The position numbers and the translations under genes are program-made. Of a stretch of DNA of 64,000 nucleotides, positions 1-64,000 are shown in pieces. The notes beneath the pieces were generated by a model that saw only the letters and a program-made list of their open reading frames with translations, did no database searches and was not told where the DNA came from. This DNA is from Azolla caroliniana (Eukaryota > Plantae > Polypodiophyta): positions 14,818,001-14,882,000 of the forward strand of contig JBHGNT010000018.1 of assembly GCA_043228905.1 (NCBI GenBank), given 5' to 3'. Position 1 is the stretch's first letter; every line of letters starts with the position of its first letter.

Positions 1-1046
1 CCCAATCATGGGATTTAAATTGGACAATGGAACATAAGTAAAAGAGTTATATCATGGTACAAAAGTGTGATGGCATGTAGTATGTTCTATAAAGGAATGG
101 TTATGTGATGAGACTACGTTCATTTCCATCCAAGCTCCTTGAAAAGGACTGGGGTTGAAGGGTTTCGATGTGGGTGTGGCCCATGGTATTGATGTAATGG
201 TATCATGAGCATAGGTTCTAGGAGAGGTAAATGATATTCTCTTATCTTCTTAATGTCTACTGCACGACAACAAGTTACTTTGAAAGCCCGATATTCGAGG
301 GCGTTTGATTGCTCTCTTGTTTTCTGCTTCATAGAGGGAGAGACTGAGTGATTTAGGTGTGTTCATGTTCATTGTTCGGGCCCCTATTCTTGAAATAATT
401 CAATGGTTATGCCTACCTAGTTTGTTTATGTCTGAGGTATCCAATAATTGGGAGAGACATAAGTGCGAGCCAGATTGGAGTCTCCAGAGCCAGCCTTGGA
501 CAAGAAAAGTCAGAACGGGATGGAAGAGCACGAGCCGGATCAGATAGATCTGAAGTAGACTGGAAACCAGATCTGGAGACACATCCTGTAGGATCCAGAT
601 GAAGCATCCAGAAATGGCCATATTTGTAAATAGGTTTTGTTGTGCCTATTTGGGCCAGAATTATAAATAGCCCTAAAGTTCTATTAGTGTAAATACAACA
701 AGGGCAAATCATTAGACTGTGATGAATTGTTAGTGTTGGTAGTTTCCTTCGTAACCAAGTGTGTGTATGAGAGTAAGAGTGTGTTGTAACTCTATTGTAA
801 CCGTCGTCTAAAGAGGAGGTCAAGGTTGTTGCCTTAGACTCTCCTGTGTATATTCCTCTTACCATAGTGATATAGTTCAGAGTTTGTGGACTCCCGTGAC
901 TTTTCCCCTTTCTAGGTTTTCCACGTAAAATACTTGTGTCTCTGTGCCTTTGTCTTTCCGTCTTCTGTCATTTCTGCCATTTCAATCTTTTCACTCGCAT
1001 TTGCACACATGATAACCGTTTGTGGCTGGTAGTATCCTCATCAAAC

Positions 1047-1058
1047 TGGTATCATAGC
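1047..1058 (+). promoter_or_regulatory. Primer-binding site for tRNA-iMet
   Basis: tggtatcatagc, one mismatch to TGGTATCAGAGC, 3 nt after the LTR CA. Confidence 0.85.
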
Positions 1059-2818
1059 AATGGACAAACATCTTGATGGAATGTTCAAGTTAACCGGATC
1101 CAACTACTCTATGTGAAAGTCAAAGATGCAGGACATGTTGGTGTGAAAAGACCTATGGCTGCCAGTGCAATTTAAAGATGGAAAACTAGAAAAAATTGAT
1201 GCATCGACCTGGGAGGTGATGCATATGATGACAACAACGTATATAAGATGTTTTATAGACATGATTCTATATAACAACTTAAACAAGGAGACCAAGGCGA
1301 ACATCCTATGGAAGAAGATCGACATAATGTTTGAGAACAAGAATGTCGTCAACAGAGTCTCAGTATTCTGGAAGATTGTTAGACTCTGGTATACAGGATG
1401 ACTCCAGCATGGAAGAGCACTTGAATGCCTTCTAGGGACCAATAAACCAAAGCACCTCTCTAGAAGTACCACTTGCCGACAAGGTACTAGCACTGTTGAT
1501 GCCGGGATCCCTTTTAGATAGTTGGGAAATGTTGCTTGTCACATTCGGTAATGCCAAACTAAAAGGGAAACACCTATCCCTAGAGACGGTGAAGTTGAGC
1601 TTGTTGAATGAGGAAGCTTGCTAGAAGGACAAAGAGTCTGTAACCGACCCGAAGGACTTAGTCACAGAAGGTGACATGAACCGGGGAAGAGGCCGGAAGA
1701 GAAGTCCCTAGAACCAGGAGAAGTCGGGGACAAGGTCAAAGTTGAGAGAAAGGCCCATGTGCTTCTATTGTAGGAAGTCGAGGCATTCCCAGAAGAGTTG
1801 TCGACATTTCCTGAAAGAGAAATGGGGAGCTGATGGTCTAGAGCTGAAGAAGATTCCGGACAGAAAAGGCACCTCAGGCGATTGCGACAAGTGAAGAGGA
1901 ACTAATGCTGATTAGTGAGTAGACTGATGTGCACTATGTCAGCGACGAAACAACATAGGTGGTTGACTCTGGAGCGTCGTTCCACTTGACCCCTGACCAG
2001 AAATGCTTCTCATCATACAGAGCTGAAGAACACGGTTTTGTGAATATGGGAAATGAAGGAGCATGCTGAATCATCGGTATTGGAGATGTGTACTGGTTAA
2101 CTTCAACTAGGTGCAAATTGGTGCTAACAGATGTGAGACACGTTCCAGAGGTCAGATTGAATTTGATCGCTAGATGATGAAGGCTACACGGGTATCTTCC
2201 GGAACGACACTCTAAAGTTTTGCAAGGGAAACCTGATTGTGGCTCGAGCTTGGATGTCAAACACATTGTATTTGATGCATGCTCAACAATGCCGAGAGGA
2301 AGTAAATGTGGCAGCCGGCACAACCGGTGAGATGTGGGACATGAGTGAAAAGGGGATGTGGAAGCTTGCCGAGGATAACCTCGTTCCGGAGGTGAAGAAT
2401 GTGCAACTCGATAAGGGCACCGATTGTTTAGTTGGGAAGCAGAACATAGCCTCCTTCCGATCTAGGCCCCCGATGAGGAAGAAGATGCCACTAGAACTCG
2501 TCCATACGGATGTATGTTACGTAGATACAAAATCTCATGCTGTTTCACAATATTTCATGACCTTCATAAACGAGTGTAATTGGAAGCTATGGGCTTCCGT
2601 ATTGAAGATCAAGGACCAAGTGTTATTGGTCATCAAGGAGTTCCAAGTGAGAGCCGAGAGAAACACATGCGTGATCTAAAAGTGGTTAGAATGGATAACA
2701 AAGGAGCATACCAAGGACAGTTCGAGGAGTGTTTCCGGTCGAAGGGAATCCGGATCGAATACATCATGCCGAAGACACCAAAGTTTAATGGGCTAGCCGA
2801 GAGAATGAGTTAGACCGT

Positions 2819-3750
2819 TGTCGTGATGTTTTCAACACATAGTGTGAAACCACCACAAAAAAAAGAATAAAGTAGTAGTTGAAATAAACTAATATTGTAA
2901 AGTCAACTTTTGTAATAAATGATGAAAAGATACGAAGGTAGAAGCGAATTTTCAAAAGAAAAAAAAAATAGAAAAAGTAAAAAAAATAAAATAATAATAA
3001 ACGCAAAAAAAACGCAAGGCGTGGAATTGAGGAGCAAGGTAGAGAAAAAAGCTCATAATTTGCTCATCCGGTGTCCAAATCAGAAAAAAAACATTCATAA
3101 GAAAGCTAACTCAAAGGGCTTTTCAAAAATAGATTTCATCTCTAATTTGGACTTACAAAAATAAAATAGTGATAGAAATAAAACGGAACTCATATAGACA
3201 AGCTTTTTTTTAGGAGAAAAATAAAGCAAACCATAGTAAACTTATAAATAAGAGCTTATTTTAAGAAGAAGGGGGAGACGAGGATTGAATAAGAAAAGAA
3301 AAGATTTATATTTCCTCTCTCATACTCTTATACCCCAAAAGGGGAGATAGAAAAAAATAAATAAATCATGTATCAAAACAAGTCCATTATATTGATGATT
3401 TGTAATAAAAACTTTCCATATTTCTTCTCTTATGCTCTCTTATTTTAAACATTGTTTATGTATAAAGATAATTAAGTGTCATTCATACTCCCGTAATCTA
3501 AGCTTTTCTTAGTTATTAGCATTATTAAGTATTATTCAATCTCACATAATCTCCTACTCGAAGATTTGCTTATGCATAAATGTAATTAACTATTATTCGA
3601 TCTCTTATACTACTAATTTATTCTTATTAGAGAGAAATCGCTCATCTTTAAAGCCTAAAATACATTAAGTGTAAAGCCCTAAATCCTTCCTGTCCAGAAC
3701 CCCGACGGTTCCGCCTCACGATCCGCGGTTATTGGCGGATTTTCATGACA
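2819..3750 (-). mobile_element. Solo LTR (932 bp), probably of the Phygy-like Gypsy lineage, inserted in the Copia A integrase
   Basis: TGTCGTGA...TCATGACA inverted termini; 4-bp TSD ccgt/tcgt; excision restores ERM-x-x-TVMERVRSM; the minus strand shares the aggcggaacc motif with the LTR at 28199. Confidence 0.8.
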
Positions 3751-5548
3751 TCGTCATGGAGAGAGTCCGAAGCATGCTTGCACATGCAAAATTGTCCAAG
3801 ACGTTTTGGGTTGAGCTGCAGATGAAAACGGTTTATGTGATAAATAAATCACCCTCAGTACACTTGGACAGAGATATTCCACAAAGGTTGTGGAATAACA
3901 AAGGCATGTTGTACCGGAATTTGAGGGTGTTCTCTTGTCTTGCCTATGTGGATGCAACAAAGGACTAGAGGGGAAAACTAGACCTAAAAACTCGACCATG
4001 CATATTCATGGGATATGATGACGATGAGTTCGGCTACCGGCTATGAGACTTAGCCAAGAAGAAAGTGATCTGGAGCCGAGACATAGTCTTCATGGAGGAG
4101 AAAACTATTGTCGATTATGAGGAGAAGTTGGGAACGTCCTCCCAACCAATCATAAGTGAAATACCGGCTAAAGAACAAGGTGACCCGACCATATCCAGAC
4201 AAGGAGTCAGATCGGTCGAAGACCAATCGAGAGCCGAATCTAGAGCCAGAACGATCGGAAGGTATCCAATTAGATAGGAAGAAGTAGCCGACTCTGAATC
4301 AGATGACGAACCATCCAAAGTAGAAGTGGAATAATCTAGCGAGCTGGCTGATGAGAATAGAAGAAGAACATCCCGTCTAAGGTATAAAGGCTGGATTGTG
4401 GTGAAGGGCTTCTAGTAGAAGAAGGGTGTCGACTTCAACGAGATATTGCCCCTAGTAATAAAGATGACATCCATCCAGATGGTGTTGAGCATAGTGGCCA
4501 CCATGGATCTCGAAGTCGAACAACTAGATGTCAAGATGACCTTCCTGCATGGTGACCTTGAAGAGGAGATATATGTTGGGAAATTGGTCCATCCGGATGG
4601 GATCAGATGAGCCGGATCAAAACCGGTGTGAACTAGAAGTAGGAACATATTACTAAATATGTTTTGATGCGCCTGTTGAGGCCATACTTGTAAATAGGGC
4701 GAAAGTTATATGAGTATAAATAACTAGGGCAAAACTTATTGAGTTATGATTTATTGAGTAGTTATCACTATATATATATAGAGAGAGAGAGATACAAGAA
4801 GCATATCCATTGTAACCACATGTTAGCGAAGAGTTGGAGTAAAAGGTCATTGCCTCTGTGTCTACCGTGTATCCTATTTCCTTTCCTTAATGATTCAATT
4901 CAGAGTCTGTGGACTCCCGTGGTTTTGCCTCTCGAGGTTTTCCACGTTAACATACCATGTCGAGTTATTCCTGTGTAAGTGCATCAATCTCCTATTTCTT
5001 ATTCAGTTTCTTCCATAGTGAGTTTGGAACTCAGTTGTGGCCAAGGAAAATCCTCTCAAACTGGTATAGAGCGAAGTTGTAAAATTCAAACAAAAAAAGT
5101 GAAATGGAAGATTTATTCAGAGGCATGTTCAAGCTCACCGACTCCAACTACTCAATTTGGAAGTCGAAGATGACGGACATGTTGGTGGTTAAAAATCTTT
5201 GGTTGCTGGTACAATTTGATGTCGCGACTTGGGAAGTGATGCATATGAAGATGACGGCATACATAAGATGCTTCATCGAAATGAACATCTACAATAACTT
5301 TAACAAAGAGAACAAGTATGATGTTCTCTGGGAGAAGATCGACATTATGTTGGAGAACAAGAATCCTCTGAATTGAGTCTCAATATTTCGGAAAATAGTA
5401 AGGCTTGAATATCAAGATGGTGCTAGTATGGCAGAGCATATGAATGCTTTCCAGGGGCTGATAAACCAGACCACCTCGCTCGAAGTACCGCTAGCCGACG
5501 AGGTACTGGCATTGTTGGTGCTCGGATCCCTTCCGGATAGTTGAGAGA

Positions 5549-7259
5549 TGTTGGATCCCTTGAAAGTGACCAAGGAGGTTACAAGTATTTATACAAGTTC
5601 TGAGATGGAATATCTCTAGAATATACACGATAAATACCTCTAGAATATACCTGTTTAGAATACACCATAGAATATTTCTAGAATATACTAAAGTCTAGAA
5701 TATTCTGGAATGTACTATATGCTAGAATATATAGTATTAGGTATTATGTACAAATACATGCTCATATCCAAATGGTTAAGCATGATGTCTTGTTGAAGTG
5801 AGGTTGTAGGTTTAATCTTCACCAACTAAGTGTATGTCAATGTGTCATGACATTATCCTCCCCTTTACGGTTGCCTTTTCGACAATGTGGTGTAGGGGCG
5901 AGCGGCAATTGGAGCACCAACAGATGTGAACAAGCATGTGTGGTTCTCACCAAAGACTGGAATACCGACGGGCGTGAGCGACCATGTGCAGACCTCATCG
6001 GGAACTGGAACACAAACGGGAGTGAGTGGTCATGCAGTCCTTACCGGGAACTAGAACGGGAATTGGAACATGAACGGGCATGACCGACCATGTGCGACCG
6101 TCACGAGGAACTGGAACACGAACCAAAGTGAGCGACCATGTGCAGCACTCGCCGGGAACTTGAACACGAACTAAAGTAAGCGACCATGCGTCCCTAACCA
6201 GGAACAAGAACACCACCAAGTGAAGGAGTGCAAATGAAGAGGTTGACTCAAATTCTTCTATCATGAGAAACCGACGCGATCCCCACCAAGAACGTGAGCG
6301 GTTATGACCCCCACTGGAACTAGAAGGTGAGCGATCAAAATCGATCCTCATCAAAAGAAAGTGGAGCAAAATGTAGAACAATTGAAAATGGAGTGCAAAC
6401 GAGCAATGATTCGATCCCCACCAGGAAAGTGAGCGGGTGTGACCCGCACCGGAACTAGAAAGTGAGCAATCGAAATTGATCCTCGTCAAAAGAAAGTGGA
6501 GTGAAATGAAAATGAAGTGCAAGCGAGAAATGATTCAATCCCACTAGGAAAGTGAGTGGTTGTGACCCCCATCGGAACTATGAAGGTGAGCGATCAAAAT
6601 CAATCCATTTGATGAAGACAAGAAAAGATGTTGAAAGTGATAATGTCGAAGAAGACAAGGAAACGAAGACGATGACAATGAGGAAGTGTCTCTAAAACAA
6701 AGGTTGCTGATGAAGTTAACTTTGGAAGCAAGGTATGTGACGATGGTAACTCTAGAAGCAAGGGCGATGATGAAGACGGGTGATGCTTCTAGTTGGAAGG
6801 GATTCAAACTGTCACAGAGACCCCAACCGCAGACTCGGATGAAGCACGGATGATGGGGCTACAACCATGGAACTTAAGAATCTGAGAAGGACACAAGAGC
6901 ATGAAGACAAAGATGAAGAACGAGACAAGATGGAATGGAACAAGAATACTAGATTGATGTCTCAATTACTAGTGTTGAATCCCTTGAAAGGGACGAAGGA
7001 GGTTACAAGTATTTATACAAGTTCTGAGATGGAATATCTCTAGAATATACACAATAAATACCTCTAGAATATACTTGTTTAGAATACACCATAGAATATT
7101 TCTAGAATATTCTGGAATGTACTATATGCTAGAATATATAGTATGAAATATTATATACAAATACATGCTCATATCCAAATGGTTAAGCATGATGTCTTGT
7201 TGAAGTGAGATTGTAGGTTCAATAACCACCAACTATGTGTATGCCATTGTGTCGTGATA
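5549..7259 (-). mobile_element. Non-autonomous TRIM-like LTR element: 5' LTR 6810-7259, non-coding internal region 5853-6809, 3' LTR 5549-5852 truncated by a deletion
   Basis: Direct repeat 5549-5852 / 6973-7259; minus-strand PPT aaaggggaggataa at 5853-5866; LTR end tgtgaca followed by a self-complementary PBS; no coding domains; second copy at 25348-26238. Confidence 0.8.
5920..6600. repeat. Internal tandem repeats of the TRIM: ~45-bp units (gagcgaccatgtgc...ggaactggaacacgaac) and ~125-135-bp units (ccccaccaggaaagtgagtggttgtgacccc...ggaacta)
   Basis: Repeated motifs at ~5975, 6085, 6130, 6180 and 6281, 6417, 6540; the longer unit recurs at ~25386 and ~25509. Confidence 0.75.
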
Positions 7260-7849
7260 CGACCAACAAAGATTGGTTGGAAGATACAAGGATCAATCCA
7301 GTCGGAAATTGGATGTCAGCCGAAGACCATTGTGAATCGGCCGGACTTGGACAAAGAACTGACCAAAGAAGGATCGGATGCCTGAATTGGACAATAACTC
7401 GAATCAAATTCGGATAAAGAACCGACTGAAGAACTGGTGGCCGAAAACCAAGGAAGAAGATACCCTCTTAGAGAGAGAAGGACTCCCCAGAGATTTTTGG
7501 ATGCAGAGCATGTTTTACTTACCGACAAGGGGGAGCTAGAAAGATTCGAAGAAGCAAAGAAAGACACTCATATCCGCAAGTGGTTAAGTGCCATGCAAGA
7601 CGAGATGGATTCATTGCATGAGAACCACAATATGAATTGACGAAGCCACTGGAAGGAAAGAGAGCACTCTGGAACAAGTGAGTGTACAAGTTGAAACCAG
7701 GAGACGCCGGAAATCCACCGAGGTAGAAAGCCCACATTGTGGTGAAGGGCTTACAACAAAAGAAAGGAGTGGACTTCGACGAGATATTTGCCTCGGTAGA
7801 AAAGATGACATCCATCTGGACGATTTTGAGCGTTGTTACCCATAGGAGT

Positions 7850-10706
7850 TGTACTGGGCGGTATAAGGGTAAAACACATTGAAGGGGTTGTCCGGTATGT
7901 GTAATGTATATGAGTGTGAAGATGAGTATGTGTGAGCACATGCACAATTATGTGCATATGACAAGAGTATAACGGTCTCTTTTGTAAAGGTCATTATTTA
8001 CAGTTACATTTTGTATTATATAAACCCCTTATGGGGCATGTAATGGATAGGCATTTTTCCCTCTCATTTTGGTGTCTTTGTGTATTTGTCTTTCTCTCTA
8101 GCTCTCTCTCTAACTTAACCCCCTTGGGAGGGGGGTGAAGCCATTCTAGGCTTCACCCCCCACCCCAACAACACTTTTGGCACGCTCCAAAGGATGACCC
8201 TCCCTTGAGAAGAAGTCACGTTTCCCTCCCTTGCTCTCCCTCTCCAACTAACGTCTCTCTCTCCCTCTCTATGTGTGTATGTGTCTGTTGAGAAACATAC
8301 AACTCAAGTTTGGACGCCATGGATTTCAAGCAAGTAAGGAAGTGTATGCAGCCATACAAAGCTAAACAGATCGAGGAAGCTGAGAGAAAGCATGTTTAGG
8401 AAGCAAGAAGAAGAGTTGAGCTCCATGGCGGTTCCCTGTTCTAGAGATGCCATGGCAAAATATGTCCATAGTTAGGCCTCCCAACTATGTCTCTACAAGT
8501 TGCTGCAAGGTCCCAAAAAGAAGGGGCTTTAGACCTTTGGTCAGACAAAGATGGACCTGAACGTTTTTTAATCTCAAGCTCTTCAGGGCTATGGCCTCTA
8601 TCATGACTCCCCACTCAATCTCTTTCTTCCCAACTCTTTGCCCCATCCCCCCTTTTACCCTTCTTCATTCATCATTCAGTACTGCACAAAACCCTAATCC
8701 TAAAAGCTAGACACATAGTTAGATCCTTCTCTTACATTTTCCTTTTGTGACAAAACCCCTAATCCACGATCTTCCGTCCCTACTTGATCACCTTGTGGTA
8801 TTGTTGAGCCCTAGCTAGCCTCCCCTTCTTGTTCCATTGCGAAGCTCTAGTCAGTTGCTCTGCAACAGTCATCCCATCAATGTTATTTTTATAGATGTAG
8901 GACACGTTATGCAAGTATGTGTGGTTGCTGTCAAGAAAGGTCAGTCGAAAGTGATGAGTCATGCTTTTGACTGATCCCTAAGTGCAAGGGACTATGATGA
9001 ATTTCTATTTGATGATCCCTAAGTTCAATACAAGTACAAGATTGATGCCCATTCTGATGCAAGAGCATTACACATTCTTACTAAGATTCTTACAAATTAC
9101 CAAGATTTTTACTAATGTCTTCAAGGAGCCTAGCAGGACCAAGAATGCTAGTGAATGTATGGCTCGAGGTTGTGTTGTCTAGTGTGCTATGTCTTGAGTG
9201 AAAAGGATCTACCCTAACTCTAAAGGAGGAGGAACTTCTTTAGAGACTATCCAACAGCCCCTACAGACGGTCGGACGATCGAACGGACGAAGATAATCAA
9301 CAGACGGCGACGGTCGGACAAACGTCCGAAAGCCGGCAGACGGGCAACCGCAGACACAGCCACGGAGAGGGACTGCCAACGACCATGGAGACAACCGAAG
9401 GACAACCGACCCTGAAGGACAGCCGAAAGACTCTAACAGAGGTCCGACGACCGGCGAACGGTGACAGCCGGCCGATGGCAACAGTCGAGAATGACCATGG
9501 GCGAGAGCACGGCCAAGACGCGGCCGAGAGTATGGCTAAGTGATGGCCGGAAAACGAAGGCTAAGAGACGCGACGAAAAGCATAGCTGAGATGCGTGGCC
9601 TAGAATACGCCGAGATGTGTGGCCCAGATTACGGCCGAGATGCGTGGCAGAGACGCGTGGCCCAGAATATGGCCGAGATGCACGACCTAGAATACGGCTG
9701 AGGCGCGTGGCCGAGAGTATGGCCAAGACGCGTTTCCAAGGCGCACGACCAAGATATGGCCAAGAAACCGAGCGTGGCTGAGATGCAACTGAACGGTTGC
9801 CAATAGATGGCCACAGATAGAGTTGGCCAGTAGGTTGGACAATGGACAACAGGGCAATAGAGGCGACGCACAGGTAGATGGAGACGGGCCAAAGACTGCC
9901 AATGGAAGAAGAAGAACCAAGAAGAGGAAAGGAAGAAATGAGAAGATACGTGGAAGACAGAAGGATGCACGGAAAACAGAAGAAGAAAAAGGAAAAGAGG
10001 TGAACAAGATCGAAACGGGGGAGCAAGGGAAAGGAAGGGGAACAAAAGACAGATAGAAGAAGACCGACGCAGAGAAGAAAGAGAAAACATACGCAGAGAA
10101 AATGAAAAAAATTTGAAGAAGAGGGGCAGAAAAAAAAAAAATTTGAAGAAATAGAAGGGCATTCTACACAGTTTCAGAAACGTAAGGGCAGAGAGGAAAT
10201 TTTCAATAATTCGAGGGCATACCATCAAGGGCATAAAATAAAATTCAAAAAATTTGAGGGTAAAAACTTTAGAGACCAAGGGTAAAAATATACAAAGCTC
10301 AATTCACATGACGAAACAGAAAAATACACATACATGTAATAGAATCATGAAAGGGTCATGCCGCAATGAAGGAGCCAATTGGTGTACGGGGCGGTATAAG
10401 GGTAAAACATGTTGAAGGGGTTGTTCGGTATGTGTAATGTATATGAGTGTGAAGATGAGTATGTGTGAGCACATGCACAATTATGTGCATGTGACAAGAG
10501 TGTAACGGTCTCTTTTGTAACGGTCATTATTTGCAGTTACATTTTGTATTATATAAACCCCTTATGGGGCATGTAATGGATAGGCATTTTTCCCTCTCAT
10601 TTTGGTGTATTTGTGTATTTGTCTTTCTCTCTAGCTCTCTCTCTAACTTAACCCCCTTGGGAGGGGGGTGAAGCCATTCTAGGCTTCACTCCCCACCGCA
10701 ACAACA
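7850..10706 (+). mobile_element. Non-autonomous LTR element with 324-bp LTRs (7850-8173, 10383-10706) and ~2.2 kb non-coding interior, inserted in the Copia B RT
   Basis: Highly similar direct repeats TG...CA; PBS-like tggcacgc ~4 nt after the 5' LTR; no retroelement ORFs; no clean TSD. Confidence 0.75.
9490..9830. repeat. Degenerate GC-rich minisatellite (ggccgagatgcgt / ggccaaga units)
   Basis: Many imperfect 11-13-bp units visible; they generate the spurious repetitive minus-strand ORFs here. Confidence 0.7.
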
Positions 10707-11573
10707 AGCAGAGCAGCAAGCATGGTTCTCGAGGTCGAACAATTAGATGTAAAAACTGCATTCTTGCACTGTGACCTCGCGGAGGAGATCTACATGCCGC
10801 AATCGGAGGGATTCATCAAGAAAGGGAAGGAGAACTTGGTGTGCCGGTTGAAGAAGAGCTTATACGGATTTGTAAAAATAGCATGCAAAAGCTTGTAGAC
10901 AAAACCAACTTCACCCACGACATATTGCTCTCACAACGACAGAATGTGTTGAATATGTTGTACAAGTTCAGCATTACGGGTTGCTGACTAGTCTCTACAC
11001 CCCTGGACCGGAACCTGAAGCTTTGTCCCGACTCCGGACCGGCCTGCAACGAGAGACAGTTTTGAAAAATTGTCGAAAGCCTTAATATTTACTTAACGAT
11101 AACCCGACCTGACATCAGCTATCCGGTCAGAGTGATCAGCCAATTTATGCAAAGGAGATCGTTGAGCATGTGTCATGATATGGCAAGACTCGAACCCATG
11201 ACCTTAGGTTGACCATTAGATCATCTATTGTAATACGTAGGATATTATTTTCATTTACATTTTATTATAGGAAATTATTGTATATTCCATATTTCTCTGG
11301 AACATTCTAGAAGCTTCAGGATTACTCCTGAAAACACTATAAAAGAGGGCACTAGGCATTATGTTGAACCAAATTGGTTCAACGCCAGTCTTAAGCCTTT
11401 TAACCACCATTGTATATTCTCTTCATATAATACATATCTTTCTTATCATCACTCTCTCTCTCTCTCGATCTCTCTCTTTCTCTCTGTCTCAATCACTTCT
11501 TCCTTCTCTCGAAGAAGTTCCACACCTCTCATAGTACTAATTCCTTCTCTATCTCAGTACTGTTCATGACAGT

Positions 11574-11585
11574 TTGAACCAATTT
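11574..11585 (+). promoter_or_regulatory. Self-priming PBS (Tf1/sushi type)
   Basis: ttgaaccaattt is the exact reverse complement of aaattggttcaa (11371-11382), which lies ~33 nt downstream of the TATA at 11338; no TGG tRNA-type PBS. Confidence 0.8.
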
Positions 11586-11645
11586 TCCCTACCTTCTGTC
11601 TCTCTCATTTCCTACTAATCTTTTATTCCTCTTTTCTTTCATCCC

Positions 11646-12794
11646 ATGGCCACTGTTAGCGCTGAAGAATATCAATCTATTTTCTCGGAATTTCAATGCT
11701 TGAAGGAGAAGTTCCATGCTTCGGAACAAGAAAACCAACGGTTGCTGGGGGATCTTCAGCAAATCTCCTTAGAAAAGCCGAAAACGCAACAACATGGGGA
11801 ACTTGTGTTACGCGTGCAACAACTCGAAGCAACCATCGTAGCGATGCAACAACAAGGGCCCGGAACACAAGGGATTCATAAAGAACCCAAGATTGGCCTT
11901 CCCACGAAGTTCGATGGAACACGATCGCAGTTTAGAGGGTTCCTTAACCAGGTACGATTAGTTATTCAAATGCATCCTTCCCGATATCCCACCGATGCAT
12001 CACGAGTGGGTTTAGTAGGCACTTTGTTAAGTGGCTCAGCGTTGTCATGGTTCGCTCCACTATTAGAAAAGGAATCTCCGTTACTCAACAATTTTGAAGA
12101 GTTTCTAGGTGAGTTTAAAGCATGTTTCGGAGATACTGACAGCATCAGGACCACAATCAACAAAATCCGGCGATTACGCCAAGGTGACTATCCAGCCTCC
12201 GCATACGCTGCAGATTTTCGCCTACTCGCCGTCAATATCCCTTGGGATGATCAAGCGTTGATGGAGCAATTCCGTTATGGTTTACGCAACGACGTCAAGG
12301 ATTTACTATTGACCTTCCCCGAAGAGCCAAAGTCCTTAACAGAAGCAATTAGTTGCGCGGTGAGATGTGACAACCGCCTCTTTGAGCGACATTCGGAACA
12401 ACAGCTACAGATGCCGAGGGCAAGATCAGAGCCCACCTACGCCTCAGTGGTAGCAAGACCTTTTCCGAAGGAGTCATATAATGCGCCTCCAGCGAATACT
12501 CCGACTCCGATGGAGATTGACACTACACATTGTCGAGGGCCATTATCCGAAGAAGAAAAGCAGCGACGCCGTACAAATCGACTATGTCTTTAGTGCGGTG
12601 GACCAGGACATATCGCAATAAATTGCCCCCATAGGCCAAGAAGACAGGTAAACCAAATAGTCGCTAGTTCTAATTGTACTAAATCCGAGCCTATTTCAGT
12701 AGGGATATCTGATAGTCCTAATAGTACTAATATCCCAGATCTAGCAAACAAATTTGATGTCCTTAGTTAGTTAGAAGAAGAGTTAAACGACTAA
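11646..12794 (+). pseudogene. gag: Chromovirus Gag (PEG10/sushi-like capsid, CCHC knuckle) with premature stops at 12591 and 12768
   Basis: LPTKFDG...FLNQ, YAADFR, PMEID, CL*CGGPGHIAINC. Confidence 0.9.
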
Positions 12795-12833
12795 GTCCAG
12801 CCAAAATAGGAGCCGTTTGGTTGGACAACCCTA
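12782..12833 (+). promoter_or_regulatory. Putative -1 ribosomal frameshift signal between gag and pol
   Basis: G_TTA_AAC in the gag frame, 6-nt spacer, 11-bp stem 12795-12805/12816-12826; protease ORF is in the -1 frame and open from the site. Confidence 0.75.
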
Positions 12834-15800
12834 GATCTGTGCAGCCCATTAGTGGTTCCATTCCCTCTAAGCAAGTTAGTGATGTGTTCGTAGCCCAAGT
12901 AATAGTTAGTACTAAAAGTACCCCTCCAGTACATGTCCTAGCACTCCTAGATTCCGGAGCTAACTCTTGCTTTATGGATAAGAAATTTGCTCAAACTCAT
13001 AAGATATCCCTAAGAAAACTCCAGTGTCCAGCCTCTGTAGTAATCATTGATGGACGTCCCATTGCTTCCGGAAATATCATAGAAGAGTCAGAGCCCATTA
13101 ATATTGTCCTAGATAACTTAGCATGTGTAGTATCATTTAATATTATTAGTATCCCAGAACATCCTATAGTTTTAGGATTACCGTGGTTCGAGTTACATAA
13201 CCCAGACATAGATTGGAGAACAAGAGAAATCCGGTGTCGACAAACCCAAGGGTCAACTCAGAAGATGGCAACCATTTCGCTACGTCAGTTGCGTAAAGAA
13301 GGGTGCAAGGAGGAAATGTTCCTCTTTGCAATATCAGTAAACCCCTCCAGCACCACTAAAGAAGAATCCACCGTTCAACTTCCCGAGAATTATCGTCATT
13401 ACCCGATGTGTTCGATAAAGTACAAGCCAACACACTTCCTCATCATCGACCGTACGATTGCCCCATCGATTTACAACCGGGAAAAGAGCCGCCATGGGGA
13501 CCGATCTACAATTTGTCACCAACCGAGTTGGAAGTCCTTCGGGCCTATATAGAGGAGAATTTGGAAAATGGTTTCATTCGGCATTCGAAATCTCCAGCCG
13601 GCACGCCCATTTTCTTCATAAAAAAAAAAGATGGATCACTTCGTCTCGTTGTAGATTACCGTGGCTTGAATAAGGTTACAATCAGGAATAGGTATGCTCT
13701 TCCCCTTATCTCAAGTCTTTTAGAACGGATCAATGGTGTCAGGTTCTTCACAAAGATCGACTTACGGGGAGCATATAACCTCGTACGGATCCGACCAGGA
13801 GACGAATGGAAGACCGCGTTTCGCACCAGATATGGGCACTTCGAGTATACAGTCATGCCGTTCGGCCTCACTAATGCGCCGATAGTCTTCCAGCACATGG
13901 CTAATGATATATTCTGAGATCTATTGGATGATTGTTTGATCATCTATTTGGATGATCTACTGGTTTATTCAAAGACCCAAGAAGAACATGATTCTCATGT
14001 ACTATTAGTACTAAAACGACTTCGAAAACATGGTCTGTATGCAAAGCTGGAAAAATGTAGTTTCGGGTGCAACCAAGTGGAATTTCTCAGCTAGATCATT
14101 TCGTCAGAAGGCATCTCCATGGACCCAGCTAAGATCAAAACGGTGGTAGAATGGCAGACTCCGCATTCGGTGCGGGATGTGCAATGCTTCTTAGGCTTTG
14201 CCATTTTTTACCGGAAGTTCATACAAGATTACTCAAAGATCGTTCTGCCTCTCACACAACTTACCAGGAAGGGACAACCGTTCATCTGGTCTGAAGAAAT
14301 GGACATGGCTTTCGAGAGTCTTAAAAAGGCATTTACATCGACTCCAATTCTAGCTCATGTCGATCTGGAAAAACCATTCATTATCGAAGCTGACGCATCG
14401 GATTTTGCATTGGGGAGCATTCTGTCACAGCAGGGGAATGATGAGAGGCTACATCCTATGGCTTTTCACTCACGCAAGTTTGACGCCGCTTAAAACAACT
14501 ACGAAATTCATGATAAGGAGCTATTGGCAATAGTGGATTCTTTTATGCAATGGAGGCATTTTCTGGAGGGATCCTCTCATCCAGTCACCGTATTTAGTGA
14601 CCACAAGAATCTTGCCTACTTTCAGGATGCTCGTGTGTTGAATCGACGTCAAGCTCGGTGGGCCCACTTCCTCACGCGTTTCGACTTCAAAATTACATAT
14701 TGTCCGGGGAGGCACCAAGGGAAGGCAGATGCATTATCACGACGTTCGTATCTAGCACCCCATCCTGGCGAGCCAGCTTTCGATAACCAAGAACAAGTCA
14801 TCTTGGGACCGGCACGACTACAAGCAACACAGATTTTTGACATGCCTATGGATTCCCGCGTTATCGATACCATACGTGAAGACTTGAAGACAGATGTGTT
14901 CGCCCAAGCTATACTAGCACAAATTGATCCCTCTCGAGCGTCGTGTTCACAGTCGCAACCACCAGGTACAAACTATCGGCAATTCAAATACCATGATGGA
15001 TTACTCTTCTTTAAAGAACTTTTGTATGTTCCTAATGGTTCTTGCCGCCTTCGAGTAGTACAAAACTGTCATGACACATATATAGTTGGGCATTTTGGTA
15101 GTACTAAAACATTACATTTAGTACAACGAACATTCTGGTGGCCCTGTATGCGACAATTTGTCGAGGATTTTGTTCGGACTTGTGATACATGTTGCAGAGC
15201 AAAAATTCCAAGGCATCATCCATATGGTTTATTAGAACCATTACCAATTCCAAGCAAGCCGTGGCAATCCATTGCTCTAGACTTCATCACAGATCTTCCA
15301 GTCTCTAAGGGGTTCAATGCAATTCTAACGGTGGTCGATCGACCATGGACCCCAGTTCGTGTCAAAATTCTAGAAGCACCTTTTTAACATGCTCAAGGTC
15401 ACTTGTAACCTCTCTTCCGGCTACCACCCACAAACCGACGGCCAAGCTGAACGAACAAATCAAACGTTGGAGCAGTATCTGCGGTGCTTTCTTAGCGATT
15501 ATCAAGATGACTGGGCAAATATTCTCCACTTCGCCGAATTTGCCTATAACAACTCTATCCACACATCCACTAAAGTTACGCCATTTTATGCTTATACGGG
15601 ATGTCACCCCCGGTGGAGTGTACTTGAAACCCCAGAGGTGTCCACAAATCCGTGCGCGGAGGATCGTTTGGGGCAGTTACGCAAGATACAAGCGGATTTA
15701 TCTACTCATCTCGAGCAAGCTCAACAAACACACAAGGTCTACGCGGATCGTCATCAACTTCCATCCAGTTTTATTATTGGAGATCGGGTGTGGCTGCTAC

Positions 15801-16258
15801 GACGACACATCAAGACTACTCGTCCATGTGAGAAGTTAGATTATCGGCGATTAGGTCCTTTCCGTATTATTGGACAGATTAATGATGTCGCTTTTCGTCT
15901 CGATCTACCTCCTCAACTTCAGATACATCCGGTGTTTCATAGTTCTCTCCTCGAACCCTACCACGAGAGCACCATCCCAGGACGTCTTATCCAACCTCCA
16001 CCCCCGATCGAGCTTGAAGATGGGCCGGAGTACGAGGTTGCCACCATCCTTGATTCCAAGATTGTTCACAACAAGCTCTACTATCTAGTCGATTGGCTAG
16101 GCTATAGCCCCAGCGAACGTACTTGGGAACCGATCGAGAATGTGACCAATGCTCGTGCTCTTCTTGAAGACTTCCATCGTCAATATCCACACAAACCAAG
16201 TCCTCAATCCAAGACGACTCGTGACACTCGTCGTTTTAAAGGGGGGATAGTGTCATGA
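12788..16258 (+). pseudogene. pol: Chromovirus Pol: protease, RT, RNase H, integrase (core partly deleted at ~15343) and C-terminal chromodomain
   Basis: LLDSGANS; [21 protein letters not shown] at 13945-13956; EADASD; GHFG...CDTC; GPF; EYEVATILD...YYLVDWLGY...TWEP. Frameshifts and stops present. Confidence 0.92.
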
Positions 16259-16265
16259 TATGGCA

Positions 16266-16320
16266 AGATTCGAACCCATGACCTTAGGTTATATGGGTCA
16301 AGCTCTTGACCATTAGATCA
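16266..16320 (-). promoter_or_regulatory. tRNA-like A-box/B-box module in the LTR U3, antisense to the element
   Basis: Minus strand tgatctaatgg-N33-ggttcgaatct, canonical tRNA spacing, with aaggtc variable-loop-like segment. Confidence 0.6.
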
Positions 16321-17780
16321 TCTATTGTAATACATAAGATATTATTTTCATTTACATTTTATTATAGGAAATTAGTGTATATTCCAGATTTCTCTGGAAC
16401 ATTCTAGAAGCTTCAGGATTACTCCTGAAAACACTATAAAAGAGGGCACTAGGCATTATGTTGAACCAAATTGGTTCAATGCCAGTCTTAAGCCTTTTAG
16501 CCACCATTGTATATTCTCTTCATATAATACATATCTTTCTTATCATCACTCTCTCTCTCTCTCTCGATCTCTCTCTTTCTCTCTGTCTCACTCACTTCTT
16601 CCTTCTCTCGAAGAAGTTCCACACTTCTCATAGTACTAATCCTTCGTTTAGTACTAATTCCTTCTCTGTCTCAGTACTGTTCATGACAGCATGTTCAGTC
16701 CGCGCATCAACTATTCAGGTATGGGAGTGACACTATGGATAGGGGACTTTTATACTAGCACGATATCACTGAAAAGCTAGTTGGATATACTGATGCCGAA
16801 TGGGGAAGTGATGCGTCGAATCATTGGTCAACATACGGATTTATGTTTTCTCTTGATAGCACGACCGTTGCGTGGAGCAGCAAGAAGCAGCCGACATATC
16901 GGGGAGCTACCATTACCACCTGTGAAGCCATCTACCTACGACGGTTGTTGCATTCCTCCAAATCGAAGTATCGACCCCAACCCCGATCTACTGCGATTAT
17001 ATAAGTAGCATGCGCTAGCCAAGAACCCTGTGTTCCATGCTCAAACGAAGCACATAGAAGTGCATTATCACTTTGTGCATGAACGGGTCCTCAACAATGA
17101 AGTCGAACTTCAGTATGTTCAGACAGATCGACAGGTTTCAGACATTTTCCCCAAGGCACTCGACATCAACAAGTTGCAACTTTTTTTGGAGCTGCTTGGG
17201 TTACAACATCTCAACATGCTATGGATCACTTCGATCCCGAGGAAGTAATGAAGGTCCCCCATGGCCCCTTCATTTCGAATGCATCTGACAGCTGGGACTT
17301 CACTTGGTTAATTTCAACGAGTCCGCATATAGTAGGATACATAATGGACCTCTGGACCTTTCCAAATGAACAATGAAGAGTCCGACTTTAAGGCCACAAA
17401 CCCCCTCTTACACAACCGATATATGATTTTCGAATTCCAAGCATGGGGGGCTTGTTTGAAGTTGTAGAGCAACTTCTAACACATTCGCATTCACAAGTGG
17501 AAGGATCGCGCATAAATGGAAGGATAAGGAATATTCTGTTTGATTTTAGTACTTTTTTAGTGATATTACAAAACATATTGATACGAGTATCATACATTCT
17601 CAAATATACTATGAAAAAGGTTGAAAATCCACCATTTTCGTGATTTAAAAATAAATAAATAAAGAGGAATTTCAAAATGTTTAGGGTTTAATTATTTCAC
17701 AAACTTTACAACCAATGTTTTTTATAAGAAGTGATATTCATAGGAATCAAATGAATTCAAAACACATGCTTTTATATTAC

Positions 17781-20672
17781 TCAATTTGCTACAAGTGGAA
17801 GGTAGTTACACTTAATAGCCAAAAATACATTCATGATCACTCCTTTACGGAGAATCACTACTATAACTAATATACATTGAGGATTCTTCCTCGTCATCCT
17901 CGGATGTACCAACAATGCATTATCTTCATCATAAACCAAATAGTGTGACTCTAGATTATATGTAGCAGATCTTGTTTGCCTTTGACTCGAGCCACCTTGT
18001 AGACCTGGTAATTTTTCTTTTATTATATCTATTGTTGACTTCCTTAAACGGCTAGCTTTTGTAACTGTGAAGTTGTACATGTTGATATCCACATTAGAGA
18101 CGTCAAGGGTGAAGGTGTTATAAATGTTTAGCTTCCTCTTCCTACCTCCCCTTGTCGTTAGGCATTCAATTATCTCCAATGTATACTTACTAGTAAAAGC
18201 ATTTTCACTTCTAGTGTTGTACCAATGCACTTTGATAGACTTGATCGTGTTTCTTATTTCATACATTAGCACTTCTAAAATTTTACCAATCCAACATTGG
18301 TGGCCATGTGAGTTCTCATCAGCAGGTGTTGCAATCAACATCCCCGCTGTGAGCTCTTGCAAATTGCCTTGCCATCTAGCTTCAGCTGCTTTAGTCATCC
18401 TTGGTCCCACATAAATGTCTCTTTGTTGTGGATGGACCAAACTATCATTAATCACATTTGTTGGTTGCTCCGGAGTTTTATTTACACAATCATGTTCTAG
18501 CGACCATGTGAATGGCGTTTCCAAGGTCCAATTATCACCAGATACACAATTGTCAATAATTCCTTTCTGATCACTAAAAAATACATCCCACCATGGTGTG
18601 TCTTTTTGTGCGGCATATTTCTTTGCGGCCTCAATATGCTTTCTTTTTTCTGTTAAGGCTTGGATCCATAAGTGTTTTTGTTCCAATACCAAGTCACTAT
18701 GCAACTATCCTCTCTTCTCAATTGGCATTTGTTTAGCTCCATGGACTATTGTAGTCGGTATACAAAGTAAGAACTGGGAACCACCTTCAGGTTCCCATTT
18801 TGTAGAAGATGAATATTGTTTGGCATACAAAAGTGTAGAACCACTTATTTCATTTTTCTTTATCATAAAAATGTGATTAAAGCTTATATTGTCTAATTGG
18901 GCAAGCACTTTAACATTCCCAACACCCCCATCTGATGTATATATCTTAAAGTCATATACCTCCTTCAAGTATAACACTTTTGGGCGTGGTGTATATGCAT
19001 CACAAATGACATCAAATAGTTTTGTTAATGTGAAAGCATCACAAATGACAACTGTCTAGAGAATGTGCTAAACATCTGATCTATATGATCATGTGTGTGG
19101 TCAACCAAAAGAAAATTGATTTTCACTTTTCTAAACAATCCTTGGTTGACCAACATACTTAGATAGCCAAACACAGTTGAATTTTTGTTCTCTCTAGCAA
19201 TATTGTCCAATTGAATGTATAGAAGAGGGGGGAACGGTTGGCCCCAAGACATCAAAACTCGGTGAATCACTGTAACTGTTAGGTTAGGGTCATTGTGAAC
19301 ATTGGGGTATGTAATGAAGATGTGAGGTCCAACTAACCTATTATAAGCCAAGCTTCCCACCAAGTGCATTTGAACAAGGCACTCATCATTGATGTCTTTG
19401 GGGTGCTTCCACATATGCGGCAAGCTCATCTTCTTCTGGTCCATGCCATCGATCATTATGCACATGTATTGTTTGGGCCTCTTCAAACACTTCTCTCTAT
19501 GATGCATCGCCTTCTTTCGTTCTAACGATTGTGCCTCACGATGCTCCTGTAGTAACTTCTTACTCATATCCTTTTCCGTTGATGTCTTCGCACCTTTAGC
19601 CAAACTTTTAAGATTTGCACAAATTGAGCAATACCCCATGCATACTTTACGCAGAATAATAACATTTGAAAACCATGCTCTCCACAATCTTGTGAATTGG
19701 TTGTATGTGACATATTTATTACTTGAGTCCACGATATCTGATCGATAGACATCATACATTTCCCGATGTGTGTAATTATCAGAGAGGTGCATCCTGCCTG
19801 TAGTGGGCATTACATCACAATTTGACTGAAAGTAACTTTTCATCCAACCAATAACATGTCTTCCAATTGCACCTTTCATACTTGGAACCTCTTTACAATT
19901 GAGCATCTAATCCCCGTTAAGAAGACGTTGTTGTACTTTATGTAGCCACGTGTTACTAACACATAGCGCAAGTTTGAATGCAACTCTACATATTTGTTGT
20001 GCATGGAAGATATAATACTCGAATGATAGTTTGATCCCCGAAGATTTGTAAGACACCAATTGCATATGTGAGCTGAGGTAAGTGTCTTGCTCAACACCAA
20101 ACATCGAAAAATAATAACGCCTTAATTCTCGCAACTTTGATTTTCCAATCATTGCATACAGCCACAACCACAACATGTTTTGTTGACATCAAATCCAAGT
20201 TGCTTATCTGATGTCACTAAGTTAAATCTGGCCAAACAAATTCTACGTGGGATTCTTCTAATATGCATAGGGCTTCCCAATTTCTCTTCTTGCCTAGAAA
20301 TTGGGGTAACCACGTTACAATCAATTTCTTTGTTGTTAGGCTGCATGCCCATGATCTTCAATGTTTCATTGGCATTACCTTCATTGTTTGTATCTTTATT
20401 AATATCGTATTCTTCAATAAAGAACTCTTCACATGAGTCATTATTCACATGAGCTTTAGGAGAAGATGAGCTCAGAAAATATTCTTCGATGGAAAACGGT
20501 GAGAGTTTATCGACAAACAATATTCTTCGATGGAAAACGGTGAGTTTATCGATAGACAATATTCTTCGATAGAAAATGGTGAGTCTGTCGACAGACAACA
20601 CACTTCGGTAGAAAACAATGAGTTTGATGACAAGCAATATTCTTCAATCGAAAACGGCGCGTCTTCACTCAT
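17781..20672 (-). pseudogene. Degenerate DDD transposase, Sola1/DUF7869-like
   Basis: CSIC zinc-like motif, IDGMDQKK, YIQLDN..RENKN, FLLVxHTHDHIDQMFS; ORF pieces abut at in-frame stops (19907/19906, 18705/18704). Element left end probably near 17392; no right TIR found. Confidence 0.7.
20479..20660. repeat. ~39-bp tandem repeat, about 5 copies, encoding PFSIEEYCLSxxS on the minus strand
   Basis: Repeated aatattcttcgatggaaaacggtgagtttatcgac. Confidence 0.8.
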
Positions 20673-21139
20673 GGCTTAAGGTCAACACAGAGCTCTCCAA
20701 GTTATGTGCTTAGGCTAATATAAGAGATTGAAACAAATGATAAGCCCCTCTATAAACATAAGCTTCCTCAATAAAGAAAGACATTATTATTTATATAATA
20801 ATTTTATTAATTATATTAATAACTATATACACTAATCAGTATAATGTCCATAAATTATATTTTATACCTTATTAATCCTGTAGTCTAGAATTAAAATTAA
20901 ATTTACTTTATACATATAGTATAATATTACCCAAATATATGAAGACATAAATATGCAAGTATAATCCCAATCATTTGTGCAATAATGAAGTAACAATCAT
21001 TCATAAATTATTATTCCCCACGTGTAAATCAACTTGGTACTCCTATAATGTGTATTAAATAAAAAAAGTTAAGAATATAGTATACATATAGTATATATAC
21101 ATTCAATTTTTATATACATATAGTATATATTTACAATCA

Positions 21140-21400
21140 TTAGAGAGTCATATAAATGTTGGTTTAAATTTTAAATCATTGGTTCATTCATGACTATCAT
21201 ATTTAATAAGAAACATTAGAGTCATAAATATGTTGGTTTGAGTATTCAATCATTGGTTCATTCATGATCTTCATATTTAATAATGAACATTACAGAGTCA
21301 TAAATATGTTGGTTAGACTATTCAATCATTGTTTGATTCATGACCATCACATTCAATCAAAAACATAAGAGAATCATAAATATGTTGGTTTGAGTATTTA
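21140..21400. repeat. AT-rich ~75-bp tandem repeat, about 3.5 copies, between the two divergent ORFs
   Basis: agagtcataaatatgttggttt unit starts at 21144, 21218, 21294, 21370. Confidence 0.85.
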
Positions 21401-21644
21401 ACAAAGTGTACTAAAGTCTAACAAACTATCTTTTAGGTCTAAGTAACTAACTTGTAGGTAACCAACTATGGTTGGACTAACCACAATTACTTTAACCACA
21501 GTGGCCAAGCCCTATAAATAGAAAGACCTCCTCATTTGTAGATCTCACACGTGCAATCAAGAGCACACGAAGCCCAGAGCACGCAAAGCTACACCAACGC
21601 AACAACAATCGTCGATCTCACTGTCAGCACCTAACCCGAAAATC

Positions 21645-23598
21645 ATGTCTTCGAAGAAGCTTGAGCGCACGGATTCTAGGTAAGCAACACTATTGTACGG
21701 ACACTCTTATATTTATTATTTTTTCAACCATCTATATACATATCATAACTCTGATACAAACAGAAACTCGATACGTCGTATCGAGTTCCTGTTTAAAAGC
21801 ATCTATTATCAACATGACCTCGATATGATGTATCGAGTTCCTGATCCGAGGGAGTCTTTTAAATAGGAACTCCTACTTTAAAAAACCCCTACTTTAAACA
21901 GAAACTCAATATGCCGTATCGAAATATTGTGTTTTTGAAAAATTATTGGCATATGTGTGTCCATACACCAATTTAGATGGCAAATTAGGATAGTTTTTTA
22001 AAAAATTGCTTGATTTTGTAACATTTAGCACCATTGCTGAAATAGGGAACTTGACCTAAAGTTGATTAAAACACTAGAAAATATCACACAAATTAGGGTT
22101 ATGATATCAATGTGACCTTACCTACGGTTCGATATGAAATATGTCCTAGCAAAATTCTTAAGAATTATGATTTTCCGAGTTAAATAGGCTGTAACAAATT
22201 TACATCTACAATAAAGGTCTATGATTTTTACCTCTAACATTAATTGAAATAAAGGGACTGACACAAGTCGCTTGCCAGTGTTAGTCTTAGTCTACCTATG
22301 GCAATTTTGTTAGGTAGCCTAAATCTGAGGACCCAACTGACATATATTTTCCACGTCCTATCTTAAATAGGTCGTTTGAGAACTTATCGGATAGGCTCTC
22401 CGGTAGAGACCCAGAAACAAGTAGTTACCTAGAACTTGAAGAGAGGAAAGAAGCTTTTGTTCAATGCGGAGACTAAATCTCAACCATTTGATGAAGTTAG
22501 CCAGAAAAAGATGTTAGCAGCTCCTGGTGGTGAGGACCTTCCTGACTGTGACCTAATGGACAACGAATGGTGTATGTAGCACGTTGATTCGAAGAAGAAA
22601 GTCATGTTATACTACAAAGAAGAAGGGTGACAGTCGCCTTGAAAAAGACACTCCTTTTATGTATGGTCGTATTTTTACGATTTAACTATGAAGATTCTAA
22701 TTCCATCAACATTCTTGTCATGATAGACTGCTCTAAGGGAGTATGTAAAGTGTACCTCTTGGAAGATCAGCTTGTCAAGAAGTGTTGTGGGCCTGAATCT
22801 TTTAAAGTCAATCTTCAGGGTTTATAAAATCTAATTGTAACCTTGAGACCATATATACAAGGCCACATAACTCTAAGGGATGCCTCGCCATCCCAGGTAA
22901 AGGCCTCCAAAACAGCCTCAAAGGTGCAATCAAGACCGGCAAAAAAGAAGATGACAAAAATGTTAGACTTTGAATCATCAACCTCAACTGAAGATGAGGA
23001 AACTAGGGCGATGCCAAATGCTAAGCTAACATCCAGTGTTTTGTCATCTGAGCAGAATAAGATTCGAAGAGAGTTAATGCATTGGAAATTGGTGAGAAAA
23101 GGGGTCTTCAATTTGCCTATACCACACATTCATAGGCCACTAGTAGATGTTAAAACAAGACGAAGACCACTTGAGATCAGAGAGCCTCACCAAATCCATG
23201 TTCAAAATCTCAAGAAAAAAATGAAAATAAATCCACATGCTATAGTTGTGCCTTTTATTGTAATGGTGGATCCCGAAGAATGTTCCACAACTGAGGACTT
23301 TGACGTGAGGAAGCATGATCAATACAATTACATTGTAATTGGTGGCACGCCGACAACTTGTTCGAGAGAACCCAACCACTTTCTTCTTCAAGTATGCCGA
23401 GTGCAAAATATAAGCGGGCCTCACAACTGAAGAGGCAAAGCTCTTGGCATGGGACCACAACAATGACGACTATAGGCAAAAAATGTCATCTATCAAACGG
23501 ATAAGGTTCTTCCACCATGAATACCTGCACGTCAAACAAAAGTTCGGTGTAAAGATATACTTGAGTTTATGACATCAATGCCTTCATGAGGTTGGCAA
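21645..23598 (+). pseudogene. Spliced accessory gene remnant with a ParB/Sulfiredoxin-like domain, divergent from the transposase
   Basis: TATAAATA at 21513; ATG at 21645; AG|GTAAGC donor at 21680; CTGAC branch point ~22337; TAG acceptor at 22370; IREP...HVQNLKKKM, PFIVMV, YIVIGG, then after a frameshift GLTTEEAKLLAWDHNNDDYRQKMS. Confidence 0.5.
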
Positions 23599-23599
23599 T

Positions 23600-25347
23600 G
23601 TTAAGTCGGATGGTCTTTGTAAATATGAGTCATGGTTTCAACCAAGCAAACCTCAAAAAGCAAAGATGTGGGCCAAGTGGATACGAAAGATGTGATCACA
23701 AAATCTAACAAGGATAATACTAGCATAGAAGTCATGGTCAATTCCAACACAAGAGTATACCAAGAAAGTGGACAAAGTGGGAAGCATGCAATGTGGTCAC
23801 TTAAGGACCGAGAGGAGAGCATGCCGCTAAACAACGAATCGCTAAGAGTACTCAACCACAGTATTTCGATAAGTCTTTCGAAAGGCATGTATGGAGCAAC
23901 AAAGGATGATAAAAGAAAGTTAAATGACCAAGGAGATGGTCGAAATGAAGGTGGCACATGCACGAGGCATAAAGCATTATGCTCAAGAGGAGCAAAGAGA
24001 GCCATGACAACCGATTATGGAAATGCAAAGAGTAAACGAAGAATATGGTGGATCGGATGGCAATGGCAATTAGGGTACATCAACGAAAAATTAAATTAAA
24101 CAAAAATGGGGCCTCATCACAATTGGCACATACCGGTAGATGTGCAGGTTTGGTGAGGGCGAATGTCGTGTGAATCTTCACACACTATGTAAAAAATAAT
24201 GAAATAAGTATTTTAGATTATATTAGTAGCTTACTATAGAAAGATGGATATACTCAAGAGCTTCAAAATGTATTTTACTATATACAAAATGGAGAAATAC
24301 ATATCAAGTTATGTGAAAATGAAGTTTGAGAAGATAGAGAAATTAGAACTATCCCACATAGATAGGAAACTTAAGGCCCTGGCTATATAAGCACCTTGAG
24401 CTCCCTCATTTTTCATTTGTGCTAAGAGCACTTTGGCCACTTTGTCTTGATGGATGATGGTGTCCAAGTTCCCAAAAATTGGAAATCAGCTGATAAAGCA
24501 AAATCAGAACCGCAAAACCGGAAACCGGGTCGGTAAGCAAAACCGCGGCAATCGGCGACTGGATGGAACCGGCGGCGGCAATCAGCGACCGGACGGAACT
24601 GGCGACCGGACGAGGCTGGACGCAAACCAAACGGATATCAAGAACATGTGGCTAATTAAACTGAAGTGAAGAAAACTAAAATCATGTGGACGGTCGCATG
24701 CAACTAAAAGAAGAAGCCATGCAACTAAAAGAAAAAGTCATGCAACTAAATATAGATGCAACTAAACGTAGAGGCCATGCAACAAAAAGTGGACATGATA
24801 TGATGAACGGGGAAATCCATATATATTCCATCTTTTTTTTACACTCATCCTCTCTCCATTATTTTTCTTTTCCTTCTCAGCTCCCTTATCTTAGGGAAGC
24901 CAATAACTCTCATAAACCCTAAATTCCCTACAGAAGCCATAACACTCAAAAACCCTAATTTCCTTACGGAATCCATAAACCCTAAAATTTCCCTACAGAA
25001 GCCATATCTCTCAAAATCCAAAATTCCTTATCAAAGCCATATCACTCAAGAATCATAATCTCTTATTTCCTCTAATCTATTATTCTAGTAATCTCCTTAA
25101 GATAAAACTTTTGTAATCCCAATCTTGGGATTGATTGTAATTTTTCTTTTCTATCTGTTAATGAAATTTGTCAATCTTTCTCATTTTCCATTAATTGTTT
25201 AATATAAACATACGAATCTCATATCTTCCGGTCGGAGGCCTCGGGGTCTTGCCTCAAGTTCACGTATCCTCGTCGTATTTTCGCGACAACGGTCCACTCT
25301 ATTTCTTCTATTATGAGAGGGTAAATAGTCGACGTTGACCGAAGACA
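23600..25347 (+). mobile_element. 3' portion of a Phygy-like Gypsy element: non-coding interior, pre-PPT hairpin, PPT and LTR 24164-25347
   Basis: Same hairpin and PPT-like context as 38110-38147; LTR starts tgtcgtg and ends gaagaca (alternative end 25288); telobox-containing ~35-40-bp repeats at 24890-25060. Confidence 0.65.
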
Positions 25348-26238
25348 TGGCACAAACTGTAGTGCTAGCGAGAAACCCACGCGATCCCCACCAGGAAAGT
25401 GAGTGGTTGTGACCCCCACGGAAATTAGAATGTGAGCAATCGAAATCGAAAGTGAGTGCAAGACTTGAACTATAATGAAAATGCAATGCAAGCCAGCAAT
25501 GATCCGATCCCCACCAGGAAAGTGCGTGGTTGTGACCCCCACCGGAACTAGGAAGGTGCGCAATCGAAAGCACTCCTCACCAAAACAATGATGCAAAATG
25601 ATACCCAAAAATGATGACAAGTAGTGTTGATGAAAACGATGGTTGGGCGAAGAGGTGCTCAAAATGATGACGTCGAAGACAAGGATGTTGATGACGGTAA
25701 CTCCGGAAGCAAGGATAGTGATGATGGTAACGCTAGAAGCGAAGACGACAACGAAGACATGTGATGCTTCCAATTGGAAGGGATTCAAATTGTCACAGAC
25801 ACACCAAGCGTGGACTCAGACGGAGCACAAACGACAAGGCTACAAGGAACTTGAGAAGCTAGGAACGGACATCAAAGAATGAAAACAAAGATGAAGAAGG
25901 AGACAAGATGGAATGAAACGTGAGAATACTAGATTGATGTATCAATGACTAGTGTTGAATCCCTTGAAAGGGACCAATGATGTTACAAGTATTTATACTA
26001 TTTCCGAGATTGAATATCTCTATAATATACTCGAGAATATAACCGTTTAGAATATACCACAAAATAATTCTAGAATATAACGAGTAGAATATTCTCGAAT
26101 GTACTATACACTAGACTCTACAATATATACAAGTTCACACAATCGAATGTGGACAGTTCACAAGAGTTTCCATATGGTTAACACAACACCGTGTATTCTA
26201 TGTGTTAAAAGTCAGAGGTTCGAGTCTAGAATGTGACA
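25348..26238 (-). mobile_element. Second, truncated copy of the TRIM family (5' LTR 25791-26238)
   Basis: Homologous to 6270-7259; PBS aagggattcaa at 25778-25788 complementary to 25955-25965. Confidence 0.8.
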
Positions 26239-28450
26239 CACATCAACTTCTTTGTGATTGTCGGGACGTGAAGCACGTTCATAAGCTTCACCTTCTGTAC
26301 GGCGTGGTTGAGGGGAACTTCTCTGACATGTTCAAACGGGTGAGGAGTGTCATCTTTGGTTTCGACAACTCCCGGTTGCTTCGGTTTTTCCAAATATGAG
26401 AACCACTCTTCGTGGCTCGTCATATAGTTTGATGCTCTGGAGGCAACGTACCACACTTCCTTTGATTTGGAAGTGGTCTTCCTCATCGGGTTCACGTTGT
26501 GCTTCATCACAAAGGTTGGCCCTTTTTCGGTTTTTCCTCTGTCAGATCCTTCTAATCCCTCTGCATAGTGCGAGCATTGCTGATTCCCTTGTCAAGTGTT
26601 ACCGGATCCGGATTTATCCAAATCGGCGCGCTTCTTCCAGTACTGGCTTTCTCAGTGGCCTTTCTTGCCATAGTACCAGCATTCCGCATCGTCTATCGAT
26701 TGTCGGTTTCCTGTGCCACGTTGAATCCCACTACTCGTGTGGAGGGTCTGGAACTGTTGTCGGCACTCTCCATGCCTCCAATTCGGCTCTTGTTTGCCCC
26801 CGCCATTGTGTGTCGACCCACCTCGTCTACCACACCCACGGGGCCAGTCCGCCTCCATGTACAACATCTGGTTGATCGATTGAGAGGTCTTCGACCCACT
26901 CATGTGGTTTGGTTTGAACATCAACATCGATTGCAAGTTGAAGAAGGACGGTGGTTTCTCTCGGGTGCAAATTGTTGTCAGGATAAGCCCATACCTTTGT
27001 GTTTGACCACCGAAGTAGATCTGAACCATCTTGTCTTTGTGCATTCTCACGTTGATGGAACCTAGTGCATCACAGATCTTCTTGATCTTGCTGGTGTAAT
27101 TTGTAACCAACATGTCGCTCTAACGGATATTGTTGAGTTCTTGCCGGAGCTTCAACTTATGGGTTATGGTACTAGCAGAGAAAATCTTTTTGAGATTTTC
27201 CGAGGTCTCCTTTGGCAACTTTACGTCTCTGATGTAGTCGAGCATCTGACTGTGCACACAGGACGCGAGGCAGTATAGCACTCTACTCACTCCTTGCTCC
27301 CATGCCAAGAATTCCTTGTGTGCCAGCTCTGTCACTACCTCGTTTACTCCCTCGACATAACTGCAGTACCTCGACCAAGATGCATAGTTGTTCCTGTCGA
27401 GCTGCTCAGTTGGGAGCGAGCTTGCCATCCATTTGTCCATTTCTTTTCTTTTTGGTTTTTTTTTATTGGAAGTTAGGTTTCGTCTAGTCTTCTCTAGCTT
27501 CGTGTCAATAATAGAGAATTTTCAACCCCCGCACCTTGATACCATGTAAAAATATTGTGCGGAAGCTTGTAGACAGAACCGACTTCACCGCATAGCAACA
27601 AAAAACAAACACATGTTGAATGAAGAGCTTGGAACATACAGTCTCACAAGAGAGACACGGAGAGCAGAACAACATAAACTCAATTCAATAATAACAACCT
27701 GTCTACTTACAATGTGCTCAGAGAGAACTTTTATACAAGTACTTCAATGCTCACACGGACTCCTAAAAATATGCCTACATAGTAGGCTAGGATTGTAGGC
27801 CTCAAACGGCCTACCAGTTACAACCCAGTCCGGCTCTCGATTCCAGATACCGATCCGGATTCCTATCTAGTTCTCCATTCCAGATATCGATACAGCTCTG
27901 GCTTATTCAGCTGATGCAGATCCGATTGAAGCAAGCTCCTCGGCAAATGTGTTGGAACTTCGAATCCTTCATCACTGACCAAGGATACCACAAGACGCAG
28001 GCCGAGCATTGCGTGTTCGTGAAGAAGTTAAACGTAGGAGACTTCCTAATACTCCTATTGTACGTGGATGACATGTTGATCGTAGGACGGGACCCTATCA
28101 AAATCGGGATGTTGAAGAAGGCCTTGAGTAAGTCCTTCTCAATGAAAGAGATGGGTTCGGCAAGAAAAATCCGAGGGATGCACATAGTCTAAGACAGGTG
28201 TCGTGAAGAATTTTGTCCAGAGGCGGAACCCGAGAAATATTGGCTACATCGGCGGGGTGCACCATGTGCACTCACCCTCGTGTAATTGTGTGAATAATAG
28301 GAGTTAAGTCAGGACGAACAATCCCATGTAAATCGGGATTTATCCCACATTGTAACGCATCCCTCTCCTTATTCTATAAAAGGAAGGGTTGGTCCCTTGT
28401 AGAACGGTTGCCCATTTTGTATTAGTAGGGTATACCGTTAGACGGAGTGA

Positions 28451-28496
<46 letters not shown>

Positions 28497-30230
28497 TTAG
28501 GGTTTCTTCTTCTTGCTCCCCTCTTTTTCTTCTTCTTCGTCCTTCTGTGCATCGAGCCTTGGCATCTAGTGTTCCAGTTTCCTGCCCTGTACTCTGTGCA
28601 AGACCCCGCTCAGCGCGACAAGCCCGAGAGCTCCCTAACCGGCGGCTTGGCAGTAGACAACGGTTCTATCTTATGCGGCCTAGGTCTGGCTTGAAGTCGG
28701 TGTTGAATCTCGTTGTCTTGTTAATACATATACATGTGGTTGTGCATATTCGGGTCTTTGTTGGTGCATGTGTGTGTGTCTTAGTGTTTCTTTCTTGCTT
28801 ATGTACATGTTCGTGCGAGTGTCAATGTTGCACGCCTGCTCACTCTCTCTCTCTCCCTTCGGTTGCTTCCGGTGAGCTCCTGGGGTGCCCCGAAAGGGGT
28901 GAAGCGCGACTTCCTATGCTCTGTCAGTCCCTAGTCTAAGACACCCGTGGTCCCGCCTTTCTACACGCACATGTGTAACAACGCGACATCTTTGGTGAAC
29001 CCGACGTGAAAGGCGGCAAGGGAGGATAGAGTTGGAAGACGATGACCTCGCGGTGATGGTGGCCGAAGTGGTGTTCGAGTCGGCACGAGTGGTGATGAGG
29101 CGAGAAGCAACGCAACAAGCGGTTGAGCGAGTGGTCGAAAGAGTCGGCCGTTTCAATAGGGACGAAGTCCCATCTTACTTGGAAGCCTACAACGTGGAAA
29201 TGGAGGAGTGAGACGTGGACGAAGCGTTGAGGCTGGAGTTCTTCTGTCGGGCTGTCGCCGTCCGTATACACGCGGAAGTGAAGGAGCTCCGACAAGCTCA
29301 TAGTTCGTGCGAGGCCTTTGAAGAGGCGCTCCTACAGGCATATGGAGGACGGCGGAAGAGCCGGGGACGACACGACTTCGACCAGTGGGTTGCATCGGCA
29401 AAGACCCACCGGGGCGCGACGAAGGCGTTTGGAGAGTTCGAGCGACGGCTTGCTCGGCTCCCGGAGCGGGACCAAGGTTTGGTGGGGGCGGACAAAGTCC
29501 TATTGTTCATCAGGTCGATCGACCGAGCGGAACGGGAGGCCATCAGGATCAAGCTCGAAGACGATGATGGAGCGAATGGGCTTACGGAGGACTGGTCGAA
29601 GGTCGGAAGGGTGTGCCAACGGCTAGACAACGAGTGAGCCAAGAAGGCTAAGAGGAAGGGGCGCGACGGCGTGCCATCACAACGGGAAGAGGCCAAACGG
29701 CAAAGAGAGTCGGCCAGGGTTGGCGTTGGGGCCAAGATTGCGGAGGCGTACGCAGTGTTGGGGATTATGTCGTCTTTGCGGAAGATCAAGTAGCATTCGA
29801 TTGCTGTCCAGAGTACCTGCGTATGACAGTTTGTATGTCGTTGCACAGAGAGAGAGAGAGAGAGACACAAAAGACTTTCTATTGCATAAAGCAAATAATA
29901 CAACATCCAACCTTACAAAAAGGTTACAAGGTCACTATATATAGTGACCGACTTAGGGCAACTACCCTTTATGCTAATTACATAAATGGCCAAAACGGGA
30001 TAGTATGAATACGTCCATTATACACATGTATTCGACACTCCCCCGTAATGGGCGTATACATGGGTTATCTAAGATTACTGGTATAGACTTAGGTTCTCGG
30101 ACATAACAGCTTTGTTCGAGTCGGTAGGGTCCGAAGGCAGAAGACCGAACTGGTCGGGTCGGAACAGTTGAAGCCGATCATTAAGGAACTGATGTCGGTT
30201 GTCGGGAACCATCCTGCTCTATGTCCGGCT

Positions 30231-31636
30231 CTAACCGGACTGGTTTGTCGTTACGCCCATCTGATGCCGAAGAGACCGAAAACGGTCTGCCGAAAGACAC
30301 TTGGTCATTCCATCTGCGACATTGTCGGTTGTGGATATTTTCTCTAGACCGATTTTCCCTGAAATGACGCAGTCCCGAACGAAGTGATATCGAACGTCGA
30401 TATGTTTGGAGGCGTTGTGGTGAACCGGATTTTTCGACAAGGCAACAGCACCTTGACTGTCGCTGTAGACAACTGGAGCCGAGTCATGGTCGACTTGTCG
30501 AAACGTGTGCGCCAGCCGACCGAGCCACAAAGCTTCTTTTGCTGCGTCGGACGCAGCTACATATTCTGCTTCGGTCGTTGAGGTCGCTGTGCACTCCTGA
30601 AGTTTCGACTTCCACGAGATTGCTCCATTGCCGAATTTGAAGCAGTATCCGGTTGTTGATTTCCGACTGTCTATACAGCCGGCGAAGTCCGAGTCGGTGT
30701 AACCGACTACGCCTGAGGTTCGGTTCGGACCGAAAAGAATGCCGTGGTCTTTTGTGCCAGCCAGATATCTGAACACATGCTTGACTGCGTTCCAATGCGA
30801 TCGGCCAGGATTGTGCATAAATCCGCTAACGACTCCTACGGCGTGAGAAATATCAGGCCGTGTCGCGACCATCAGGTACATAAGGGAGCCGACTGCCGGC
30901 GCATACGGTACCGAATTCATATCTTCCCCCTCGGGACCGGATGTCGGGCAGTCTCGCTGAGAGAGCCGAAGATTCATAGGGAGCGGGGTTGAAGCAGATT
31001 TGGCTGATTGCATGTTGAAGCGTTCTAAGACACGTCGGATATAGTCGGTCTGAGACAGAAAAAGATGTCGTGTTTCGCGATGCCGACTGATCTTCATGCC
31101 GAGTATGTGTCGTGCCGGACCGAGGTCCTTCATGGCAAACTTCAACCGCAGTTGCCGAATGAGATCGGCAAGTTCGCCCGCGTGGCGTCCAGAAATTAGC
31201 ATGTCGTCCACGTAAATGATGAGGAAGATGGGTGATCCATCTTGAGCTGTGTTGGTGAAGAGACAATGGTCCTCATCGCTTTTGGAGAAGCCGATCGATT
31301 GGATGAAGTCGTCGAACTTCTTGTACCATTGTCGCGGTGCCTGTTTGAGGCCGTATAGACTCTTCCTGAGTCGGCAGACTAGATGTTCTTGGCCAGTTGC
31401 CACGAAGCCTTTCGGCTGCTCCATATAAATTTCCTCGTCAAGATCACCATGGAGGAAGGCTGTTTTGACATCTAGCTGAATCAGCTCCAAGTTGTCGGCT
31501 GCCACTACGCCGAGTAGGAAACGAAGGGTTGTCATTTTCACCACTGGTGAAAAAATCTCGTCGAAGTCGACGCCATATTCTTGTCGGAAGCCCTTCGCAA
31601 CTAATCTGGCCTTGTACTTTGGGGTGGTCGAATCAG
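30231..31636 (-). CDS. pol: Copia polyprotein C-terminal part (RT and RNase H)
   Basis: YKARLVAKGF, QLDVKTAFLHG, LYGLKQAPRQW, YVDDML, YTDSD, SDSQGA; joins the N-terminal part in frame after excision (4014 nt, 1337 aa). Confidence 0.93.
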
Positions 31637-32428
31637 ACGTTGTCGTGAAGAAAACCGTCCATAGGCGGAATCGGCGCACCTAGGCGTGGGAACCGGTTCT
31701 TCACGCGCGCAAGCTCCAAGTTGTACATAGAAGCGAATTAGGAGGATAATTGGCAGGAACGGGCCCTAACACGAGTGGAGACAAAGACCGCGCGAATAGT
31801 CTTTTCGGTCGCGCGCGCGAACTGTACGAGTCGGCGGCGTAACTACGCGGATGCGTGAAGAACGGAGCGGATCCCTGTTCAAAAGGGACAGGGAATAAAG
31901 CTGACACGACGGCCTGCTCGTCGGCCTATATAAGAGCGGGAAAGAGCTGTTGCAGGCATCTCGCGCAGAGAGGACGAAGTGTTGTCGGACCGTTTCTGGA
32001 CGCTTCTCTCTCTGTTTCCTTCCTTCTTGAGCTCCATAGCTTTCTGTGCAGGGTTCCGAGGAGGCTCGCGCTGTTTCGAGGAACGCCCGAGTGCTTCCGG
32101 CAGCACCTCCGACCTGCTACCGCCTTTGTGTGTCGAAGCGAACAGGCATCGGCATCTGTTCGCCGGCCTGTTGGGTTGTAACCAACCTGTGCCCCATCGG
32201 GGGTTGTAGTCGTGCTAGCCATTTTTCTTAATATACATATTTAGTCATTCGCATCTGTCTGTGTCGGTGTCTGTCCGCGTTCCCCGTGCTGAAGGGCCGT
32301 GACCCTGTGTATCCCCGGTCCTGCGTAGCCGGTTCTCCCTCTTTCTCTTCCCTCGCTTGCTCTTTGGTTCGAGACCCCCGCGGTCCCGCCTCGTTTCCAC
32401 ACGCACTTGCGTAATATCTAGACATCTT

Positions 32429-32446
32429 TGGTGAACCCGACGTGAA
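32429..32446 (+). promoter_or_regulatory. PBS complementary to the 3' end of plant tRNA-Trp
   Basis: TGGTGAACCCGACGTGAA is the reverse complement of TTCACGTCGGGTTCACCA, recalled as the tRNA-Trp 3' end; identical at 28993; remnant at 55131-55140. Confidence 0.8.
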
Positions 32447-34595
32447 AGAGGCGGCAGAAGAGCAGGAGATGAGGGGGTCGGATCTTGCAGAGGCCATGGC
32501 TTCGGCCGTGGATCGGATTGTAAATGCGCGCGAGGGCACCGGTGCCCTCGACAGAGCTATCGAGGCGGTCGTCGGCACGATCGGCCGGTTCGATGGGAGG
32601 GATGCCACGAAGTATCTGGCGTCCTACGGTGCAGAAATGCTGATGCGGGACATTCCGGAAGAAAGGCGTCTTGCCGGATTTCCCCGAGTAGCAATGCCGA
32701 GCATCCATGCGGAGGTGCTCGAGGTGCGGGCGGAGAGCCGTACCTGGGAGGAGTTCGAAGGTCGGCTCCTAGAGAAATACGGGCTGGACGACGCGCTCCG
32801 GCTTTCGAAGCGAAGGTTCATGGAATGGGTGGAGTCCCCGGGGAAGGGAAGAAACGCGTCGGCACTCCTCCGGGAGTTCGAGGAAAACTTTGCGCGCCTT
32901 TCGGCGCTCGACCGATCCATCCTGGACACGAGCCGGGTCTTGCTGTTTGTCAAGTCGGTCGACGAGCGGGATCGGGAGCAAGTGGGCCTCTTGCTGGAAA
33001 CCGAAGACGGGCTCACTACCGACTGGGCGGCTGTCAAGAAAGTCTGTGGCCGTTTCGACAAACGGCGAGAATGGGCGGATAACGGGGTAACCGGGTCGGG
33101 CTCGGTCGCAGCAAGGATGTTCGAACCAGCGCCACAGGTGCGAAAGGAAGGGACCCGAGAGTGGTTGGAAACCGGTTCGGCTTCGACCGGCGTAGTCAGA
33201 GGCTCAACCGGAGGAGCGGCGCTGGAGGAATTGACGAGGGCGGTAAAGGACCTCCAAATCGCGCAAGCCCGAAGGGAAGGTGGCGAACCGGCTCGTGACC
33301 GACGGCCGGCGGCAGGAAACAGGTGCATGTGGTGCGATGAAGTCGGCCACATTCGGAAGGACTGCGGCGACTTCGCGGAGGCGCTAAGGGATAGGGTGGT
33401 GTACCTGTGGGAAGGGCGGGTGCATGCCAGCGACACCCGAAGGGCCCTGAGCCGAAACGACGGGCGAGGTGGTATGAAAAGGTTGATGGAAGAGGCGGCG
33501 GCCCGACACGCGGAAACCGTCCACTACTCGGCGTCGGCCGGCATTCGAGTCGGGGGCGGCGAGGCCCGAAGGGAAAGCAAAGCCGGATTCTGGCCGACAA
33601 TGCTGGAAGGCCTTGCCGGTGCAAGGCTAAAAGGGGAGGAATCGGACCGCGCGGAGAAACGGGTACGGGAGATGACCGGGTGGAGCGACCCGGTCGAGGA
33701 AAGGACGGGCTTCGTGGAAGCCGCTTGCCAGAACTACGAGGCTCTGGTAGAAGAGAAGCGGGTGGGGAAACCCGGGACGACCGGGCCCTCGCAACGATAC
33801 GAGACCCGGTCCGGGCCACGACGGGACGAAGCCGGCGGGGCCGGTACGAAAGATCAACCCCAGAAGGGCGGGTACCGTCTGGGGACAGAGATAGAAAGGA
33901 CCACGGACTTACGAAAGGTCCTGGAGGAACGGATCCTCGACAGCAAGGTGGAGCTGTCGTTACGAGAGGTGCTGGGAATCGCCAAGAAGGAGTTCCACGA
34001 CTCCATCGTGGACTTGGTGAAACGGAAGAGGCTGTCAACGGAGACAGAACCGGAAAGACCAGTGGGAGTGCAGACGACGCACCTAGACGACATAGCGCTG
34101 GGAGACGAGTGGGCGGAAAGCCACTATTCGAGACCACACTGGGCCCGAGCGACCACGGAAACCCCGGTGAAGATCGGCGATGTCCAGGAACCGGTGATAG
34201 CTTTGGTGGACCACGGATCGGAGATCAACTTGATGTCCATGGACTTCTATAAGAAGGGCAAATGGCCGATCAACACCAAGCACGGGTGGAAAATAAGGGC
34301 GGCAACGCGCGCCACCGAGGAGCTGCACGGGGCCTGTCCGAATGTGCGAGTCAAGATCGGCGACGTCGAGATTGACCAGCACTTCTTCGTGCAGGAGACG
34401 TCTTCGCATCCGGTCATACTGGGAGAGCCGTACATCACGGCGGCGCGGATGGAGACCAAGGTGCTGGACAATGGTTCGGCCTACGCGAGGGTCAAAAGCC
34501 AAGACGGGCGCCATTCGGTCCAGTTTCTGACGGTACGGCCGAACCACGAACGTAACCGCGACTCCCTCGGTTCCGAAAACCGAGAGGATTTTTAG
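32442..34595 (+). CDS. gag: Gag-protease polyprotein (first ATG at 32469)
   Basis: Intact 717-codon ORF; CMWCDEVGHIRKDC knuckle; ALVDHGSEINLM and VILGEP aspartic protease motifs. Confidence 0.92.
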   Translation: MKEAAEEQEMRGSDLAEAMASAVDRIVNAREGTGALDRAIEAVVGTIGRFDGRDATKYLASYGAEMLMRDIPEERRLAGFPRVAMPSIHAEVLEVRAESRTWEEFEGRLLEKYGLDDALRLSKRRFMEWVESPGKGRNASALLREFEENFARLSALDRSILDTSRVLLFVKSVDERDREQVGLLLETEDGLTTDWAAVKKVCGRFDKRREWADNGVTGSGSVAARMFEPAPQVRKEGTREWLETGSASTGVVRGSTGGAALEELTRAVKDLQIAQARREGGEPARDRRPAAGNRCMWCDEVGHIRKDCGDFAEALRDRVVYLWEGRVHASDTRRALSRNDGRGGMKRLMEEAAARHAETVHYSASAGIRVGGGEARRESKAGFWPTMLEGLAGARLKGEESDRAEKRVREMTGWSDPVEERTGFVEAACQNYEALVEEKRVGKPGTTGPSQRYETRSGPRRDEAGGAGTKDQPQKGGYRLGTEIERTTDLRKVLEERILDSKVELSLREVLGIAKKEFHDSIVDLVKRKRLSTETEPERPVGVQTTHLDDIALGDEWAESHYSRPHWARATTETPVKIGDVQEPVIALVDHGSEINLMSMDFYKKGKWPINTKHGWKIRAATRATEELHGACPNVRVKIGDVEIDQHFFVQETSSHPVILGEPYITAARMETKVLDNGSAYARVKSQDGRHSVQFLTVRPNHERNRDSLGSENREDF

Positions 34596-34651
34596 AGAGG
34601 ACTGCCAAGGCGTGGGGCCGCGACAGTCCGGATGCTCCGGGAAAACCCCAC
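34586..34651 (+). promoter_or_regulatory. -1 frameshift signal: slippery heptamer plus H-type pseudoknot
   Basis: G_GAT_TTT immediately before the gag stop; 6-nt spacer; stem 1 ggactg/cagtcc; stem 2 gtgggg/ccccac; -1 frame is open into pol. Confidence 0.8.
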
Positions 34652-37600
34652 ATCTGTACGATAAAACCGTGTACAATAGGTAGGAAATTTTGCTTCTCCG
34701 ACAGCGGAGCATGTACGATGGTCGGCATCGCCGGCCGAGAGAAAACAAAGACGGAGGGGAGACTTCGGGCGTGCGGAGTTCTCGGCCCTGACGAAGAAAT
34801 CAACGGAGCCGTGGAGGCAGTCTCCTTCGACGACACCTTGGGAATGCTGGGGAGGGTAGTCGAAGAAGACCTTATCGAAGACCGGACGATACCGGTATGT
34901 TCCGTAGAAATGTACGAAGTCATCGCGGACTTCGGTCGAGGGCTCGAGTCGGAACGGACGGCCCGAGTTAGCACCAAGTACAAGACTGTGGACCGGAAGG
35001 TGAGGCCAGTTGCGGCGCCCTTACCGGAGGGCAGCGAATCCCGAATCAAAGGGGTTGCATCGGACCCCAGCTTACGAGATCCGGCCTGCATAGGACACAC
35101 CTTCACCAACGAGACGCTCCGCGAGCTGAAGATCGGTGGGGGCAGGTTCCTACTGCCGGTGGAGGAAGACCGGTTTCGGAGGATGCTCGGAAGGCACGGG
35201 AAAGCCTTCGCATTCTCACCGGAGGAAATCGGGTGCGTAGACCCGACGATCGTAGAGCCGATGGTGATATTCACGGTACCGCATGTACCGTGGAATCTCA
35301 AGCCAATTCCGGTTCCGAGAGCTCACATCCCGAAGTTGATGGAGCTGTTGAAGCAGAAAGTTGATATGGGCATTCTCGAGCCGTCGAGCGCCCCGTACTC
35401 GAACCGATGGTTTACCGTACCAAAGAAAAACGGATCATTGCGCTTCATTCAGGACTTGCAACCGGTCAATAGGGTGACCATTCGGAACGCAGGGATCGGA
35501 CCGACCATAGACGAGTTCGCGGAGGCCTTCGCCGGAAGGTCGATTTACTCGGTCGGTGATCTATACTCAGGGTACGACCAGTTCCAGCTAGCCGTGGAGA
35601 GCAGAGACATTACGACGATGCGAACTCCCCTCGGCCTAGTGCGGATGTGTACGCTGCCGCAAGGAGGGACCAACTCGGTGGCCCACATGGTGAATGCAAT
35701 GAACAAGGTGCTGAGGGACTGCATCCCGGACATCACCATGCCGTTTCTAGACGACATCCCGATCAAGGGATGCCCGGTAGAAGAGAAGGACGAGACGATC
35801 GGGCCGGACGGATGCCGGCGATTCGTGGTAACGCACATCGACGACTGCGAGAAGGTGTTGCAAAGGCTAGAGGATGCGAGGCTCACCTTCTCGGGGGAGA
35901 AGTCAGCCTTCGGGCAGTCGGAAATCATGGTGGTCGGACATTTGTGTGGACCATATGGCCGGAGACCGTCTCCGGCAAAGATAGAAGCCATCTCCGCGAT
36001 GAAGCCTGATTGCAGCTCGGTCACGGAAGTACGAAGATTCTTGGGGGCATGCGCCTTCTACCACATATGGATCCCGCATTACGCGCACGTCGCGGAACCG
36101 CTGTACGGTTTATTGAAGAAAGGGCGAAGATTCGAATGGCTAGACAAGCACACGGAGTCGGTCCGGAAGCTGAAGGAGGCTCTTTCGGCAGCACCGGCGC
36201 TCCGAAAGGCCGTCTACAGGAAGGGCACCCCAGTGTACATAACGGTTGACACGAGTCCGACCGGAATCGGGTGGGGTCGTCAACCAAGAAGACGAGGACG
36301 GCAATCGGTTTCCGATCCGATTCGGCGCGAAGGTCCTCAGCGAACGGCAGCGCGGATACGCCCAGGTTAAACGCGAACTCTGGGGTATCGTTTCGGCGGT
36401 GAAGGCCGACAAGGACTATCTGATCGGGACGGAGGTAATCATAGAGACGGATTGCATGCCGATTCTCGGCATGGTTTCCGGATGCGCGACACCGGACCTG
36501 GCAATGCTTAGGTGGATAGCGTACATCAAGTCCCTGGACCCGGAAATACGACACATTTCCGGGAAAGACAACGCCATGGCCGACATGCTTTCGAGGGCGA
36601 GATTCGATGACGAGGGCGGCATGGTTTCGGAGGATGAAGAGGTCGGCGTGGACTTCTTCGAGACTGCGTATGTAACAACCGACGGAACAAGCACTCCGGC
36701 GCTTAACGACTTCGACGCGAGCAAGTACGACGGGGAGTGGCTGCAGATCGGTGGGTTTTTGAAGACAATGACGCCCGATGCGTCATGGACGAAGGACGAG
36801 GCCAACCGGATCCGGAAGAAAGCGTACCGGTTCTTTCTCCGGGATGGCTATCTATGGAAGCACCCGAAGAAGAGGGACGGCGCTCCGCTCCGGGTGGTGG
36901 CGATGAGGGAAGAGCAGGAGGAGCTGCTGACGGCCTACCACGACAGCCCTTGGGCTGGACACCGTGGAACATGGGCTACGTTTGAGAAACTGAAGGGGAA
37001 GTATTGGTGGCCGGGGCAGTACCAGGACGTGCATCGGTTCGTGACAACTTGCGAGAGCTGTCAGATGCACTCCATAGTCCGACATCGGGACGAGCTTCAC
37101 CCCACGTACCCTCCGACCATCCACTTCAAATGGATGGTAGATCTGGTGACGATGCCAATGGGGGTAGGACAGATGCGGTACCTGGTCCTAGCGCGGGAGG
37201 ATCTGACGAACCAGGTGGAAGGCCGGGCCCTTCCGAACAAAACGACCGCGGCCGTATGCCGGTTCCTAATCGAGGACGTGATATGCCGGTACGGGTGCGT
37301 CGGGAAGATCGTGGCTGACCGAGGGGAGTTGGACGCCGAAGAAGCCGCGGAGCTGTTCGACCGGCTGGGGGTCAAGCTCTCGCTCACCACTGCGTACAAT
37401 CCGGAGGCGAATGGAAAGGTGGAGCGCGGACACGGACCGATCGTCAAGGCGTTGGTTCGGGCATGCGGAGGCCGAGTCGGTAACTGGCCGCGGCTGCTAC
37501 CTTATGCTTTGTGGGCAGACCGGACCACGCACAGTTCGGTAACCGGGTACATGCCGACGGAGCTCATGTTCGGCCAGAAGCCGATCATGCCGATGGAACG

Positions 37601-38075
37601 GACGATCTCCTCGTGGGCAACGGTCGACTGGAGGGACGAGATGAGCCGGGAGGAGTTGTTGGCCGCGCGCATACGACAGCTCGAGCGGAGGCCGGAGGAC
37701 GTGGAACTGGCTGCGGAGAAGCTCCGGGTGGCGAGGAAAAAGAACAAAGCCAGGTTCGACCGAACGCACCGGCTCCGACCGAAGAAAATCGAAGAAGGTG
37801 ACTGGGTGCTCGTCTACGACAGCAGCCTCGACAACCACCACCGAGCTACACGGAAGTTCGCACGAAGGTGGTTCGGGCCTTACGTGGTACGGAGCGCCAA
37901 TGACAACGGGACATATCACCTGGCGGAACTTGACGGCACGAGAGTGGCGATACCGGTTGCAGGGAAGCGGATCAAAGCGTTCAAGAAGCGACATGACGAC
38001 GAGCCGGACCCGGCTCTCCTAGTCGGCAGTGACGAACGATCCGAAAACGAGGAAGAACCGACGGGCGAGGAATGA
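34592..38075 (+). CDS. pol: Pol (RT, RNase H, integrase) with a single 1-nt frameshift at GGGG 36273-36276
   Basis: DLYSGYDQ, LPQG, FLDD at 35744-35755; VDTS, ETDC; HRG...CESC, VDLV, ADRGE, GKVERG, GPY. Confidence 0.92.
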
Positions 38076-38930
38076 AGACGGGCCGGTTTTCTCCGTCCCA
38101 ACTCTCTTGGCGCATACCGGAGGATGCGCGGTTAGGTGGGGGCGGATGTCGTGAAGAAAACCGTCCATAGGCGGAATCGGCGCACCTAGGCGTGGGAACC
38201 GGTTCTTCACGCGCGCAAGCTCCAAGTTGTACATAGAAGCGAATTAGGAGGATAATTGGCAGGAACGGGCCCTAACACGAGTGGAGACAAAGACCGCGCG
38301 AATAGTCTTTTCGGTCGCGCGCGCGAACTGTACGAGTCGGCGGCGTAACTACGCGGATGCGTGAAGAACGGAGCGGATCCCTGTTCAAAAGGGACAGGGA
38401 ATAAAGCTGACACGACGGCCTGCTCGTCGGCCTATATAAGAGCGGGAAAGAGCTGTTGCAGGCATCTCGCGCAGAGAGGACGAAGTGCTGTCGGACCGTT
38501 TCTGGACGCTTCTCTCTCTGTTTCCTTCCTTCTTGAGCTCCATAGCTTTCTGTGCAGGGTTCCGAGGAGGCTCGCGCTGTTTCGAGGAACGCCCGAGTGC
38601 TTCCGGCAGCACCTCCGACCTGCTACCGCCTTTGTGTGTCGAAGCGAACAGGCATCGGCATCTGTTCGCCGGCCTATTCGGTTGTAACCAACCTGTGCCC
38701 CATCGGGGGTTGTAGTCGTGCTAGCCATTTTTCTTAATATACATATTTAGTCATTCGCATCTGTCTGTGTCGGTGTCTGTCCGCGTTCCCCGTGCTGAAG
38801 GGCCGTGACCCTGTGTATCCCCGGTCCTGCGTAGCCGGTTCTCCCTCTTTCTCTTCCCTCGCTTGCTCTTTGGTTCGAGACCCCCGCGGTCCCGCCTCGT
38901 TTCCACACGCACTTGCGTAATATCTAGACA

Positions 38931-41538
38931 ACGTCTCTTTTAGTCGATAAACCCACTTGCAAGGAAGAGCACGTCGGTTCCTAGGTAAGTCGACCAGATC
39001 CCAAGTCTTGTTTGCCCGAATGGAGTGCATTTCCGACTCCATCGCCAGATGCCAGGTGGCTGAATCGACAGATGTCGATGCTTCTTCGTAAGACGTTGGT
39101 TCGCCGGCGTCGGTGAAGAAAATTCCAGGAGAATACCTCTCCGGAGGTTGCGACAGTCTCTCGGATCGTCGAGGTATGATTGGACTGGTCGCATCGGGTA
39201 TCAATGTCGGATGGTCCGAAAGCGGATTGTTCTGCTGTGCCGAGTCGGGGTTGTCCGAGTCGGTAGTGTAAGGTTCAGCTACCCGTGAAGCTGACCGTGT
39301 GTTGAGAGCAGGGCCTTCTTGAAGGGTCGGCACATCGGAAAATGTTACCCTTCGGACTTCGATCGGTTTTTCGACTGATGGATTCATAGCCGACTCGTTG
39401 AACACAACGTCCGAACTTCGAACGATTTGTCTGCGTTCGGGGTCCCAGAGTCGGTATCCCATTTCGCCGTCGGATCCATATCCAAGGAAAATGCATTTCC
39501 TGGACCGAGGTGCAAGTTTTCGGCGATCATCTTTCGGAATAAGGGCGTACGCCTCGCATCCGAAGATCCTCAGCTTGTCGTAATTCGGCTTACTGCCGAT
39601 CCATAGTTCTTGAGGAATTTGAAGTCCTAGAGGTCTACTTGGCGACATATTGATTATGTGTGCTGCCGTGAGTAGAGCCTCTGCCCAGAAGCCATCCGAC
39701 AGTCCGGAGTGTTGGAGCATGGAAACTATCCGTTCTTGGATTGTCCGATTCATGCGTTCGGCAATCCCGTTTTGCTCCGGACTGTGTGGTGCCGTAAATT
39801 CACGTCGGATGCCGCGTTGTCGGCAGAATTTGACGAATTCTTCGGATTTGAACTCTCCCCCATTGTCTGTCCGAAAGCATTTCAGCTTTCGGTCGGTTTG
39901 ATTTTCTACCATAGCGAGCCAATCGGTGAAGATCGAGAAGACCCGATCTTTGGTGCGAATTGGATAAGCCCACACCTTTCGAGTCGAATCGTCAATAAAA
40001 GTGACGAAGTAAGAGGCACCTCCGAGAGACTGATGCGGCATTGGGCCACAGACGTCCGAGTGGACCAAATCGAGAGGTCTCGTTTCTCTTGGTGCTGATG
40101 TCGGGTGTGATGCGGCTGCTTGTTTGCCATACTGGCAATGCTCGCAAAATTGATGGTCCGAGAAGGAGAGTTTGGGGATGTATCCGGCTCTAGATAGGTG
40201 CGTGATGCCGGCCTTGCTGAGGTGTCCTAATCTTCGGTGCCATAGTGATGACACAGGAATATCCACCAAAAACAGGTTACCCTCTCTGAGCGTAACATGT
40301 AACGGATACAGGGAGTGTATCTTGGGTCCTCTAGCAAGCAGGAGGTTCCCCATGTGGAGTGTCCACCCTCCCGAAGAAAAACCGGCACGAATGCCGTCTT
40401 CATCTAGTTGTCCGACTGAGATCAATGGCCTTGAGAGCTCGGGTACATGTCGGACATTGTGGAGTACAAGTGTAGAGCCACCTGCAAGGTTGAGCTCTAC
40501 TGTGCCGATTCCGATGATGTCACAGTGTTGCGAGTTACCGACCCGAACTGAGTCGGAGTGACGGATCGTGTATTGCCGAAATTGGGATCGATGAGGAGTC
40601 ACGTGAAATGACGCGCCCGAATCTAAGAGCCATGTGCTCGATTCTTCAGTCGTGAGTAGAACTTCTGATCCGACTGGATTTTCGATTGATAGTATATTCG
40701 GGTCGTCCGGTAGTACATCAGCTGAGAAGCTGACGTAATTGATCTCCTCATGCCGGCCACTCTTCTTGTTGTTCTTGTTCTTGAGTGCGCGGCAGTCGGC
40801 TTTGATGTGTCCGGGTTTCTTGCAATAGTTGCAGATTCGGTTATCCCGTGACTGGCTCCGTCTTCGCTGATTGTTCGGCGGTCGTGAGGAATCTCTTCCT
40901 CGTATGTTCGATCGTTCTGTCGAACCTTGTACTACGTAAGCGTCGTCTGTTGAGTCTTTGGCGAAAGACTTTCTCCGAGCTGCTTCGGTCAGGATTGCGC
41001 TCGTGACTTCGGAGTATTTAACAGCCGTGGTTGACGCGTTGCACACAGTTGTGACGAAAGTTTCCCATGATGAGGGAAGGCTACTCATGAGTATCATTGC
41101 TCTGAGTTCATCCTCGATTGCCGTCCCCTGTGACGAGATTTGGGAGCTTATGCTTTCGTACTCATTGAGGTGTGCTTGAACCGAATCGGATTCTTTCATC
41201 CGCAAGTTGTAGAGGCGCCGGATCAGAAACATCTTCGTTGCGGCGACCTTCTTTTCGTAAGTGTCCGACAGTGTTTTCCACAGTTCGAATGCTGTCGTAC
41301 ACGATTGCACCGTAAAGTATACCGATTCCGATAGGTGCATCCGAATCGTGGCGCGGACGATTCTGTCCAGCTTCTGCCACTCAATTGGTTTGTATCCTTC
41401 TGGAGGTTCTTCATTTTCGATGGGATCGATTTGCCCCTTGACTATGAGATAGTCCTGCATTTGTTCCTTCCAGAAGTTGAAGTTCGATCCATCGAACTTT
41501 CGTAGACTCATTTCTGACGAGCCGGATGTTGATGCCAT
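38931..41538 (-). CDS. gag-pol: Copia polyprotein N-terminal part (Gag, zinc knuckle, PR, INT, start of RT)
   Basis: CNYCKKPGHIKADC, WLLDSGASFH, LWHRRLGH...CEHC, VHSDVCGP, RTDNGGEF, NGIAERMN; no stops. Confidence 0.93.
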
Positions 41539-44500
41539 CAAGTTCGGTTTTAGTTGACGAAGCTCGGTTCGGAGTTGACTATGAACCTTGTTGGAGTGCA
41601 GCCGGTTGGCTCACCCGATATTGTTCTAGTCGGATTTGAACCCGAGTCGGTTCGGCTTCGGAACTTGCTCGAATTGACTCCGGTAGCTTGAGGGACAGAA
41701 CCGACTGGTCTTCCCGAATGTTGCCGAGTCGGAGTGAGCCCGGTTCGCTTCGGATATATATGCCGAATACCGATTATTGAAACCGATTATCTGGACCGAT
41801 TCTGCTTCGGTTGACTGCAGCGACGAGAGAGGTGGATCCAACTGATCCTCTCGAATGTCGATCAGCCTGATGGAGCACGAATTTGGAGTTGTCGTCTTGA
41901 GACCGATCTGCACCGAGTGGTTACAACGAGCGGCGTTTGATTACCTCTTCGGATGCCGTTTAACCGGGTGGAGCACGATCGTGTCAATGTTGCACAAGGG
42001 GATTTCACCTCGAGCGGTTACGATCACAAGGAGGGAAGTACAACCTGCTGGCTTACTCCAAGCAAAGATGATCTAACGCGATGAGATGCAAACCTGGTTT
42101 TTTTTTTTTCTTCTTCTTCTCTCTTCTTCGAATGACGCAGGAAACCGAATGCTGAGACGACGGCCGACAGCGGATTGAGGGACCGACTACTGTGCAGGCT
42201 CTGATACCAGATGTTGGGGATTATGTCGTCTTTGCGGAAGATCAAGTAGCATTCGATTGCTGTCCAGAGTACCTGCGTATGACAGTTTGTATGTCGTTGC
42301 ACAGAGAGAGAGAGAGAGAGACACAAAAGACTTTCTATTGCATAAAGCAAATAATACAACATCCAACCTTACAAAAAGGTTACAAGGTCACTATATATAG
42401 TGACCGACTTAGGGCAACTACCCTTTATGCTAATTACATAAATGGCCAAAACGGGATAGTATGAATACGTCCATTATACACATGTATTCGACACGCAGCT
42501 CTCGAGGCGATGCTCGAGGAAGAGGAAAGATCGAGGTCGCAAGCCGAGACTGAGGAGACGGACCTGCCCCACGCGATGACAGAAGATCAGTACCACGGTA
42601 CCACGAGAGAGGGTGCGGAACATAACGCCGTCTCAACTTGTGGACATAGAACGGTTAAGGATGAGGCCGAGATACGGATCGCGGGATTGGAACGTTGGAA
42701 CCAGCGGTTTCGAGCGTGTCAGCCCGAAACCCCGGACATCGGAGAAGCAAGCCCAGGCGGGGCTTACGCGATCGGTAAGGAGACGACCGCGGACCATGAA
42801 GAGCCAGTGGCTACAGACAAGGGCGTAAACCGAACGGGCGATTCTTTGAGCCTTCCCACACTTGCTCCCGAGACGATGGCAGTCGGGCCCGAGTGCCCAC
42901 ATGAGTCCCAAGCGGGGGAAGGCGGTGGCGAGAGACCAAGAATCACCGGCAAGACGATACGAGGAAGGAGTGGACGAAAGCCCCTGGATCCGATTCCGGA
43001 GAACTCAGCATTCGGGCCTGTATGCCCATGTAAGACCGAGGAGATGGATGGCAGTACCGAGGAGTCCTAGCACGATGCCAGCGAAGATGGATGGGAGATG
43101 GCCAATGACAAGGTCGACGAAGAGACCAAGGAACGACCCGACCGGGGACCGAACCGCGTGATGCTCCGATACGTGTGGAGCATAATACGGTTGTGGATTG
43201 TTCGATTGGGGCCGGATTTGGCATAAAGGTGCCGATACGGGAGAGGGTACGGGACGAGCCGCCCTCTTTTACATTAGGAGATAGACCGATCGGGCGAAGG
43301 TCGAGAATTGGCAGGAGGGTGATCAGAGGTTCGGAAAGAGTCTGGCAAGATCGGCATTGGAGCCGAAACTCTGGACATTGGAGAATCAAGCTCAGGCGGG
43401 CTTGATTGATCATAGAGCGGATGCTATCCACCGACACCACTAAAAGGGGCGGTGGCCCAGACGAGTTGCCGAAAGACGTTGCGAAATCGGTTACACCACA
43501 TCCTATCCGGAGACTATGGTTGTTCGACCGACGGGGCAACGTAAGACCGAAAGAGATGCAAGGTGGAGGCGGAAACGCAGCAAGGAGAGCGACGACGAGT
43601 TACGGAGAAGTACGGGGGATGAAGAGGAAAACAAAGACCGGTCCCATGAGATCTTCACACCAATCCGGTTGTCGGCCCGAGTGCCGGCGTGAGTCCTATA
43701 AGATAGATCGGTGGCGACAGGAGAACGGGACCCGGCAATCCGGAGAATGACGAACGGACCTGGACGAGAACCGGGCGGAGCGGACTCCCGGATAACCATT
43801 CTGGGAGGGGGGAAGAGAGCAGGCCTACGAAGAGGCCGGGAACATGGCACGTCGGTACCACGGGAGAGGGTGTGGAGCAAGCCACCCTCTTGGCTTGCGA
43901 AGGAGGGAAGACCCAGGAGAAGGGTGTAGGATACGAGGAGCCCAAGGAGGATCCTTCACACTGGATCTAGAGACTTCAGCAGTCGGCAACGTGGTCGGCG
44001 TAAGACCAAGATACTAACGGTGGCGGCGGGCGGACAAGGGCGAGCAAACCGAGGTCCCACGAAGATCCTCACACCGATCCAGCAGTCGGCCCGAGTGCCG
44101 GCGTGAGTCCTATAGGGGAGATCGGTGGCAGCAGGTGAACGTGATCGGACAACGGAAGCAAAGAAAGAAGGTATCAGGCCGGCAAGGCGGCTACGGACCA
44201 TCTCAAACTTCCGGCAAGGTGAGTGGGCGTAAGGAAGTCCGGTCCTACGGGATCCCCACACCAAACCAGAGACTCCGGCTAATCGGCCAACGTGGCAACC
44301 TAAGACCGAGAGAGGTTGGTGGCGGTGGGAAACGGGACCCGACTACGCGGAAGACACGAGGAGAATCCGGGAGGGACTCAAACAAAGACACCCTGAATTT
44401 CAGCAAGCAACGAAACGAAGACCGGTCCTATGGAATCTTCACATTGGTTCCGGAGACACCGGTTGTTCGTCCAACGTGGCAACATAAGACTAAGGGGGAA

Positions 44501-45927
44501 GGAAGGTGGCGGCAAGGGACGGGACCCAGCATCGACAAAGGTCGGTAAGGCGGGACGGACGAAGTGCGGAGCCCTTACTGGCCCGTTACGGTAGCGGAAG
44601 GAGCCGGTAGGGCAAACCCGGGGAGGTGTGTCGGGCCGAAAAGGCACACCTAGGACGGAACTAGAGGTTCGCAAGTGGCCATCGTGGGCCGGATCGAAGC
44701 GTGACTACTGGACGGTGTTCGGCACGGGCGGTGCCGAATAAAGGAAGTGGAAGACGGCACAAGGGAGGTGCCGGGAACGAGGTGACGGATGCCTAGTGGA
44801 CTGCACAGGGTCGGAGTCAGGGGATGGCGAGAGAGGCCGGAGGAGGATCCTCCACACTCGCTTCGTAGATCTCGGTAGCTTCGTCGAAGTAGTGAAGACT
44901 GACACGGCAAGCCCAGGGTGACAAGTTGGTGGGGGCGAGGGAACGACGGCAAGCGGAAGACTCAGGACCTGTTGCAGAAGCACGAAGACGGGAAGGGCCG
45001 AGCAGGCTACTACGGGTGTTCCTCGGATGCGGAGGACACTGGTATGCGGATGAGCGGTGATGCACGATCTGGCCGGAAAAGGGGCCGAAGAGGCGTGCAA
45101 TAAACCAGAGTACGGCACGGGTAGTGCCAAACAACGGATGAGGGTATGCGGCACACGGAGGTGCCAGAGCGGAAAGGCGAGCGCGAAGATGGGTTCTGCG
45201 GTTCGGAGGTAGTGCGTAAAGGCCAAAAGAAAAAAATGATCCTCCACACCATTCCGAAGACCATGGCGGTTCGAGCCGACGCGGCGACGTAAGACCATGG
45301 AGAAGGAAGGTGGCGGCGAGAGGATGAAGGCAACGCGAAGCAACATGGGACGGCAATCAGGATAACGCGAATGGTCGACGGAGGCCAAGCGGGCCACTAC
45401 AGGCGTTCCTCAAGCAGAGGACATCGGGCATACAACGGAGAACGGTGCGTGCACACGGCCGAACAAGGGCCATCGGAGGTATGCGTACTACGGAGATTGC
45501 GGCAAAGAACCCATCAACGGGAGGTAAGCGCGAAGGAAGAATCGAAGCCGACGGTTCAAACCGGCAGCGAGTCGGGATGCGGATTACAGGAGACTGGTTT
45601 CTCACCGACCGAAATCTCTCACCCTTCAACCAGATTTAGCACGTACCGGTGGACGTGCAGTTAGGTGGGGGCGGATGTCGTGAAGAATTTCGTCCAGAGG
45701 CGGAACCCCAGAAATATTGGCTACATCGGCGGGGTGCACCATGTGCACTCACCCTCGTGTAATTGTGTGAATAATAGGAGTTAAGTCAGGACGAACAATC
45801 CTATGTAAATCGGGATTTATCCCACATTGTAACGCATCCCTCTCCTTAGTCTATAAAAGGAAGGGATGGTCCCTTGTAGAACGGTTGCCCATTTTGTATT
45901 AGTAGGGTATACCGTTAGACGGAGTGA

Positions 45928-45985
<58 letters not shown>

Positions 45986-47593
45986 AGGGCTTCTTCTTCT
46001 TGCTCCCCTCTTTTTCTTCTTCATCCTTCTGTGCATCGAGCCTTGGCATCTAGCGTTCTAGATTTCTGCCCTGTACTCTATGCAAGACCCCGCTCGGCGC
46101 GACAAGCCCGAGAGCTCCCTAACCGACGGCTTGGCAGTAGACAACGATTGTATCTCATGCGGCCTAGGTCCGGCTTGAAGTCGGTGTTGAATCTTGTTGT
46201 CTTGTAAATACATATACATGTGGTTGTGCATATTCGGGTCTCTGTTGGTGCGTGTGTGTGTGTCTTAGTGTTTCTTTATTGCTTATGTACATGTTCGTGC
46301 GAGTGTCAATGTTGCATGCCTGCTCACTCTCTCTCTCTCCCTTCGGTTGCTTCCGGTGTGTTCCTGGGGTGCCCCGAAAGGGGTGAAGCGCGGCTTCCTA
46401 CACTCCGTCACTCCCTAGTCCAAGACCCCCGTGGTCCCGCCTTTCTACACACACGCACGTAACAACGCGACACCGGACAAAGAAGCAAATTGTGGTTGTC
46501 ACAGTAGAAGTATATGACAAAGGTGCTCCAAAGGTTCACCATGGCGGATGCGAAGCCGGTCGGGTCGACACTTCCATAAAACTACAAGTTTTCCGGAAAG
46601 CAAAGTCCAAAAAGAAAGACAGAGAAAGTTAGGATGCTGAAGATACCTTATGCCTCAGTTGTCGGAAGCCGAATGTACGGAATGGTGTGTACCCGGTCGG
46701 ACATCGGATATGTCGTCGAAGTGGTCAGCCGGTCCATGTGCAATCCAGGAAGACGATATTAGAATGTTGTCAAGTGGATCCTCGTGTACTTGAAAGGCAC
46801 CTCGAGCATGTGCCCCTGATTCGGTTAAGATAAACCCACACTGGAAGGTTTTACGTATTCAGAAATGTCGGTTGATGCAAATACCAACCGGTCTACGTCA
46901 TGACTTATGCAGGGGAAACCATATCGTGGTAGTTGAGGCTGTAGAAGTCTGTGGCACTATCAACAACGGAACAGAGTACATGGTGGCTTTAGAAGCCGAC
47001 AAGAAAGTAATATGGATGAAGGACTTCATCGGAGAGTTAGGGATGCAGTAGGAGTAATTTCGGCTCTATTGCGATAGTCAAAGTGTAATCCACCTTGAAA
47101 ATAACACAGCCTACCACTCTAGGACCAAGCACCTCCAAAGGAGATATCACTAGCTCTGGGAGAAGGTCCAAGACAAAGATTTTTCGTTGATAAAGATCCA
47201 CACGGAGGAGAACGGTTTGGATATACTAACCAAGGTGTTGTCGGCTGAGAAGTTGGACGTGTGTCGGAGACTGATCGGGTTGATAAGACATCCCATTCCG
47301 GAGTGAAGGGGGAGTTTGTTGGGAAACTGGTGCCTCCGGATGGGAACGAACGATCCAGATCAGATGAGCCGAATCAGATGGATCAGAAAGGTATCCAAAT
47401 CAGATCCAGTGTGAACCAGAGGTAGGGACATACTAGTAAATATGTTCTGATGCGCTTGTTAAGGCCATACTTGTAAATAACCCAAAAGTTATATGAGTAT
47501 AAATAACTAGGGCAAAACTTATTGACTTATTGACTTAATGACTTGTTATCACTGTACATAGAGAGAGAGAGAGAGAGAGAGATAAAAGAAGCT

Positions 47594-48991
47594 TGTAAAA
47601 GAATATGATTGCGGAAGCTAAGACAAAACTGGCTCGTCCAATAACTAAAGAATACAGACACAGGTAATGGAAACCTTACACGGGAGAGACAAAGTTAGAG
47701 CAGAACACAAAATACGTGTATATTCCAAAACACTAAAAACTTTTTGTACATACACTATGCTCTGTGAGCTCTTTTATACAAGTCCTTAAGAGGATTGACA
47801 AAAGCACTGACAAGTACTTCAATGCTCATACGAGCGACCAACACTGACTCCTAAAAATATGCCTAAGTACTAGGCTAAATTCGTAGGCCTCAAACGGCCT
47901 ACCGGTTATAATCCGATCCGGCTCCTGGTTCCGGATACCATCCGGACACCGATCCGATTCTTCATTCTGGACTCCGATCTGGATCTAGTTGATCTTGTCC
48001 GCTCAACACTCCCCCTCGTGTTGTCGCGGTGTAGGCACTTTGTAAAAGTGCATATGCGGAAGCTAAGACACAACTGGCTCAGCCGGATAACAACAGAATA
48101 CAGAAACGAGCGAGAGACACTTAATTAGAGCAGAACACAACTCAATTCAATACCAATACCCTGTACATACAATGTGCTCTGTAAGCACTTTTATACAAGT
48201 CCTTAAAAAGGACTGACAGAAGTACTCACAAGTACTTCAATGCTGATACGAGCGATTGACACTAACTCCTAAAAATATGCCTACGTACTAGGCTAGATTC
48301 GTAGGCCTCTAACAGCCTGTAAAAGTGCATATGCGGAAGCTAAGACACAACTGGCTCAGCCGGATAGCAACAGAATACAGACACGAGAGAGAGACACTTA
48401 ATTAGAGCAGAACACAACTCAATTCAAAACCAATACCCTTTACATACAATGTGCTCTGTGAGCACTTTTATACAAGTCCTTAAAAAGGACTGACAAAAAT
48501 ACTGACAAGTACTTCAATGCTCATACGAGCGATTGACATTAACTCCTAAAAATATGCCTACGTACTAGGCTAGATTCGTAGGCCTCTAACAACCTGTAAA
48601 AGTGCATATGCGGAAGCTAAGACACAACTAGCTCAGCCGGATAGCAACAGAATACAGACACGAGAGAGAGACACTTAATTAGAGCAGAACACAACTCAAT
48701 TCAAAACCAATACCCTTTACATACAATGTGCTTTGTGAGCATTGTTATACAAGTCCTTAAAAGGACTGACAAGTACTTCAATGCTCATACGAGCGACTGA
48801 CACTAACTCCTAAAAATATGCCTACGTATTAGGCTAGATTCGTAGACCTCTAACAGCCTACCGGTTACAATCCGATCCGGCTCCTGGTTCCGGATACCAT
48901 CCAGGCACTGATCCGGTTCTTCATTTCGGACTCCGATCCGACTTTGGCTTATTCAGCCAATCTAGATCTGGTTGAGCTAGTCCACTCAACA
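47594..48991 (-). repeat. Cluster of Bryco-like LTRs: full LTR 47594-48008, partial tandem units 48041-48317 and 48318-48594, full LTR 48595-48991
   Basis: tgtaaaagtgcatatgcggaagctaagac at 48041, 48318, 48595 (277-bp period); ctccccctc PPT complement after 48008 and 48991. Confidence 0.9.
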
Positions 48992-51900
48992 CTCCCCCTC
49001 AAGCTTCACTTGAGGTCGGATCGTGATGTCAGTGTTAGTGGTAGCCGATCCTGTCCTCCGTCTCCCCCTGGTGTCCTCCCGCCTTGCTCACACTTCTCGA
49101 CCCGTCCGGTCCCGTGCACCCTGACCTTCTTGGTCGGCTTGTCTACTTAGAAGGCTCATCTTGCAACTATTGCGCATCTTGACCCGTCGATTCCTACGTG
49201 TCTGTGTTGACTTCTTCTACCTCCTTGTCCATTTGTGCTTTAGTTGATCCGGCTCCTCCGAATCGGGTAACTTTGATTCGTTCAAGCTCTTGTCCGAATG
49301 GGTTGTCTCTAATTCGTCCTCAATCTTCAAGCCCTTTACCACATCGAACCACGTCCGAGTCTTGGCCTTCTTCTTTCGGTCGGTTCTTTCGTTCTTAACT
49401 CTACCGCCGTCGCCGCTTGTTCCGACATCATCGGATGTGCCGACTTTTTCACTCAGCTCGAATTCCTTTTTCTTCTTGTCTCCCCCTATCTCTCCGGCTC
49501 TTTGTCCATTGCCATCACTTGCTTTCCCTATTTCTGTTCCGGTTCTCCCCGTATCGGTCTCGGTTCTCCCCCTCAAGTGTGGCATGTCGAGATGCTGAAG
49601 ACCAAGCATCTCCGAAAAATGTTGCAACTTGTCCAGGCCAAGAGGTTTGGTGGAGATGACGGAAACCTCCAAATCCAGCCTAACATACTGGAGTTCTACT
49701 GAGGACCCACTCACGCAGAAACTGATAGTGCACTTCTATGGGTTTTGTCGGAGCATGGAACACAGGATTCTTGGCGAGCTACATGGTGCTCATGTTATCG
49801 CAGGAGATCGAGATCAGAGTCAGGACTTTGATCTAGAGGTTTTGTAGCAGCCGCCGAAGCCAGATGTCTTCACATGTGGCAATGGTAGCACCCCAATACT
49901 CAGCCTAAGTGCATGAAAGACCCACAGTCGACTGCTTTTTGCTACTCCATGCAACAATTGCGCTATGTAGACAGAACATGAATCCGGAAGTGGATCATCG
50001 ATCCGACGCATCTCTGGCATCGGTATATCCGACTAGCTTCTCGGTTATACCAAGTTGGTATAACAGTCCCCGGTTCTTAATGCCACTAACATACCACAGT
50101 ATTCGGTGCGCGCACTAGCGCTCCATAGTCGGCTTCTGCATGAATTGTCTGATCACTCTGACCGAATAGCTAATGTCGGGTCGGATGATCATGAAATATA
50201 TAAGGCTTCCGACAATTTGTCGGAACCGTTTCTCATCGCAGGTTGTTCTGGAGTCGAGACAAATCTTGAGATTCGAGTCTAGGGGTGTGGAGACTGGTTG
50301 GCAATCCGTCACGCCGAACTTGTACATCATATTCAACACATAATGTTGCTGAGATAACAATATGCCATCAAGGGTATAGAACACTTCGATCCCGAGGAAG
50401 TAATGAAGGTCCCCTAGGTCCTTCATTTCAAAAGCGTCCAACAATTGGGACTTCACTCGGCTAATTTTAGGCCATAAGGGGACTTCTGAGTCAGCACACT
50501 GCCGACTTGTTCATCTCCGACTAAAATCTGGGGGGCTGGATGATGTAGACCTATTCCTCAAGGTCTCCTTGAAGAAATGCATTCCTCACATCTCTTTGGT
50601 GAAGATGCCATCCCCTTGCCGTAACAACCACTAGCACTACCATAGTGAAGGTCTCGTCGTAGTCAATTTTGTGGGTCTATGCGTATCCTTTGTCCACTAA
50701 CTGGGCCTTGTACTGGTTGAACGAACCGTCAACGTTATACTTGGCCTTGTACACCCATATGCAACCATTTAGTTTGCAACGTCGAGGAGGGTCAATGAGG
50801 TCCCATGTGTCGTTGGCATCAAGTGCTCGCATCTCTTCCTCCATAGCGGCGCGTCATTCTAGGTCTTTTGTTGTGTCTACATAGCTCTTCAGGTCACGCA
50901 CTTCTACCACTTTCATCATGTACGCATAATGATACGCCATGTACTCATTATCACCATACCGTTTCACGGGGTTCTTCTGGCGGGTCGATCAGCGCAGTTT
51001 TTGCTTTACCGATTTGTTGGCCTTCTTGGCCGACTCAGACTTTGTCTCCGAAGGTCCGTCTTCGTTCTGACTGGAGTCGGATTTGTCCCGATCTAACTCG
51101 TCATTGTCGGTGTCGTATTCCGGCATCTTCTTCTTCCCCTTTTCCTTGAGTGTGAACCGTCTCCTCTGTTCCTTACGTGGGAGTGCACAACCGAGTCTTC
51201 ACTGCTCGTCGGCTCATCATCTTGTTGGTCCTTCCGACTCAGCGCTACATTTGGCCCGTTCAGCTAAAGTGAGATTGGACATCAAATCCTTCTTCATCTT
51301 CATCTAGAGTATCAAATCCTTCTTCATCTTCTGCCTAGATCATTTCAGGCTCACTGGCCTCATCCTCTGGAATCGGGTTAGGGTTGGACATCGGAGACAG
51401 TAGAGAGTTCCATGATGCTGACTCATCAAATTCGACATCTTGGCTCGCCTGAACTTGTCTTGTTCAAGGCTTATAGCACTTATAACCCTTTTGCTCATGT
51501 GAGTAGCCGACAAGGATGCACTTCTCTGACTTCGGCTCCAGCTTTTTCCGCTTCTCATCCGGCACATGCACATATGCAATGCACATATCTTCTGCCTGAA
51601 ATACAGCTCATGTGCGGACACCTTATACCCGATTCGGTTTAGGATGTAGATAACCGTTTGGACCGCTTCGGCCCAATAGAACTTGGGCATGCTCTTCTCT
51701 TCCAGCATTGCCCGTGCCACCTCCACAATTGACCGGTTGTTCCTTTCAGCCACACCATTTTGTGACGGTGTGTATCGGCAGCTGAATTCCCTCCAAACTC
51801 CTTTTTGCTGCAAATAATTGTTGAATTGGCCAGAAAATTATTCTTTTCCACCATCTGACTACAAGCACTTGATTTTCCTCTCCATTTCCCGTTCGACAAG

Positions 51901-53870
51901 ACTTTGCAAGTTCCGGAAACAGTTGAAGACTTCACTTTCCTTCTCTATGAGGTAGATCCATGTGTGTCGGTTGTAGTCGTCGATGAAGGGGACGAAATAT
52001 TGGCTCCCACCAAGACTAACCCTCATTTTACTATCTTCTGACTACATCGAGACTCTGCTCTTGTGGTGGGTCAACTCTTGTAGCGAGCGCGCCAGCACCA
52101 GGTACGACTCAATGCCACAGCGGCGGTATGGGACGCCGATCGAGGCTCGAGTCCGTCTCGATCCCTTCGCTCGGGGGTGGTCGGGTGGATCGGCACCCTT
52201 CTCTCTCTCGTTTCTTTCTATCTACCTAGATCTATCCTTATCTAATGCTTACTTCAGTACATGTCTCTCCTTTCTATCTATCATTAGTTTATCCTTATCT
52301 TAAGCTTACTTTAGTACCTAGATCTCTAATACGGCCATTGTATTTTGGCAATCTGAAAACTACCTATTTCGATTGTAGGTCTTAAAGCCGTTGATAGTTG
52401 AAGTGGCCGATCTGCTTGTGCCACAAGTCGATATCCGACTCAACATTTTGTCCTTTTGCAAACAAGGCGGTGCTAACGTCATTGGTGTTGAGGATGAACA
52501 TCCTCCTATCTCGGCGCCCTTATGCAATGAACTGGCCCTCTTCCTCAATGAAGCACATGAGGTGCGCAAACTGCACCTACATCCCTTGGTCAACAATTTG
52601 ATTGAACTAGATCAAGTTCTTAGTGATTGTCGAGACGTGTAAAACGTTCATCAACTTTCCCTTTTGTCCGACATGACTTAAAGGGACTTCTCCAACATGA
52701 ACTATTGGAGGAGTGTCATCTCTGATTTTGACAACTCCTGGTTGCTCTAGCTTTTCCTAAAACGAGAACCACTCTTTGTGGCTCGTCCTATGGTTAGATG
52801 CTTTGTAGTCAACGTACCACACTTCCTTCGATCCGGAAGTGGTCTTCTTCATCAATTTCACCTTTCTATTCTTCTGCGTAGTGCGAGCTTTGTCAGCTTC
52901 CACATCCGAATCGGCATGCTTCTTTTAGCACTCGCTTTCCCGGTGGCCCTTCTTGCCACAATACCAGCATTACGTGTCGGGCTTTGATTGTCGGTTTCCG
53001 ATGCCGTTTTGACTCCCCCTGCTTGTGGAAGGTCTGGAACTGCCGTCGGCAATATCTTTGTGCCTCCGGTTGTGCTCTTGCCGGCTGCCGCTATTGCGTG
53101 CCAATCCGCCTAGTCCGCCATGACCATGGGGCCGATCCGCTTCTATGTATAACATCTTGATGTTGGTGTGTGTGCTTGTTAACGCACCCGCATGGTTCTC
53201 CTCTACTAGGAGCATCGACTATAAGTTGAAAAACAAGGGCATATTCTCCCTTGTACAAACCATCGTCTGGAATGCTCCGACGTTTGAGGCCAAGCCCCCG
53301 AGACAGACCTCCACCATCTCATCTTCCTTAACGGTTATGTTGATAGACGCAAGTGCGTCGCAGATGTCTTTGATCCAGACCGTATAGTCGGTCACCAATA
53401 TGTCCTTCTGTCGGACATTGCTTAACTCATGTCGGAGTTGCAGCTTTCGAGTCGTGGTGCTTGCGGCAAAGACCGTCTTCAACTTTCCCCAAGCTTCCTT
53501 TGGCGCCTTGGCGTCCCGGATATGGCTCAACAGCTGATCGCCGACACTAGACGCAAAGTACTACATAACTCTGCTTGTCGCTTGTTCTCAAGTCGGGAAG
53601 TCCAGCCTGTCGACATAACTCCAGTAACCATGCCCGAGCAGGTACTGGTGCATCTTGTACGACCAAGATGTACTTAGATTTGTCGAGCTTCTCCATTGGT
53701 AGCGAGCTAGCCATTCCTCAGTCCATATTTTTCTTCTGTATGTTCTTTATCGGGTGTTAGGTTTTGTCTTCTTTTTAGAAATGAATCGTCAATCCACAAG
53801 AAAAGGAATATGTTGAAATACACAGTTTGGAAACACAAGGAAATAAAAACAGTGTACATAGATTTGACGT
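48595..53870 (-). mobile_element. Degenerate Bryco-like Copia (gag from ~53720 to pol end ~49217), 5' leader cut by a Gypsy insertion
   Basis: TTTRKLQLRHEL gag; TPSQNGVAER integrase; FEMKDLGDLHYFLGIEV RT; RNase H remnants; many stops. Confidence 0.85.
52032..52350 (-). mobile_element. Foreign LTR 3'-end fragment replacing part of the Bryco integrase
   Basis: Non-Copia GC-rich and CT-rich segment; minus-strand end tcgatgtagtcagaagata resembles the LTR end at 25347. Confidence 0.4.
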
Positions 53871-56800
53871 TGTCGTGACGTTTCCATGCCATGATAAGAA
53901 AATAACCTCTACCAATTTATATGAGTTTATTCAAATCTTTGTAAAAGGTTATATAGAGTGCGAGGCCTCGATGAGTAGGAGCATCTAGGGGTTTAGGTGT
54001 CGTGAAGTATTTGCTTCACGATAGAAAAATAAACTAAAATATTGTATTAAATAACATTTGAGAGACTTGAACCCACAACCTCACATACCAAATACAAGGC
54101 ACATACCATTAGGCTTGGTCATTTGTTCTTTTAAAGTTATATTTTAATGCATACCTTGTACCCTCACATGCATCATATGCATGGGGGCACCTATTTAATG
54201 AGGGAAAGGGAAAAGAGTGGGGATAACATGAGACGAGGAATATTATTGTTGTAGGAGGGACAAGCTATATTATTGTACAAGAAACATTTTGTAATCATCT
54301 TCAAATATCAATACAAGTTATTTTTGTTTCTCCTCTTTCTTTGACACAAAGCTCGGTGCTTACTTCCCGGATTTGTGATTTTCTTTCCGTTTGCTCTCGT
54401 ATGCCTAGATCGATGCGACAACGTGGAAACCCTAAAGTGGGAGAACACCACAGAGAATGGAGCTTCACTATACATGCACGCAACAGGTATGCATGTTTCT
54501 TAGTATAAATATTTGAGTTCACTTTGAATGAATTCAAGGTGAACAACACGAGTTAATGATATTTGCCCTTAGCTTGTCAATCGTGTCTTTGTAGCACTTT
54601 AAGGCTTGTCGATCGAATCCTTGTCGTATCCTTGTAGCTCTGATTCTTCTATCCTTAACAGTTTGTTCACCTTCTTCACTCTCTCCCCCTCTTCGCTAAC
54701 CACACATCAAAAGCCATGTCTGATACGTCTGATAGCCTACCCCAAATAAGCGCAGCTTTGGAACAACTCCAAGCCAAGAACGCTACCCTTCGTCAATCTT
54801 TACTTGAGCTTCAGTCTGCCACATCCTCGGTTACCCCAGCCACCACACTCAACCCACTACCACCATCCCAAGAACCCTACTATGAACCCAAGGTTAGCCT
54901 TCCTGATAAGTTCGATGGAACGCATGCACGACTACACGACTTCCTTAATCAAATCCACCTCATCATCTGCCTACAGCCCCGTCGTTACACCACAGGGTTC
55001 CACTAGGTCGGTCTCTTGGGGTCGTTGCTAAAGGAACCAACGGAGGCCCCGTCGTCCCTTGGTGGAACGGAGTTTGAACCTACTTTCAGGGAGACGAACC
55101 AACACTGAGTTGTGCTCACTAAGATCTATACCGACGTGAACTAGGGAAGTTAAGAGCGATGGAGAACCAAGAAGCAGTCTTAGAGCCACGGATCAACCAA
55201 GAAGCCGTTCTAGAGCCACAAATCAATGTGGTGTTATAAATGATTGAAAGAATGATGCAAAACCAAGAACGTGCAACTGCTCTTCAACGAATCGCTCATG
55301 CTATGGACAAGCTTGTAGAGAAAATAGGTCTCTTTGAAGGTAAAAATATATCTAAATTCTTACAAGTATATGTTACTGAGCTGGGTAGTAAAAGGGTTCA
55401 ACCAACATGATGTTCAAATAAATTTTGTGAGGATGGTTGAACTCCCTTTGAGAAATAGAGTCTCGAAACTCGCAACAAGTTCTAATGATTGGGTTGCATT
55501 TGAGCAAGCTTTATTAAATGAGTACATGCTTCGTGATACAATCAGAGCGTCAAGGAGGAGTTTCCTGGATTGGGTGGACGAGGACAAGAAGATTTCGGTG
55601 ATGGAGTTGTTAAAAGTATTTCAAGCTCGGTATAACCAATTAACAATGACTGAAAGGACTGTTTTGGAACCGGAGAAGGTCATATTATTCTTGAAGGCAT
55701 CAGACCGATCATATCGAGAAAAATTAGTTGCATTCCTTGAAGACTGGACTACACCCATTGGTCTAGTGTCCCATTGGAATCTAATACATAAAGCTTGTAA
55801 CAGAATCAGCAAAAGAGCCCAATGGTGTGAAGATCTTTCGATTGTCGGGGGTATGAAATATGAAATGAAGACAACCATCAAGGATGATACTGGAGTTCGT
55901 CAACTATTTTGAGGGTACCCGTAACAGTGATGGACGATCTTATCAAAGGTATAAAAGATCTTTCATTACATGTTGCAAAGCTACAAGAAGAAAAATACCT
56001 CACAACCCCAAAAAGATTATGAAAGAAAATGCATATGGTGTGATAACGTCGACCATTCAAGAGGAGGGTGTGATAACTATCAAGAAGCGATAGAAAGAGG
56101 GGTGATATTCTTCAAAGAGGGTAAGATTCATTTTTCTGAAACTCGATTACCTCTCCGAACTAACTTTAGAAGAGGTGGTATGAGAACGATCATCGAAGAT
56201 GCAAAAATAACTAGGACACAAGTTGTCTATCAACCAACAACTACAGTCATCCATGTTGGTGAAGGAGGATCTGAATCTGAATTTTGGCCGTATATTTTGA
56301 AAGTTGCAAGAAAGGGTAAAATCGAGTTTGAAAAGTTGAAGTGTGGAGGTGATGCTGGCCGAAGCAAAACTAGTTAGGAAGACCCGGTGGATGGCCTCTC
56401 AGCTTTCGTGAAGGTTGCAACAACCCAAGCCCATGAAGTGATCATGGAAGAGAAATGGAAATGGGCGGAAAATGAAGATAACAAAAAGAGGGAGCTAAGA
56501 AGCGCTAAAAAGAGGGAGACAAAAAGTCCAAAAATGGTAAGCCCTGACATTGAAAAAGATAAGGATAAGAAGAGTCCCTCGTTCAAATTATTATCTGATA
56601 TTGAAGCTTCAACTGATTTTAAAAAAGTATTGGAAGAAAGAATTTTAGATAGCAAAGTGGAACTTTCCTTGAGGGAACTTTTGGGCATAGCTAAAAAGGA
56701 ATTTCATGAAGCTATAATAGATGGAATTAAAAGAAAACGGCAAAGCATTGAAGCAACTAAAAACCAAGGAAATAAAGTGAAGAAATCAATGGTGGAGGTC

Positions 56801-59800
56801 ATCAAAGGTGAACCAAGCTCTTCCATTGTTGGTACACAAGCTATTGCGACGACAACTTTTGAAGAGAAGCCGAAAGAGCTAAAAAGCTACTATGCTAAGA
56901 AACATTGGGCAAGGGCAACAACTGAGACACCCATGACGATTGAAAACCTTGAAGATCCGGTCGTGGCCTTAATTGACCACGACTCAGAAATTAATCTAAT
57001 TTTTTATGATATTTATAGGAAAGGCGGATGGCCAATGGAAACGAATCATGGGTGGAAGGTAAAATCGGCTAATTCAATGACCGAGAAACTTCATGGAGCT
57101 TGCCCAAACATCAAAATCACCATTGGAGATGTGCCAATGGAGCAACATTTCTTTATCCTCGTCATACCTAGTGATTCTTGGTCAACCATATATCACATCT
57201 TCTAGGATGGAGACGAAGGTGCTTGAAGATGGCTCGCCATATGCTAGAATTTAGAGTACTGATGGTAAGAGGAGTGTTCCATTTCTTACTATTAGGCAAG
57301 GGCATGATAAAAATAAAGAAGAATTACGAATTAATTCCTGTGAGCATGATATGTCATTTTATGAGTCGGATTTTTAAATAGGATCATTGATGGGCAGGGA
57401 CACAATGGTCCCAAAGCCTTTCTTTCCTTGCAAAAAGTTTTCCAATTAATAAAACAATCAATACTTTCTCTAATACAATGGATGGATTTACCTGTTACTT
57501 TGGTGTGGAAAGTCATGCACAAAATAAAGGGAGCAGGAAGATGTTGGATGCATTGTGCACTTCAAGGATGATTGAAAGGGATGGCATAATTTCTGGTATG
57601 TTTCTTGAATATTCAGATGTGGATACAGTCAAAATATTAGAAAATTGCTTGAATGAGAAAGAATGTGACAAGAGATTTGTTCATGTAAATTCTGTTGGTA
57701 TGTCCCTTCATATTGCTGATTTTATTGAAAAAAATGATTGTATAGCTAATAATGAAATAGCTAGCAATAGCTATCATGAAATAACTAATGAAAATAACTA
57801 ATGAAATAAATAATGAAAATAACTAAAACAAGTAAAAATAGCTATGCAATAATAGTTAACACTAAATATAAAACAATAGACCAAAAGGTCAAGCCTATGG
57901 CTATGAATCTACCTATGGAAATTACTGATAACACTAAATAATGTTGCGTTTGAGCCAACATTGCGGGATTCTAAGGATATTGGCCATAAGTTTACAAATG
58001 CTACTCTAGATCAACTAAAAATTGGTGAGAATGATTATTTTTTGCCTATTGAAAGACAATGTTTTCGAAATATGGTTGCTAGTCATGGGAAAGCATTTGC
58101 ATTTGAGTCTAATGAAATTGATTGTGTAGATCCCACAGTTGTGGAACCAATGATTATATTTACAGTTCTGCATATTCCTTGGAATTTAAGGCCTATCCCT
58201 GTTCCTCAGGCCCAAATATCGCAAGTAATAGCTTTGCTTAAGGAAAAAATAGAAATGGGTAACTTGGAGCCATCAGATGCCCCCTACTCGAATAAGTGGT
58301 TTATTATACCTAAAAAGAACGCTTCATTAAGGTTCATTCAGGATTTACAGCCTATCAATAGGGTTACTATTCGAAATGTCGGTGTTGGACCGATTGTAGA
58401 TGCCTTTGTAGAAGCTTTCGCAGGAAGAGCTATATATTCTATGTGTGATTTGTATTCAGGGTATGATCAATTTCAACTTGCTATTGATAGTCATGATATA
58501 ACTACTATAAGAACACCAATTGGATTGATGCGAATGTGTATGTTGCCTCAAGGTTCTACAAATTCAGTGGCACATATTGTGAATGCTATGAATAAAATTT
58601 TAAGAGATTTTGTGCCAAAAATAACTATGCCTTTTCTAGATGATGTTCCAATTAAAGGATGCTCGATGAATAAGGATGTAAAACTCATGCCGAACGGATG
58701 TAGAAAGTTTGTTGCAGACCACATTGATGCTTGTGAGAATCCTTTCAAGGTTAGAAGAGGTTCATCTTACATTTTCAAGTCAAAAAGCTATGTTTGCTGT
58801 TCCCGAAGTTCTGATTGTAGGGCACATGTGTGGACCTTACGGAAGAAAGCCATCCCCAATTAAGGTAAATGCAATTCAAAATCTAAAGGATGATTGTAAA
58901 TCTCTAACAGAAGTGCGTACGTTTTTGGGTGCTTGTGTGTTTTACCGAATTTGGATTCCACATTTCACACATGTGGTTGATCCGCTTTATGGGTTGCTTA
59001 AGAAGAATTCAAGTTTCCTTTGGACTAATGTACATACAGATGCAATTCGCCAACTAAAGGAAATGTTGTTGAATGCCCCTGTTTTACAAAAGGCTAGGTA
59101 TGATAGTGAACACCCCATCATTGTTATTGTGGATACAAGTCCAATCAGGATCAGGTGGGTTGTTAGCCAAAAAGAGAAGGATGGGTTGAGATACGCAGTT
59201 CAATTTGGTGCAAAAATCTTAACAGAACGCCAAAGAGCTTACCTGCAGATTAAAAGAGAGTTATGGGGTATGTTAACAACTATTAAAACATATCGTGAAT
59301 ACTTAATCGGTGCAAAAATTATGGTTGAAACATATTGTCGTCCATTGCTAGGAATGATTTCAAGTTGTGAAACATTTGATATAGCTATGCTTAGATGGAT
59401 TGCTTACATACAATCACTATGTCCTGAAATCAAGCACATTGCAGGAACGGATAACCCATTTGCCGATATGCTCTCAAGAGCGAGGTTTAAAGGTAAAAAT
59501 ACTATGGTAATGATTGATGAAGAAGATGAGAGTTTTGATTTCTTTTCCATAAATTATAACTTGAAGGGGTCATGTGATTTGGATGTTCATGTTATTCTTC
59601 GTGAATTTGAGTACGAGGGGGAGATGTTACAAATTGGAAAATACTTGAGTATTCATGTGAAAGATGGAACATGGTCAAGGGAGCTATTTTATAAAATAAG
59701 AAAGAAATCTTATAAAAAAATTCTTCATGAGGGATATCTTTGGAGACATCCAAAAGTTGTGAAAGGTATTCCGCAAAGAGTTGTTGGAAGAATGGAAGAA

Positions 59801-61021
59801 CAACAAAAACTAATATTTGAATTTCATGATACTTTACGGGTAGGTCATCATGGAGTTTGGGCCACCTACTTGAAATTAAAAGAGAAGTTTTGGTAGGCTG
59901 GAATGTACAATGATGTTGCAGAGTATTTACAATCGTGTGAGAACTGCCAAATGTATTTGAATATTCGACATCGTGATGGGTTGCAACCTACTTATTCTTT
60001 ATCTTTACATTATAAATCGGTTGTGGATATTGTAATGATGCTTGTAGGGGTTTAGGCAAATCAGATATCTTGTATTGGCAAGAGAAGATTTGACAAATCA
60101 AGTGGAAGGCCAACCCCTACGCCAAAAAACCACTTCAACTATTTGTAAGTTCCTTCTTGAAGATGTGATATGTAGGTACGGGTGCATTGGGAAGATTGTT
60201 GCAGACAAAGGAGAACTAGATTCTAACGAAGCTGAACAATTTAATTGTTTCAAGAATGGGAATTCAACTATCCTTAAATACGGCATAAAACTTTGAAGCT
60301 AATGGGAAGGCTGAGTGTGGACATAGCCCTATAGTAAAAGCTTTGGTGAAAGCTTGTGATGGCAAGATAGCTAACTGGCCTCATCTGTTACCGTATGCAC
60401 TATGGGCTACCCACACTACTCACAGTTCCGTGACTGGCTTTATGCCATCAGAATTGATACTTGGTCAAAAGCCAATTATGCCAGTAGAGCAATCGGTATT
60501 TTCCTGGGTTGCCTTGCCATGGGCAGATGAAATGAGTCGAGAAGATTTGGTTGCTCTTAGAATAAGACAACTAGAAAGAAGGGATGAAGATGTTCAAATA
60601 GCTACGGAAATGATGAAACATTGTCGACTACGGAACAAAGACAGATTTGATAAAACCCATCGCCTTCGACCAAGAAAGCTCCAAGAAGGTGTTTGGGTCA
60701 TAGTTTATGATAGCAGCTTGGATAACCAACATAGTACTTCTCATAAATTTGCCAAAAGATGGTTCGGGCCATATATCATTAGACAAGTGAACAAAAATGC
60801 AACTTATTTCCTAACTGAAATGGATGGAGTTGCTTTAAAGTTACCAATTGCAGGAAAGCTAATTAAGCTATTCAAGAGAAGGGAAGATCAAAGCACCAAC
60901 TTCCTCAACGAAGATGACATCTATGAAGCTGAAGAAGGAGACATTCATTGGCGCATGCCAGGGGATGTGTAGGGCTAGAGGGGGAGGATATCGTGACGTT
61001 TCCATGCCATGATGAGAAAAT
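53871..61021 (+). mobile_element. Old AT-rich Phygy-like Gypsy: 5' LTR stub from 53871, gag-PR ~55160-57377, pol ~57374-60972, 3' LTR stub 60989-61021
   Basis: Shared LTR start (tg/ta)tcgtgacgtttccatgccatgat; peptides collinear with 32442-38075 (KVLEERILDSKVELSLRE, HWARATTETP, MPFLDD, WFGPY); many stops and frameshifts. Confidence 0.88.
53998..55125 (+). mobile_element. Truncated Tcn1-like chromovirus fragment (LTR ~53998-54551, gag start 54716)
   Basis: EPKVSLPDKFDG...FLNQI homologous to the 11646 gag; A/B-box module at 54063-54116; PBS tgatatttg complementary to 54302-54310. Confidence 0.7.
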
Positions 61022-63035
61022 TGTTGGGAATTCGGTCCCTCCGGATGGGATCCGGATGAGAACCGGACAAGTCGGATCGGACGAGCCGGAAGAAGGAACC
61101 AGATCTAGAAGGGTTCCAGATGAGACCCGGAACCCGGATCGAGTGAATCTGGTGCAAACCGGATCCAAGGACATATGTGTAAATATGTTTCATGGTGAGC
61201 CCATCAAGGCTATATTGGTAAATAGCCCTAAAGTCAAATAACTATAAATATGACTTAGAGCAATCACTTTATGTAAGAGAGGTGGTTATTGTTAGATGTT
61301 GTATATTGTTGTATACAAAGAGTGAGAGTGAGAGAGAAATAGAGATATATACAGAACTAGTTTTCTGTTTGTAACCACCATTGGCGATGACATAGAGCTC
61401 GAGGTCGTTGCCTCTGAGTCTCACTTTGTACTCCTCCTCTCATAGTGATAGTTGGAGTCTGTGGGCTCCTATAGTTTTTCCCGTTTATGGTTTTCCACGT
61501 AAACATCATGTGTCATCTCGGTTTTAGTTTGTTCTCTTCTATTCCTTGTTGAAGACTCGGTTCTGGCCAAGCGTTATTTCCGTACAAACTAGTATCAGAT
61601 CTTACAAGGGAATGGAAGAATCATTCGGCAGCATGTTCAAGCTCACCGGCTCCAATTACCCAGTGTGGAAGTCGAAGATGAGGGACACGCTCGTGGTAAA
61701 GATCTCTGGCTGCTGGTACAATTCGGAGACAAGGAATCAGACAAGATCAATGCCACGACATGGGAGGTGATGCACATGAAGGCAACGACGTACATCCGGT
61801 GCTTCATCGACACGAACCTCTATAACAACTTCAATGAAGAAAGAAAAGCTCATGTGCTCTGGGAGAAAATCGGCACCATGTTGGAGAGTAAACACGTCGT
61901 AAATTAGGTTTCGGTATTCCGGAAGTTAGTGAGACTCCGGTACTAGGACGGATCCAGCATGGCGAAGCACATGAACGCATTTCAAGGCCACATAAACCAA
62001 AAAACTTCGTTCGAAGTACCTCTCGCCGAACAGGTACTTGTATTGCTCCTGCTCGGTTCCCTCCCAAATAGTTGGGAGATGATGGTTGTCACTTTGGGCA
62101 GCGTCGAGCCAAAAGGAAAGCAGTTGTCCCTAGCAAGGGTAAAATAAAGCTTGCTAGATGAAGAAGCTCGCCAAAAGGACAAGGAGTCCAAAACTGATCC
62201 GAAGGCCTTGGTCACAAAAGATGACCATATCCGGGGAAGAGGCCGGTATCGAAGTCCCCAAAACTGGGACAAATCGGGGACGAGGTTGAAGTCAAGGGGA
62301 AGGCATACTTGCTTTTATCGCGGAAAGTCAGGGCATTTCCAGAAGAATTACCGAAACTTCCGGAAATCCAAAGGGGGAGCAGACAAACCAGAACCGAAGA
62401 AGATTTCGGAGAGAAGAGGAACATCGGCGATCGCGACAAGTGAAGAAGAACTGATGCTCAGTACTGAGGGGAATGAGGTAAACCTTGTCGGCGACGAGAC
62501 AACGTGGGTGTCGATTCTGGAGCATCGTTCCATCTAACACCAGACCGGAAATTCTTCTCATCCTACACAACCGGAGATCACAGTTGTGTCCGAATGGGGA
62601 ATGAAGGTACCTGCTAAATCATCGGCATAGGACATGTGTGGTTGACGACATCAACCGGGTGCAAGCTGCTGCTGAAGGATGTCCGACACATTCCGGAGGT
62701 TCGGTTGAACCTTATATCAGCCGCTGAAGGCTACATAGGTAGCAACCGGAACGGAGTCATGAAATTCAGCAAAGGAAGCCTGATTGTGACTCGAGCCTGG
62801 ACGATCAACACGATGTATCTGATGCATGCCCGGATATGTCGGGAAGAAGTGAACATAGCATCTGACATTGCCGGTGAGCTGTGGCACAAGAGACTGTGTC
62901 ATATGAGCCAGAAGGGGATGAGAAGACTTGCCAAAAACAACCTAATTCCGGAGGTGAAAGACGTGCATCTTGAGAAGTGCACCGATTCCTTGGCCGGCAA
63001 GCAAAACCGAACTCCTTCCAGTCAAGACCATTGAT
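61022..63035 (+). mobile_element. Degenerate Ty1/Copia of the A/B family (5' LTR 61022-61586, gag-PR-start of INT)
   Basis: tgttgggaa LTR start; degenerate Met PBS at 61590-61601; MEESFGSMFKLTGSNY; LWHKRLCH; breaks off near 63035. Confidence 0.85.
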
Positions 63036-64000
63036 GATACGGAATGTACCGTTGTTGTTAAAAAACATGTAGTTTATAAATAGAGTACGTCTTAGAATAC
63101 CCACACGTATTCTACCTTTTGGAACTGCCATTTTTTGTAAGCCTAAATTTCTAAATAATTTAAAATTTAATTTTCTAGGGCTTTTTTTAATAATGAAAAA
63201 AACAATTTGGGGGTTTTTGTAACGAGTGTTACAGTGTTTGCATTTTGTAGACACTAGGTTTTTACACAAGTACATGGAAGCTGCTTAAACGAAATCCAAA
63301 CTGTGAAGCTATGAATCCCTTCTTCTTCCTCCTCCCTTTCTTCCCTTTTAAGAGCTCAATGTACATACTACAAGTAACAAGGTATATTCTCCTTCGTTGA
63401 TTTCCTTCTTTCTTCTTAAAAAATTCTTGAAATCTAACAACCTCCTAGTTTGCGGTTAACTCAAGAGAGATCAATTCCTGTCGATTGAGGGATATATTTC
63501 TACTTGATTCTTCCTATTGGAACTTCTATCGATTTTGATCTAAAAGTGAACTTATTTAGGAGAAAATTTGCTTTTTTCCTTCTCCCTACATGTAATGAAA
63601 ATTTTGAAGAGTCATCCATCTACTAATTATCTGATGTGACTCCATTAATCTTCAATTCATTACCTGCAATTTCGATATATATTATAGGAAATTATCTCTT
63701 TATTCACCCGTTTTAGTTTTTGATGTTCTTGAAAATGTTAATTCTTTGGAAGGCATGCATATTGGATGGGCTTAATTAGGGATTCCTCTCCCTAATTTAG
63801 TGACTTTTTTCCTGTCAAAATGCTTCAAGTTCTGTTGATTAACTGATTTTCATTCATAATTGAGGAGAAATTGCTTCTAAACTTAGATGTAAGTAAGGAG
63901 GAATTTCCTTTCTTTCCATTGATCTTGTATGATTAAGCAGTAAATTGGAATAAATTAGGAAGAAATAATGGGTAAAAGCATGCGAGTGGAAACACTATTA

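What the first reader, a model, noticed from the sequence alone, without database searches (positions are those of the whole stretch)
5765..54116. Antisense tRNA-like Pol III promoter module at the outer U3 end of LTRs in three self-priming families
Seen: A-box/B-box pairs near the LTR start, always antisense to the element. Chromovirus 16320-16266 reads tgatctaatgg-N33-ggttcgaatct, with a cccata..acc..aaggtc middle reminiscent of tRNA-Met; its 5' LTR copy has a 17-nt deletion. TRIM copies at 5765 and 7172-7226 read tatccaaatgg-N33-ggtt(t/c)aat. TRIM 26167-26227 has B-box ggttcgagtct. Fragment 54116-54063 reads aagcctaatgg-N32-ggttcaagtct. The rest of these LTRs is not alignable between families, yet boxes and spacing are kept while cloverleaf stems are not. 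Known: T8-to-G52 spacing in tRNA genes is about 44 nt, B-boxes bind TFIIIC, and Cassandra TRIMs carry 5S promoters in LTRs. Inference: a retained TFIIIC site or outward-facing Pol III unit that insulates the LTR promoter from heterochromatin or makes antisense RNA, in elements that need no tRNA primer.
Basis: partly seen in the sequence, partly recalled or inferred. Interest (0 to 1): 0.85.

Follow-up and report, generated by a model that had tools for sequence, protein, structure and literature searches.

The report
Backward tRNA promoter in moss retrotransposons
One lineage of jumping genes, likely from mosses, keeps a back-to-front tRNA-gene promoter at the outer edge of its terminal repeats while the DNA around it has diverged, so it likely recruits the RNA polymerase III factor TFIIIC, probably to keep the element's own promoter open, although binding and function are untested.

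Summary
Confirmed and wider than reported. In 77 related metagenome loci, 41 of 44 clade members with LTR sequence carry the module; none of 15 outgroup LTRs does. Across 20 LTR lineages (about 50% identical; fourfold-degenerate sites 41%), the B-box core is 89% identical, A-B spacing stays 32-33 nt, and the AGGTY block 5' of the B box, a known TFIIIC contact zone, is kept; the anticodon arm and flanks are at background (32-40%) and no cloverleaf is kept. The inner U3 carries either heat-shock-like or RY/ABRE-like arrays, so the Pol II enhancer changed while the module stayed. Best reading: a complete outward-facing type-2 Pol III promoter under selection as DNA, likely a TFIIIC/TFIIIB barrier for the LTR's Pol II promoter. 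No binding or RNA data. Not Helenus (sense, non-autonomous). Self-priming relatives lack it, so the two traits are not coupled. The scan noted tRNA-like LTR boxes before in probable fungal genomes.

The parts
11171..11571 (+). 5' LTR of a full-length chromovirus (TSD GCATG at 11166-11170 and 16689-16693); TATA 11338-11345, R start 11371-11382
   Evidence: LTR pair 391 of 401 aligned bases identical
11187..11223 (-). A/B module of the 5' LTR, broken by a 17-nt deletion between the boxes (gap 16)
11572..11585 (+). self-priming PBS, 12-nt complement of R start 11371-11382
11619..16258 (+). gag and pol (PR, RT, RH, IN, SH3, chromodomain), interrupted by stops and frameshifts; the last codons run through the PPT into the LTR
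16238..16250 (+). polypurine tract
16251..16688 (+). 3' LTR of the chromovirus
16267..16320 (-). intact module: A box 16320-16310, AGGTC block 16284-16280, B box 16276-16267, gap 33
16397..16414 (+). four-unit GAAnnTTC array (heat-shock-element-like; label recalled) inside U3, between module and TATA
   Evidence: sequence; counts
5549..5852 (-). 3' LTR (lacking U5) of non-autonomous element NA1; PPT at 5853-5866 nearly identical to the chromovirus junction
5765..5818 (+). module in NA1 3' LTR, antisense to the element, gap 33, 3 mismatches
6811..7259 (-). 5' LTR of NA1 (449 bp); PBS 6810-6798 complementary to R at 6985-6975
7172..7225 (+). module in NA1 5' LTR, gap 33, 3 mismatches
25792..26238 (-). 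5' LTR of non-autonomous element NA2 (same family as NA1, 78% over 343 nt), self-priming PBS from 25791; no 3' LTR found
26167..26226 (+). module in NA2: perfect B box 26217-26226, decayed A box, gap 39
53998..54660 (+). 5' LTR of a distant self-priming Ty3/Gypsy fragment (5' end less certain); TATA 54504, R 54536-54546, PBS from 54661, CATGCA repeats in inner U3
54064..54116 (-). module: A box 54116-54106, B box 54073-54064, gap 32
54716..55005 (+). gag fragment fixing the orientation of the 54-kb element; 49-61% identical over about 50 residues to clade and non-clade gags alike

Best explanation
The outer U3 of these self-priming chromovirus LTRs holds a tRNA-derived A box and B box pointing out of the element and kept while flanking DNA diverged, which likely bind TFIIIC, would load TFIIIB on the AT-rich DNA on their inner side, and probably act as a portable chromatin barrier for the element's own Pol II promoter. 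Shown: the anatomy (LTR end, 11-63 variable nt, B box, 32-33 nt, A box, AT-rich stretch, stress-type motif array, TATA, self-priming R), antisense orientation, selective conservation with the degeneracy of a type-2 promoter, loss of the cloverleaf, and restriction to one branch of the integrase tree plus one distant element in the window. Inferred: origin from a tRNA or SINE head inserted backwards into an ancestral LTR and copied to both LTRs; TFIIIC occupancy (about 0.8); TFIIIB loading, because the A box is kept at tRNA spacing although in yeast the B box alone holds TFIIIC and the A box positions TFIIIB (about 0.65); benefit as a nucleosome-poor barrier between flanking heterochromatin and the enhancer-TATA of the 5' LTR, the outward direction keeping Pol III off the element's own Pol II start (about 0.5). 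It cannot be the promoter of the genomic RNA, which is on the other strand and has its own TATA.
For: 41 of 44 clade loci carry the module, 0 of 15 outgroup LTR starts. In 20 lineages, mean pairwise identity: B core 0.89, A core 0.82, positions 44-51 0.73, versus anticodon arm 0.39, upstream 0.40, 62-72 0.36, fourfold-degenerate codon sites 0.41 with saturation 0.30. 19 of 20 have at most 3 mismatches; 0 of 20 on the sense strand and 0 in 30 shuffles. Free spacing 24-60 returns 32 or 33 in 19 of 20, while the distance to the LTR end runs 16-63; an unanchored MAFFT alignment gives the same nearly gap-free block. Variation follows the boxes: position 59 takes all four bases, 57 only G/A, C56 fixed in 20 of 20, G46 T47 fixed in 20 of 20. 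Yeast TFIIIC makes a base-specific contact upstream of the B box, changes at 44-47 alter binding or transcription, and 32 bp is the commonest A/B distance (PMC11724288, passages). Common within-family variants in four DNA runs fall at 59, 10 (towards G), 11 (T/C), 12 and in the spacer (40 of 111 rows shown). DNA upstream of the A box is 82% AT against 59% in the module. Inner U3 holds HSE-like arrays in 7 and RY plus ABRE-like arrays in 5 of 20 lineages, never both. Arabidopsis has the B-block-binding TFIIIC subunit (PMC10533338, passages).
Against: No occupancy, transcript or chromatin data exist here. G10 of the A box is kept in only 4 of 20 lineages and C61 in 14 of 20. [quoted passage not shown] Related self-priming elements with HSE-rich LTRs do without it (L039, L042, L045, L048), as does the L052-L077 group, so it is not needed for this life cycle. 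Individual copies lose it: the window's own 5' LTR, L018, L035, L072. TFIIIC tolerates gaps up to 93 bp in yeast, so the fixed 32-33 nt is not fully explained by binding alone; T35 is kept in 18 of 20 without explanation. The 20 lineages are related and partly collapsed assemblies, not independent trials.
Confidence: 0.5

Rival explanations
1. The promoter is real but its product matters: Pol III makes a short outward RNA which, from the 3' LTR, is antisense to the PPT and the end of the integrase gene and tunes copy number, seeds small RNAs or acts as a decoy.
For: Complete A+B promoter; a run of four or more T lies within 45 nt downstream of the B box in 11 of 20 lineages against 6.1 expected (p = 0.01); four T end Pol III transcription in Arabidopsis.
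Against: No terminator at a fixed place; none found in 5 of 20 lineages within the LTR end plus up to 60 nt, including the window's family. The RNA would have no conserved sequence outside the boxes and no consensus fold on either strand. From the 5' LTR it would read unrelated flank.
Confidence: 0.17
2. The module is an integration device: TFIIIB/TFIIIC on the LTR makes a landing pad for this or other retroelements (Ty3-like), or tethers the cDNA ends to Pol III sites.
For: L057 has what looks like another LTR end inserted 40 nt upstream of T8, and L030 and L015 break 25-50 nt upstream of it. Two of 77 loci hold three tRNA genes near truncated elements. An unreviewed scan note reports this in a probable fungal genome.
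Against: Only 1 clear insertion among 44 clade LTRs; the window's chromovirus sits inside another repeat, with no tRNA gene in the window. Apparent tandem copies in L002, L009, L010 may be collapsed assemblies. Being a target for others would not by itself explain selection on the carrier.
Confidence: 0.12
3. The sequence works in the genomic RNA: the sense strand of U3 is complementary to the variable loop, T arm and D loop of a host tRNA and anneals it, as the 3' half of the bipartite Ty3 PBS does, for dimerisation, packaging or strand transfer.
For: Orientation is exactly what annealing needs; Ty3 has such a 3' site (PMC11381356, passages). 13 of 20 lineages could pair 14-23 nt in a row with the majority sequence; the loss of C56 is avoided and G57A (a wobble) allowed. 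The block 44-61 is 72% identical to a tRNA-Thr found in L021.
Against: 37 of 60 substitutions in 44-61 would break pairing with one tRNA, and 7 of 20 lineages pair 9 nt or fewer. G46, T47, G53, T54 never take the wobble change that annealing would allow. A-box conservation is single bases (T8, A14, G18, G19) with free positions between. These elements self-prime, and in vivo data do not support a PBS role in Ty3 dimerisation or packaging.
Confidence: 0.12
4. It is a neutral relic of an old SINE or tRNA insertion, or a set of Pol II factor sites that happen to resemble the boxes.
For: Faint pairing remains in the tRNA register (51% of cells against 47% shuffled, 2 of 500), as a relic would show; SINE-like heads occur free in flanks (L009, L010, L053).
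Against: Boxes at 0.82-0.89 identity beside synonymous sites at 0.41 and spacer at 0.39; spacing fixed in an indel-rich region. Two blocks with the degeneracy and spacing of a type-2 promoter are unlikely for unrelated Pol II sites.
Confidence: 0.07

Closest known systems
Helenus (TRIMp3; Kojima 2024, PMC10886601; parts 1-4 and 6 of 6 read, supplement searched)
   Same: tRNA-derived sequence in both LTRs; boxes A and B conserved, tRNA function lost; one plant case in Selaginella; proposed origin by SINE insertion into an LTR.
   Different: Helenus is non-autonomous, short and tRNA-primed, with the boxes in sense (the Selaginella consensus is sense; sense B-box words outnumber antisense 206 to 13 in the supplement) as the presumed promoter of the element. 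Here the boxes are antisense at the outer U3, in autonomous self-priming chromoviruses that keep a TATA-driven Pol II promoter. The paper expects autonomous partners to use Pol II and not to share such LTR sequence; it also says that 'not a few' Repbase LTRs have tRNA-like parts, which it did not describe.
Cassandra and Ajax TRIMs (as described in PMC10886601)
   Same: Pol III promoter carried in LTRs.
   Different: 5S-type (type 1) promoter, sense, drives the element's RNA in Cassandra; non-autonomous.
Tcn1 chromoviruses of mosses and club-mosses (Neumann 2019, PMC6317226; Novikova 2010, PMC2864245; passages and two supplement rows)
   Same: 5-bp TSD, 5.5 kb, self-priming, chromodomain; the carrier elements fit this clade.
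   Different: The searched passages mention no Pol III boxes or tRNA-like LTR part ('polymerase III' 0 times in PMC2864245).
Foamy virus U3 Pol III miRNA cassettes (PMC7693620, PMC3993851; search listing and abstract starts only)
   Same: Pol III units in the LTR of an autonomous retroelement.
   Different: There the product is a structured pri-miRNA; here no structure or sequence of the RNA is kept.
tDNA and TFIIIC-site chromatin barriers (review PMC11346459, passages; details from own knowledge)
   Same: A/B boxes acting as DNA elements that keep chromatin open or bound it.
   Different: Known cases are host loci or SINEs; here it would be built into an LTR and move with it. Function not shown here.
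Ty3 bipartite PBS (PMC11381356, passages); HIV-1 U3 tRNA-Lys3-like tract (recalled, not read)
   Same: Sequence near the 3' end of genomic RNA complementary to tRNA.
   Different: Those pair with the element's own primer tRNA; these elements self-prime and the variation pattern fits promoter boxes better.

Membership tests
Helenus / TRIMp3 | tRNA-derived sequence with boxes A and B in both LTRs | tested here: met
Helenus / TRIMp3 | Non-autonomous TRIM, screened at under 1 kb (range 311-1263 bp) | tested here: not met
   5.5-kb gag-pol element; NA1 at least 1.7 kb
Helenus / TRIMp3 | Boxes in sense, able to drive the element's RNA | tested here: not met
   antisense in all window sites and 41 of 41 loci; 0 of 20 on sense strand
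Helenus / TRIMp3 | PBS complementary to a cellular tRNA | tested here: not met
   PBS complementary to the element's own R region
Tcn1 chromovirus | Gypsy domain order with C-terminal chromodomain, aromatic residues kept | tested here: met
   Pfam hits; Y101, W122, Y125 invariant or nearly so in A1; cage assignment recalled
Tcn1 chromovirus | Self-priming PBS | tested here: met
   11-12-nt matches in the window; 12-14-nt matches 32-34 nt past TATA in 10 of 44 clade loci
Tcn1 chromovirus | 5-bp TSD, length 5466-9444 bp | tested here: met
   GCATG, 5518 bp
Tcn1 chromovirus | Placement with REXdb Tcn1 references in an RT-RH-INT tree | not testable with these tools
   no reference set on hand; tree holds only fetched loci
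Type-2 Pol III promoter | B box with invariant G53 T54 T55 C56 A58 | tested here: met
   20, 20, 19, 20, 19 of 20 lineages
Type-2 Pol III promoter | A box T8 G10 A14 G18 G19 | tested here: inconclusive
   17, 4, 19, 18, 20 of 20: G10 mostly lost
Type-2 Pol III promoter | A-B distance in the tRNA range | tested here: met
   32-33 nt in 19 of 20 with free spacing
Type-2 Pol III promoter | T-run terminator downstream | tested here: inconclusive
   11 of 20 within 45 nt, position variable
Type-2 Pol III promoter | TFIIIC/TFIIIB/Pol III occupancy and a transcript | not testable with these tools
   only contig-level runs available
tRNA gene | Cloverleaf with paired acceptor, D, anticodon and T stems | tested here: not met
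   38%, 59%, 45%, 69% of cells paired; no consensus fold; ARAGORN and Rfam negative

The most novel reading that the evidence does not exclude
An autonomous, heterochromatin-reading chromovirus lineage has domesticated a tRNA promoter as a built-in, outward-facing TFIIIC/TFIIIB boundary that travels with every LTR, shields an interchangeable stress enhancer (heat-shock type in some branches, RY/ABRE type in others), and scatters very many candidate TFIIIC sites through moss genomes, giving the first handle on TFIIIC barrier function in plants.
Probability: 0.35. Interest if true: 0.82.

Novelty: new variant of a known kind. Interest (0 to 1): 0.64.

Why it matters
Pol III promoters in LTRs are known from small non-autonomous elements, where they are thought to drive the element's RNA. 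Here the promoter faces away, sits in autonomous elements with their own Pol II promoter, and has outlasted near-saturation of synonymous sites and a swap of the enhancer beside it, so it must do something else. If TFIIIC binds, it shows a retrotransposon carrying its own chromatin boundary and offers a natural, high-copy test system (with box-less sister lineages and deleted copies as controls) for whether TFIIIC sites act as barriers in plants. It also warns that moss LTRs hold many tRNA-like boxes that tRNA finders miss.

Tried and rejected
No genome is held for the window, so copy-wide tests used metagenome loci. ARAGORN and Rfam on the window and on 16245-16345 found no tRNA; at -ps80 ARAGORN gave 235 calls, 8 over a module, with inconsistent isotypes, so noise. 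IMG/VR scan: no relative. Expression: no RNA holder listed; two guessed RNA runs and two probable or possible DNA runs are contigs only and cannot give strand, start or level, so nothing is concluded. Donor tRNA: compared with three tRNA genes found in L013 and L021, similarity is confined to the boxes (spacer 21-35%), so no donor can be named; tRNA-Met rejected. Conserved RNA structure: RNAalifold gives no pair on either strand; single-sequence z below -2 in 3 of 20; the window's family forms its own hairpin (z -4.7), which is lineage-specific. Coupling to self-priming rejected. L049 was labelled 'absent' in the tree by a bad automatic pick and re-scored as module-bearing. Independent origin in 'three families' rejected for the chromovirus, NA1 and NA2 (shared PPT junction and priming design); left open for the 54-kb element, whose gag is as far from the clade as from outgroups. 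Scan look-ups by sequence and place returned nothing.
Full report
Setting. The window is a nest of plant LTR retrotransposons. The host is inferred to be a moss: it holds a self-priming chromovirus with 5-bp TSD of the Tcn1 type, which in plants is reported only from mosses and club-mosses (PMC6317226, passages and supplement row), and a Gypsy element at 31641-38930 with a 4-bp ACGT TSD and a PBS resembling the tRNA-Trp PBS of Rfam's RSV_PBS model, which fits the moss Phygy lineage. No genome is held.

Observation. The two strong sites (16320, 54116) are the only hits with at most one mismatch to recalled A/B consensus in 128 kb of both strands, against none in 12 shuffles. The non-autonomous sites are weaker: they fail that scan and an nhmmer search but rank next in a PSSM built from 20 outside lineages, above the null maximum. 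The chromovirus spans 11171-16688, LTRs 97.5% identical, with a 17-nt deletion between the boxes in the 5' LTR. Its PBS matches the R start 33 nt past the TATA box over 12 nt. So all are self-priming and all modules are antisense, with the B box 12-65 nt from the LTR end.

Relatives. An alignment of the SH3-chromodomain end fetched 77 loci from metagenome contigs: the best 80 of 547 confirmed stretches, from a scan that stopped after 50 of 64 parts. An LTR start was found automatically in 65 of 77. In the integrase tree (76 rows incl. the window) a starred branch (99/95) separates 26 outgroup rows from the rest. Of the 44 non-outgroup loci with at least 100 nt of LTR (L069 among them although too short for the tree), 41 carry the module antisense; L018, L035 and L072 have it deleted or broken. 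None of 15 outgroup LTR starts has a pair with fewer than 5 mismatches, and four more outgroup LTRs read by eye (L039, L042, L045, L048) go straight into GAAnnTTC arrays; L042 shows a self-priming PBS. The module is thus a trait of one branch, not of self-priming. The 54-kb element's gag is equally far from both groups, so it is either a deeper branch or a second capture.

Selection. Clustering the first 200 LTR bases at 80% gave 23 clusters; three holding only broken copies were dropped, and the first member of each other cluster was taken without regard to box quality (20 lineages, mean LTR identity 0.50). Over 190 pairs, fourfold-degenerate sites of the adjacent coding region are 0.41 identical (saturation 0.30). 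In tRNA numbering, mean pairwise identity is 0.89 for the B core, 0.82 for the A core, 0.73 for 44-51, but 0.39 for 27-43, 0.32 for 1-7, 0.36 for 62-72 and 0.40 upstream. G19, G46, T47, G53, T54 and C56 are invariant; 57 is G or A; 59 takes all four bases; G10 survives in only 4 and C61 in 14. Because the boxes were located by a consensus, controls were run: 19 of 20 lineages have at most 3 mismatches, against 0 of 20 on the sense strand and 0 in 30 shuffles; with spacing free from 24 to 60, 19 of 20 return 32 or 33; and an unanchored alignment gives the same block, with long indels on both sides. Leave-one-out PSSM scores are 22.9-44.2 bits. At the CpG of the B box the tolerated change (A57) is seen in 15 of 42 rows and the damaging one (T56) in 3. 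Within the window's family, the commonest variants in four DNA runs fall at degenerate box positions and in the spacer (71 of 111 rows not shown). These loci are related to each other and some are collapsed assemblies, so the counts are descriptive.

DNA or RNA. The cloverleaf is not kept: 38%, 59%, 45% and 69% of cells pair in the four stems, 51% overall against 47% shuffled (2 of 500), a faint trace of tRNA ancestry; no consensus fold appears on either strand. The retained positions match what TFIIIC reads: besides the B box, yeast TFIIIC contacts a base upstream of it, changes at 44-47 alter binding or transcription, the B box alone holds TFIIIC while the A box positions TFIIIB, and 32 bp is the commonest spacing (PMC11724288, passages). 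Keeping the A box at that spacing, with an 82% AT stretch behind it, argues for a TFIIIB-loading promoter rather than a B-box-only site. The annealing rival (sense RNA pairing with a tRNA, as in Ty3) fits the orientation, and 13 of 20 lineages could pair 14 nt or more, but 37 of 60 substitutions would break pairing and wobble-neutral changes are absent at G46, T47, G53, T54. A T4 run follows within 45 nt in 11 of 20 (expected 6.1), at no fixed place.

What it is for. Inside the module, U3 carries GAAnnTTC arrays in 7 lineages and CATGCA plus GCCA(A/C)RTGGC-type arrays in 5, never both, with 8 lineages too short, broken or lacking either (the labels heat-shock element, RY and ABRE are recalled and no shuffle control was run). 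The enhancer has been exchanged while the module stayed. My preferred reading is a barrier: TFIIIC at the LTR edge and TFIIIB on the inner AT-rich stretch keep the enhancer-TATA of the 5' LTR accessible in silent chromatin, with Pol III aimed away from the Pol II start. tRNA genes lie in nucleosome-poor regions and have insulator activity (PMC11346459, passages); the same review notes that methylation impairs TFIIIC binding, which cuts against occupancy of old copies. Nothing here tests this step. Rivals are a functional outward RNA, a landing pad (one clear insertion 40 nt upstream of the A box in L057), and tRNA annealing.

Known systems and novelty. Helenus is closest but fails three defining features (autonomy, orientation, priming). 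Six literature searches aimed at this case listed no paper on Pol III boxes in moss or Tcn1 LTRs; I saw listings and abstract starts only, the library lacks most subscription papers, Repbase entries were not seen, and Kojima notes other, undescribed tRNA-like LTRs. Unchecked scan notes report tRNA-like LTR boxes in probable fungal genomes, one as a landing pad and one as a decaying passenger; here decay is excluded. Verdict: real, under selection, a new variant of Pol III-promoter-bearing LTRs; function inferred; interest 0.64.

Noticed in passing
L039 after 5271, L042 after 934, L045 after 2981, L048 after 4009: A sister group of self-priming elements without the module has a conserved extra sense ORF of roughly 120-145 codons between pol and the PPT, and LTRs that open directly into GAAnnTTC arrays. 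The Tcn1 row of PMC6317226 lists no extra ORFs.
   Followed up: no
window 16397-16414, 5620-5730, 7040-7135, 26000-26100; many clade loci: Heat-shock-element-like arrays in some LTR branches and RY plus ABRE-like arrays in others suggest heat- versus ABA/desiccation-inducible subfamilies (labels recalled).
   Followed up: partly
window 16238-16259: The integrase reading frame runs through the PPT and stops inside the LTR start (KGGIVS-stop), and relatives keep this overlap.
   Followed up: partly
L057 1960 onward: What looks like the U5 end of another LTR element is inserted 40 nt upstream of the A box; L030 and L015 LTRs also break 25-50 nt upstream of it.
   Followed up: partly
window 16262-16311: In this family the module is an imperfect inverted repeat (folding z -4.7 for the L001 copy), which may explain the 17-nt deletion in the 5' LTR.
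   Followed up: partly
L009 3005 (-), L010 2705 (-), L053 2665 (+); L013 128-201; L021 552-627 and 831-906: Free SINE-like tRNA heads (the L009 and L010 copies share a body) and three tRNA genes in flanks; possible donor class for the module.
   Followed up: partly
window 47590-48990: A copia-type LTR on the minus strand with three 277-bp head-to-tail repeats of its U3-R-U5 part; related LTR at 27545-27930.
   Followed up: no
window 28199-46472: Three-level nest: a Phygy-type element holds a copia with identical LTRs (29756-30043, 42212-42494), which holds a second Phygy-type element with 99.6% identical LTRs and long ORFs: very recent activity.
   Followed up: no
window 7850-8176 and 10383-10706: 2.9-kb element with 324-bp LTRs, a strong hairpin at the U5 end and no tRNA-type PBS; possibly another self-priming non-autonomous element, without A/B boxes.
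   Followed up: no
window 17781-19906 (-): Two ORFs, one with DUF7869 (E 2e-35), probably a degraded DNA transposon or host gene.
   Followed up: no
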